A stretch of DNA of 64,000 nucleotides. Origin: Octopus vulgaris. Lineage: Eukaryota. The stretch lies in contig OX597834.1 in NCBI GenBank assembly GCA_951406725.2, positions 4,278,001-4,342,000 of the forward strand. Reading direction: 5' to 3'. A model generated the notes under the pieces. That model had not been told where the DNA came from, made no database searches, and was given only the letters and a program-made list of their open reading frames with translations. A program made the position numbers and the translations under genes. The first letter of the stretch is position 1. Each line of letters starts with the position of its first letter. Of the stretch, positions 1 through 64,000 are shown piece by piece.

Positions 1-345
1 ATGTGTATATATATATGTATGTGTGTATATTTACGTATATGTATGTGTGTATATATATGTATGTGTGTATATATATGTATGTGTGTGTATATATATATGT
101 GTATGTGTATATATATATATATGTATGTGTGTATATATATATATGTATGTATATGTATGTGTGTATATATATATATGTATGTATATGTATGTATGTATAT
201 ATATATATGTATGTGTGTATGTATGTATGTATATATATGTATGTATGTATATATATGTATGTGTGTATGTATATATATGTATGTATGTATATATATATAT
301 GTATGTGTGTATATGTATGTGTATATCTATATATATGTGTGTATA
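1..345. repeat. Compound (TA)n/(TG)n/(TATG)n microsatellite
   Basis: Pure dinucleotide and tetranucleotide runs; the three overlapping ORFs here are artefacts. Confidence 0.97.
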
Positions 346-432
346 CTTATACTATAATTTTTATAATAATTTGTACTAGATGAAGGACCAATTTTGTAAA
401 GTAAATTGTATTAAACACACACACACAGTACT

Positions 433-508
<76 letters not shown>

Positions 509-645
509 CAGCACGGGAATCAAACATTAGATTGAAAGAACTGAACAGTGGTATAGATGTCAACACAATTACTTCTACTTCCTCTCTTTCTTTCATTCTC
601 TTTTCCATTGATGGTCCTTTCAGATACACAGGCATCCACACACAT

Positions 646-679
<34 letters not shown>

Positions 680-1165
680 TCTCTCTCTCTCTCTCTCTCG
701 CACAAGACAATGATAAAAAGAAATTGAGACAATTTTTTGAAAAATAACATTTTACCCCCCTTGAAATGGCCACCTGGGTTTGCCATTTCTAAAAACCAAG
801 AACCATTTACTATTGAAAGGACTGACCAGCTGCAAAAATGTCAACACATTGTTTTCTTCTTTCTCTCTTCCTTCTTCCTTTCCTTCTCTTTTCCATTGAC
901 ACTCCTTTCAGTTACAAAAGAACGCACACAAACACACACACTCTCACTTTCTCCCTATTCTTCACCCTTTTGTATTATCTTATATCTCTCTCCACCCCTA
1001 CACACTCAATAATACTATAAAAAGGGACAAAATTCCTGAAAAAGTTCAATCTGACGACTCCGCTAGAGTGGATGCAAGCGCTAATATATGATTTATAAAA
1101 ACATGTGACATATTAATAAATATATGTAAATATAAAAGCATCCATATTTCTGAGTACCTTATTTC

Positions 1166-1218
<53 letters not shown>

Positions 1219-1486
1219 ACAATATAATAAATAAATAAAATATATGCATATATACATACATATATGTACATACTTACATCTATATGTATATATACAAGCA
1301 TATATATATATATATATATGAGTAGAGGACACCACAAATAAATGTAGAACACAACGAGAAATGAAAACATAAAATCAAACAAGGAAACGAAAAAACAGAG
1401 TACAGGACAAACAATATAAGGAAAATTCCCCTTCATCAGCTGCCCCTATGTACATATGTATATATATACATATATATATTTACGAA

Positions 1487-1799
1487 GCAGCGTGGAGCCA
1501 GCCACATAACTGGTCCTCCATGCTGGTGGTACCTAAAAAGCACCATCTGAACGTGGTCAATGCCAGCTACCCCGCCCCGACTGGCTCCCCTGCTGTTAGC
1601 ACATAAAAGCATCATCTGAACGTGGCCGATTCCTGTGCTGCCTGACTAGCTCCTTTGCTGGTGGCATGTCAAAAGCACCCTCTACACCATTGCCAGATGA
1701 GATTGGAACCTGGTGTGGCTTCCTGGCTTGCCAATCCCCAGTCAAACCGTCCAATCCATGCCAGCATGGAAAACAGACGTTAAACGATGATGATGATGA
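1487..1799 (+). mobile_element. RTE LINE 3'-UTR-derived repeat (family B), 5'-truncated
   Basis: Tandem ~55-bp GGTGGCAC..AAAAGCACC units ending CGTTAAAC(GAT)n; about 12 copies in the window. Confidence 0.8.
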
Positions 1800-1801
1800 A
1801 G

Positions 1802-2175
1802 AGGAGTGGCTGCGTGGTAAGTAGCTTGTTTACCAACCACATGGTTCCGGGTTCAGTCCCACTGCATGGCACCTTGGGCAAGTGTCTGCTACTATAGTCT
1901 CGGAAACTGAAAGAAGCCTGTCGTATATATATATATATATGCGTGTGTGTGTTTGTGTGTATGTGTTTGTCCCCCTAGCATTGCTTGACAACCGATGCTG
2001 GTGTGTTTATGTCTCTGTTACTTAGCGGTTCGGCAAAAGAGACTGATAGAATAAGTACTGGGCTTACAAAAGAATAAGTCCCGGGGTCGATTTGCTCGAT
2101 TAAAGGCGGTGCTCCAGCATGGCCGCAGTCAAATGACTGAAACAAGTAAAAAAATAAAAGAGTAAAAGAGAGAGT
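1802..2175 (+). mobile_element. tRNA-derived SINE (family A)
   Basis: A box TGGCTGCGTGG, B box GGTTCAGTCCC, CCTTGGGCAAGT (CORE-domain-like), internal (TA)(TG) microsatellite, (GTAAAAGA)n tail. Confidence 0.9.
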
Positions 2176-3570
2176 ATGTGACGCTTGATGTGGTGTAGCT
2201 ATCTGTTAGTTTTATTGATATTACTCATTATTTTGTTTAACGTTTTACTCCTTTTCAAAAATTCCAGCTGCTTACCAATATTTACCAGTTTCCCTCTGGT
2301 TTATTTTCCTTATTTCCTTGTTTAGTTTGTTTCCTTGTTTAACTGAATTTCATTTGTCTCAGGTGTTTGCCTTTCACATTAGCCCTGGTTTTTACCAAGT
2401 GTTATTGGACTATTTCTGTACTGTAATTAGTCGTGGATTTTGTTATGCCGCTTTGTGTGTCATGTGTCTTATAGTATTTATAGATGTTTTGTTGAGTGTT
2501 GTTTGTGCTGTAATTTCTCTGTTGACAATTAGACATGTTCAATTCTGTGAACCTTAACCCTTTTGTTACTGTATTTATTTTGAGATGCTCTGTGTTTCTT
2601 TCAATTACTTTAAATATAACAAAGAATTTAGTTATTGTTAAGCTAGTGTTAGGAACATAAATTGTGACTAAGGTTTGGTGGGAGATTTTAATTCAAAACT
2701 TATGAAAACAAGACATTTGTACTCAGAGCCAGAGGCAGGTTGGTATCAAAAGCATTAAGAATTGTTTCTCTATTATATATCTTAACCCTTTTGTTACCAT
2801 ATTTCTCTTGAGATGCTCTGTGTTTCTTTCAATTAGTTTTAAATGTAACAAAGAATTTAGTAAAATAACTTGGTTATCATTCAGCTAGTGTTAGGAACAT
2901 AAATTGTGATTAAGGTTTGGTGGAAGATTTTAATTCAAAACTTATGAAAACAAGACATTTGTACTCAGAGCCAGAGCCGGTTTCAGTCGGATTGGTAACA
3001 ATAGGGTTAATTTTGTCTTTTGCCAGAAGTGGTTTCCCCAAACTCTTTTGAAGATCCTGATAGTGTTTCCGTCACTCATTGATGTGTACGTGTGTCGTTA
3101 GTAGATTAGTCGGGTGAAAATGAGTTGGCAGATCGTTTGTTATGTAACAGTGGTAGCGAGGTGTGTTTAATAGTAAAGAATGTCTGTTGATGAGATGTGG
3201 TAGTTATCTAGGTGAGGTGTGTTGTTGTGAATTTCGACACAGGGTTTAGTTGTTCTGCCATTACGTCATCTTTTTGTTATCCATATTTTGTATCAAGATG
3301 TCTTGTGTGTGTAGGAGTTTCACAGTGGTGGTGTTTGGGAATGTATTGTACTTGGGTGTGTCTGACCTGGATACACTTCAGAATGTTACACTTCAGAATG
3401 TTACACATATGCTTGTTAATGTAGTTCACATTGTTTTAGTCTGAATGTGTCATTCTTAATTGTCATGTTCTACTAATGATCTAATATTGTTTACAATACT
3501 CGTTTACTGAGTGTATAATTTTAGGTCATTCATTATGCCTTCTTTGTGGGTTAACTTGTCTTGCTTTATC
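2176..3570 (-). pseudogene. Heavily decayed retroelement fragment, possibly Penelope-like, interrupted by a MITE dimer
   Basis: Minus-strand A/C-rich composition with weak remnants resembling a Penelope C-terminus; many stops. Confidence 0.3.
2554..3010 (+). mobile_element. Head-to-tail dimer of a piggyBac-type MITE (family D)
   Basis: TTAA-CCCTTTTGTTAC...GTAAC(A)ATAGGG-TTAA termini; two ~200-230 bp units joined by a TTAA-bounded spacer at 2755-2785. Confidence 0.88.
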
Positions 3571-3888
3571 TGGCCGTCAGCTAGAAAATGAGGTGTTCTT
3601 GGTTGGCTTACAATAAAATAAAACAATAACCTCATCAAAATCTCAAAGCTACTACATGGCCAATTCCAAATATTGTAAATAAATATGGATTATGCTTAAG
3701 AGAATGATTTGAAAGCTAAAGTGTTAAATAATGAGGTTTAAAATCATTCATATGAAGAATAAGTTAAAAGTTTATTCTTCGTATTGTTTGTATTTGCTCT
3801 ATCCAGATCTAAAAGCAGGGAAGAGAAACTTAGTGATGTGCCATTCACATATAGAATAAAATCAAATAATTTTGTGTTCATGGATATT

Positions 3889-4196
3889 CATCATCATCAT
3901 CGTCATCGTTTAACGTCCGTTTTCCATGCTAGCATGGGTTGGACGGTTCATCTGAGGTCTGGGAAGCCAGAAGGCTGCGCCAGGCCCAGTCTGATCTAGC
4001 AGTGTTTCTATGGCTGGATGCCCTTCCTAATGCCAACCACTCCGTGAGTGTAGTGGGTGCTTTTTACGTGCCACCAACACAGGTGCCAGACGAGGCTGGC
4101 AAACGGCCACGATTGGATGGTGCTTTTTACGTGTGACCGGAACGGAGGCCAGATGAGGCTGGCAACAGCCACAATCAGATGGTGCTTTTTACGTGC
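3889..4196 (-). mobile_element. RTE 3'-UTR repeat (family B)
   Basis: (CAT)n-CGTTTAACGTCCG...CTGGATGCCCTTCCTAA...GGTGCTTTTTACGTGCC. Confidence 0.85.
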
Positions 4197-4335
4197 CTAT
4201 TATTTATACATATAATATATTAAAGGAGTCTTAGAAGTAAGTCTTGGGTAACACCTGTAAAGTGAGGTGGAAGATGATGACATTTTGACCATTGTACTCA
4301 ACAGACTGATATGATTTCATGAAGTAACTGTGGAC

Positions 4336-4540
4336 TCTCTCTTTTACTTGTTTCAGTCATATGACTGCGGCCATGCTGGAGCACCGCCTTTAATCGAGCA
4401 ACTCGACCCCGGGACTTATTCTTTTGTAAGCCCAGTACTTATTCTATCGGTCTCTTTTGCCGAACTGCTAAGTTACGGGGACGTAAACACACCAGCATCG
4501 GTTGTCAAGCAATGCTAGGGGGGCAAACACAGACACACAA

Positions 4541-4573
<33 letters not shown>

Positions 4574-4722
4574 CATATATACGACGGTCTTCTTTCAGTT
4601 TCCGTCTACCAAATCCACTCACAAGGCATTGGTCGGCCCGGGGCTATAGCAGAAGACACTTGCCCAAGATGCCACGCAGGTGGTTGGTTAGCAAGTTACT
4701 TACCACACAGCCACTCCTGCGC
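4336..4722 (-). mobile_element. tRNA-derived SINE (family A)
   Basis: Reverse complement of the 6899-7322 copy. Confidence 0.9.
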
Positions 4723-5271
4723 CTATTTATGTTTCAGTTCTTATTCCATAATAATGTAATCTACAGAACAAGAAATCGTGTTCTGCTGTTGTAAAAGCTT
4801 TTGTAAAGTGCAGAAATATTTCCATTGATTTTGTTTTTTTCTTAGAATTTTATCTGAGATAACTATCAACTCTGTAGTTACATTATTCTGTGCAATGGTT
4901 TCTACAAAAACTATACTGGCTTCTTTTTGTTGCTGTATTCATTGCTGACTCTCATCGTACTGACTCAGAGTCAGTAACTGTTTGGAAGAATTTGCAAATA
5001 TTTGATTTTAGTTTCAAAAGATGTTATTCTGATGATTACCTTATTTTTTGAAATGGAAAATGGTTTCTCAGTCTGCAAGAACTAGAATTTAGAGATGAAG
5101 CAAATATCAATTACATTATAGTCTTCATTTATGTTTTTGTTTTGTGAGATTCCTGATGTGAAATCCTGTGTTGAAACAGATGTCGTTATATTTGGGGAGG
5201 GTCATATTTTTGCCAGCTAAACACACACACTGAATACTTGGTCTTCACTTCAGCTTATTATCATTTTCGTG

Positions 5272-5573
5272 TAGTGGCTCTCAACTGGGGTCCACATGGC
5301 TCCTGAAGGTCCACACAACAAAATAGTAAATTGGGAATCCACAATAGTATTTTAAGGGCCCCTGAAAACATTTTGCTTTAGATGTATGTATTTATTGGTT
5401 ATGTATTGCAAAAAAATAGCTAGGTTTCTTTCTCTAACATTTTACATAGTTCAACAGAATAAGGATTTTGAAAGAAGTTTCTAGTTTGTAAGCTTCGAAT
5501 GGTTGTGGGGAGTCCACCAGAGTAAAATAGTAATCAAAGGGGTCCATAGACAAAAAATGGTTGAGAACCCCTG
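5272..5573. mobile_element. hAT-type MITE
   Basis: TIR TAGTGGCTCTCAAC / GTTGAGAACCCCTG; 8-bp TSD TTTTCGTG/TTTTAGTG (7 of 8 match). Confidence 0.8.
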
Positions 5574-5946
5574 TTTTAGTGTCTCTGTGTAAACTCTTTC
5601 GTCACACATCCTGTGACCTCAGCAGCGACTCCATCTCATGTGTGACACACCACAGAGAGAGACATAATGGAAAACTATGGGAGATGTGGGATAAAGAGTT
5701 GCTGATGAGGTCACGGGACACTAAAATAATAATAATAAACCTAAAGTGAAGACCAAGTATATAGTGCATGTGTTAAACTGGCAAAAAATAGAACCGTCTC
5801 CAAATATAGCAATATTATAATCTTCATTTTCCTTCGAAAAATTTACTTGTTTCTCTCTTAAAATTGCTTGTTAGAATTGCTTTATAAATATTGAATAAAG
5901 AACAAAATGGCTGAGAACTTTCTAGAGAATCTATAAAATAATTTTG

Positions 5947-6176
5947 TTTTTGGATTTGGTTTGCGAGATTGTGCCTTATTTTATAACACACCAGTAAAAT
6001 TTCCACTTATTTCTTATTTTTATTGTCCTAAAATTTTCGTTGTGTCTTGCAACCTTTTCAATAGTTTTGACTCTCAAAATTTTTGGACAATAAAAATAAG
6101 AAAAAAGTGGAAATTTTACCAGTGAGTGTGTTACATAATAAGGCACAAACAGAAAATGACTCTCCCCAGACACAAC
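5947..6176. mobile_element. Penelope-type pseudo-LTR repeat with internal inversion (family F)
   Basis: Same sequence at 13700, 44895 and 61948; contains inverted arms and a hammerhead-like motif. Confidence 0.65.
6025..6071 (-). ncRNA. Minimal hammerhead ribozyme motif, U3-A8 variant
   Basis: Minus strand: GTC-aaaa-CTA TTGAAAA G GTTG-caagaca-CAAC GAAA ATTT TAG-GAC; stem I, core, stem II, GAAA, palindromic AATT stem III. Confidence 0.65.
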
Positions 6177-6620
6177 TTTAAAATAATGTAATTACATATA
6201 TCATTATTTTAGCTTAAAATTTTCATCTATTAGCAAAACTGTAGAATTCAAAGGAGTGGATTCATGGTTTGCATTGGCAAATAGTAATACAACATGTTGA
6301 ACTAGAAGAAATTTTTCGTTAACATTTATCAAATGATTTCATGTTTGTTTCATTATTAATTTTCTATAAATAGAATTAAGTTTTACAGCTGTAATAATTT
6401 TGACTTTGAATCTTTTTTGTGCGAGTGTGTTGTGGATAAGTGAAGGCTTTTTTCCAAATACTTCATCCATAACTTGACAATGTATATATTCGATTAATTA
6501 TTGATGTATTAAGCATCTTATTTTGGATAATGTAAATGTAAATTATGCTATCTTCTGTGAGCAATACAAATGTTTGTCCATTACAGCAATGTATAATCAA
6601 ATGCCTTATTTTTCTTCCTG

Positions 6621-6720
6621 ATGTTCACTGTGTTCACTAATGTTCACAATATGTTCACTGATGTTCACAATATGTTCACTGATGTTAACAATATGTTCAC
6701 TGATGTTCACAGTGTGTTCA
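6621..6720. repeat. ~21-bp minisatellite (ATGTTCACTGATGTTCACAAT)
   Basis: Four to five imperfect tandem units. Confidence 0.85.
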
Positions 6721-6898
6721 GTCTGCATTGGCAGCAGATTGCATTCCCAGAATACAGAATGATACCCTTTAGTGAACACATTGAGAAATGCGCAAAACAG
6801 CTACTACCACAATTTATAATCTTAAGAGACTGTAAATCCACTTTAGCTGAATAACTGTACATAAAATCTTGTATGTTCAAGATGACTTCATGCAAATG

Positions 6899-7322
6899 TG
6901 GCGCAGGAGTGGCTGTGTGATAAGTAGCTTGTTTACCAACCACATGGTTCCGGGTTCAGTCCCACTGCGTGGCACCTTGGGCAAGTGTCTTCTACTATAG
7001 CCTCGGGCCGACCAATGCCTTGTGAGTGGATTTGGTAGACGGAAACTGAAAGAAGCTCGTCATATATATGTATATATATATATATGTGTGTGTGTGTGTG
7101 CATGTGTGTTTGTGTGTTTGTCTCCCTAGCATTGCTTGACAACCGATGCTGGTGTGTTTATGTCCCCGTCACTTAGCGGTTCAGCAAAAGAGACCGATAG
7201 AATAAGTACTGGGCTTACAAAAAGAATAAGTCCCAGGGTCGAGTTGCTCGGCTAAAGGCGGTGCTCCAGCATGGCCGCAGTCAAATGACTGAAACAAGTA
7301 AAAGAGTAAAAGAGAGAGAGAG
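6899..7322 (+). mobile_element. tRNA-derived SINE (family A), full length
   Basis: GGCGCAGGAGTGGCTGTGTG head with A and B boxes; GGCGGTGCTCCAGCATGGCCGCAGTCAAATGACTGAAAC tail. Confidence 0.92.
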
Positions 7323-7736
7323 TCCACATCTATCAATAATGTATGTTGCGAAGAATTGATTTGCTTCTTTAATCACTCATTTGCTTTTAGTCATGAATAT
7401 TTTATTAATTCTGACTTTTTTTTTATTTGTTTGCATGGGTCTATTCATTCCTTCACATATTTTATACATACTTGTATATATATATCTGGGCCAATCTAAT
7501 TACTCAATTGACTTCATAAAAATTCCCTTGAATAATGCTCCACTTGAACTTGTACCCTTTCCCCTATTCAGAAATGCTAATTTATTCATATTACTTGTTC
7601 TGGCTTCTCCTCCAGGTTTCTGCTATATTTTCTCACGGTTCTACTCCAAGTCCTACACATTTAATTCTACCTGCACATACCAGTTGTACTAAACTTTATT
7701 GGCAATTCACACAGTTTTATTTGTTTCTGTTTCCAG

Positions 7737-7775
7737 CTGGCAGTTACCCTGGTGGGCAACCACCTTATGGCCAAG
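7737..7775 (+). CDS. 39-nt phase 1-1 coding microexon, (A)GSYPGGQPPYGQ(G), of a Gly/Tyr/Pro/Gln-rich protein
   Basis: Polypyrimidine tract plus TTCCAG acceptor, CAAG|GTAAGT donor, length divisible by 3, composition matches the other exons. Confidence 0.8.
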
Positions 7776-8056
7776 GTAAGTTTCAAGCCATTAAATATTA
7801 TCGATCCACCTCCTTTCTGGGATTATTGTAGAAGCCATGCAATTTCTTCTCATTTCTAATTTCTATCTGCTATACTGTTTTCAGTGATGTCGGTGGGCCT
7901 CCTAGTCTTACACAAGATTATATGTGCAAATGAATCAATGAAAGAGATTTGTAAAATGAGTATTTAAGCTGGCTAACATACATAATCCATTTTAAAGGTT
8001 AAGAAAATTTCTCATTCTCCTAGTATAGCCATAAAATTTTAGACATATTTCTAGTT

Positions 8057-8534
8057 TTAACCCTTTCGTTACCAACCCGGCTGAAACTGCCTCTGGCTCT
8101 GAGTACAGATATTTTGTTTTCATAAGTTTTGAATTAAAATCTCCCACCAAACCTTAGTCACAATTTATGTTCCTAACACCAGCTGAATGATAACTAAGTT
8201 ATTTTACTAAATTCTTTGTTACATTTAAAATAATTGAAAGAAACACAGAGCATCTCAAGAGAAATATGGTAACAAAAGGGTTAAGATATATAATAGAGAA
8301 ACAATTCTTAATGCTTTTGATACCAACCTGCCTGAAACTGCCTCTGACTCTGAGTACAAATGTCTTGTTTTCATAAGTTTTGAATTAAAATCTTCCACCA
8401 AACCTTAGTCACGCTTTATGTTCATAACACTAGCTGAATGATAACTAAAATTTTTACTAAATTCTTTGTTATATCCAAAATAATTGAGAGAAAGACAGAG
8501 CATCTCAAGATAAATACAGTAATGAAAGGGTTAA
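8057..8534 (-). mobile_element. Head-to-tail dimer of a piggyBac-type MITE (family D), inverted relative to 2554-3010
   Basis: TTAA-CCCTTTCGTTAC termini; spacer 8281-8311 is the exact reverse complement of 2755-2785. Confidence 0.88.
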
Positions 8535-8705
8535 TGACTGGATATGCTTTCTGTATTGTTTAATATGCTTAAACACACACCTAGAAAATAGGTTAGATAT
8601 AAGGATTGTACAAATACCCTGTGACAGTTGCACTCACTGAAGTAAATGTTGTGCAGTAAATCAGGTCTGCTCTTTTGAAACTTTTCAGTTTTATCCAAAA
8701 TTACA

Positions 8706-9370
8706 TTGGCACTCAGCAAGCTGTCTCGTAGAAATTTCCAGCTACCTTCTATGTTCGATGTCTGTAACTCCACCTCCCTCTCATCAAATTTCTTGATGGG
8801 GATATTCCTAAATCTCTGATCACGTGAAGGGTTCTTTAGCTTCCAAATCCTTCTTTTCTGGATTGGTCTGCTTCTTTGGTATCCTTCTGGCCTCGAGTCG
8901 AAGGTCACTAATGACTAGCCTATGCTGGGGGATACATTCTTCACCCAGAAGGGTCTTTGTATTTAAGAGCAACCCTACGTCCCGCTGTCTGGTAAGGATG
9001 AAATCAATCTGGCTAGCAGAGTTCCCTGACTGATAGGTTATAAGGTGGCTATCTGGCTTCCTGAAGTTAGTGTTGCAGATTAAAAGGTTACATGCATCAC
9101 AGAATTCCAGTAGCCTAGTTCCCTCATCGTTCCGGGTGCCAATATCATGACCTCTGTGTACCCCAGTGAAGATACCAGATTCCCGCCCAACACGCCCATT
9201 AAAATCTCCAGCCACAAAGATGAGGTCATTGCCACTCGTCTTTGAGGTAGCCTGTAGAAGGGTATCATAAAAGTGGTCCTTCTGATCATTTGGTAGCTCC
9301 ACATGTGGGGCGTAGGTGGAGATAATTGTAGCAGTGCTGTTCTGCAGGACTAGCCTGAGCTTATAATTCA
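8706..9370 (-). mobile_element. RTE LINE fragment, apurinic-type endonuclease domain
   Basis: ORF 8820-9371 motifs YAPH, AGDFNGRVG, NTNFRK, SQIDFIL, PQHRLVISD. Confidence 0.9.
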
Positions 9371-9827
9371 TTGTTACAATAAAACAAAGTATTATTTATG
9401 CTCTGTTAATTTGATGTTCAGTCTAGCTGCCAAGAAAGTGTTAAACATGCAAACTGCTATATCCAGTTTAACTTGTAATATTAGTGGGTTTATATGCAAT
9501 ATGTTGGAGGGTGCATAGTTACTGAAGATTTGTCCAAAATTTGAAACATGCATGCACGACTGTTTCTTCTAATTCTGTCCATGGTCAAATTGTACAGACA
9601 TGTTGTTTACAGTCATTGTTGCATAGTGTTGGCTAATAAATATAAATATATTCTATTATACATGTTAGCAATTAAATGAAATGTCATATAAGTTATGTCT
9701 AGAACACAACTGATTGAGAGAATTGACTCTGAATATTGAAGTGCTGCTCCAAGAGTCAAATATTTGTCTTGAAATATAGAAAATACGGTTAGTTCTGTAT
9801 TCCTTATTTCTATTACTTATTTTACAG

Positions 9828-9971
9828 GTTATATTTCACAGCAACAAGCTGGGTATCCACCTCAACAAGCTGGGTATCCACCTCAGCAACCTGGGTATCC
9901 TCCTCAACAAGCTGGATATCCTCCTCAACAACCTGGGTATCCATCTCAACAACCTGGATACCCACCCTCTG
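9828..9971 (+). CDS. 144-nt phase 1-1 exon, GYISQQQA(GYPPQQA/P)n...GYPPS
   Basis: TTTTACAG acceptor, CTG|GTAAGT donor, open frame, heptad repeats varying mostly at synonymous positions. Confidence 0.92.
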
Positions 9972-10719
9972 GTAAGTATATTTTACATTGAATTGCTGCA
10001 TGTATCGATATTTTCGAAAATTTCACTGGGTAGAGACCGAGTTCTTTACAGGAGTTTTCTTTGGCATATTTCCAGTTTTACATTTGTCTATAATTTCTAG
10101 CAATATATTACTAAATCTAATAGTATTGATTATAACTCAAGATTAAAATTTTACAGTATTTATTTCTTCCCTCTATGTTGTGAGTTTAGGGCTAATTTTT
10201 CTCTTCTGAGAGCAGCAAAATAGGTACCAGTGATATATTGAGCATTTGAATAAATAGCATGGAATATATAGCTATATTCTTCACATTCTGAGTTCAACTT
10301 TTCTGCAGGTTACTAACCTTTCATTTCTATGGTATTGATAAAAGGAGTGGTTGTAAAGATGGATTCAAGTGACTATACCACTCCCTGTGACCTTTTATGC
10401 CTAACTTAAAAGTAAATAATATTAGCTGATGTGATTAAGGGCACTACTTCCTTTAGAAATTGTTAGCTTGTACTTAGTCCTCAAAAAGGTTGAATATCCG
10501 AAGATCTGAACTGCTGATAATGAAAAGTGCATTGTACAAATTCATTCAGATTTCTTTGGTATATCAAAATTTTGTTACCAGGGAAACTTCATGATGTTTC
10601 AGTTAACTTTCTTGGCTGTGATATGTGATGCTCCAGTAATTTTGGCAGGTGTTTATATCTTTGTTAGTTTGGTTTGGATGAAGGGACTATGCCCATGGTT
10701 CTTGCAGGTCCTCCAAGAT

Positions 10720-10935
10720 GAGCTGGCAGAACCGTTAGCACGCCGGGCGAAGTGCTTAGCGGTATTTCGTCTACCGTTACGTTCTGAGTTCAAATTCTGC
10801 CGAGGTCGACTTTGCCTTTCATCCTTCCGGGATCGATAAATAAAGTACCAGTTACGCACTGAGGTTGATGTAATCGACTTAATCCCTTTGTTTGTCCCCT
10901 CTGTGTGTAGCCCCTTGTGGGCAATAAAGAAATAA
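10720..10935 (+). mobile_element. tRNA-derived SINE (family C, Meta-domain-like)
   Basis: GAGCTGGCAGAA head, GAGTTCAAATTC B box, GTCGACTTTGCCTTTCATCCTT..GATAAA..AGTACC central domain. Confidence 0.85.
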
Positions 10936-12120
10936 GATTAATGAAAGTGCTGTTAATATTCTGCACAAACTGTTACAACTTGAGGAAAGATGGCTGTAAA
11001 AGAGAATTCCAAAGATATTCCCTGAGATAATCTGGGAAGAAAGGACTGGGTATTGTGTTTTGTGCTGGTTTTGGAAGGGGAGGAATTTGACACAATAAGG
11101 AAGAGATTTATGAGTTGAGTGCATGAATAGAGATGGCATAAGACCGACCAACTCCAAGAGGCCATTGTGGTAGAAGAGGCAGCCTGAAGAGTGGGTCAGT
11201 GGCTGGAGCATGTTTTTGAGTGAATTCCTATCAGTCGGTTGAGTAGCCTTTCTCGGGGGGGGTCTAGAGTGTCTGTGTGTGTTGGTAGCACTGTCCCAGT
11301 TGTGGGAGTAGAACTCCTTTGTGAATTTCACATGAGCTTTGAAGTGGAGGGTAGGAAGGTCAGTTTTTGAAATGCAGTCTGTTAAGGATGAATGTGCATT
11401 AGAAGAGATTTTTCAGTGATAGAGAGGCTTGTTGGTCATATTTGGCAAGCCTTTCTAGTTACTTGTTGGTCATGTTTAAAGCATAGCAAGGTTTAAAATG
11501 GTTTCTTATGTGCATTTTTGGAAATGGAATATACTGTGGTGTGTTCCTAAAGATTGATATGTATTCTATCCTGTGTGTGTCTGAGAGAGAGAGAAAGACT
11601 TGCTCAGACCTGGAGGTTTTCATGTCTTGGGACTCGAGGCAGTCAAAATGCCCCAGTGATTGTGGTTCCTCTCTTCTCTGTGTGTCATTCCATGTTTTAT
11701 CAATCAGCTGCATGTCCATTCTTGATCATTTGGTGCCAAATCAATTTTGAGCATCCTCTCTGTCTCTTCCTATTGGTTTTCTGCTGAAGGACTTGATTGG
11801 CAAGTCTTTCATGTGGGAATTGTATTATATTTGTGTGTGAGAGAGATTGAAGAGTGTGGTGAATATAGGGGCTAGCTGTGGAACCCCTTATTTCAGAGCA
11901 ATGGAAGGAGTATTGTCAGCACTGTTGGCCTTGTTGGTGTGAAGTGATTTCACACTTGGTACGATTGTGTACATAGTAGTAGTAAGTTTGGTGTAATGGA
12001 AGTGGTGATAGTTTTAGTGGAAATTTGACCAGTGGGTGTGAAATTGAATTGAATGTGGGCAGCAGTGATTGTGGAGACAGCCTTTGAGGAGATATTACTC
12101 ACAGTTGTGTGATACCCTAA
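10936..12120 (-). pseudogene. Decayed retroelement fragment, probably Penelope-like
   Basis: Fragmentary minus-strand frames (SSSCNSLCRIL etc.) with Penelope-like composition; no intact motif. Confidence 0.35.
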
Positions 12121-12579
12121 ATGCATATTTCATGGGTTTAGGTAACATTTAAAGGAGTTGCCATACTTTTCTTTTTTTCCATTCTTTTTGCATTTTTTTA
12201 CTAAGTCCAACGTAGATGTTAAAATACTTTTGGTCATTCTTGATGTTACCCATCCATTAACTTGTAAAGCCATTAAAATGTTTCCATGATTTTGAAAAAG
12301 AATGGTAGTACACGCATACTTTTTACAGGGATCCAAGATTGGTTCACAAAAAGGGAGGAACAACCCACAACTTAGAGGTTCTAGCAGTAGAAAGCATGCA
12401 TCCAAATATATATTTAACTGATATTTAGTGATATTAGTGCATAACTGCTGGTTTTGTGTTATTTCCAAAGCAGGTTTTGTGTTATCATAATTATGAGACT
12501 AATTTATGAAAAATACATCAGATTAAAACAAGGGAAAAACACTTTGCTTTTTGCCAAAAACATATGCAATAATAAATAG

Positions 12580-12660
<81 letters not shown>

Positions 12661-12661
12661 G

Positions 12662-12870
12662 AGGCGCAATGGCCTAGTGGTTAGGGCAGCGGACTCGCGG
12701 TCGCAGGATCGAGGTTTCGATTCTCAGACTGGGTGTTGTGTGTGTTTATTGAGCGAAAACACCTAAAAGCTCTACGAGGCTCTGGCAGGGGGTGGTGATC
12801 CCTGCTGTACTCTTTCACCACAATGGCGGTGCCCCAGCATGGCCACAGCTCAAGAGCTGAAACTGGAAAA
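12662..12870 (+). mobile_element. tRNA(Arg)-like SINE sharing the family A / CR1-type tail
   Basis: TGGCCTAGTGGTTAGGGCAGCGGACTCGCGGTC...GTTTCGATTC head; GGCGGTGCCCCAGCATGGCCACAGCTCAAGAGCTGAAAC tail. Confidence 0.85.
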
Positions 12871-12910
12871 ACAAAACAAAAAAAACAAACAATATATATA
12901 TGTAAATGTA

Positions 12911-12983
12911 ATATGTGACAATTATTCGGTAGCCAAGATAAAACTCAGAGTTTTATCTTGGCCACCGCATAATTGTCACATAT
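12911..12983. repeat. Near-perfect palindrome, 36-bp arms
   Basis: ATATGTGACAATTATTCGGTAGCCAAGATAAAACTC-A-GAGTTTTATCTTGGCCACCGCATAATTGTCACATAT; 2 mismatches. Confidence 0.9.
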
Positions 12984-13057
12984 TTTTCAGAGATAAATTT
13001 CCTCTATTTACATAATATCGAGGTCTCTTTCTTTCTTTTGTTATATTACTGTTTTTA

Positions 13058-13094
<37 letters not shown>

Positions 13095-13699
13095 CTTTCC
13101 ACTATTTACCAAAAATTATAAACAGTGAGACTATTAATAAAAAAAAAAGACAGAACAACCCTGGTAGATATTTAGATTATATTGATATTAAACTGTAAAT
13201 TGTTCTAAGAATTTAGAAATTTCAAGAAAGTGTGAAATAATTTGTTTTTATCAGTGGAACTCAAAGTAAATAAAGCTATAAATAATAGTCTGTAAAAACT
13301 GTGTTAAAAGAAGCCTTTGAACAGAAAATGTTACTTTTTGTGGAAATCTTGGTTGGTGCATGTGCATTGATATCTTTTGTGATGTTCGTGTCAAAGTTAT
13401 GTTCTGGATGTGTTTAGTAAGAGTTTGTAATTAAATGGCAGTTTATGGGAAAGTGTCAGTAAATGTTGTATGTGTATAGTGAAGTCACCATCTTATCTGT
13501 GTTGCTTGCTTTCACTCATTGACACAACAGTGTGGGATTAATATTGATTTTGATTAGGTTTATAGATTCTGTTAGGATAGTTGTTGCTAAGCGAGTCTTG
13601 TCAACTCTTCTCAATCTCTATCTTAGCTGAAGCCATTATGCTTTTATTGTTGCAGGTGTATTTAGGATTTATACCTTAAAATATTTTGATCTATTTCAA

Positions 13700-13950
13700 A
13701 GTTAGTAGATTTCGTTTTTGGATTTGGTTTGCAAGGTTCTTTATATGAGTTCGTGTGTTGAAGCATATTCTGTTGTCTGGGGAGAGTCATTCTCTTTTTG
13801 TGCCTTATGAGAGTCAAAACTATTGAAAAGATTGCAAGATGCAACGAAAATTTTAAGAGAATAGAAAATAAGAAAAAAGTGGAAATTTTACCGGTGAGTG
13901 TGTTATATCATAAGGCACAAAAAGAAAATGGACTCTCCCCAGACACAACG
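13700..13950. mobile_element. Family F pseudo-LTR repeat with a hammerhead-like motif at 13813-13858 (+)
   Basis: CTA TTGAAAA G ATTGC-AAGAT-GCAAC GAAA ATTT TAA; inverted arms GTTGTCTGGGGAGAGTC / GACTCTCCCCAGACACAAC. Confidence 0.65.
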
Positions 13951-14059
13951 AAGTTGGTAGAGTTTTGCTGGAGTTTTACTTCTTCATTAGGATACGTCCT
14001 ATGTGTGGAAATTATAGGATTAGAGACTTGTTAGCCTTCCATCACACACAATAGACTTA

Positions 14060-15330
14060 CAGGGTGTTCGGGCTAAATTTAACAATTTGCACCAAAAAAA
14101 AAAATGCATTATCCTATCCAAAAATAAAAGTATTTAAAAAATTCAAAAAGTATCAACTAAATAGACGTAGGAGTGGCTGTGTGGTAAGAAGCTTGCTCAC
14201 CAACCACATGGATCCGGGTTCAGTCCCACTGCATGACACCTGGGCAAGTGTCTTCTACTATAGCCTCGGGATGACCAAAGCCTTGTGAGTGGATTTGGTA
14301 GACGGAAACTGAAAGAAGCCCGTCGTATATATGTATGTATATATATATGTATATATATATATGTATCTGTGTGTATATGTTTGTGTGTCTGTGTTTGTCT
14401 TCCCAACATCGCTTGACAACCGATGCTGATGTGTTTAGGCCCCCGTAACTTAGCGGTTCAGCAAAAGAGACCGATAGAATAAGTTCTAGCCTTACAAAGA
14501 ATAAGTCCTGTGGTCGATTTGCTTGACTAAAGGTGGTGCTCCAGCATGGCCACAGTCAAATGACTGAAGCAAGTAAAAGAGTAAAGAGTAAATTGTGGTT
14601 GGAAGAGAACAGTTTACTCAATGTAGCCAACTTCAGCTGCTCCCAAAGCCTCAAAACAACTCTGGAACCTGGTGGATGCATTCCTCGCTGTGTCCCTGAG
14701 AAGATCTTTGAGCCTCACCTTGATCTTAGCCACCAGCTTGGCCATGGTGTTGCAGGCGAAGCAGTTGATGTCTTTCGGGAGAATTAGGAAGCCAGATGTT
14801 GAGGCTGGTGAAGTTGTAGAAATTCTTCAACAACCACTTCTGACTTTTTCTGATGGTATGGCAAGGAACCAAATACTGCTGCCACACATATGACCTTCCA
14901 GCAGCAACCCTCTCCAGTCAGGGTTTGACCATAGTCTCCAGTAGCTTCATATAGCTGTCTGAAATGAGCCTAAGGCCCTGTTGAAAGATGTTGGGTAGTA
15001 TGATGTCACCCTCACAAGAGACACACCCAAAGACCATTATAGTTTTGGGGAACTTGGTTTTCATGAAGTCCATGTCACAGCTCACAGCCTTTACAGTGAT
15101 CAGAGAGCATTGAGCAGCAGTCATGATGTCAGCATTTTGGTACCTGGTGTGAATCATTAGGATATTGGCAACTCTTTTCCAATATTCAGATGGCTTCCAG
15201 TTCTCAGTTAACTTCTTCTCAACTACAACTTTAGTCTTCATGACCTCCAACACCATTGACTGCTCACCAATACATCAAGCGTTCCTGAAAGAAGGGAAAC
15301 AAAAACATCAATTTTAGCTCAAATATCCTG
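14060..15330 (-). mobile_element. Decayed Tc1/mariner-superfamily transposon (maT/DD37D-like) with a SINE A insertion
   Basis: TA-flanked TIRs CAGGGTGTTCGGGCTAAA / TTTAGCTCAAATATCCTG; transposase remnants KTKFPKTIMVFGCVSCEG, YVWQQ, WLPNSP. Confidence 0.85.
14165..14590 (+). mobile_element. tRNA-derived SINE (family A) nested in the mariner
   Basis: Full match to family A. Confidence 0.9.
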
Positions 15331-15499
15331 TAATAACAATCGTGAACAAATGTTTTATTCTAAAATTATGTTTCTGCAACATAAATTCCACACAAATGCA
15401 ATCATGTACATGTTGCTCATTGTATTAAAATTTTTGTAGTTGCATACCTATACTTGATGTGTCAATTACACAGGTGGGTTGTGGATTGGCTTTACCTAT

Positions 15500-15726
15500 T
15501 TAACCCTTTAGTGTTCAGATTATTCAATCAAACGTAATGCTTATTGATTCCCATTGATTTGAATTAATCATGCATTATGTCATATCTTCAAGATCTTGAT
15601 GGTGTAATTACTTAATATAGAATGACATTGTAGGGTAGGTGTGAGAGCCTGGATCTGGTCAGTTTGAACATAAAACAGATTAGCTATTTTGGCCGGATAT
15701 GGCCGGTTTAAATACTAAAGGGTTAA
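15500..15726 (+). mobile_element. piggyBac-type MITE (family E)
   Basis: TTAA-CCCTTTAGTGTT...AATACTAAAGGG-TTAA; about five copies in the window. Confidence 0.85.
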
Positions 15727-16327
15727 GGGACACTCATCATTTATTCACCTCTCAGCTACACTTCACAGTAACTGTTTAGCCTGATTTACTCACTTGCATA
15801 TAAAACCTCCACTGCCATTTTAAATTGTATATATTAAACTCCTTCAGAAATAAGACCAGTTTCACTGGTTAAGAAGAAATTTCTGCTCTTAATGTTAATC
15901 CGTCTAAGTTTCAAAAATCCATCCAATGAATTCTGTTGCTGTTTCTTTGTTTTAATTCATAATGTGGCATAATGTTTGTACGATTGGGACGTTGCAATGC
16001 TCATCTTAGCATAATTCTATGAATTCAAACCTCACAACCTACTAGGAATTTTGTTGGGCCTCCTTACTCAAGGCATATGACTTCGAGCCTTAGTCTGCTT
16101 CATCAACAAAATATTTCCATCTATAAGTTTTCAAAGGATTTCTACCATTAACCATTTGTAAAACCAATTCTAACATCATGCAAAATGTAACAAATTTACA
16201 AAAGTAATTTTACCGTTTACTTCAGAGGTAAACAATTCCCTTACTTAATGATTGCCATGTTATACCCATTTTTTTTTTTTGTTTGAGAGGCTTTAGTACC
16301 CTACATCTTCACTATTCGATTTTCTAG

Positions 16328-16366
16328 TGTACCCTGCTCAGCCTGGGCATCAATACTACAACCCTG
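16328..16366 (+). CDS. 39-nt phase 1-1 coding microexon, (V)YPAQPGHQYYNP(G)
   Basis: TTTTCTAG acceptor, CTG|GTAAGT donor, YPAQPG motif identical to repeats in exon 61469-61828. Confidence 0.8.
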
Positions 16367-16710
16367 GTAAGTGGTAAAGCCCTGTTATATTCATAAGCAC
16401 TATTGTCATGCTGCATGCTCAGGTTTATTATGACATGATTTTTTTTTTTCTTAGTTTGATTTCCCAGTTCTTTCTCCATTCCATTTGTTTTTGTTAGTAT
16501 TGTTATCAAAACCATTACTTGTAGTGGTAGTAGCTGCTGCTGCTGCTACTACTACTACTACTATTACTACTACTACTGCTAATACTACTACTACTACTCA
16601 TCATTTAGAAGAGTTTTGTTGTTCACTATGTTTTCACTGTAACTGAGCATAGTTCCAAGTGTCTTGCATGAATACAGTGTGTTGTGTGTATTTTTATTGC
16701 ATTAACAAAG

Positions 16711-16756
<46 letters not shown>

Positions 16757-18934
16757 GTACTCCCTAATAGTGTTTCTTTGTTATGTTCTGTGTGGTATAA
16801 CCCTGAGGTGTTGGTTACATATATTTCTTTTTCTCCTTTAATGGTCATCATTTCTCTCTGTTGTTTTTTAATTTTGTTTTTTTATATCTCTTTAGAGTTA
16901 TATCTTTTGGTAATTTCTCCTAATTCTTTTATAGTTTGGTTGGAATTGATATCTATCTACCTGGAGATATTTTTTTTCTTTAATGGTCATTGATTCACCT
17001 GGTTTTCATTTATGTTCCTGCTATTTATGTTCCTCTATCCCTAATCTATATGAACACATTATAATGTCCTGAGACTTATAGTAACTTTCTTACGTAGGAT
17101 TGTTATGTGTGCGGCCTCCAGTCTTGTTCTCCCAGAATATATATTTTGTTTATCTAGAAACAGCATATTTATATACTGGTGTTACTCGCTACATTCTGTT
17201 CTAACACACACCTAGTCTCTGTATAGAAGGCTTTAGCCCAGTGTGGCATTCGGGAACTCTTTGGAACTCGGCTTTGAGCTCTCAGATTAAAAACTACTGC
17301 TGGTCAATACGTTGGTCAATTTCTGCCCTGCTCAGTTTGTTATATTGATTTTCTACTGGCACATGTTGTAATTTGTTGTAATTTGTTGTAATTTCTTGTT
17401 AATTTTAAATGTTTTTTTACTTAGTCCTAGTTTCCTTGTCCTCTTCATAATTATCCGTCACTTAAGCCCCTATTTCATATTTCTTGGAAATAACAAGTGT
17501 TCCTTATATTAAGTAATTATAAAGTATTTTATAATTGCTCACTCGCTGCTTTGAATATAATTCTATAGCTACAAAAGGCCTATGCATCCTTACGTTCAAG
17601 GTAAATATACTCCCTCAGTGTCAGTATGAAAAGATTAATATTTTCTAATTTTCATTGAACTATTTTTGATATCTTATTAATTTGAGAAGCTGTTTCCATT
17701 CAATCTGTCTGAGATCACACTGCTTCTTTTGTCTAATGCTGATTGCACTAAGTCAATAATATCCATTTCCTATTAGCTCCTTTCTTATATATTAATCAAA
17801 ACTTCTGAAATAGTATTGTGATTTTTGAAGTTCTCTCTACTGAAACTTTTGATATTTGTCATGCTAACTCTTAGGTCATTGAAACTAGAACCATATTTGT
17901 AGTTTTGAAACTTTATTTTGATATTATCCAAGGAGAAGCATATCATCACTGATAACCAGTCCAGTCCAGTGTTATCGCTTTCAGAACTCTCAGCTTTTAT
18001 TCAATGTTTCCCTTCTTTTATTGTTATATAACCAGAAGAAATATTTGTTCCAATTTAAACTCAAAAGCTTACAAATAAAAAACAAAGCAAAACTTTAACC
18101 TAAAGTTGTCACAAATTGAATGTTTTTTTACACTATTAATTATAATTACTAATACCAGAAAAAAGTTGTGTTTTTGGGAGCATATTTCTTATACGTTTTG
18201 TTTATCAAATAATTTTGTTCTTCATAAACCCTCTCGTTAGCCTAGCATATGTCATGATGAATAACTGGGTCATATACTCATTATCCAAAGAACTTACTAA
18301 AATTATAATTTCTGATAAACAAAAATATGACATTTTTAATTTACTTAATAATTATTATCACTCTAGTTACTCTTTTGTTAACGGGTTTTCAATTAAATTG
18401 CAAAATAATAATTTTAGACTGGTTCTTTTACTAATCTGTTATGTTGTTTACTGATATATGTTGACTTTGTGCTGTGATACAAATAAAAGGTGAAAATTTT
18501 GTCTCAGAACTTCTGGTTTCAGGTAAATGCAGTGAAATGTAAAAAATATTTAAATTTGTTTTAATATTTTCATAAAACATGAGTTTTAGCCATTATTCAG
18601 TTTCGATAAATATCAATTGTTGTCTGTGTCCCTGTTTAATAATTTAGTCAATGAAGAATTATACTCATTGTTGGATTTTCATTTGAGTTTGAATTCATAA
18701 AATGGGTAAATAGCTTGAAGGTTCGATTTTCTAGTTGTCTTCAAACACCCACACAACACACCCTTCACATGCCTACACACTAACCCCTTCACACTCCCTC
18801 TCTGTCTTATTTCTATATCAGTCCAATATAATAATCAGACTTTGTTAGCCATCTTTAATTTCAGTTATATGAATATTAAGAATAGAAAATAAAATAAAAT
18901 TTGAGTAAAGTATTTTAAGAAAATTTCTCATATT

Positions 18935-19164
18935 TGAACCCTTTCGTTACTGTATTCATTTTGAGATGCTCTGTGTTTCTTTCAATTATTTTAAAATATA
19001 ACAAAGAATTTAGTAAAATAACTTAGTTATCATTAAAGCTAGTGTTGTGAATATAAATTGTGACTAAGGTTTGGTGGAAGATTTTTATTCAAAACTTATG
19101 AAAACAAGACATTTGTACTCAGAGCCAGAGCCGGTTTCAGTCAGGTTAATAACAAAAGGGTTAA
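18935..19164 (+). mobile_element. piggyBac-type MITE (family D), monomer
   Basis: Matches the 2782-3010 unit. Confidence 0.88.
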
Positions 19165-20974
19165 GCAATTGTCTAATATTTATTTCATGAAAAGATGTAG
19201 AACATAATAATGCATCTGTAGAACATCTGGATGTTTTGCCTTTCTGATGTTGATGTTTTCAGTAGAGCCTCTTGTGGTTAAGATGTGTATTTTATAGAGA
19301 TTGGCTTATTCCAACAAACTTATTTGCCTTTCCTTTTGGGTTTCTTTCTCTTTGGCCATCGGTGTTGTTGCAGCAGCTGCTGCTCAGACCAGCAGATGCT
19401 GACATCACTTTTGTGTCTTTTGCTGCTACCAGAAGAGTAAGATGTTACATTGTCTATGAAAACCCCTAAATATGAGAACAGCAGACTAACGGTATGACTA
19501 GCAAAAGGAATGACAATCGCATCCAATAAAAAACAAAAAAAAATCAAAAGGGACATCACCCTTCAGTAATTTCTGGAACCCAATTGTTTTGGTGCCCCTT
19601 ATGGAAGAACAGTTATCAAATCCTTTGATATTTTCTAAAGAAGTATTTCTTAAACATTTCAAACTTTTCTTTTATTAACACTTGTTACTAACCCCTTTGA
19701 TCTGATGCAACACTCTCCCATGCATATACGCATAATATCAGGCCAGAGTTCTGGATGCTAGCTTGATGCAAATGACGAACTTACTGCTGCACCACTTGAC
19801 TATAAGCAAATATTTAACACATCACTGCTTGACTTTAATTATTTACTCAACCTTTAGCACATATTGTTAGCCAAACTTAAGTATGTATTTTTGTACTTCT
19901 TACATAATCCCATAGCAACCAGCTGAAAATTATCTTTCCATTCCAGTTTATCATTGTATTTTCTATATATTCACACACGCACACATGTGCACTGGGAATT
20001 CATATGATTATGCAACAAGTAATTTATTAATTTTTTTAATCTCTTCCCCTAAAATCCTAAAACTTCCACCCTTTCTCAAACTTTGTTTAAAATACAGTCA
20101 GTCCAAATTTGTCATGTATGTTTTATTTATAATTTCAAAATAATTTTTGAAATTCAAATTCAAAAAGTTACAAACATTCATACATTTATCTGTTTATACA
20201 AATGGGTAGATTGAGATTAACAGATGACACTCCTAACTAGAATCAACATCATTCAGATATGTACATAATGCATTTTGGTAACATCTGGACTCATATTAAT
20301 TATGACAGAACATTTTTGTGGCTAACAGATATGTTATCACTATTTTTTTTTTTTATGAAAGACTGTTCCATCTTGAATGATTTACAAAAACACTTGTTTT
20401 GTATTTTTTCCATTGATAATTTTTTGCAATCTTACTGTTCGGAAAGACTCTTAAATGCCATCAAAAGACGATCAGCTAAAATAACCAACAATAAGCCGTT
20501 CCCTTTTGGCTTTCCATTGGCTTCTTTTTTTTTCTCCATGAATTAAGAAATATCATCACTAGATTTAACCATCTCCAAGCATTTCTTATGTTTGAAGTTT
20601 TGTGTTTCATAAACTTGGCTGTATCTGCATTACTCAGAGTAATGGATGCAGCATCTACTTCCTTACTGCCACCCACCATTCCTTCCTCAAGTACCAGCAA
20701 CTTAAAAAGATGAAAATTGGAATTCTACAGATCAGCATTACTAATGTTCGTAACTCTGAACTGACAGGAATGCTCTTCTTGCTCACCATTACCACTACCA
20801 CCACCACCACCACTGTCGCCACCACCACCATCATCATCATCATAATTCATTTTAATTCTGTAACTCATGTGGAGAACATAGACAGTAAAAGGTTCAATTA
20901 TTAGCGATGTAAGTATCAATTTTCAGGAAAAATACAAACATCTGCCAAAAGTACCATGTGTAATATATTAGTGG

Positions 20975-21146
20975 AATTAGAAAATTACTATTTTTAAATC
21001 TCACAACGTAAGATATTCAGCAACAGTACTTTTTAGTAAAGATTATTTTTTCAAAGTGACAACTAGTCATTGATTTATAAATTAGAAAATTACTACTTTT
21101 AAATCTCACAATGTGAGATATTCAGCAACAGTATTTTTTAGTAAAG
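20975..21146. repeat. Local direct duplication (~68 bp, ~104-bp period)
   Basis: AATTAGAAAATTACTA.TTTTAAATCTCACAA...CAGCAACAGTA.TTTTTAGTAAAG occurs twice. Confidence 0.8.
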
Positions 21147-22194
21147 GTTGTTCGAAAATATAAGGACACAAATCGTGTTGTATAGCCAGCTGGAGACGAT
21201 GTCTCTTGGGACTAAATTACAGCAACATTAGTCCTGAACCAGGACTGCCATTAGTAAACAATCTTTATTACGATTAGTGGAATTGTTTATCATAAAATTA
21301 CATTTTTAAATTGTGACTTGTTAAAAAGACAAATATTTAAAATACTTTCTAACAGGTTTGAAAAATTATTGTTAAAATTATGAATAATTTATATTTAGCA
21401 GATGACCATCAGTTTGATGGCCTTCTAAGGACTGATTTATTATTTTATAATTTGACATACATAAATTGTTAACACTTCCTTACACACACTGAATTATCAA
21501 CAGGAAATATTTTTTAGATTGTTGACTTTAGCTTTTCAGCTGTTTTTTAAAATTTTTTACAAAATGCAAAATGTCAAAACAACAAAGGTTTATTTCATCA
21601 GAACTCTTGTAAAAGTATATATATATATATATATAGTAATTGAATACAGAATGTGATATTTGCTGACAAATGGTCATTTAGCTGAGCAGCAGACTACAGG
21701 TAACGAGCAACTTAGGAAAAACTATTGTGATAATTAATGGGGGACTTTTGAACGTCTGACTTCCTCTGTATAATGGATTATTTTATGAATGTGTCAGACC
21801 AGTTTTCATTGCTTGGAGCAGATATGTTGCATCGAAGTTGACAATTGGAATATGCAGTCTGCATTTGTAGCCATAGCTATTTTGGGGCTATCTTTAAGTT
21901 TTCATTTTCAAATATGATTTTCATTTCATACCTCAACATTTTGTTACTGCATTAAGTTGAGTTAAAGAATTATGTAAGAATGCTTTCACTTTCAGTTTCC
22001 ACTTAATGAAACCCAGCTCAGAGTTATATTAACTTCAACCCAAAATAATATTGCATTTACTTCTAAATTTATTAGTAAAGTGAAATGTAATTTTTCTTGC
22101 TGGGAATCAAAGTCAAATCTGTGGATTTACTTATTAAACATACCACTACATATGTTGTCATTTTCTGTTTGACCATTTAAAAACTACTTGCATC

Positions 22195-22927
22195 ATGGCT
22201 GTGTGGATAGGCACAGGTGTGGCCATGTGGTAAGAAGTTCAGTCTCATTGTATGGTGCCTTGTTAGTGGATTAAAAGAAACCCATCATATATATGTATAT
22301 CATCATCATCATCGTTTAACGTTCGCTTTCCATGCTAGCATGAGTTGGACGGTTTTGACTGAGGGCTGGCAAACCAGATGGCTGCACCAGGCTCCAATCT
22401 TGATCTAGCAGAGTTTCTACAGCTGGATGCCCTTCCTAACGCCAACCACTCTGAGAGTGTATACGTCCATGTTTATGTGTTTTTGTGTTTGTGCTGCATT
22501 CATCACCCACAGGTGTTGGTTTGTTTATATCCCCATAATTTAGCAGTTCAGCATAAGGGACTCATAGAATAAGTACCAGGCTTAAAAAATAAATGCTGGG
22601 GTCAATTTGTTTCATTAAACTTTCTAAAGCAGTGCCCTAACATGGCTGCAATCCAATGACTGTAACAAGTAAAAGATAAATTTCATATTCCACAACATTT
22701 TCTACAGTTTAGAGATCTAGCTTATCAACATCAGTGTTAAAAGCAATGTGGGGTATATATTCATAAAATCTCTATATTAGTCACAGGTGTGGCTGCATGG
22801 TAAGAAGCTTACCTCCCAACCACATGGCTCCAGGTTCACTCTCATTGCATGTCACCTTGAGCAAGTGTCACTTTGACCAAAGCCTTGTAAGTGGATTTGG
22901 CAAATGGAAACTGAAAGAAGCCTGTTG

Positions 22928-22960
<33 letters not shown>

Positions 22961-23222
22961 TATATTTATGCGTGTCTTCATGTCTGTTTGTCCTCTCCAC
23001 CATTTCACAACTGATGTTGGTGAGTTTACGACCCCCGTAACTTAGCAGTTCAGTAAAAGAGACCAATAAAATAAGTACTAGGCTTAAAAGTACTTATAGA
23101 CCGATAAGTACTGGGTTTAAACGAATTAGTCCTGGCGTTGATCTCTTCAACTAAAAAACCCTTTAAGGCAGTGCTCCAGCATGGCCACAGTCAAATGACT
23201 GAAACAAGTAAAAGAATGAAAG
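22195..23222 (+). mobile_element. Two diverged family A SINE copies, the first interrupted by family B at 22300-22460
   Basis: Recognisable heads and CAGCATGGCCACAGTCAAATGACTGAAAC tails. Confidence 0.75.
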
Positions 23223-23497
23223 AATATTTTTTTCTTTGCATTTATTTAATTAAAAAAATTTTTTTGTTATTTCATATCTTCATGATTACAGGGACCTTGC
23301 AAGTTGCTCTATTAAAAATCAGAGCAACCTGAAAGGTCCCTGTAATTTGTAGAAGCTCCTTGTCATCAGTTGCATAATATTGGCTTGGCATCCACCAACA
23401 GAACATCTTCAACTAAAAGATTTGTTTTTAATTGGTGAATAGACCTCTTTATGAAAATATTCCCACAGGCACAATCCAAATGGATTTTCCTTCACTG

Positions 23498-23794
23498 AAC
23501 CATCCGAACGTGGCCGTAGCCAGCACCACCTTGACTAGCCTCCATGCCGGTGGCACGTAAAAATCACCATCTGATCATGGCCATTGCCAGCTTCGTCTGG
23601 TCTCCGTGCCGGTGGTACGTAAAAAGCACCCACTACACTCACGGAGTGGTTGGCGTTAGGAAGGGCATCCAGCTGTAGAAACATTGCCAGATCAGACTGG
23701 GCCTGGTGCAGCCTCCTGGCTTCCCAGACTCCAGTTGAACCGTCCAACCCATGCTAGCATGGAAAGTGGACGTTAAACGATGATGATGATGATG
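23498..23794 (+). mobile_element. RTE 3'-UTR repeat (family B)
   Basis: GGCGTTAGGAAGGGCATCCAGCTGTAGAAA...CGTTAAAC(GAT)n. Confidence 0.85.
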
Positions 23795-25059
23795 AATCAT
23801 TGTACAGCTTTGAGAAAAAAGTCTTTCATGTGGTATGCAGTTAGTATAAAAGTGATACCACTGGATGTAAGGCTTCTGGGAGAATTAACTCTCACTTAGT
23901 AAGGTTTTAGATTTTCAGTCATCAAAACCGATTGTGTAGCCATTGTGTCACTCAGATTGGCCATTCATTTGTAGATTGCAGTTAGAATTTATTCACAAGT
24001 TTGATTTTTAAAAAATGATTAAACCTTCAGACATAAACTAATGTCCACAGTCACTATGTATACCAGCTGGAGTTCCATTTAACACAAATGACCAAGTTAA
24101 TAATTTGATTTCTGTAGCAGCACTAATTTCTGGACATGGATATGTAATTGTGAATCTTGATCATCAGCAATAACCAAAATTTACTCAATTTTTTGACCAG
24201 CATTTACAGAACAAGGAACATAAGTTAGAAATCTTCTGTAATACAACATGCAAAATGATATGAAAGTGGTGCAAAGTCTTTGAAGACAAAATATGTCGAA
24301 GGAATTAATGTGCATTACTCAACACAATAACTTATGGTTGGTGCGTTTTGTTGACTATGAGATAAGCATGTTAAATAAGACAAGTGAAAAAGGAAAAGAC
24401 CGACTTACTGAGCAGAGTAACACAGATTTCCCTTGGCAGCTTAGAAGCTCTGACCTAGATTGAATTTGCCAGCTTTTTACAACTGTAAGCTACCCTTCTA
24501 AAACCTTCAGCAAAACTGTTTAGAGGGGAGAGCTTGCACACTTCCTTTGATGTGTGGTGCATTAACCGAAAGGCAGCCAGTGCTGATTGGTTGGGCCATA
24601 TTCATGTAGGCATTAATACCTTTCATGGTGATATTTTTTTTGTTTTATGGGAGTACAATAGACCATAATTCTGAACTACGAAAGTCTGAGAGCTGTGGTT
24701 CAAACCTCAGCTAGAGTCTTGCTACAACCTCAATTGTGAAAAAACTTCCTGTTGAAAAACTTTCTGTTTGCTCTTGTATATGCATTTGTATTTGTCTATT
24801 CTGTAAATTTTTTCAGACTTTTTTTTTTGCTTCAGTTTATGATCATCATAAGGAATGCACCGTAGTTATATTGTTAATTATTTAATTAGAAAAAGAGAGC
24901 TTGGACTTTTAAAAAAAAAATCATCTGAGGAATATTTCAGTGTCATCTGAGTGATTCTGACTAGAATGTCTATCTGGATTAATTGAGCAGGAGTGGAATG
25001 ATCATGTGGCTAATCTGCATTAATGCATTTGTTGGTGATGTGGATATTACAAAACCTTT

Positions 25060-25705
25060 GAACTTAGAATCAAAACCTATTAATTTCTTCAAATTTTTTT
25101 CCTAAAGAACTGCTTGTGACAATAAGCAAGGTCTGCACATCAACAGGGCAAAACCACTTTTGTTACATTAACAGTGAAGACGAAGGCATATTTTGGAGTG
25201 AATTTTCTCGTGGGAGCTGCACAACTTCCAAGTTATAGAAACTATTGGAACACTAATTCAATTTTGAGACTGGAAACCAAATGGTGTCCAGAGATCAGTG
25301 TGAAGAAGGGACAATAATATTTTCATCTAAACAATTGCACCATCAATTCCTGGACCTGGTTAACTTTATAAAATTTGCTCCCATCTTGGTAAAACCTCAT
25401 AACATACAAGCTTCACAAGAATCTTGCAATTGATAAGGCAATGGTTAAATTTAAGTTTAGATTTACCTTTCTCTTTTGTATATCAGCCATGTAATCAGGG
25501 CATCAAAGTCTAAGGTCACTGCCAAAACTCAAAGAGCTTTTGCCTCAACTTCAATATTTACACAAGCAAGAATGAGGGAGGTGTAGGAGGAGAAAACATT
25601 TCATTTGGCACTGAAGTTGTTACAGATCTGTGGAACCTTGTCACAAAAAGTGGCATCATGTTTATTGTAAAAATTTCTTCATATCAGTGAAACTGCTTGA
25701 GGTGT
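25060..25705 (+). pseudogene. piggyBac transposase fossil (PGBD-like DDD domain)
   Basis: Frameshifted motifs PINFFKF, KAYFGVNFLVG..LPSYRNYW, YFHLNN, HKNLAIDKAMVKFK, GIKV, FCLNFNIYT, HHVYCKNFFISVKLL. Confidence 0.8.
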
Positions 25706-25734
25706 ATCACTTAATAATAATAATAATAAAATGC

Positions 25735-26139
25735 TCTGATGCAGTACCAGGCATTGGCTCTCATGGCTTCTGATCTTAACTGTTTGGAAGTGCTATCTTG
25801 TACATAGCCGTGTGTTGAAAGGAATTCTTAGAGGTTTGGATAATTCACCTTTGGAAACATGGGTGGTTCGTTCAACATCCTTAAACAATCCTTATTCAGG
25901 GACCTTTTGAGCGGGATGGGCTCCTCGACCAGAAGAAAATTCTAACTGGGCCCCACCTGCATGGTCATGTGCTGTTTATCTTGATATGAGATCACCATGT
26001 CACGCACATATGGTTGTGATGCAGGTGCCTAGTGTACCCTTATCAGACGGATAGTCATGATGGGTACACTGGGCTTCATATATTTTACCCCAGTGTCACT
26101 TTGATGGCATGAACTGCTCTCTCACTCAATAATAATAAT
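25735..26139. repeat. Unclassified interspersed repeat between (TAA)n tracts
   Basis: GC-richer block bounded by (AAT)n on both sides; only one copy in the window. Confidence 0.4.
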
Positions 26140-26140
26140 A

Positions 26141-26660
26141 GGGCAGAACCTACACTGGAATATCTGTCATCATTATGGCATCCTTCTTCCTAAATACTGG
26201 TTTCAAGACCACCTGGAACCAGTCACAGATGGTAATAAAGTTACTATTCTGTAGGACTTTACCATCCATACAAATAGATGCTGATAGATCTGATATTATC
26301 AAAAATCAAAAAAATGCCTGCTATCTAGTAGATATGACAGTACCACCTGATTGAAATATTTCAGTTAAAGAATTTGAAAAGTTAGCTAAATAGAAGGACC
26401 TAAAGATAGAAATTAGCAGAATGTTAGAAACTGGAAACAGTTATTCCACTGATTGAAGTAGGAGCACCTGACATGGTTAAAAATAGGTCTTCACTCTTCA
26501 TTGATAAAATAGCTGGAAAATCAAATAGACATGATGTCCAAAACACTAACCCTAACAGCCAATCTCTTGAGAAAATTCCTATCATTGCAACATAGTTACT
26601 AGCCTTAGGTCTCAGGTAGAGACCCAACTAGTAACCTACATGCCCCCAAATCAAACTAAA

Positions 26661-26690
<30 letters not shown>
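26141..26690 (+). mobile_element. 3' end of a restriction-like-endonuclease LINE (R4/Dong-like)
   Basis: EPVTDGNKVTIL*DFTIHT, DRSDII, LVDMTVP, ISVKEFEKLAK*KDLKIEI; (TAA)n tail; inserted in a (TAA)n tract. Confidence 0.8.
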
Positions 26691-26691
<1 letters not shown>

Positions 26692-27628
26692 CAAAGAAAC
26701 TGTTGTTCATAAAGCTACAAAATTTCAGTCCAAATGTGGTTTTAGAAACTCTGAGAAAAGTCTTCACACAGCACCAGGCCATAAAATTCGGGTTTCTGTT
26801 GAGTGTGCAAAGTGCAGGATTGCTGTATGCCAGGGTAGAGACATGTTTTATTTTATTTTTTTTGTGGTGGGGGTGGTTCTACACTTCACAGGTAACAGCT
26901 TTAACTTTCTTTAAACATAATATATATTCAACCTACCTGGTCAGGTAACATGAAAGTTCATTTAGTACATTTTCATAACCCCAGAACTTGCCTAAGACAG
27001 TATATGAATCCTTATTTGGATTATATGACTTAAAAAGTGCTCCAATGTGTTCTAATTTAGTGGAGTATTGTTGAGGTGGGGAGTCTAGCAAACTCTTTTT
27101 TTTTTTTTTTCCATTACCTGTATTGATATCCTTTCAGCATGTGTGTTATACAAATGGCCTAATTGCTTGCTTTGTCTGCTCATTCTCATGCAACTCATTC
27201 AAACAAGAAGCACACAGAATTTAAGATCACTTCATTTGTATTTCTCAATCGCATTACACCTTTCATTATTTATTTTACAAACGATAAAGAAGAACAATCG
27301 GTAAACTCAAATCATTACATCCTATCAACAAATTTCATGAAATTCATGCATTTATGTTTTTGATTTTTATGCGCGGTTGACTGCATTTTCAGTTTCTAAC
27401 AAGTCTGGGAGAGTTACATAGAAATTGTCATATATATAGGTGCAATCTTTACCAGATGCATCAACCTTCTTTACACTGTCTGTGCTGAAAGAAATTTTTT
27501 AGATTTTACATAATGAAAGAAAGAAAACAAATTTTAGAGAAAAGAGTTTTGTTATGCTTGGGGATGGTCATACTTTCTCAATTAAACACATACACTGTAT
27601 ATTTGGTTTTCACTTCAGTTTTATTATT

Positions 27629-27904
27629 ATCATCATCATCATCATCATTTAGCGTCCGCTTTCCATGCTAGCATGGGTTGGACGGTTCAACTGGGGTCTG
27701 GGAAGCCAGAAGGCTGCACCAGGTCCAGTCTGATCTGGCAATGTTTCTACAGCTGGATGCCCTTCCTAATGCCAACCACTCCTTGAGTGTAGTGGGTGCT
27801 TTTTACGTGCCACCGGCACAGGTGCCAGACGGGGCTGGCAACGGCCACGATTGGATGGTGCTTTCTATGTGCCACCGGCACGGGAGCCAGGCAAGGCTGG
27901 CAAC
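27629..27904 (-). mobile_element. RTE 3'-UTR repeat (family B)
   Basis: Family match. Confidence 0.85.
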
Positions 27905-27977
27905 ATTATTATTATTATTATTTTAGTTTCTTTGTCAAAGTTCTTTCTGTGACCTCTTCGTGGGGTCTTTCAGAGAC

Positions 27978-28018
27978 TCGCTGAAGAAATCACAGAATGT
28001 GTGATGAAAGAACATTGA
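27978..28018 (+). ncRNA. Minimal hammerhead-like motif with a canonical CUGAAGA core, in an inverted-repeat element
   Basis: TCG CTGAAGA A ATCACA-GAATG-TGTGAT GAAA GAAC AT TGA; the opposite arm at 27915-27946 reads GAAAGAAC-TT-TGAC. Confidence 0.55.
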
Positions 28019-28470
28019 CAAAGAAACTAAATGATAATAAAATTGAAGTGAAGCCCAAACATATAGTGCTTGTGTTTAATCGGCAAAATATGACCATCCC
28101 TGAGTATAAGAAGGTCTGTTTTAACACACGATTTCACATCAAGAGTCTTATAAAACAAATACATAAAACATATATAGTTTTATCATCCCAGATAAAGTAT
28201 TCTGTGTCAAAAGTAGGTAAATTCAGATAACTCCAGTTGCCAAGATAGTAGTTTATTAGTTTAATCCTTGATCAATACACGTTGAAAACAATTTGATCTG
28301 TTGATAATTGAAAAGGTGTTGCAGTTAACTCGTGTCTACTTTCTGATGCTTGATAATGGCTAAAGCTTCTCATTCGATCAAAAGCTGTTTTATTCACAAG
28401 AAATAAGTTGCAGTAATAAAATACGACCATCTGAGAGGCATCATCAGTTTCAAGTACAAATATTTCAAAT

Positions 28471-28670
28471 ACTCTCTCTTTTACTCTTTTACTTGTTTCA
28501 GTCATTTGACTGCGACCATGCTGGAGCACCGCCTTTAGTCGAGCAAATCGACCCCAGGACTTATTCTTTGTAAGCCCAGTACTTATTCTATCGGTCTCTT
28601 TTGCCGAACCACTAAGTGACGGGGACATAAACACACCAGCATCGGTTGTCAAGCAATACTAGGGGGACAA

Positions 28671-28705
<35 letters not shown>

Positions 28706-28879
28706 CACATATATACGACAGGCTTCTTTCAGTTTCCGTCTACCAAATCCACTCACAAGGCATTGGTCGGCTCAGGGCTATAGCGGAAGACACTTGCCCA
28801 AGATGCCACGCAGTGGAACTAAACCCGGAACCAGGTGGTTGGTTAGCAAGCTACTTACTACTCAGCCACTCCTGCGCCT
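28471..28879 (-). mobile_element. tRNA-derived SINE (family A)
   Basis: Family match. Confidence 0.9.
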
Positions 28880-29133
28880 GTCGAATAAAAAATAAATTTT
28901 TAAAAATATTTTCAAAAGATAATGCTGGAACTAGAAACTTTGTAGTGATACAGAAAGGCTTTCCCAATGTGAAATTTACCATCTCGTAGAATTGCTAAAA
29001 ATATTTTCACTAAAATTTTCCATTTATTAACTTTATGCAATGTCATTACGAAATGTGTATAAGAATTTAGCATAGGAAACCTCTAGATAGGATGTCATTT
29101 TATCAAACGTGTGTTTCCCTGGTTTACATAGTA

Positions 29134-29768
29134 CAGTGGTCCTGAACCATTTTTTGCCTATGGACCCTTTGATTGCTACTCTATTCTGGTGGATCTCCAT
29201 AGCCATTTGATGTTCCAAAACTAGTTTTGTAGATACTTCTTTCAAAATTCCTATTTTGTTTTTCCACACATTCATTTGTGGAGCTTGAACTATGTATAAT
29301 GTCAGAGAAGGAAACCTTGCTGATTCTTGCCGTAAATGCATCCAAAGCAAAATTTAACGTCCGTTTTCCATGCTAGCATGGGTTGGACGGTTCAACCGGG
29401 GTCTGGCAAGCCCTGGAAGCTGCACCAGGCTCAAGTCTAATTTGGCAGAGTTTCTACAGCTGGATGCCCTTCCTAATGCCAACCACTCCATGAGTGTAGT
29501 AGGTGTTTTTTATGTGTTACCGGCACAGGGGCCAGAGCAGGCTGGCAAACGGCCACGATCGGTTGGTGCTTCTATATGTCACCGACATGGACGCCAGTCA
29601 GGCGGTGCTGGCATCTGCCACGTTCGGACGGTGCTTTTTACGTGTCACCGGCATGGGTGTCTTAACTACAAAGCAAAATGTTTTTTCATGGGCCCCTAAA
29701 GTAGTACTGTAGATCTCTAATTAACTATTTTGTTTGTGTGGATCCCTAAAAATATTATATGGACCCCA
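29134..29768. mobile_element. hAT-type MITE with family B inserted at 29354-29669
   Basis: Homologous to 5272-5573 in reverse; insertion flanked by duplicated AAAGCAAAAT. Confidence 0.78.
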
Positions 29769-30486
29769 TATCTTCTGTTTCTATCTCAGCTGTTATTCTC
29801 CAGCTCTATGGAATGCAATTAGTCAGGGTGAGTTCGTTGTCTGAAACTTGGACACAAAACAACATTACTGATGTATGAGAATCATCAATCATCAATCATT
29901 TAGCCATTCAACTCAAGCTTGGTATCTTTTAGGTTTTTTTCCTCTCTAAACTGTGAAGGATGTACTCTTTCTCCTGGATAGGAGTTAATTTTATATCAAC
30001 TAACTTTTGAGTGCTTTTTTTTTTAATCTGTTGAAAGAGAGTAAACAAATTGGTTCTGCATAGTTTCCTATAATCTCTGTGAAAATGAAGTGTTTAGTAA
30101 TTTTATTTCTGTACTTTACAGTTTTAAAATACCTATGATCTAAGAATGGATGAACAAACTGTAGTTTAGTTAATATAATTACACCAGAGAGAGTTTCCAT
30201 CAGTTGCTGAGACCTACTAGAAATAGCAACCAAATGCTACTTAAATCATCTCTCTCTCTTTCATCTTGGGGGCGGGGGAGAGTACTTTAGATAATTCAGT
30301 CCTAGATATTTCATGCCAGAAAAAAATGTGATAATGATGGTTAATTTGCTAATTGAATCACAAAAAGTAAGAAAAAGAAAAGAAGACTTGTACACAAATC
30401 AGTGGGAGCAGATTTGTGAAGGTGATGTCTCTGCACAAAACAGATGAAGAGAATATTGAAAATTAGGATCACAATTCTGTGAAATA

Positions 30487-31019
30487 CAGGGTGTCCATAA
30501 AGTCTGGGTAGATGGGGATTAACACATTCTTTAAGAAATTATTATTTCTTATACTCTTTTACTCTCTTTACTCTTTTACTTGTTTCAGTCATTTAACTGC
30601 GGCCATGCTGGAGCACCGCCTTTAATCGAACAACTCGACCCCGGGACTTATTCTTTTGTAAGCCCAGTACTTATTCTATTGGTCTCTTTTGCCAAACTGC
30701 TAAGTAACGGGGACACAAACACACCAGCGTTGGTTGTCAAGCAATGCTAGGGGAACAAACACAGACACACAAACACACACACGCATATATATATACATAT
30801 ATACGACGAGCTTCTTTCAGTTTCCGTCTACCAAATCCACTCACAAGGCTTTGGTCAGCCTGAGGCTATAGTAGAAGACACTTGCCCAAGGTGCCCGCAG
30901 TGGGACTGAACCCGGAACCATGTGGTTGGTAAACAAGCTACTTACCACACAGCCGCTCTTTTAATTCTTCATGTCATGATTTTATTTACTCCATGTACCT
31001 GGACTTTGTGGACACCCTG
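30487..31019. mobile_element. Tc1/mariner-type MITE with a nested SINE A (30552-30957, minus)
   Basis: TA-CAGGGTGTCCATAAAGTCTGGGTA ... TACCTGGACTTTGTGGACACCCTG-TA. Confidence 0.85.
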
Positions 31020-31220
31020 TATAATCATAAAATTACTGGAATTTAGCTTGAATGGAAAACTCTTGTAGTAAGCTCTCCCAACAGTAATTAAACTAATATG
31101 CCAGGAATGCAAGAAAACCACTGAAAGTCAACAGCCTCCAGACACATCCTACAACCAGAGCACAACCTGAACATTGGGCAAAACAACACTAATGGCTTGA
31201 AAAAAAAAAAGAATTTTTAT

Positions 31221-31612
31221 AGGCGCAGGAGTGGCTGTGTGGTAAGTAGCTTGCTTACCAACCACATGGTTCTGGGTTCAGTCCCACTGCGTGCATCTTG
31301 GGCAAGTGTCTTCTACTATAGCCTTGGGCCGACCAAAGCCTTGTGAGTGGATTTGGTAGACGGAAACTGAAAGAAGCCCATCGTATGTATGTATATATAT
31401 ATATGTTTGTGTGTCTGTGTTTGTCCCCCTAGCATTGCTTGACAATCGATGCGGGTGTGTTTACGTCCCCGTAACTTAGCGGTTCGGTAAAAGTGACCAA
31501 TAGAATAAGTACTAGGCTTACAAAGAATAAGTCCTGGGGTCGATTTGATCGACTAAAGGCGGTGCTCCCGCATGGCTGCAGTCAAATGACTGAAACAAGT
31601 AAAAGAGAGAGT
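31221..31612 (+). mobile_element. tRNA-derived SINE (family A)
   Basis: Family match. Confidence 0.9.
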
Positions 31613-32038
31613 AACTAAAACAACATACACATTGAAATAATTCAAGAAACACTGTTGTAATCCCAGCACAAGATCCTGCAAATTCCTAATTGTATTCCCA
31701 TTAAGTAATTTAGTCAATTTAATGATGGTGGAGGTTTCATGATATATGGAAAAACCATGCATCAGGTACATTAAACATTTTACTCCAACACTAATAGAGT
31801 ATTACAACAAAGGAAAAATATAAACATTAAAATCTATCAGTACAAAAAATTTTATAATATTTTTCAGTTGTTTAACAAATGATTTTGAACCGATTTTTCT
31901 GTAACAGGATGAGAGGCCACCGCACTGGATGGGTGCAGCTCGCATCCTTTACATTAAATATTAAATCAAAGGAAAGAGTCAAGACTTCCGATTAACTTCA
32001 GCAGTATAAATATTTATTTCTTGATTCACAATATATAC

Positions 32039-32445
32039 ACCCCAAGATCCCGAGTTCGATTCCAGGCAGTGACCTGAATAATAATAATAATAATAATAAC
32101 AACAACATCAACATTGAAAAATACCTATTTCTTTATTACCCACAAGGGGCTAAACACAGAGGGAACAAACAAGGACAGACATAGGTATTAAGTCGATTAC
32201 ATTGACCCCAGTGCTTAACTGGTACTTAATTTATCGACCCCGAAAGGATGAAAGGCAAAGTCGACCTCGGCGGAATTTGAACTCACAACGTAACGGCAGA
32301 CGAAATATGGCTAAGCATTAGGAATGAGAACCCAGGTTTGAAATTTCCCCAAGACACCTGTAGAAGGCTGGAAGGTATATCAGCTGAAACTTTGTGTTAA
32401 CAACAAACAAGATGAGGACAAATATCTGTCAAATGTAAATAATGT
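32039..32445 (+). mobile_element. tRNA-head + (AAT)n + hammerhead repeat (family H), interrupted by SINE C (32125-32319, minus)
   Basis: B box GAGTTCGATTCC; GACAC CTGTAGA A GGCTG..CAGCT GAAAC TTT GTGTT at 32353-32398; homologous to 40787-41015. Confidence 0.75.
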
Positions 32446-32603
32446 CTATTAATAATTGTTTCCAATATAGGCACAAGGCCAGAAATTTTTATACTACCAG
32501 CCTTCCTCTGTACTTGAATGATCTTGAAAAGATGAACTTAGAACATAAAGAATGGGAATAAATAGTGCTGTACTGGTTCCACTAATCCACTACCCCATAA
32601 ATA

Positions 32604-33017
32604 TTTACTCTTTTACTCTTTTACTTGTTTCAGTCATTTGACTGCGGCCATGCTGGAGCACCGCCTTTAGTCGAGCAAATCGACCCCGGGACTTATTCTT
32701 TGTAAGCCCAGTACTTATTCTATCGGTCTCTTTTGCCGAACCGCTAAGTGACAGGGACGTAAACACACCAGCATCGGTTGTCAAGCAATGCTAGAGGGAC
32801 AAACACAGACACACAAACATATACACACACATACATATATACATACATATATACGACAGGCTTCTTTCAGTTTCCGTCTACCAAATCCACTCACTAGGCT
32901 TTGGTCGGCCCGAGGGTATAGTAGAAGACACTTGCCCAAGATGCCACGCAGTGGGACTGAACCCAGAACCATGTGGCTGGTTAGCAAGCTACTTACCACA
33001 CAGCCACTCCTGCGCCT
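32604..33017 (-). mobile_element. tRNA-derived SINE (family A)
   Basis: Family match. Confidence 0.9.
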
Positions 33018-33354
33018 ATAATTCTGATTTTGGTAGAAGGCCAGTCATTTTGAGGGGAGGGGAATAGTGAATTCCATTGACTCTTGTGTGAATTAAACGC
33101 TAAATGTAGAGAATCAGAACAAATACCATGAAGCATTTTTTCCGATATGCCATCCTTATGCACCTATAAATGATAGGACATATTATTACATTTCAACGAG
33201 GGAACCTATTAGAGATAGCAGCCAAATGTGGTGGTCTTAGCTAGAAAAATTTTGATCTGTGGTCTGCTCAGTCAGAGCTGACCTGGGGTTAAGCAACAAT
33301 AAATTACAAAATGATAAAAAAGACAAAGTGAACAAAAATAGTATGAGTGTATTT

Positions 33355-33583
33355 TTAACCCTTTTGTTACCATATTTCTCTTGAGATGCTCTGTGTTTCT
33401 TTCAATTAATTTTAAATATAACAAAGAATTTAGTAAAATAACTTAGTTATCATTAATGTAGTGTTAGGAATATAAATTGTGACTAAGGTTTGGTGGGAGA
33501 TTTTAATTCAAAACTTATGAAAACAAGACATTTGTACTCAGAGCCAGAGGTGGTTTCAGCTGGGTTGGTAATGAAAGGGTTAA
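33355..33583 (+). mobile_element. piggyBac-type MITE (family D), monomer
   Basis: TTAA-CCCTTTTGTTAC...GTAATGAAAGGG-TTAA. Confidence 0.88.
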
Positions 33584-34164
33584 TGAGTATCCATATTCTA
33601 CTACAGGGAATTTTTGAAGACAATAAACATCTGCCACACCAACTGCTTTGCTCTTGTTACCAAACCTGTGTAAAGTTCCACTTTATAATCTACAATTTTG
33701 CAAACAATATATCTCAAAGTTCTGTCCTTTTAATCTTGTACACGTCACCTGGCCACACTCCCCACATGCAACCAGCTTCTCTAGTAACCCTACAGCAGCA
33801 TCCTTCCATCATTAACCTCCACAACTGCAACCAAAGAAGAACAACTGTTGTCCTCTGAGTACAGAGTACATCTCTCGCCTGCTTTCACAGTTGTCATCAT
33901 CAGAGAATTTTCATACGGAGACAATGGAGAGAATGGAACTTGCTCCACTGTGCCTCATATTGCATGCCTGAAACACATAGAATGGTCTGATACTTGGTCT
34001 TTAACTGACTATTTACATAATCGGTCTGCTTCGTTAGGGCAGTCCTGGTGCTAAACAATAATTAACTCCACAGCTTTGTTTTTGTTCCGTATTTTTCTAT
34101 TTTCTTTTCTTCCCTTCTTCTAGAGTACATTCACTTCAATTTCTTCCATTTCTCTCCCCTACAG

Positions 34165-34178
34165 GTTACCCACATTAG
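34165..34178 (+). CDS. Candidate terminal coding exon, (G)YPH-stop, followed by a putative 3'UTR
   Basis: Very long polypyrimidine tract plus CTACAG acceptor; phase-1 frame gives GYPH*; AATAAA near 34376 and 34389; ~1 kb free of recognisable repeats downstream. Confidence 0.5.
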
Positions 34179-35184
34179 ACCAGTCTGCAGATCGTGTTTA
34201 CACAACTGAGATATTTTGAGGGGGTCTCAGCAATATACTATGACCTTTTAAAGAATGTGGTTCAACTAAGACAAAAAGCAAAATATGCTAAAGTCTTTTA
34301 TTCAAACACTGTATTGGTTTCATCTAATTCCACAGACCACTAACTTATTGGTTCTTGAAGCACCTATCTTCCCTAAATAAAGCACTGAATAAAGACAATA
34401 GCATTAATTTAAATAACGATAATTATAATAATATTCATTGTTCTAAATTTTAGTGGGTTTTCTTAAGATTTTAATTTCTCTTTTTCAAAATGTATCATTC
34501 TTTAAAAGGTATGTTCATGAAATAATTGATTAATAAGGATCAATGCCAATTAGTAGTTAAAGTATAAAATTGTCCTGCACTAATTTGTTTTACAAAATTT
34601 ATATTTCTTTTACATTTTAGACCAGCTTTTCTATTTTTTTTTTTAATGATTTTAATTTTAATTTTACTTACCGTGTGAGTTAACAAAAATAATAATTAAT
34701 ATTCTGTATCTAAAAATGGAAGGTTTGGGCTGTTTAGAGTGTTTATTTGATCTTTTCTTTAAATGTGGTTGAATTTTGCTTTAATGGTTGTATAGTACAT
34801 GAAGTAAGGATTATAAATGTTTTGTTTTGATGTATATATTGGGGCAAGCCATATATATATATGGATTATTTTTTTATATGATTCTTACTTCTGTCTATAT
34901 TCATTTTTTAAAATTCAAATTCAAAACTGGAATTTTGACAAATGTACACATTATAAATTTTATTAATATTCATTTATAATATTTGTTATATAAAAATGAC
35001 AGAAAAAAAAAACCAAACAAAAAATAGTTATGCTAACCAAGAACCTGTTGATTATTACCTTCTTTCATTTTTTGATTATTACTTTGTTTCCGGTTCTAAG
35101 CACTTGATCTGAAGATCATGTTGTCTGTTGTTTTGTCACGTTGCTACATGTACAATAATCCTGGCTCTCAGTTGAGCCAATCAT

Positions 35185-35750
35185 ACTGTAGACTTAAGCT
35201 GTTCATTGCTTCCCAACCCACAGAGTTCCAGGTCGAGTCCCACTGCAGGGTAACCTCAAGCAAGTGTCTTCTACTACAGCCACGAGACAACTAAAACCTT
35301 ATGAGTGAATTTCGTAAATGGAAACTGAAAGAAGCCCATGTATATGTGTGACCGCATATGTGTGTGTGTGAGTCTTTGTGTTTGTCTCTCACTACAACTG
35401 ATGTTGGTTCATTTACATCTTCATGACTTAGTGGTTCAGCAAAAGAGGCCAATAGAATAAGTGCCGGGCTTTAAAAAACATAAGTACTGGGACCAATTCA
35501 TTCAACTAAAACTCATTCGAGGTGGTGCCCCAGCATGGTCACAGTCCAGTGACTGAAGCAATTCTAAAATAAACTCATTTAATAGATAGGTGCAGGCACG
35601 GCTGTGTGGTAAGAAGCTTGCTTCACAACCACATGGTTCTGGGTTCAGTTCCACTGCATGGCACTTTGGGCAAATGTCTTCTACTATAGCCTCAGGCCAA
35701 CCAAAGCCTTGTGAGTAGATTTGGTAGACTGGAAGAAGCCTGTCATATAT
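35185..35750 (+). mobile_element. Diverged and partial family A SINE copies
   Basis: GTCCCACTGC, GCAAGTGTCTTCTACTA and GGTGGTGCCCCAGCATGG motifs. Confidence 0.75.
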
Positions 35751-36645
35751 ATATAAAATTAAATACGGATAGCAATTGATATTAATCAATTAAAACCAGT
35801 GGCTTAGCATCTTCAGATTTTATATATATATATATATATATCATCATTATTGTTTAACGTCTGCCTTCCATGGTCAAGTCCCACTGCATGGTACCTCGAG
35901 TAAGTGGGACGATTTCACAAGAGCCAGCCAGGCAGAAGCCTGCACCAAACTTCTGTGACTGTCTTGGCAGGATTTTTACAGCTGGATGCCCTTCCCAATA
36001 CCATCCACTCAGCAGAGTGGACTTAGTGCTTTTTATGTGGCACAAGCACAGGCGAGGTCAGTTTTGGCAAGGCTTTTACAGCTGGATGCACTTCCGAACA
36101 CCAACCACTTTACAGTGTTGACTGGGTGCTTTTAAGTGGCACCTGCACTGACAGGGTCACCAAGTACTTGCAAGACCAAAACAAATTTCAAGAGGGGAAG
36201 GGGAATTTGAGGAGGTGATCTTGTGTCAGATGATGAAAGGTTATAGTGTAAAGGAGAGACAGAATCAGCTGTCTTGCTGTGGAGGAAGTACAAGGTTACC
36301 CAACCAGAGAGAGAGAGAAAGAGATCAGGAATGAAGACAAAAGCAGGTGTGGTACCGTGAAGGAAATATATTGTTACCCAACTTGAGGGAAGTGCAGGAG
36401 AAGTACTGTATTAAAAAATAAAACATTATTTGTTTGTAAGCTTAAAATAGGCTTTTATTAACCATGTATTATCCAAAAGGCATTCATAAATCAGGTACAG
36501 AACTGGGAACGGTTATTATCGGTTTAGCCTAGAGACAAGTTAATTCAACTTAAGTTGTGTCTCCTGGAACCAATTAACGATGTAGGGTGAGTTATGCCTG
36601 TATATACATATAGATAGATTGGTAGATACATATTTATACTCATAG

Positions 36646-36704
<59 letters not shown>

Positions 36705-36746
36705 CAAGCACATACATATTTATACTTATAGATACACACACACACA

Positions 36747-37125
36747 CATCATCGTTTAGCGTCCGTTTTCCATGCTAGCATGGGTTGGACGGTTCTACTG
36801 GGGTCTGTGAAGCCAGAAGGCTTCATCAGGCCCAGTCAAATCTGGCAGTGTTTCTACGGCTGGATGCCCTTCCTAACGCCAACCACTCCGTGAGTGTAGT
36901 GGGTGCTTTTTACGTGCCACCCGCACTGGTACCAGACAGAGCTGGCAAACGGCCACGAACGGATGGTGCTTTTTATGTGCCACCGGCACGAGGGCCAGGC
37001 GAGGCTGGCAACGGACACGAAACGGGGCGGTGCTGGCAACGGTCGTGAAACGGAAGGTTCTCTTACATGCCACCGGCACTGGTAACACATCTGCAATTTC
37101 CATTGATCGATTTCGATTCTGACAT
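36747..37125 (-). mobile_element. RTE 3'-UTR repeat (family B)
   Basis: Family match with three internal units. Confidence 0.85.
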
Positions 37126-37391
37126 GCAAGCACATACATATTTATATACACCTATGGATGTATATTTTATTACCTGTTGAGCAGAAGAATGAGTTCACGT
37201 ATTTACATATTTCATATTTCAGGCCTTGTGCCTATCATAGAAAGAAAAAAAGATGCAAATCACCTTTTATACAAACCACTAATGTTCAAAGAATACAAAA
37301 CTTACTACTACTATTACCCTCTCTCTTTATGGAGGGGTGGTTAATGTGAGGAAAAACCATCCAGCAGGGAAACTATTTGGTAAAACTTTGT

Positions 37392-37619
37392 TTAACCCAT
37401 TAGTGTTTAAACCGGTTGTATCCGGCCCAGATATTCTACACATTTTATGCTCAAACTGGCCAGAACATGCATCTCACACCTACCCTGCAATGTCATTCTA
37501 AAAATAAGCAATTACATCTTCCCTATCTTGAAGGTACAAAATAATATCAGATAAATTTTTTTAAATGTGAATAAATAAGGATTACTTTTGACAAATTAAT
37601 CTGAACGCTAAAGGGTTAA
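37392..37619 (-). mobile_element. piggyBac-type MITE (family E)
   Basis: TTAA-CCC...GCTAAAGGG-TTAA; reverse of the 15500 copy. Confidence 0.8.
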
Positions 37620-37924
37620 ACATTCAAAATCTAAATTTACTTGGGTAAATAGCCAATCTGTTTCCTTCTTTTTCATCCAATCCCCTTAATGAAAGTATTA
37701 CTGTTGTAGTTGGTCAAGTTAATAATTTGTTGGACATTCAAATCAAAAGTCATTTGTTTCTATCCTGTTCCTTGTAATTAAGTACCATTTGGGAATATGA
37801 ATCATTATAAAATTGAGGTATGTTTTCTTCCCTTGCAGTTCTAAGTTCAAGTCTTTCTAGTGTGTCTTCTTCAAGAGTCCTAGAAATTAGAAAAATGACT
37901 TGGGGATCAATCTTGCTGGGGCAG

Positions 37925-38122
37925 TGAAAAGCTTAGCAGTATTTTGTCTGCTGCTATGTTCTGAGTTCAAATTCCGTCGAGGTCGACTTTGCCTTTCATC
38001 CTTTCGGGGTCGATAAATTAAGTACGAGTTACACACTGGGGTCGATGTAATCGACTTAGTCCGTAATTCTGTCCTTGTTTGTCCCCTCTGTGTTTAGCCC
38101 CTTGTGGGCAATAGAGAAATAA
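37925..38122 (+). mobile_element. SINE family C
   Basis: Family match. Confidence 0.85.
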
Positions 38123-39909
38123 AAGATATATTCATAGGACATTAGTGACATAAAATCTCATGACTTCACCAAGGAAGGATAATGCTCAGCATCTTTTTAA
38201 CTGGGTTTCTGAAACTCTCTCTCTCTCTTTTGGAGAGGCACTGAGCAGCTATACGCACACATACACACACGGCAGTAACTTCCACCTACCGAATTCAATC
38301 ACAAAGCTCCGGTCGGCTTGGGGCTATAGTGGAAGACACCTACCCAAAGTACCACGCAGTGGGACTGAACCCGAAACTATTTGGAGGAAATTGTTCTTGA
38401 AATGGAGACTGGACTCAAATGCTTGCAACAGCATGAACTTTGCTAAAGGCGCCCAAAGGTCAGATGGTGGTGGTGTCAAACTGGGTTGCTGGTCAAGTGC
38501 CAAGAGAGTTAAGCAATATAGCAACATGAGAAGAAACTTTAATTAGCCATTTGAGTCCACATTTTATTTATCAAGTACAGTGTAAGTGTATGTTGTGCTG
38601 TTGATAGTGACTCTTTCATTGAAGAAGTACACTAAACAGAGCCTAATTAACCAAAGAATCAACTGCATTGTATTGTGTCTCTTGTAACGATACTGCGTAT
38701 ACTGGTTCTTTGTATCTCATTGTAAAGAGACATCAAGTGGAAATGTATTTCATATATGGAGCTCTACAGGGTGCGGTGGATAAATTGTTCTCTAAATTAT
38801 GCAAAAATGAAAATGATACTGAAAATAACATTTTAACAGATATATTTACCAAAATTACATAAAAATATCTTGAAATATTAAAGAGGAAATTTACTCAATA
38901 AAATCACTATTGACTTCGACCATGGCCTCCAGATGACTTTGGAATCTCCTGCAACTCTTCTGGACAGTCTCCTTGTTTAAGTTGGTGAATGCTGCTATAA
39001 TCCTTGCCTTCAATTCATCTTTGGTGTTACAAGGAGTTTTGTTAGTCTCTCGCTCAACTGCACCCCACACATAACAATTAAGAAGGTTGCAGTCTGGGGA
39101 GTTAGGTGGCCAGATGTTTGACTAAGTTCTACTTGTGTGAGTCCTGTTGCTAGATGTAGGGTCTTCCAGCAGCCACCTTCTTGACCCAGGGCAGCACTAC
39201 CTTCTCCAAGCACTTGATATAGGACTGTTGAGTCTGAGGCCGTCTGGGAAGATGAATGGAGGCATAACATTGCCATCACTAGTGATCACTCCAAATACCA
39301 CGATGTTGACTGGATGTTTGATTTTTTATCACTTGGTACGTGTTTTAGGGACACAGCAAGCCAATGGTTGTTCTGTTTGTTCACCATCTGATACTATCAG
39401 AAAGTTTTCTTGTCTGAGAAAAATCCAAAGCATGTTAGGTTGGAAGGATGCTTGAATTTGTTCAAAAGATTTGTAGCGCGGTCTTTCCTCTTGTCCGTGA
39501 TAGCTTGGGATAAGAATTGACCCTTTCTCATCTTGTATGAGGAATACCAAATGTCTTCATGCACTATCTACCTGATAAGAAACTCAGACACTCCCATGTT
39601 TCTGGTGATGGACCTGACTGACTTAGAAGGACTGTTGTCAACCATGGCCTGGATCTCACCAACAAATTCAGGAGTTCTTTCCTTAACAGAACAGAGTGAG
39701 TTTTCCAAGCTGCCTTACCTCCATAATCACCATTAGACTCATCCAACTCTTTCTGAATCCGCTGCATTGTTCTCAGATTGACACTCAAGCTGTAATGTAT
39801 AACCAGTAAATCCTGGCTCAAAGAAACTAATTTCTAGTCATAATCCTAAATAGAAAGGCACCTTATCGTGTTAGCCACGATAGTCTTGACTCAACGTACT
39901 TTGTTCTCT

Positions 39910-40720
39910 ATTCACAATGGAAAAGACAATCAACTAGCATTCCTGGACGTATTAATAGCATGCACCAAGTATGGATTCAGGACATCCGTATATCGCAAGC
40001 CAACCTTCACTGGACGATAGCTCAACTTCAATTCCCACCATCCATACAGTGTAAAGAGAGGGAAAACTCAGTGCCTAAAATATCGTACAAAGAATATAAG
40101 CAGCGATCGTGATACACACCATGAAGAAATGATCAAGCTCAATAACGATCTATTAAGCAACAACAATCCCCGAAAACATACTCTCCACTCCAATTATGAA
40201 GAAAAGAGAGGATGAAACTGATAAACTGTCCACAGTCTGTCTACCCTATGTGAAAGGACTCTCTGAAAAGATACAAAAGATATGTGGCCCATATGACATC
40301 AGGACAGTATTCAAGAGTAATACAACACTTCGCAAATATCTCCTTCGAATAAAATCATCAATAGAAGAGAATATGACCAAAGACTGCGTGTACTCCATCC
40401 CATGCAGCTGTGGTAGGTTATACAAAGGTGAAACATGCCACCCACCCTCAAAATAAGGGTAGAGGAACATTGCAAAGCTGTGACATGAGGAGATATTGAT
40501 AAACCAGGTATAGCTGATCATGTATGGGAAAATGGAGACCACTTTCCCCTGTGGGATGAAGTTAAAATAATAGACAGAAAACACCACTGGAAAATACGGA
40601 AACTAAAAGAAGCAGCACATATGCTAGGACACAACAACCTCCTAAGCAGACCGAGAGCAGATATGAACAGCATTTGGGAACTGGTATCAAGGAAGGATAG
40701 GAGAATATTAGATTTATAAG
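39910..40720 (+). mobile_element. Penelope-like element, RT C-terminus plus GIY-YIG endonuclease (disrupted)
   Basis: FTME..LAFLDV, VYRKPTFTG..LNFNSHHP, LPYVKGLSEKI, VYSIPCSCGRLYKGET, RVEEH, IADHVW, KIRKLKEA. Confidence 0.92.
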
Positions 40721-40748
40721 CCCTAAAATTCACTCCATAATTGCCCAC

Positions 40749-40821
40749 GGGCATATGGCGTAGTGGTTAAGAGTGCGGGCTTCTAACCCCAAGATCCTGA
40801 GTTTGATTCCAAGCAGTGACC
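40749..40821 (+). other. tRNA-like Pol III head (not a functional tRNA gene) just 3' of the Penelope ORF
   Basis: A box TGGCGTAGTGG, anticodon-like arm GGG-CTTCTAA-CCC, B box GAGTTTGATTCC (GAGTTCGATTCC in the 32039 copy); poor acceptor stem. Confidence 0.75.
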
Positions 40822-40892
40822 TGAATAATAATAATAACAACAACATCAAAAAATATCTTAGGAATGAGAACCCATGTTTGAAATTTCCCCAA

Positions 40893-40935
40893 GACACCTG
40901 ATGAAAGCTGGAGGGTACATCAGCAGAAACATGTT
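40893..40935 (+). ncRNA. Minimal hammerhead ribozyme motif, canonical CUGAUGA core (family H)
   Basis: GACAC CTGATGA A AGCTG-GAGGGTACAT-CAGCA GAAAC ATGTT; three-copy consensus GACAC CTGATGA A GGCTG..CAGCC GAAAC NTT GTGTT. Confidence 0.72.
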
Positions 40936-42048
40936 AACAACAAACAAGATGAGGACAAATATCCATCAATTGTAAACAATGTGCATAATTCCTCATCGCT
41001 GTAAAAAATGTAAATAACGTAAATAATTTCAATGTACATTATTCCAAACAGCCGTTCTCTCTCTTCCTTTCCTGTCAAATGCACCTGCTCTTTATATCAA
41101 GAGAAGTCACTCGAATCGTAGCACAACTTGCATAACAGTTACAAATTGCTATTATAAATTGAACAATGTCTAATTTGCATAATATTCACTCCCTCCTAGA
41201 AAGAGAAAGAAAGAAAAAATCATAGATCAAGGTTTTCTGAATCCTTTGAGATTGACGCAGCTGAGGGGATTCTTCATTTTGTTCTTGATGGTTATCTCTA
41301 GGAGGGAGTGAAGAAATTTCAGTTGGCTCCATCTGGCGCTTGGGGGACAGATGTTTGGGTTAAGTTATCAGTTGGGTTAATCTTCCCTGGTGGTGCCAGT
41401 TGTTTTGTGGATACTGTGGTTTCACGACTGGGTAACAGACGTGAGCATATTGGGGGTTGGCTTCGATTAAATCAACTTGGTCCACAGTAGGGTCATACTT
41501 GTTAGTGCGATTGTTCCTTTGAGCAAGCGCAGGTCCTGGGTTAAGAATCCATGTTGGCATAGATGTTCCCGTTGCTGAACATCTTTGATAGCTAAAAAGA
41601 CTCCGAAATGTTCCTATTGGAGCTTCCATCCTGAATGCCAACTTGTACAGCATGTTGTTTTTTAAATTTCTGGCAGAGTGAATTGCGTCATGGTGCTGTT
41701 TTCCTCACAGATGGTGCCCAACTGACCCTACTATACTGTGTAATCGACAAAATCATAAACAATGTGTATGTGTGAAATTAAAAATATAAAATGGCAGCAA
41801 TTTACCCATCGCACCCTGTATAATTGACAAAGTTTGTGTTGTTTAGCAAAAGTCTAACAAAGACAACACAAACACACAAACCCTTTCTTTGAAGAGCTGC
41901 ATGAGCATTAACCGAACAGATCACATGACATTGAGTTCGTTGGAGAACATTTACTTATTTAGGTTGATATCATCTATGTTTTTTTCCTTTGTGGTTTTTA
42001 TTTTTTTGAGAATTAACTCTTTTTCAGTTTTATTTGAAGTACATCATT

Positions 42049-42273
42049 TTAATCCTTTCGCATTTAAACCGGCCATATCCAGCCCCGACACTGTGTTTTA
42101 TATTCAAGCTGGCCAGATCTCACCCCTCACGTCAACACAATGATGTTATTCTAAAACTAAACAATCACATCATTGAAATAGGAAAGCTATGAGACAATGT
42201 ATGAGTCATTCAAAATAATGTGAATACATAAACATGACATTTGACAGAATATATCTGAGCGCTAAAGGGTTAA
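42049..42273 (-). mobile_element. piggyBac-type MITE (family E)
   Basis: Family match, TTAA ends. Confidence 0.8.
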
Positions 42274-42312
42274 AATATTTTCATACAACAATAAGTAACA
42301 AGCTAACAGAAC

Positions 42313-42640
42313 CTTCATTCATTCATTGTTCAACTGTGGTCGAGACAATGGAATTTACTATGTTATGCCAGACCTCACGGTCCATCATAGCATTACGGTG
42401 GTCCTGTTGCTGGATGCCTGTATCCCTGGAGATTACATCAGGGTAGGAGAGTGTGCGCCCTCTGGTATTGCGAGCAGATGGCTTCCAGAGGAGAAGAGTA
42501 GAGATTACCTCGTTTTCAGCTCTACTACAATGTCCAGCAAACTGGACTCTCCTACCTTTCACAAGAGATGATACAGGTGGTAACTTCCCATATATTTGTA
42601 CTTTGGTTGGATGATGCTTCCACGAGAGATTTTGATTAAT
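42313..42640 (-). mobile_element. LINE 3' end (RTE-group)
   Basis: RRVQFAGHCSR..LLWKP..RGR..MMDREVW; (ATGA)n tail. Confidence 0.8.
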
Positions 42641-43485
42641 GAACATAACCTTACAGCTTATTGATTTCTTTTGATTAGATTTAAAGAAAGTGGGAATTTA
42701 TCCCAAGGCATTTGGCAGTGTGAGAAAGTGCTGTGGACCTGATATTCAGAATTGTTACAATAAATCCTCAAGAAATTAAAAGTTTAATTTAGTGTTGCCG
42801 TTATTCCACAATTATTTTTATAAACACTTTATATGAAAAGTCATGCAAATAACTTCAAAATAACAGACATAAAAGTTCAATATAATGAGTAGTTATGTCA
42901 TGAAAAGTGACATTGTTTTCATGTTGGATACTGAAGTTAGGTTGATAGACTGCATCTCTCCAGGCTATTATCTCTGACCATAAATTGTAGATATAAAGAA
43001 TAATTGAAACAAAATAACTTGATGAAGGATGAAGCTGTGTCACAAATCTGTCCCTTGAAACCTTACATCATTTTTGTAAGGCCTGCATGCTGGATCTCCT
43101 ATAAGCTCTCGTATTTTCTTTATTATGTTTCTGAATGAAATGGGGGTAGCCAATGTATTAACTCCTTTTGAATGAGATATGTTTGGAGAAGCAGAAAAGT
43201 GGGGAGAGATAAAGTATCTGTTTAAGAACTGGGAAAGTACAGAGATTTTGCTGTTGAACAGCCACTGGTCAGCTCCGACCATAAAAATTTTGAAAGATAT
43301 TTGATGATGAAGCACCTAGTAAATATTTGGGTGCAGTATAGTATCCCATGAAATTAGAATTTATCCAGATACGTATTTTATTTGGGCTAAATTTCAAGGA
43401 TAAATCTATGGAACTTTGTGGTGATCCACAAATTTCTGGTTGAAAGAAAGAAAAGTAAGAAAAGCAATACAGTGACATTGTATCT

Positions 43486-44115
43486 CTGTGATTCTCAACC
43501 ATTTTTTGCCTATGAATCCCTTTGATTACTGTTTTATTCTGCTGCCCCCCCCTCCTCCCAGCCATTCAATGTTTAAAAACTAGTTTCATAGATACTTCTT
43601 TCAAAATTTCTATTTTGTCTATTCATACCTTCACTTGTGTAGTTTGAATTCTATATATAATGCTAGAGATCGTTGCCAGAGCAGCTAACTAGCATCCATG
43701 CCAGTGGCATGTAAAAGGGCACCATTCGAGCGTGATTGTTACCAACGTCACCTTACTGGCACCTGTGCAGGTGGTATGTGTAAAGAGATTCGAGTGAGGT
43801 CATTACCAGTACTGCCTGACTGGCACGTAAAAAGTATCCGCTACACTCTCGGAGTGGTTGGTGATAGGAAGGGCATCTAGCTGTAGAAACTCTGCCAGAT
43901 CAAGACTGGAGCCTGGTGCAGCCATTTGGTTGCCAGCCCTCAGTCAAAATCGTCCAACCCATGCTAGCATGGAGAACGGACGTTAAACGATGATGATGAT
44001 GATGAAAGCAAAATATTTTCATGGATCCTTAAAATACTATTGTGGATCACCAATTTACTATTTTGCTTGTGTGGACCCCTAAAAATATTATATGGACCCT
44101 GGTTCAGAATCACTG
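43486..44115. mobile_element. hAT-type MITE with family B inserted at 43668-44004 (+)
   Basis: TIR CTGTGATTCTCAACC / GGTTCAGAATCACTG; 8-bp TSD TTGTATCT/TTGCATCT. Confidence 0.8.
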
Positions 44116-44894
44116 TTGCATCTATAGATAGGTAGGTTGTATGTATTACTGATGATACTGATTTCCAACTAAATGTAGCACAAGTGTAATGGAATATGAA
44201 TGAACAATTCCTAATTTGGTTGTCTAGTACATTTTTGTTTTAGCTGCAACTCTTATCAATGGCAGTTATTTTCAGTTAGTTGCTAACATATATCTTAAAT
44301 AAATTTACAGATATTTAAGAACTGCATCAGCTACAAACTGCCTAGTTTTTCTATCACATTCCTTAAAAAATTTTCCCTGTAAGTTAGGAATTATATTCCT
44401 ATATTCTCAAATAATAATAATAATAATAATTATTATTATTATTATTATTATATCTTCTGTTCTTTGTAAGGACTTAGCTACCTAAAGCAAGGTAGTCAGT
44501 CCTTTACTTTTACTGTAGTCATGCTTGGGTTGTTCATTTCTAGTCCACAGTTAATATTAATCCCTTGTTTAATTTAACTCTTTTCTGTGGGTTTGCATTG
44601 ATTTCGTGCTCCTAAAATCTGACATTCCCTTTCAATTTTTAATCATTTTTAATCATTTTAATCAAGAAGTTCATTTTAATTTTAACCTTTCTTAGCATTC
44701 ATGCAACCATACTCTCTACCCATTTTTTAAAATTCTAACAACAGAGAAAATATTCCCTTCATTTTTTTTTCTCAATATTTTGTTAGGTTTACTTTGTATA
44801 TTTAATTATTATTATTATTACTTAGTGCTGCCACCTAGCTCCTCTGTCTCTTTAGCAGTGACTTTTCTGTTGCAAGCATTCTGAACATATTTCA

Positions 44895-45167
44895 GTTTTG
44901 GATTTGGTTTGCAAGATTCTTTATATGAGTTTGTGTATTGAAGCATATTCTGTTGTGTCTGGGGAGAGTCACATTCTTTTTGTGCCTTATAATGTAACAC
45001 ACTCACCGGTAAAATTTCCATGTTTTTCTTATTTTTATTTTCCTAAAATTTTCGTTGTGTCTTGCAACCTTTTCAATAGTCTTGACTCTCAAAATTAATT
45101 GAAATTTTACTGGTGAGTGTGTTACATAATAAGGCACAAAAAGAAAATGACTCTCCCCAGACACAAC
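44895..45167. mobile_element. Family F pseudo-LTR repeat with a U3-A8 hammerhead motif at 45042-45086 (minus)
   Basis: Minus strand CTA TTGAAAA G GTTG-caagaca-CAAC GAAA ATTT TAG; inverted arms. Confidence 0.68.
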
Positions 45168-45216
45168 ATTCTAAACATGTTTCTGGTATAGAGATAAAGA
45201 GAGAATCCCAAACGAG

Positions 45217-45334
45217 TTCCCTATGGATACCGTATTTATTACAACTCGTGGCTTGTAAACGTATCTAATTCGCTTTCGCTTGTTAGATACGTTTACAAGC
45301 CACGAGTTGTAATAAATACGGTATCCATAGGGAA
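45217..45334. repeat. Perfect 52-bp inverted repeat with a 14-nt loop
   Basis: 45217-45268 is the exact reverse complement of 45283-45334. Confidence 0.95.
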
Positions 45335-45351
45335 TGAGTTTGGTATTTCAT

Positions 45352-45667
45352 TTATTACACACGAATAAACGACCATATTTTATTTACCCAATAACTAAAT
45401 TCTTCACGTTTAGTTGTAACTTATGAATGACAAAAGTAGTGCCGTCACCGTGACCTCAGGTCATCACCATGAATTGACCAATCAGAAGCAGCACTGTCAC
45501 CGTGACCTCGGGTCATCACCATGAATTGACCAATCAGAAGCAGCGCTGTCACCGTGACCTCGGGTCATCACCATGGATTGACCAATCAGAAGCAGCGCTC
45601 GCAGTATATGACATATGTTAGATACCAAAAATATCTCAAAGTGTTCTCACTCACATGTGTGTAATAA
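45352..45667. mobile_element. MITE-like element carrying three 52-bp tandem units (45444-45599)
   Basis: TIR TTATTACACAC / GTGTGTAATAA; unit GTCACCGTGACCTCGGGTCATCACCATGAATTGACCAATCAGAAGCAGCGCT. Confidence 0.75.
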
Positions 45668-46257
45668 TCCAATATCTTCATGTGTTGCTCCCTACTGCAC
45701 CTTCACTGTGTAATATTAGTGTTTATTTGAAAGGGCAAATAAAAACCCACCACCAGATACAATTTGCCCCTAACCCTTTGAATAATAAAAAGTAAGCCTT
45801 GTTTACTTGTTGACCCACTCATGACCTGTGACATTCAAATGGCAGCTTCCAGAGATGGAAATAGTAGTTTTCAGCAACCCATCACTCATATTTTTCCCCC
45901 CCTTTTCCCCAGTTGTTATGGAGGTTCTACAAAAGTCATGGATACTGCTTTTCCTTCTTGGACTAGGTCATATCTGAATTGAGATTGTTCCATGGGGACA
46001 AAATACCAGACAAGTACTGAAATGAATTTTATTGACTGTTAACTGAACACATGATACAAATGCCTAATCAGTTACTGATTAACCTCATTATGTGTGAACA
46101 AAATTTCTGATAAAATTGCAAAGTTGTCACTGTATGATCTTTACATGTAAATATGAAATATTTCATGTTATTAACTTATCTATTGACAGCATTATTAGCC
46201 AAATAGCTGTGTACATACGTAACTCTCAGCTTTCAAACTAATTACATAATAGCTGTG

Positions 46258-46620
46258 ACTATTTTAGAAAAGGTCAAACTTTACAATTTAACATTAAGTA
46301 ACACTGACTACAGAGTTACTGCCTCACCCTATACTTTCTGGACAAGGTACATTTACTACATTACAACAAGGTACATTTACTACATTACAACAAGGTACAT
46401 TTACTTCATTACGACAAGGTACATTTACTACATTACAACAAGGTACATTTACTTCATTACGAGATGCTATTTTAGAAAGGTCAAACTTTACAATTTAACA
46501 TTAAGTAACACTGACTACAGAGTTACTACCTCACCCTATACTTTCTGGACAAGGTACATTTACTACATTACAACAAGGTACATTTACTTCATTACAACAA
46601 GGTACATTTACTACATTACT
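46258..46620. repeat. Higher-order tandem repeat: 24-bp minisatellite inside a ~208-bp duplication
   Basis: ACAAGGTACATTTACTACATTACA x5 then x3, each run preceded by the same ~80-bp block. Confidence 0.9.
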
Positions 46621-46929
46621 CATTGCTATCTTGTACTAAACCTTAATGTTTTCTTGTGAATATTTTTTGTTGTTGTTCTTTCTTTTGTATATAAACAAGT
46701 ACCACTGGTACTTACACACATAGCTTGCTGCTATATGTTGTCTAATAATTATAAATAGTACCAAAGAAAAATAGAGTCACTGTGGTTAAAAATGGGGAAG
46801 TACTGAATATATTTAACGAGTACATTGTTTAGTTGCAGTGTAAAACCAAGACTTTCCTTAGATTCTGCATACACATTGTAATTTATAATTAACTTGTGTC
46901 CTCGTCAAACTCTGATTTTTTTTCTACAG

Positions 46930-47042
46930 GAATCTAACCCACTTTAAGGAAGCATGCTACAGTGTTTCCCAATCCAAAGAAGAGTAACCTCTCTGGCTCT
47001 GTCAACTCCTGACTTCTCACTGTCATTTACAACATCTCCAAG
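46930..47042 (+). other. Candidate 113-nt exon (possible ATG-containing or poison exon)
   Basis: TTTTTTTTCTACAG acceptor, CAAG|GTAACG donor; ATG at 46954 open to a phase-2 donor; stops in all three incoming phases. Confidence 0.3.
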
Positions 47043-47399
47043 GTAACGCAAACCAATGAACAACCACCTTCAATGTTTCCTGCCTTAGTGGCCACCACAT
47101 TGATTTCTGTAGAGCCAGATCTACACAAAAACTTGCTCTCCCGAGTCATGCACTAGTGATATCTTATCCTTGAGACATTTAGCAGAAAATTTCAATATGT
47201 TTTGCATGAGAACCTCTTAGCTAAGTTACCTGCGTATAGACTTTATTCCTCTTCCTGTCAGTCTGCTTTATTGCAAAGTCTGCTTACACGCTCTCCCGTT
47301 TTTTTTATATGCCAAGTTTTGTTTAAGACATCTTGCACTATTCCTTTTGTACATAACATCATTGCTGTTTATTTAATTTAATAATATACTCATTTATCA

Positions 47400-47627
47400 G
47401 GCGAGCTGGCAGAAGCGTTAGCAAACCGAGCGAAATGCTCAGCGGTATTTCGTCTGCCGCTACATTCTGAGTTCAAATTCCGCTGAGGTTGACTTTGCCT
47501 TTCATCCTTTCGGGGTCTATTAAATAAGTACCAGTTAAGCACTGGGGTCAATGTAATCGACTAAATCCCTCTGTCTGTCCTTGTTTGTCCCCTCTATGTT
47601 TAGCCCCTTGTGGGTAATAAAGAAATA
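47400..47627 (+). mobile_element. SINE family C, full length
   Basis: Family match. Confidence 0.88.
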
Positions 47628-48088
47628 AATATATTCATTTATCAAATTTTGTCACTTGTACTGATCCTTGACTATTGATGTAGGGAACATCATGGGAACC
47701 TGACAACCTAGTCTCCCCTTCAAAAAAAAAAACAGCTTTGCCATCTCTATGTATATCAAAATCATCCACCTCACCATTTCTTACATACAGCATACAACTA
47801 AAGTGCACAAGTTTGCAGTCTGTTAACCTGGTCATGATTCCACTGCACCATATGTGCATCCATAGTTTTGCGCTAGACATACCTTATGGAATTCATATCT
47901 TCTTTCCTACATATTGCACAGAGCAGGGTTTTGTCTGTTTTCTTGTAAAATATTTTAGTTACAGGTAAGATAAATTTTACCTCATATGATTCTAGGCTTT
48001 GTTTTCATGCCTGGAATTTCTTCTCTAAGCTAGCAACAGATTCAAGTGATTCATCAATATGAGTGAGTTCTAGAGTGTGCAGAAGTTC

Positions 48089-48557
48089 ACATCATCATCA
48101 TCTCCATCATCATCATTGTTTAATGTCCATTTTCCATGCTAGCGTGGGTTGGACGGTTCAATCGGGGTCTGGTAAGCCATGGAGGCTGCACCAGGCTCCA
48201 GTCTGATTTGGCAGGGTTTCTACAGCTGGATGTCCTTCCTAACACCAACTACTCCGTGAGTGTACTGGGTGTTTTTTACGTGCCACTGGTACAGGGGCCA
48301 GAGGAGGCTGGCAAACAGCCACGATCGGTTGGTGCTTGTATATGTCACGGACACGGACGCCAGTCAGGTGGCGCTGGCATCGGCCACGTTTGGACGGTGC
48401 TTTTTACGTGTCACCGGCACAGGTGTCTTAACTACAATTTCCATTTGATTTTTATTTTGATGTTGGTGTTAACATATAGGTCTCCTCGAGAAAAGTGGGT
48501 CACTCTACAATCCAAGTTTAGCACAGCAGGCCGTCCTGTGAGCCATGAACTCACTTC
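48089..48557 (-). mobile_element. Long RTE 3'-UTR copy (family B) reaching the ORF stop region
   Basis: Minus strand begins AAGTGAGTTCA and contains ATCAAATGGAAATTGTAGTT, as at 55698-55840. Confidence 0.82.
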
Positions 48558-48589
48558 ATATAAATATATGTATATATATACTCACATAA

Positions 48590-50662
48590 ACAGAGTCCCT
48601 AGAGAAAGGAAGATTCTTATGAGATGAGGGACAAAGATTGCAAACCGCCTGAAGCAAGCATCCCAAAAGTGACAAGAAGTCCCACCTGGAGAGAGCTACT
48701 GGAGATTGAGAAATGTCTGCATCAGTCTCATGAAAAGAAGCTTGGGTTACAGAAAATTTCAAGTCAAACCTTAAAGCTTTTTTTAAGTTTGCCAAAGAAA
48801 CAGCTTCAATATGTCACAAGATAGGACCCCTCTCCCCAAAAGATGGCTTCCTCACAGGAAACCCCATGAGACTAAGTGAAATACTGAACGAACAGTTCCA
48901 AAGTGTGTTCACTACACCACTGGGACACAGGCGAGTGAACTAACCAGCAGAATTCTTTGCCACATTAGCTAAAACCAAAGAAGTTACAAAAATTGAGTAC
49001 ATAAACATTGAAGAAGAAGATGTAATACTGGCCATAGATGAGGTCGACACAAACTCAGCAGCTGGCCTGGATGGGTTTCCAGTGGTCCTACTCAAATCAT
49101 GCAAGCGAGTCCTTACAAAACCACTGCAGCTTCTCTTTTAGAGCTTCCTTACAAGTGGTAAGCTCTCAAACAAACTGAAGGGAGGGATAATATGCCCTAT
49201 CCATAAGGGAGGAAGCAGAGCAGATGCTAAAAAATATAAGCCTATTCTCTCTGACCTCACACATCAGCAAAGTCATGGAACGAATAATCCACAAGAAACT
49301 ACTTATGTTCCTAGAAGAAAATGACTTGCTGACTGACACCCAGCATCGATTTTGACCAGGTAGAAGCTGTCTCACACAGATCCTGCAACACTATGACTGG
49401 GTGTTAAAACAGCTGCTGAATGACTCAAGCGTGGGTGTGATATATTTCGATTTTGCAAATGCTTTTGATAAAGTTGACCATAGTATGATATATCACAAAC
49501 TGCATGATCTTGGCATAAGTGGAAAACTTGGAGAGTGGCTGCACAACTTTCTAAAAGATAGACATCAGGCAGTAGTAGCCAACGGAGCCACCTCCAAGGA
49601 AACACAAATAGCAAGTGGTGTTCCACAGGGCACTGTCTTGGGGCCACTGCTATTCATTGTGGACCTCTTAGACAAACCCTCAGCTGCTCAGATAGCCACC
49701 CTTGCTAGCTATGCAGATAATACAAAAGTCTCTCAGACGATCCAAAACCCTGGAAATATTGCACATCTGCAATGGGAGTTGGATGCAATATGCAGGTGGG
49801 CTGAGGACAACAACATGCAGTTTAATGCAGGAAAATTTCAGGCCCTAGACTACTAGAACACAAAACTAAACGATATACAAATAGGATATACTGAAATTGA
49901 ATTGAAATCCCCGAGTCAAAATCAGTGTGTGACCTGGGCATTGGCATGAGCAATGATGCATATTTCCAAGTGCATATCACCAATACGGTAATAAAATGCA
50001 GACAGCTAGCAGGATGGATCCTCTGAAGTTTCAAAACAAGAGGAAAGGGGACACTGATGGTCCTTTGGAGGACATACGTTCTTAGCCAATTGGACTACTA
50101 CTCCCAACTGTGGTCACCACACTATATAAAATCCATGGCGGATCCCGAAGCAATCCGACGAAGCTACACAAAGAAAATTGTCTCAATGCACCGTATCAGC
50201 TACTGGGAAAGACCGAAAGTGTTAAAACTCTTCTCCTTGGAACGAAGGTGGGAGAGATCTGCAGTGATATGTACCTGGAAACTCCTAGAAGACCTTGTTC
50301 CAAACTTTGGCATTGAAAGTTACTCAAACTGCAGAACGGGGCACCACTGCATAGTGCCAAAGATCCTAGCATTGCCATCAAAATACAGGACCAGATACTG
50401 CAACAACTTGGACTTCGAGGGCCCACAGCTCTTTGATATTCTTCCAAAATGCCTGATAGACCTGCATGGTATGGATGTAAGTATCTTTAAAACAAAACTG
50501 GATCTCTTCTTATTAAGGGTTCCAGATGAGCTGACCTCACAGCAGGAGACACAGAAGAGGGCTGCAGCATCAAACTCCCTCATTGACCAAATGCCATGTA
50601 TCAGAGGAAGTTTCAAATAATGGTGTAGCTCAGTCATCAGTGGTTTCAAGCTGAAACATTTA
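48590..50662 (+). mobile_element. CR1/L2-group LINE, 5'-truncated, RT disrupted
   Basis: YFDFANAFDKVDH, GVPQGTVLGPLLF, YADNTK, LFSLERRWER. Confidence 0.92.
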
Positions 50663-50691
50663 AAAATAGTTTATGTATATATATATATATA

Positions 50692-50866
50692 TCACCTTGA
50701 CCGACCAGTCCGTCAGGCATCCATTTGACACCGCTGGTCACAGCACTCTGTCCACTCCTCTCTGGATCATGCCTTTCTCATCCACGTGATCCCAATCGTC
50801 CTCCTGAAATCGTAACTCCACCGTTGTGGTGGTCTTTTCCGCTCGCGCGGGTACCACTCGACAACT
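50692..50866 (-). mobile_element. Short RTE LINE 3' fragment
   Basis: VVEWYPRERKRPPQRW..ITWMRKA*SREEW. Confidence 0.7.
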
Positions 50867-50893
50867 GTATATACATATACACACACACACACA

Positions 50894-51781
50894 CAAAAGG
50901 GTATCCAAAAGAAACTGGAATTTTGCAATATTATTTTATTCACTTAGCTTAACATGTTTACCCTTTTATTGCCTTCAAAGTATTATCCTTTTGAAGCAAT
51001 GCATCGGTCCAGGCACATTTTCCACTGTTGAAAGCAGTCCTGGAACTCTTGCGAAGTGATGCCTCTTAACACCTCTGTCATTTTTTTTCTTCTCCTATTC
51101 CACATATCCAAAACGTTTTCCTTTAAGGATATTTTTCATTTTGGCAAACAAAAAAAGTCACGGGGAGCAAGATCAACTTTCAAATGTTCTTTCGGTTCAC
51201 AACATGCATTCAGTTGGGACTGCTTTTGATCTTCTGTGGCCAAGAAAAGCACAAATTTTGCCTCAACTCTTTTCATTCACAATTCCTCGCTCAAAATTCA
51301 TTGGCAAGAGCTTCAGGGTATACCAGTCATATCAACAAGTTCATCAATTATTTGGTGATGATTCTACAAGATCAGTTCAAGAATTTTCATGTTTTCATTC
51401 ATTCAAGGATCAAAGGTCACCCTGAACAAGGGTTGGTCTTTAAGTAATAAGTGGCCATCCCCGAGGCATGAAAACCACTTATAAACTTGTGTTTTTGCTC
51501 ATGGCAGAGTCCTTGGAAATTTTTTGAAGCCTGACAACTGTTTTGACCACTGTTTTGAGAATTTCACAGAAACGGAATTTCCTGGAAGCATATCGTTCTT
51601 TCATTTCAACCATTCCAAAAAATCAACAAAGAATGGAGAACCACTGCAAAGCAAAGACACACTAGGTGGCAGTACAACTCCACTGGATGCTGCTGGTCAT
51701 CAAACTGATGGCTGATGGTCATATTGAGTAACTTCTAGCTGTGGAAGAGAACATTTCTGGTTACCTTTGAGTATCTCCTCA
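50894..51781 (-). mobile_element. Decayed mariner-type deletion derivative
   Basis: C-terminal WKKCLDRCIASKG*YFEG on the minus strand; degenerate TIRs GGGTATCCAAAAGAAACTGGAA / TTCTGGTTACCTTTGAGTATCTC. Confidence 0.7.
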
Positions 51782-51874
51782 TACACACACACACACGCAC
51801 ACACATATATAGTGTACTGTTCTTTTATTGGTAGGATTAAAAGCAGTGGAAAATAGAAAGAATTAAAAGCAAAA

Positions 51875-52005
51875 GCAGTTCGGCAAAAAGAGACCGATAG
51901 AATAAGTACTGGGCTTACAAAGAATAAGTCCCAGGGTCGATTTGCTTGACTAAAGGCGGTGCTCCAGCATGGCCGCAGTCAAATGACTGAAACAAGTAAA
52001 AGAGT
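51875..52005 (+). mobile_element. Family A SINE, 3' part only
   Basis: Family match. Confidence 0.85.
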
Positions 52006-52341
52006 AGTCCAGTAAAAGAGGCCAGTGGTTAGTATTGCTGAAAGAGAAAGAATGAAAGAAAAGAAGGAGAATGAAGGACTAGGATTATAGAATTAATAGC
52101 ACCCCTACAGAGATAAAAAGTCTAGCAGTTTCAAGGTCATTGGGTTTAGGAGATCTTAAAGCAGGCATTTGTAAAAATGCAGTTTTGGTGCTAGAAATTG
52201 CCCATGTACACTTATGTCTGTAAATGCATATGTATATGTACATAAACACACTGACCTAACCATAAGCAAAGTCGCATGTGAGAATATTCCCAAATCATAA
52301 ACATCTGTATAATAATCACCTTTTATAAAAAAAATTCGTAA

Positions 52342-52770
52342 AAATGTTTCAGCCTGAAAGCTGCAGCCATGCTGGGGCACCACCGTTGAATGAGCTACAC
52401 TAGTATATGATTCCACCTCTGATACATGGCACTTGGTCAACAAGGGAATTCGACACCGCTGCCCACATCTGTGTTTCCTGCCGAGAAATAGGTTCATCTG
52501 GAACCCCTGACAAGAAGAGATCCAGTTTAGTTTTAAAGAAACCCACATCCACACCATGCAGGTCTCTCGGGCATTTAGGAAGGATATTGAAGAGCTGTGG
52601 TCCCCTGAAACCCAAGCTGTTGCAGTATCTGGTCCTGTATTTTGATGGTGATGTCGGGATCTTTGGCACCATACAGTGGCGCCCCGTTCTGCTGTTGGGG
52701 TAACTTTGAATGCCAAAATTCGGGACATGACCCTCCAGGATTTTTCCAGATGTATATCACTGCATATATT
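52342..52770 (-). mobile_element. 3' end of the CR1/L2-group LINE with an intact tail
   Basis: PSKYRTRYCNSLGFRGPQLFNILP, homologous to 50350-50620; tail GGTGGTGCCCCAGCATGGCTGCAGCTTTCAGGCTGAAAC. Confidence 0.9.
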
Positions 52771-53093
52771 ATGTTAATGAATTGTATGTAGGATGGTGTA
52801 ATTAAACATCTTATTAACAATCTTTCATGTTCTAAATATGTTCTCAAACACTCAAATCCAGACTTAACAACATGGGATAAAATTACAGTTCAAAAATGAA
52901 AATTCACATGGGATTTTTAATACTGCTTATTTGTCAATACATATTTGTATCTAAATATTTTAGGAGCAGATATAAACTTTGGTTGTCTGTAATTTTCATC
53001 CAAATAAACGAAATCATGTTTCCAGTGATTTATAAAATGTGATTGAATGGGATACATTGTTCCATTCATGTACTTTTAGGGTCAATAAACACA

Positions 53094-53318
53094 TACTCTT
53101 TTACTCTTTTACTCCTTTACTTGTTTCAGTCATTTGAGTGTGGCCATGCTGGAGCACTGTCTTTAATCGAGCAACTCGACCCCGGGACTTATTTTTTTTT
53201 GTAAGCCCAATACTTATTCTATCGGTCTCTTTTGCCGAACCGCTAAGTAACGGGGACATAAACACACAGCATCGGTTGTCAAGCAATGCTAGGGGGACAA
53301 ACACAAACACACAAACAC

Positions 53319-53358
<40 letters not shown>

Positions 53359-53520
53359 ATATATATGATGAGTTTCTTTCAGCTTCCGTCTACCAAATTC
53401 ACTCACAAGGCATTGGTCGGCCTGGGGCTATAGTAGAAGACACTTGCCCAAAGTGCCACGCAGTGGGACTGAACCCGGAACCATGTGGTTGGTAAGCAAG
53501 CTACTTACCACACAGCCACT
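53094..53520 (-). mobile_element. tRNA-derived SINE (family A)
   Basis: Family match. Confidence 0.9.
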
Positions 53521-53854
53521 CGAAGGCATTCTATTTGAGTATATAATAATGACATAAGATCCGAATGAAGGTGTGTGTGTATAGATATATATAATCGAAG
53601 GAAATTAAAAGCTGTAAATAAAGTTTCGCAATATCATGAAGAGTAAAAATAAGTTAAAAACCTTTGGCTATCTCAGGAAATATTTAAGGGCTGTTAGGAA
53701 CAATCCATATTCAGTCCCATTGAAATATATTTCCTTCCCCAGGGTTCACATGATGAATTCCTATTCATAGGTAGATATCGAATGATTAAATAATTAAAAA
53801 TATAATTGACAAAATAGATGCAGGACCATATATATATACATAGATGTATCTATG

Positions 53855-53894
<40 letters not shown>

Positions 53895-54156
53895 CTATTT
53901 ATATACGTATGTATTTTTATATATATATATGTATCTGTATATATATATATGTATCTATATATATATATGTGTAGTTGGAATTTACAACAAACAAAACAAA
54001 AGATGAAGACAGGTGTGTAAACAACAAACAGATGTATTAGTTTAACACTCAGGAAGTGAGGAAGTCTTTTACATTTTGAGCCTATGCTCTTTGACAGAAA
54101 GGAACACAGAAATAAACAGAGAAATAAAAAAAGGTTTAGTGGCTAGTGATCAATCA

Positions 54157-54158
54157 CG

Positions 54159-54193
<35 letters not shown>

Positions 54194-54443
54194 CTATGTA
54201 TATATATATATATATATCTATGTATGTATATATATGTATCTATGTATGTATATATATGTATCTATGTATATATATATGTATCTATGTATATATATATATA
54301 TGTATATATATACATACATATATATATCTATATATATATATATGTATATATATACATACATATATATATCTATATATATATATCTGTATATATATATATG
54401 CATGTATATATATATATCTGTATGTATATATATATATATATAT
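54157..54443. repeat. (TA)n-based compound microsatellite
   Basis: Pure low-complexity run. Confidence 0.95.
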
Positions 54444-54689
54444 AAAATTATAAATTAGGGCATCTATGAGATACCACCATGCTGGAAATAGTAGCCATGA
54501 TCTGACTCTAAAACCACCTTAATTGTCCATATATCAACAAGGAGACGAGATGAAACTAGTAAAAAATTACTGGATAATTCTAGGTCTCGCCTCAAGACAA
54601 CACTGATGGAGATTGAAAAAAGCCTGCAACAATCATGTGTGAGGCAGAGAGTAGACAAAGTAGCTGGGTTGTAAAAAATAAGTCAAATC

Positions 54690-55843
54690 TAAGCCTCAAG
54701 GCAATAACAGAGGAATTCAAGACAGGTTGACCCTGGGAGCTCCTCTATGCTGATGACCTGGCCCTCATAGCAGAATCACTACCAGAAATAGAGAAGAAAT
54801 TTCAAGTGTGGAAGCAAGGTTTAGAATCGAAGGGCCTTTGGGTCAATGTTGCAAAGACCAAAGTTCTAGTGAGTAGGAAGGCAAACACATCACACACTCC
54901 TTTAGGTAGGTGGCCCTGCTCGATCTGTAGAAATGGTGTAGGTAGAAACTCCATAAGATGTTCCCAGTGTAAGCTATGGACACATAAGAGGTGCAGCAAC
55001 ATCAAAAGAAGATTAACCGGCAAGATAGCTTTCCTGTGCAGCAGATGTACAGGGACAATAAACACCACAGATGCTCAGAAAACAGATTCCATTACATGCC
55101 AGGGAGAGAAACTAGAAGTAGTTGATAGCTTTCACTACCTAGGTGACCAAGTCTCTAGTTGGGGATGGATGCTCAGAGAGAGTTACTACTAGAATAAGAA
55201 TAGCCTGGGCAAAGTTCAGAATTCTTCTACCCCTACTGGTGACAAAGGGCCTCTCGCTCAGAGTGAAAGGTAGATTGTACGATGCATATGTGCGAACTGC
55301 CATGCTTCACGGTAGTGAAACATTGGCTGTGACTGCAGAGAACATGTGTAGGCTTGAAAGAAATGAAGCTAGCATGATCCACTGGATGTATAATGTCAGT
55401 GTACACACACGACAGAGTGTAAGTGCCCTGAGATAAATGTTAGACAGAAGAAGCATCGGATGTGGCATGGAAGAGAGACGTTTGCATTGGTATGGTCATG
55501 TATTGCGGATGGACGAGGAGAGCTGTGTGAAGAAGTGCCACTCCCAAACAGTGGAAGGAATCCAGGGTAGAGGGAGACCCAGGAAGACATGGGGTGAGGT
55601 GGTGAAGCATGGCTTTTGAATGTTGGTCCTCACAGAAGCAATAACAAAAGACCAAAACCTCTGGAGGTATGCTGTGACTGAGAAGACCCAGCAAATAAAG
55701 TGAGTTCACAGCTGTAACCTACACCAGTGTTGCATAACCAGCCCACTCAAAAATACCTTGACAAAACCTATTGAGTCAAGTCCATCAACTTCAATATCAA
55801 AATCAAATCAAATTACAATCAAATAGAAATTATAGTTGTGATA
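54690..55843 (+). mobile_element. RTE LINE, 5'-truncated: RT end with a Cys-rich PHD-like insert, plus start of the 3'UTR
   Basis: PWELLYADDLALIAES, VNVAKTKV, CSIC..CSQC..H..C..CSRC, FHYLGD, RRLHWYGHVLR, GRGRPRKTW. Confidence 0.92.
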
Positions 55844-55954
55844 GGTAGATAGACAGATAGATAGATAGTCAGATAGATAGATAGGTGGAGAGAGAGGAGG
55901 GATATATATATATATATCTATATATATGTAAATATATACATATATATATTATAT

Positions 55955-57019
55955 TGTTACGCCGTTGGGCGTTCAACTCAACTCAGGATCCTAAGACCCT
56001 AGGCCTTCCGGGTCGATAAAGGGCCCTAAGTCGGCGGCGACAACTACGCTCAGCCAAACGGAAGTCCACCACAGAAAGCAGAGGTGGGCAGTGAACGCAA
56101 GCCAGCAACCGAAGACAACAACAACAAAGGCAAGAGACAGCGGGAGGCAGTTGCTTACATTTAACAATTTATATACTTCACAAAATCAATCAAAACATTT
56201 CAAATCCTTTTAACTACATGGTTAACAGACATTTAACAGACCGTGCACAGAGTTAAAAAAAGAGCAATCAATGGCATTTAGCGAAATACAACGTCCGACA
56301 ACAATCAAAACAAATACAGAATTTGGAAAAAAATCGAAACAAATAGTCTTTCTCTTTCTTTACGTTCAGTTTACAGTCTCTTTCTCTTTCCTTTCCTCCT
56401 CCTTCCAACTCAATGTTCTTTTTCTTTTAGAAACACATCTTTTACAGTTCTTTTAAAAATTTCTTAATTTTCTTTTCAACAGATTATGTCACAGGTTCCC
56501 CATATTTTTACAATCAAAACATCAAAGTTCAAAACACAAAGCGAAACGTAAATAAACAATACCGGCACATATTCCGTCCGCAACACTTTCTGAGCCTACT
56601 ACAAATTTTCATCTTGCTAACTGACCGTCTCTCGTACCTGTCCCTTCACTGTCATCTTCTTTACTTCCTCCCACTCGCCAATTCTCACATTCACTGTCTG
56701 TCTCCCTCGCTTCGCCGCTATCACCTCCTGGCTGGCTGCCCGCATCGACTGGCCGCCTCTTGCCAACTCTTTTCCGGCCTCTCCCTGTCTGATCTACCAG
56801 TGCCCGTCGCATTTAAAGGGTGGAATTTTATTTTTTTTTTCAATTTTCCCTGACTGTGTAGGGATCAGAGATCGCTTCCTAAATGCATTAATTACCGTTG
56901 CCGTTTGCAGGACAAAGGATTTTTTTTTTCCCGTCGTCCTGAACAACTAGAGCGCCGGTTCAACTCCAACCAACGGAACTAGGGCATAATGTTTTCCCGT
57001 TAATTTTGCCTTCATAACA
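55955..57019 (-). mobile_element. Solo LTR (Gypsy-type), ~1.07 kb
   Basis: TGTTA...TAACA termini, ATAT on both sides inside a (TA)n tract, CpG-rich, no coding capacity; strand is tentative. Confidence 0.75.
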
Positions 57020-57034
57020 ATATATATATATATA

Positions 57035-57142
57035 TGTATCAGTTGAATAAAGTTAAAACATGGTCTGGTTTTCATGTTTTTTATTATGATAGTAAAAAAA
57101 CATGAAGTCCAGACCATGTTTTAATTTTATTCAACTGATATA
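57035..57142. repeat. Imperfect palindrome, ~53-bp arms
   Basis: TATCAGTTGAATAAAGTTAAAACATGGTCTGG... / ...CCAGACCATGTTTTAATTTTATTCAACTGATA. Confidence 0.85.
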
Positions 57143-57434
57143 TTATTCTATACACATTCACACAAATTCTAGACAGAAAATATATATAATATATGTATAT
57201 ATTTATATATTTATATACATGGCCGCAGCTCTGAGCTGAAACTAAAAAAAAAAAAAAAAAATACATATATGTATATATATATATGTGTGTCTATATATAT
57301 ATATATATATGTATGTATGTGTCTATATATACATGTGTGTCTATATGTATATATATGTGTGTGTGTGTGTATATATATTACAGAGATGTACTTGCATAGC
57401 AAGTGACCTGATCTGAGATCGTGTACTGAAACAA

Positions 57435-57723
57435 ACACAATTTCAGTGTGGAAGGTGCCTATAAGCCATTGGAAAAAACACAAAAAACAGTTAGATTCAC
57501 TTCAACATCTAAATTTAATTTGCCCAAATATTTTCACTGCTTTGAGACCATGACCTGTTCACTGACAAAATTCAATGCTGCATGGAATTTTGTCAGTGAA
57601 CAGGTCGTGGTCTCAAAGCGACGAAAATAGTTTGGCAAAACTAAATTTAAATGTTGAAGTGAATCTAACGTTTTTTGTGTGTTTTTCAATGGCTTCTAAA
57701 CACCTTCCACATTGAAATTGTGT

Positions 57724-57724
<1 letters not shown>
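57435..57724. mobile_element. Foldback element with ~140-bp arms, Penelope pseudo-LTR-like, with a hammerhead motif in each arm
   Basis: Arms 57435-57573 and 57585-57724 are reverse complements around an 11-nt spacer. Confidence 0.8.
57588..57640 (+). ncRNA. Minimal hammerhead ribozyme motif, G3-C8 variant
   Basis: TTTTGTCA GTGAACA G GTCGT-GGTCTCAAA-GCGAC GAAA ATAG TT TGGCAAAA; 8-bp stem I, 5-bp stem II; the other arm gives palindromic AATATT stem III. Confidence 0.65.
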
Positions 57725-57776
<52 letters not shown>

Positions 57777-57952
57777 GTGTATGTGTGTGTATATATATAT
57801 ATATATATACATATATATGTGTGTGTATATATATATATATACACACACACATATATATGTATGTATAAATAGTCAGACTGAAACATGAAGCCAGTGCTTT
57901 TATATAACCATATTACTGTATTCGAGGTTATGATCACTTTGAATGGTCAAAG

Positions 57953-58125
57953 CAGGGGTTCTCAACCATTTTTTTTACCTATGGGCCCCTTTGATTATGA
58001 TTTTATTGTGGTGGACCTCCATAGCCATTCAATATTTATTAGTCTTACAGAAATTGCTTTCAAAATTCCTCTGTTGTTTTTCACACATTAAGTGTGTAAA
58101 ATATTAGAGTAAGAAACCTCTGAAA
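57953..58125. mobile_element. Partial hAT-type MITE
   Basis: CAGGGGTTCTCAACC terminus; matches the 29134 and 43486 copies. Confidence 0.75.
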
Positions 58126-58246
58126 TAGTGCAGGTGCTCTAACCCTCTGCAATGAAATCTCTCCCTAAACTACATCAAAACCTCCATAGAGTACTCTTTG
58201 TTGACCATCTAACCAGAGGGAACACAGTGGATGTAGATGATGCCCT

Positions 58247-58520
58247 TCATCATCATCATCATCATCTTTTAGCGTCCGCTTTCCATGCTAGCATGGGTTG
58301 GACAGTGCAACTGGGGTCTGGGAAGCCAGATGGCTGCACCAGGCTCCAATCTTGATCTGGCAGTGTTTCTATGGCTGGATGCCCTTCCTAACGCCAGCCA
58401 CTCCGTGAGTGTAGTGGGTGCTTTTTACGTGCCAGACAGGGCTGGCAAATGGCCACGGTTGGATGGTGCTTTTTACGTGCCACCGGCACGGGGGCCAGGC
58501 AAGGCTGGCAACGGCCACGA
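58247..58520 (-). mobile_element. RTE 3'-UTR repeat (family B)
   Basis: Family match. Confidence 0.85.
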
Positions 58521-59016
58521 TTTTTTAACCCTTGTGGTTGAAAAATGGTTACAGGTGAGGAATGGATGGCAAGGTGAATAATTATGAGGAATTATAAATA
58601 TGGAAGAGATAAGAGTAGAGGACAATCAGTAGAAATTGGGTAAAATTGAGGGGTTTATAGGGTGACCAATGATATATTTGTTGGGGGAGGTAGGAGACGG
58701 GAGATGACTGACAGTGCAGAAAAAGTGTCGGGAGAAGTGGGTGTGTGTGCAACGAGAGCAGTTAAAGAAAGGATTGTTTGAAGGCATCCTAGGGGTGGTG
58801 GGGTGTAGATGGTGACTAGTGAAATAAAGAGAGAATGAATGGAGGAGAGCAGAAGACAAAAACAGTGCAAGCATACTGAGTGGGAGGGCTGAGGAGAGCA
58901 GGGATTGAAAAGGAGACTGTGGAGGACAGTGGGTAAATTGCAGCAAGACTCTCCCAGCCATCAGCAATCTCCTTGTTAGAATTCGTCCTTCCATATTTGC
59001 CAGAGAGAAAGCAGAA

Positions 59017-59248
59017 GGTGGCAAGCTGGCAGAAACGTTAGCACGCCAGGCAAAATGCGTAGCTGTATTTCGTCTGCCGTTATGTTCTGAGTTCAAATTC
59101 TGCTGAGGTCAACTTTGCCTTTCATCCTTTCGGGGTCGATAAAATTAGTACCAGTTGTGTACTGGAGTCAATGAAATCGACTTAATCTGTTTGTCTGTCC
59201 TTGTTTGTCCTCTCTGTGTTTAGCCCCTTGTGGGCAGTAAAGAAATAA
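59017..59248 (+). mobile_element. SINE family C
   Basis: Family match; flanked by duplicated AGAGAGAAAGCAG. Confidence 0.88.
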
Positions 59249-59269
59249 GAGAGAAAGCAGGTTTTTTCC

Positions 59270-60600
59270 AGTGTTGCATGGATCACATGTCTTCTCTTTT
59301 GTGAGGTTCAACATCCTACAATCATCTTTCATCACTTCATTACATCCCTTTTTAGATCTTCATCTTCCACAGGCACCATTCACATTGAGCATCCAACATT
59401 GTCTTATGCAGATGTTGCCATCTGCACATCACATGCCCATACTAATGCAGTTGTCTCTATCAGGTTATTTGCACTGCATCATTTGTGCATTTTGATATTA
59501 GACTTCCAGTGAAGCAAGCTCACCTTGTTTTCTTTTTCTAGCCTTCACAGATCCTCTGCATTCAGGGCCTACATCTCACTACGTAGCATTACACTTCACA
59601 TACATGCAACATACAATTTGTTATTCAGACTGAAGGAGAGGCTTTTTGTTGGTAGCAGAGGTTAGTAGTTCCATGAATTTTCTTCACCTCTTTCTTATCT
59701 TGCTAGTTATACTTTCGGAGCACCTACTCTTGCTACTGATTAGGTCACCTTGGTAACAAAAGCTATTGACTGCTTCTAGGGAGCCTTCTGAACAAAGAGT
59801 CTATTTCCCAGGTACATTCGAGCGAGGTCGTTTCCAGTACCGCTGGACTGGCTCCTGTGCAGGTGACACATAAAAAACACCATTTGAGCGTGGCCGTTGC
59901 AAGTACCGCCTGACTGGCCCTCGTGCCGGTGGCATATAAAAGCACCCACTACACTCTCGGAGTGGTTGGCGTTAGGAAGGGCATCCAACTGTAGAAACTC
60001 TGCCAGATCAAGATTGGAGCCTGGTGCAGCCATCTGGTTCACCAGCCCTCAGTCAAATCGTCCAACCCATACCAGCATGGAAAGCGGACGTTAAATGATG
60101 ATGATGATGATGATGATTCCTCCTTGATGCTCTTGCGTACCTGTAAACATACAAAGGCTGCTTTTGTTGCCTACCTGTCCACAATCCCTCCACACTTTTT
60201 ATGCACCCACTTTTACATCTGGTACATTTTATGGAATTTCTGCCCCTTTTTCTTCGTACTCAGCATGGCCAGGTTCTTGACTGCATTAGGGCTTTGTTTT
60301 CTTTTTCACTTATCGTTTACTTTAGTCTCAAGTAAGTTTACTTCAAGGCCTTTCACTACCTCGGTTTGCTTCCATGCCTGGAATTTAATGTCTCACTCTT
60401 CCACAGATTCTGCTATTAAGAACAAAGTCATTAACCTACTGGAGTTCCCGTGCATCACCAGTCTTAGCTCTTTTTATAGCTTGGGGTCAATAATAAACAG
60501 GAAAGGGCTAAAGGTCAAGTCCCCCTCCTGCACACTAAGTTCATCACTACACTCATGCTGACTGCATTTCTGTACAAAGCTTGTATGGCATTAATCCATG
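59270..60600 (-). mobile_element. Decayed RTE RT fragment with a family B copy inserted at 59812-60116 (+)
   Basis: LEAVNSFCYQGDLIS..CSESITSKIR, homologous to 55110-55200. Confidence 0.7.
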
Positions 60601-60879
60601 AATTGTATAAAGGCTTACTTCTGTGTGTGTGTCTGTGTGTGTGCCTGAGTGAATCATATCATTACATTCTGTGCTTCACTTGAAAAACTACAGAGCTATC
60701 TATAAATGTTGGGTTTGTTTCTATTCTTCATGAACAAAACATCTTTAATTTGAAAAACAAATTTGTTTATAAAAAAAAATGACATCCGACCGAAGATAAT
60801 GCTTCAGTGAGGCGTGTCCATCTAATTCAAGCTAGCATGGAAAAGATAAGGTGATGTGCCAACATGTTCAGCAGAAGCC

Positions 60880-61022
60880 ACATGTGGAACCAACTATCAC
60901 TGTCGAAGAGAAATCCTGAAGGTTGTTGACAAGTTCATGCAGTTAGGCGTCACACTCTCCAGATCTGTGACTACTGATGAAGAAGTTGACACACACATTG
61001 TCAAGGGATGCTCAGCATTCAG
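60880..61022 (+). mobile_element. Short RTE (BovB-like) RT fragment
   Basis: LKVVDKFMQLGVTLSRSVTTDEEVDTHIVKGCSAF. Confidence 0.65.
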
Positions 61023-61468
61023 TGTGAGAGCATTCCTCTCCCACACTGCCCCCCCCCCCCCCCAAATACTTCAGTTGCCATTGGTCCCTGACTGCAATCT
61101 CACATCAGATTAATTCTTGTTTGTTTTTGATGTTATTTCTGTTACGTGCAAATACCCTGATCTACCCATGGCTGATCTACCCAATTACGATTGCTTTCTA
61201 GATAATATTTTCTTCTTTGACTTCACTACTACTCCTGAACCTGCTAGCTGCTTATCTCTCCTCTTCAGGTCAACTCAACTCCCCTTCCCTCTCTATCTCT
61301 TTGTCAAATATCCAGTGTCCTATCTCTTAGATACCGTACTAAACACTTCTCCTAATTACTCTCTCCTTGAACTGCAACACGGTAACTTAGTCATTGTTTT
61401 GTGCTAATTTCTACCAATATAAACTTGATATCAATTAACTTTATTTCAATTTATTTTTCTTATTTTAG

Positions 61469-61828
61469 GTTCTTCTGGAAATAAGGATAACCCTTTACCA
61501 CCTGGTTTTAATGTTCCAACTGGTGGTCAGCCTAGCTTCCCTCCACAACCATACGGCCAATCAGGCTATCCACCTCAGGCCTCCCAACCAGGTTACCCTC
61601 CACAACCTTCTCAACCTGGCTACCCTCCACAGCCTTCTCAACCAGGATACCCAGCACAGCCAGGCTATCCAGCACAGCCTTCACAACCAGGCTACCCAGC
61701 ACAGCCTTCACAACCAGGCTATCCAGCACAGCCTTCACAACCAGGCTATCCAGCACAGCCTTCACAACCAGGTTACCCATCGCAGCCTTCACAACCAGGT
61801 TACCCATCTCAGCCAGGCTACCCAGGAG
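61469..61828 (+). CDS. 360-nt phase 1-1 exon, GSSGNKDNPLPPGFNVPTGGQPSFPPQPYGQS(GYPPQPSQP/GYPAQPSQP)n..GYPG; annexin A7/A11-type N-terminal low-complexity region is the best guess
   Basis: TATTTTAG acceptor, GAG|GTAAGA donor, 120 open codons, nonamer repeats with synonymous variation; the track ORF 61511-61912 is the wrong frame. Confidence 0.92.
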
Positions 61829-61947
61829 GTAAGATTTTTATGTATTGATTTCTTTTTATCTATTTTTATAAGAGAGACACAAAGAAAGAGAGAAAGAGGA
61901 AGGAAGAGGTAGTTGAGATTCAATTAAATTAAATCTATTATATTACT

Positions 61948-62145
61948 GTTGTGTCTGGGGAGAGTCATTTTCTTTTTGTGCCTTATAATATAACACACTC
62001 ACCGGTAAAATTTCCCCGAGACCCCTAATGAAGGCTAGAGGGTATATCAGCCGAAACATTGTGTTAACAACAAACAAGATGAGGACAAATGTCCGTGTAA
62101 TTTAAATAATGTACATAATTCCTCATCTCTAAAATATAGAACTGA
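61948..62145 (+). mobile_element. Chimera of a family F arm and the family H hammerhead module (motif at 62020-62065)
   Basis: ...CACCGGTAAAATTTCCCC|GAGACCC CTAATGA A GGCTA..CAGCC GAAAC ATT GTGTT AACAACAAACAAGATGAGG. Confidence 0.72.
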
Positions 62146-62475
62146 AGAATATAATCCTTTATGGAATCACGACAATCATTTGAAGATTAATTGAAAAGTA
62201 TTGTAACATTTAATTTCAACAAAATCTATCAAAATATTTACAAACTTAGTATTTGTAAAAAAAAAACATAAAATATATTGCTTTAATATTTTATATTATT
62301 TCATATTTAAAATTTAATCTCTGTGTTGTTTATACAACAAAATTTAATAAATATTCTGGGATGAATAAAACTGTTCTTTGGCCAATCTCTACAGAAAAGG
62401 TAGTAAACCATAACTTGAATTTATATAATAAAATGAAATATATATGTTGGGTATAAATTAATGTAAATATGATCA

Positions 62476-62577
62476 AGGAGCCTGGTGCAGCCATCTGGTT
62501 CACCAGCCCTCAGTGAAAATCGTCTAACCCATGCTAGCATGGAAAGTGGATGTTAAACGATGATGAGGATGATGATG
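62476..62577 (+). mobile_element. Short family B 3' end
   Basis: Family match with a (GAT)n tail. Confidence 0.8.
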
Positions 62578-62721
62578 TTGCTAGTTTACTACAAACTTGA
62601 TTAGTTGCATTCTATTTTTACACACATTTGATGTTTATTTAAAGTTGGTTTAATATGATATACGTAGAATTTTGGATCAGTCAATTATCAAACTGCCAAT
62701 TATGTTTGTTTTAACACATCT

Positions 62722-62945
62722 TTAACTCCTTAGTGTTCACATTATTCTGCCAAAAGTAATTATTTAATCACATGTTTGGAATTAATCTTGCATTATCTTG
62801 AAGCTTTGAGATTTTCATGAGATAACTGTTGATTTTGAGAATGAGATTGTAGAGTTGGTGTGAAAGGCTGGATATGACCAGTTTGAACATAAAACAAGTA
62901 GAGTATTTGGGCCAGATATGGCCCATTTAAATGCTAAAGGATTAA
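62722..62945 (+). mobile_element. piggyBac-type MITE (family E); a further partial copy lies at 63692-63865
   Basis: Family match. Confidence 0.75.
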
Positions 62946-63013
62946 ACACTGAAGTGTGAAGTAAGAATTTCTAATGAAGCTATAAGGTAATTCAAAACCA
63001 TAAAATTGGAAAA

Positions 63014-63393
63014 ACTAGAAAAGCACTTGGAGAGCGCAAACCTCCGCCAAGCAGCTCATTCTAAGATAGATACACGAGTAAGATTACTAATAGAGAAACG
63101 AAAATAAACTTTGGAAACAGCAACGCCACCATAGGTTACGTGGAAACAATGAATGTTTTCAAGGGAGATAATTAAAGAACGTAACATTGTAATACTTCAT
63201 GTAAAGTAAATATAACAAATGAAAAATCCTGGATCACTACCAAAATTTCATCATCTGTTCTTTGTGTCATTATCAACTTTTCCTGCAAGTTTCATCAAAT
63301 ACCATTCACAACTTTTAAAGTTATTTCACACAGACGGACAGACAGACAAACCAGCACCAATGAAAACATAACCTCCTTCCTTGGCGGAGGTAG
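63014..63393 (+). mobile_element. Non-autonomous Helentron-associated (HINE/DINE-like) element
   Basis: Subterminal IR ACCTCCGCCAAG / CTTGGCGGAGGT, 3' hairpin ACCTCC..GGAGGT, (GACA)n microsatellite. Confidence 0.65.
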
Positions 63394-64000
63394 TTAGACA
63401 TTTTCATTTTCTAATGACCATAATGTAGTTCTTGACATCAGTAAAACAACTGCTGTTCTTTGCTGTTTTGCTTCAAATCTTAACTGGCATTGATCAAATC
63501 CATACCAGTAGTATACTCCGTATCCTATCAGTTTTATCCCTGCTCCTTAAAAATTAATTAAGCTAAGTCTCTTGGCAAAAGTTAGTCACAGTGAAAGTAA
63601 ATGCAGGTCCTCTGTGTCTAAAGTAAAGCACTCAAACCCTTATATTTTTACTATTCAGGAACAACATTACATTTTCTACATATATTAGGTTTTATCCCTT
63701 CAGCATTTAAACCAGACACATCCAGCCCAAAATATTCTTCTTGTTTTATGTTGAATCCAGCCAGAACTGGCTTATCACACCTACCCTACAATGTTATTCT
63801 AAAAATAACAATCGCACTATCAAAATCTCGAAGCTACAAGATAATACTTGATTAATTTAAAAATAATAATAATAATGAGATTATTGTATACAGTGCTCAG
63901 GTGCACCACAACTTGTCAAAAGTGCGTATAAAGCATATGCAGTAATGTACAAATGTCGGGAAAGCGAACAGTGTATGAGTCAGATACATGCTTGTGTGTG

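Follow-up and report, generated by a model that had tools for sequence, protein, structure and literature searches.

Putative hammerhead ribozymes with covarying 3–8 pairs in the terminal repeats of Octopus vulgaris Penelope-like elements

Results

Hammerhead-like motifs in the window

The window, a 64,000-nt stretch of the Octopus vulgaris genome (assembly GCA_951406725.2, contig OX597834.1, positions 4,278,001 to 4,342,000), contains copies of four repeat families, designated F, G, H, and K, each with a hammerhead-like motif, and a remnant of a Penelope-like element (PLE) ORF. Positions are those of the window, and core nucleotides follow hammerhead numbering.

5574..5635, minus strand: extra decayed family K motif, N3 at 5625, absent from the original prediction
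5941..6176, minus strand: family F PLE end with inverted arm; U3-A8 minimal hammerhead at 6064–6028
13706..13949, plus strand: family F PLE end with inverted arm; U3-A8 motif, N3 at 13823
27905..28156, plus strand: family K end with short inverted arm; C3-G8 motif, N3 at 27981
32318..32443, plus strand: 5'-truncated family H end; N3 at 32358, mutated core
39850..40716, plus strand: disrupted 3' portion of a PLE ORF, comprising RT C-terminal and endonuclease-like pieces in two frames, immediately upstream of the H repeat
40749..40825, plus strand: tRNA-like head of the H repeat, followed by (AAT)n; A-box-like sequence at 40756 and B-box-like sequence at 40799
40891..41017, plus strand: family H C3-G8 motif and element 3' end; N3 at 40898
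44887..45168, minus strand: family F PLE end with inverted arm; U3-A8 motif, N3 at 45076, U17 at 45046
57378..57716, no strand assigned: family G foldback with arms head-to-head and a tail confined to the left arm
61941..62119, plus strand: chimera of an inverted F arm (61941–62015) fused to an H end; N3 at 62025, mutated core

All motifs cited in the original prediction were located, ~10–35 nt from where it had placed them. As it had also stated, most copies are mutated: just two of the nine cited arms pass the descriptor, namely the F motifs at 6061(–) (N3 6061, U17 6031) and 45076(–), both with a 4-bp stem II. The F motif at 13823(+) is damaged at 10.1 and in stem I, the two G3-C8 cores of the G foldback have a mutated stem III (N3 57596, plus strand) and a broken stem II (N3 57562, minus strand), and the K motif at 27981(+) has lost both G10.1 and U16.1. 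The H motif at 40898(+), described earlier as intact (40893), carries an A·A mismatch at 10.1–11.1 in stem II and lacks the cleavage triplet owing to a 3-nt deletion. Block-shuffling served as the control (60 windows): hits of every kind came to 0.53, and those with both a 2-nt palindrome and a Watson–Crick 3–8 pair to 0.017. Rfam covariance models returned no hammerhead match in the window at E ≤ 10, nor at E ≤ 5 in five loci with intact or near-intact copies, C3-G8 ones included. In the window itself, the copies are probably inactive.

Family-level architecture and the 3–8 pair

The four proposed motif families are real, and the majority sequences of F, G, H, and K all conform to the minimal type I hammerhead known from PLEs. 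They share a core N3-UGA-N-N8-A, one additional purine, G10.1-C11.1, GAAA, a short stem III, UU, and stem I, with the 3–8 majority pair being C3-G8 in H and K, U3-A8 in F, and G3-C8 in G. U4, G5, A6, A9, G12, A13, A14, A15.1-U16.1, and H17 are present in the majority sequences of F, G, and K and in the full form of H; stem II is closed by G10.1-C11.1 and stem I comprises at least 3 bp (3 bp in F). Of 15 copies chosen independently of 40893, 14 have the full form of H, without the 3-nt deletion; among 43 H arms near 40893, 31 have the deletion. Stem III, proposed to be mostly palindromic, is so in H, F, and G, and K (AGAGCU/AGAACU) has no true palindrome.

When the identities of N3 and N8 were not constrained, a Watson–Crick 3–8 pair was seen in 117 of the 129 motifs detected in 2.06 Mb of DNA enriched by searches for these families, and likewise in the majorities of all nine families that could be distinguished in this set. 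In 910 kb of random DNA the motif scan found 14 matches, and in 10 Markov simulations of the same length none. Genome-wide, there are 4,824 exact G3-C8 cores, with two loop II types, and no occurrence of the reversed pattern. The claim that the 3–8 pair covaries and always stays Watson–Crick holds for family majorities and homologous ends, but not for single copies, since 10 out of the 23 G arms of a set rich in chromosome C16 have G3·G8.

The repeats had been regarded as unrelated, but the ends of F, G, and K can be aligned with one another and with those of a K-like family. In an unguided alignment of one copy from each (four sequences, with the structure drawn by hand), 24 of 24 cells are paired and three of six pairs, 3–8 included, are changed on both sides. 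Between the homologous ends of F, G, and K, both the 3–8 pair and stem II covary.

Connection to Penelope-like coding sequence

Walking upstream from the repeats took us into PLE coding sequence (RT and C-terminal endonuclease) for long copies of F and of G and for the H copy of the window. For G, a GIY-YIG-like ORF was reached in four of nine long loci (Pfam PF01541 with 23.1 bits in locus L344), the ORF ending 1.0–1.8 kb before the core. For F, 5 of the 30 loci extend to an endonuclease with 40–54% identity to that of G, located ~0.6 kb upstream of the core. For H, the ORF end is joined to the tRNA-like head in the window copy and in 3 of 29 other loci. The ORF piece at 39850..40716 matches a 781-aa PLE ORF (tblastn, E 7.6e-9) and shares its end with loci L014, L023, and L024; a Pfam search with four pieces of this remnant gave nothing meaningful, and by similarity H would belong to an endonuclease-bearing PLE. 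Upstream of K (29 matches), three 1.25-kb stretches were examined and contained no ORF. F, G, and H are ends of protein-coding PLEs, and the Penelope derivation originally proposed for all these repeats is supported by coding sequence for these three families, K showing no ORF link in the stretches examined. A search starting from GIY-YIG sequences led to other PLE families, with no link to H, F, G, or K in 30 + 20 loci; a separate U3-A8 hammerhead follows 14 of the 30 GIY-YIG loci, most of them from a young 781-aa PLE, a family in which some copies have an uninterrupted ORF. No full-length copy of F, G, H, or K was recovered.

The tRNA-like head is present in 11 of 16 H inverted arms; relaxed ARAGORN calls coincide with it in 5 of 30 loci, and it is contiguous with the ORF end in 4 of 30. 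A stand-alone SINE is a less likely reading of H, since the window copy and three other loci join the ORF end to the head.

Ends of the copies

The insertions are characterized by 5' truncation, an adjacent inverted arm, and an optional tail. Their 5' ends cluster 11–27 nt upstream of N3 (23 of 30 in G, 29 of 30 in F), at the start of a distal helix formed with the downstream region, for which the predicted energies are –12.9 kcal/mol in F (versus –7.2 shuffled) and –12.9 kcal/mol in G (versus –9.7 shuffled). Starts at the hammerhead cut site are restricted to one of 30 direct G arms and one of 66 inverted arms, which rules out this site as the origin of the 5' ends. Because so few arms start there, and because the core-broken G3·G8 subgroup nonetheless multiplied, the copies derive from RNA uncut at the hammerhead. 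H arms with the 3-nt deletion are a further core-broken subgroup that multiplied. Splicing might also account for the sharp 5' end of G, where an acceptor-like motif (CTAAC...TTTCTCAG) is located, but no exon-1 joint was found in RNA-seq reads and F is without a pyrimidine tract.

Predicted folding and cleavage

In the predicted monomer folds, stems I and II are present in the F and G copies; folding of K and H copies did not favour stem I. Dimers through helix III are predicted to be very weak (+2.2, –0.2, and –1.7 kcal/mol for F, G, and H, respectively) and lose to longer pairings that bury A13, A14, and U17. Cleavage by dimers of these copies is doubtful, since the arms are inverted rather than tandem and helix III of F consists of four A-U pairs. 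Read ends showed no pile-up in three RNA-seq runs of one species, ordinary cDNA libraries that constitute a weak test.

Discussion

Minimal PLE hammerheads, including forms with U3-A8 and U17, are already published. Those described from metazoan PLE terminal repeats (min-HHR; Cervera and De la Pena 2014, PMC4209133) resemble the present ones in being type I, with an extra nucleotide before stem II, G10.1-C11.1, a palindromic 15.2–16.2, and a short stem I, and in occurring mostly solo or as opposite-strand pairs. U3-A8 was reported there with ~1,300 hits in S. mansoni, following the first natural 3–8 covariation, also U3-A8 (Perreault et al. 2011, PMC3088659). The Cercyon row of PMC4209133 has the UUGAAAA core of F, its oyster row the AUUU of F, and U17 occurs in ~24 of the 56 rows of its Fig. 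S3 (counted from the PDF text). The statement that the U3-A8 and G3-C8 families would be missed by a CUGANGA search is true, but for U3-A8 the problem was solved in 2014, and the C3-G8 families, for their part, also go undetected by Rfam. In contrast to the homologous ends with three different 3–8 pairs found here, those 56 rows contain no G3 and no cephalopod. G3-C8, present in G, is not named in the natural core variants section of PMC3088659, and in the literature searched we met it solely as an engineered C3G/G8C change giving partial cleavage rescue in the anole Poseidon element PAc (Frangieh et al. 2024, PMC11167929). The same searches, in which subscription journals are poorly covered so that absence from print is not implied, found no paper on a natural G3-C8 or an octopus hammerhead. 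The PAc ORF begins inside the hammerhead, whereas nothing of the kind was seen for G.

According to PMC11167929, the PAc hammerhead lies upstream of two RT start sites, yielding a tail; the main template is RNA that has not been cut, and no reads terminate at the cut. By analogy, the octopus PLE protein may start reverse transcription at two sites ~100–170 nt downstream of the core, which would give two 3' ends, and the cDNA would usually end early and then fold back, which would give the short head-to-head pairs. The ribozyme would cut a fraction of transcripts only, helped by protein or a second RNA. PLE insertions in the accounts of Craig et al. (2021, PMC8557442) and Arkhipova et al. (2013, PMC3846280) likewise show 5' truncation, an adjacent inverted arm, a one-end tail, and a palindrome or microhomology at the junction. 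For a tRNA-like promoter within the terminal repeat, as in H, we found no counterpart in these two accounts. Schistosoma SINE-like hammerhead elements (PMC6765202) also have a polymerase III-type promoter beside the hammerhead; they are, however, tandem and non-coding, whereas H is a coding-PLE end inserted as inverted pairs.

It is likely, judging from the sequences, that the motifs are hammerhead-shaped RNAs belonging to the 3' terminal repeats of three or more protein-coding PLE families, represented here by short, mostly mutated copies, and that the ribozymes of the parent elements are weak, protein-assisted self-cleavers whose 3–8 positions changed yet remained paired. An alternative is that the fold persists as a non-catalytic signal in the RNA, serving protein binding or limiting cDNA length, with cleavage lost in F and G. 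The derivation of copies from uncut RNA, their 5' ends at the start of the distal helix, and the unimpaired insertion of hammerhead mutants in vitro are all consistent with such a signal. We nevertheless consider it unlikely, since G5, A6, A9, G12, A13, A14, and a Watson–Crick 3–8 pair, positions required for the active fold, are retained though the family proteins are only ~50% identical.

Independent non-autonomous retrozymes or SINEs, cleaving efficiently as tandem dimers and spreading via cut or circular RNA, are less probable still. Most copies are indeed short and non-coding, the H inverted arms often carry the tRNA-like head, and retrozymes are themselves PLE-derived; but long copies have PLE coding sequence upstream, the pairs are head-to-head and not the tandem units expected of a non-LTR retrozyme, and the copy ends do not map to the cut. 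For F and G, these observations largely refute that origin. The failure of the Rfam models in the window and five loci and the small number of descriptor-passing arms could point to a chance resemblance in A/T-rich repeats, which we regard as highly improbable; it is refuted at the family level, given the empty simulations, the placement in PLE ends, the covariation, and the agreement with the published minimal consensus.

A further proposal, which we put forward tentatively and at slightly less than even chances, is that G represents a natural, active G3-C8 hammerhead with thousands of intact copies, and that the sister lineages F, G, and K passed through all three tested Watson–Crick 3–8 forms, which would reveal long-term selection for catalysis despite insertion from uncut RNA.

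These elements bear on the role of PLE hammerheads, which are poor cutters alone and dispensable for insertion in vitro. Homologous PLE ends with C-G, U-A, and G-C at 3–8 constitute a natural covariation experiment, and the occurrence of all three pairs argues for selection on the active fold. Since neither a CUGANGA nor a UUGANAA search detects the 4,824 exact cores that belong to G, descriptors should leave N3 and N8 free, and a natural G3-C8 core would widen the known sequence space of the hammerhead.

Hammerhead motifs in the window

All of the cited motifs were found in the window, which is on contig C21 of a 2.8-Gb genome, and two of the nine cited arms, those with N3 (core position 3) at 6061(-) and 45076(-), passed a minimal type I hammerhead descriptor. 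Both belong to family F, one of four families (H, F, G, and K) of hammerhead-bearing repeat ends; matches to a descriptor of the strict kind in shuffled controls amounted to 0.017 (60 shuffled windows). The H copy at 40893, called intact in the original prediction, is not intact. Rfam searches returned no hammerhead match in the window or in five loci picked for good copies.

Further features of the window
5139-5265, coreless K-type 3' end fragment
5725-5820, coreless K-type 3' end fragment
27549-27642, coreless K-type 3' end fragment
12910-13075, foldback of another Penelope-like element (PLE) end, of the family of locus L317 (CCGAAGA core)
61941-62119, inverted F arm fused to an H end via a common AAATTTCC stretch
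61429-61848 and 9842-9966, coding-like tandem repeats rich in proline/glycine/tyrosine/glutamine (PGYPPQPSQ)
8820-9395, 49356-50620, and 54731-55192, fragments resembling, by motif, LINE endonuclease and reverse transcriptase

The centre of the foldback is a near-palindromic stem III, with the 5' core absent from both arms, and its family sits behind a GIY-YIG ORF in locus L352. The F–H fusion is a chimera between two PLE families, and the PGYPPQPSQ-type repeats are possibly host gene exons.

Abundance and majority motifs of the families

Genome searches gave 2,162 (H), 765 (F), 1,515 (G), and 288 (K) candidates, 40 of which were scored per family. Evenly spaced DNA (800 kb) contained 11 matches for H, three each for F and G, and two K-like ones, which implies a copy number in the thousands up to the tens of thousands for each family.

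Majority motifs (core / stem II / stem III with cut triplet; U17, predicted cleavage-site nucleotide)
H: CUGAUGA / GGCUG-CAGCC / A CG U, U17
F: UUGAAAA / GUUGC-GCAAC / A AU U, U17
G: GUGAACA / GUCGC-GCGAC / A AUAU U, U17
K: CUGAAGA / GUCAC-GUGAC (allowing for CpG decay) / A GAGC or GAAC U, U17

Of the G arms, 11 of 25, 7 of 41, and 18 of 41 were descriptor-intact in sets picked on upstream sequence, on downstream sequence, and on the motif itself, respectively; the counts were 16/34 and 19/43 for F (two sets), 1/38 for K, and 1/19 and 2/49 for H (two sets). The exact G3–C8 pattern occurs 4,824 times in the genome against 0 for a reversed control, with two distinct loop II sequences among the 100 matches listed. 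Another abundant minimal hammerhead family, with a CCGACGA core (C4 variant; loci L127, L141, L157, L180, L192, L194, L356, and L362), accounts for the intact motif met most often in evenly spaced DNA.

Covariation of positions 3 and 8

With N3 and N8 left free, a scan of 2.06 Mb, a pool enriched by the family searches, yielded 129 motifs, in which the 3–8 pair was U-A in 53, G-C in 45, C-G in 19, G·G in 8, and other in 4; evenly spaced DNA (910 kb) gave 14 matches, versus 0 in ten Markov simulations. The pair had been described as always Watson–Crick. This holds for the majority pair in all nine distinguishable families and fails as a strict rule, because G3·G8 is present in 10 of 23 G arms of one set, mostly from chromosome C16, versus 1/26 and 0/28 in two other sets. 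C16 (loci L316–L352 of genome G000) has 34 of the 42 matches to the upstream region of G, and the G3·G8 subgroup is also on it, as are the best of the long F copies; this concentration may reflect local retrotransposition or a sex chromosome.

When one end each of F, G, K, and a K-like family was aligned without guidance, the cores fell in register, with similarity extending through the tail. All 24 cells of the 3–8 and five stem II pairs were paired, and three of these pairs had changed on both sides; with four sequences, this is indicative only. The ends, originally described as unrelated repeats, are thus homologous, and covariation between homologous ends is the stronger observation.

Link to PLE coding sequence

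Five of the 30 F loci extend, ~0.6 kb upstream of the core, into an endonuclease 40–54% identical to that of G. For H, the window carries the broken end of a PLE ORF (39850-40716; E = 7.6e-9 by tblastn), the pieces of which had no Pfam match and pointed in Atlas, with low shares, to clusters of HTH_animal and GIY-YIG. After ~30 nt comes a tRNA-like head, and then (AAT)n and the hammerhead; the junction between ORF end and head is common to 3 of 29 other H loci. This polymerase III-type head (40749-40825; also loci L004, L013, L021, and L154) lies within the terminal repeat of the coding PLE family H, is copied in both arms, and could permit the short copies' own transcription. K copies have a CA-rich upstream sequence in common, in which no ORF was reached. 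A U3–A8 hammerhead is located downstream of 14 of 30 GIY-YIG loci, mostly of one young PLE family, whose 781-aa reverse transcriptase and GIY-YIG ORF is uninterrupted in many copies (L207, L231, and about 20 more places) and precedes the hammerhead by ~1 kb.

On their 5' side, the short copies have an inverted arm, and their 3' end lies at either of two positions, as in the PLE footprint described in the available parts of PMC8557442 and PMC3846280. Their sharp 5' boundary, immediately upstream of stem I, falls together with a helix predicted to form with the downstream region; 29 of 30 F arms, in a set picked on the motif and so biased, diverge from the long reference 11–13 nt before N3, and G arms start ~21 nt before N3. 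Only in G (loci L255–L283), a branch-point-like CTAAC and a TTTCTCAG splice-acceptor-like motif are found just 5' of the hammerhead, exactly at the start of most short copies. The available part of PMC4209133 describes an intron ending at helix I in D. virilis Penelope.

Comparison with known PLE hammerheads

Minimal PLE hammerheads with an extra nucleotide and palindromic helix III, as well as opposite-strand pairs, low activity, and U3–A8, are found in the accessible text of Cervera and De la Pena 2014 (PMC4209133), and natural U3–A8 was first reported by Perreault 2011 (PMC3088659). U17 is common in the published PLE set (PMC4209133, same portion), so that the cleavage triplets, originally considered suboptimal, need no special caveat. 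Natural G3–C8 was not found in the literature searched, of incomplete coverage, which contained only an engineered variant (PMC11167929, available in part). Judged from sequence, the repeats are real and represent a known class with one apparently undescribed natural core variant, the putative G3–C8 ribozyme.

According to the available part of PMC11167929, the anole PLE (Poseidon PAc) has two reverse transcription start sites downstream of its hammerhead, which cleaves only in the presence of protein and is partly restored by C3G/G8C, and insertion does not need hammerhead cleavage. The data for the families described here fit this behaviour. Among 30 G arms picked solely on sequence 3' of the cut (two from one locus), the whole core was present in 27, and copies started 52–64 nt before the cut in 23 and at the cut in one; of 66 inverted arms, one begins within -6 to +4 of the cut site. 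Core-broken subgroups have multiplied. In RNA-seq of a coded species (species B), reads of both orientations covered the G end (1,071, 805, and 798 reads) and retained G3 and C8, with no read-end pile-up over this end, a weak test. Helix III duplexes are weak by prediction, and the head-to-head arrangement of the pairs makes dimer cleavage in cis unavailable. The ribozymes of the parent elements are likely to be weak and assisted, and the genomic copies are probably inert for the most part.
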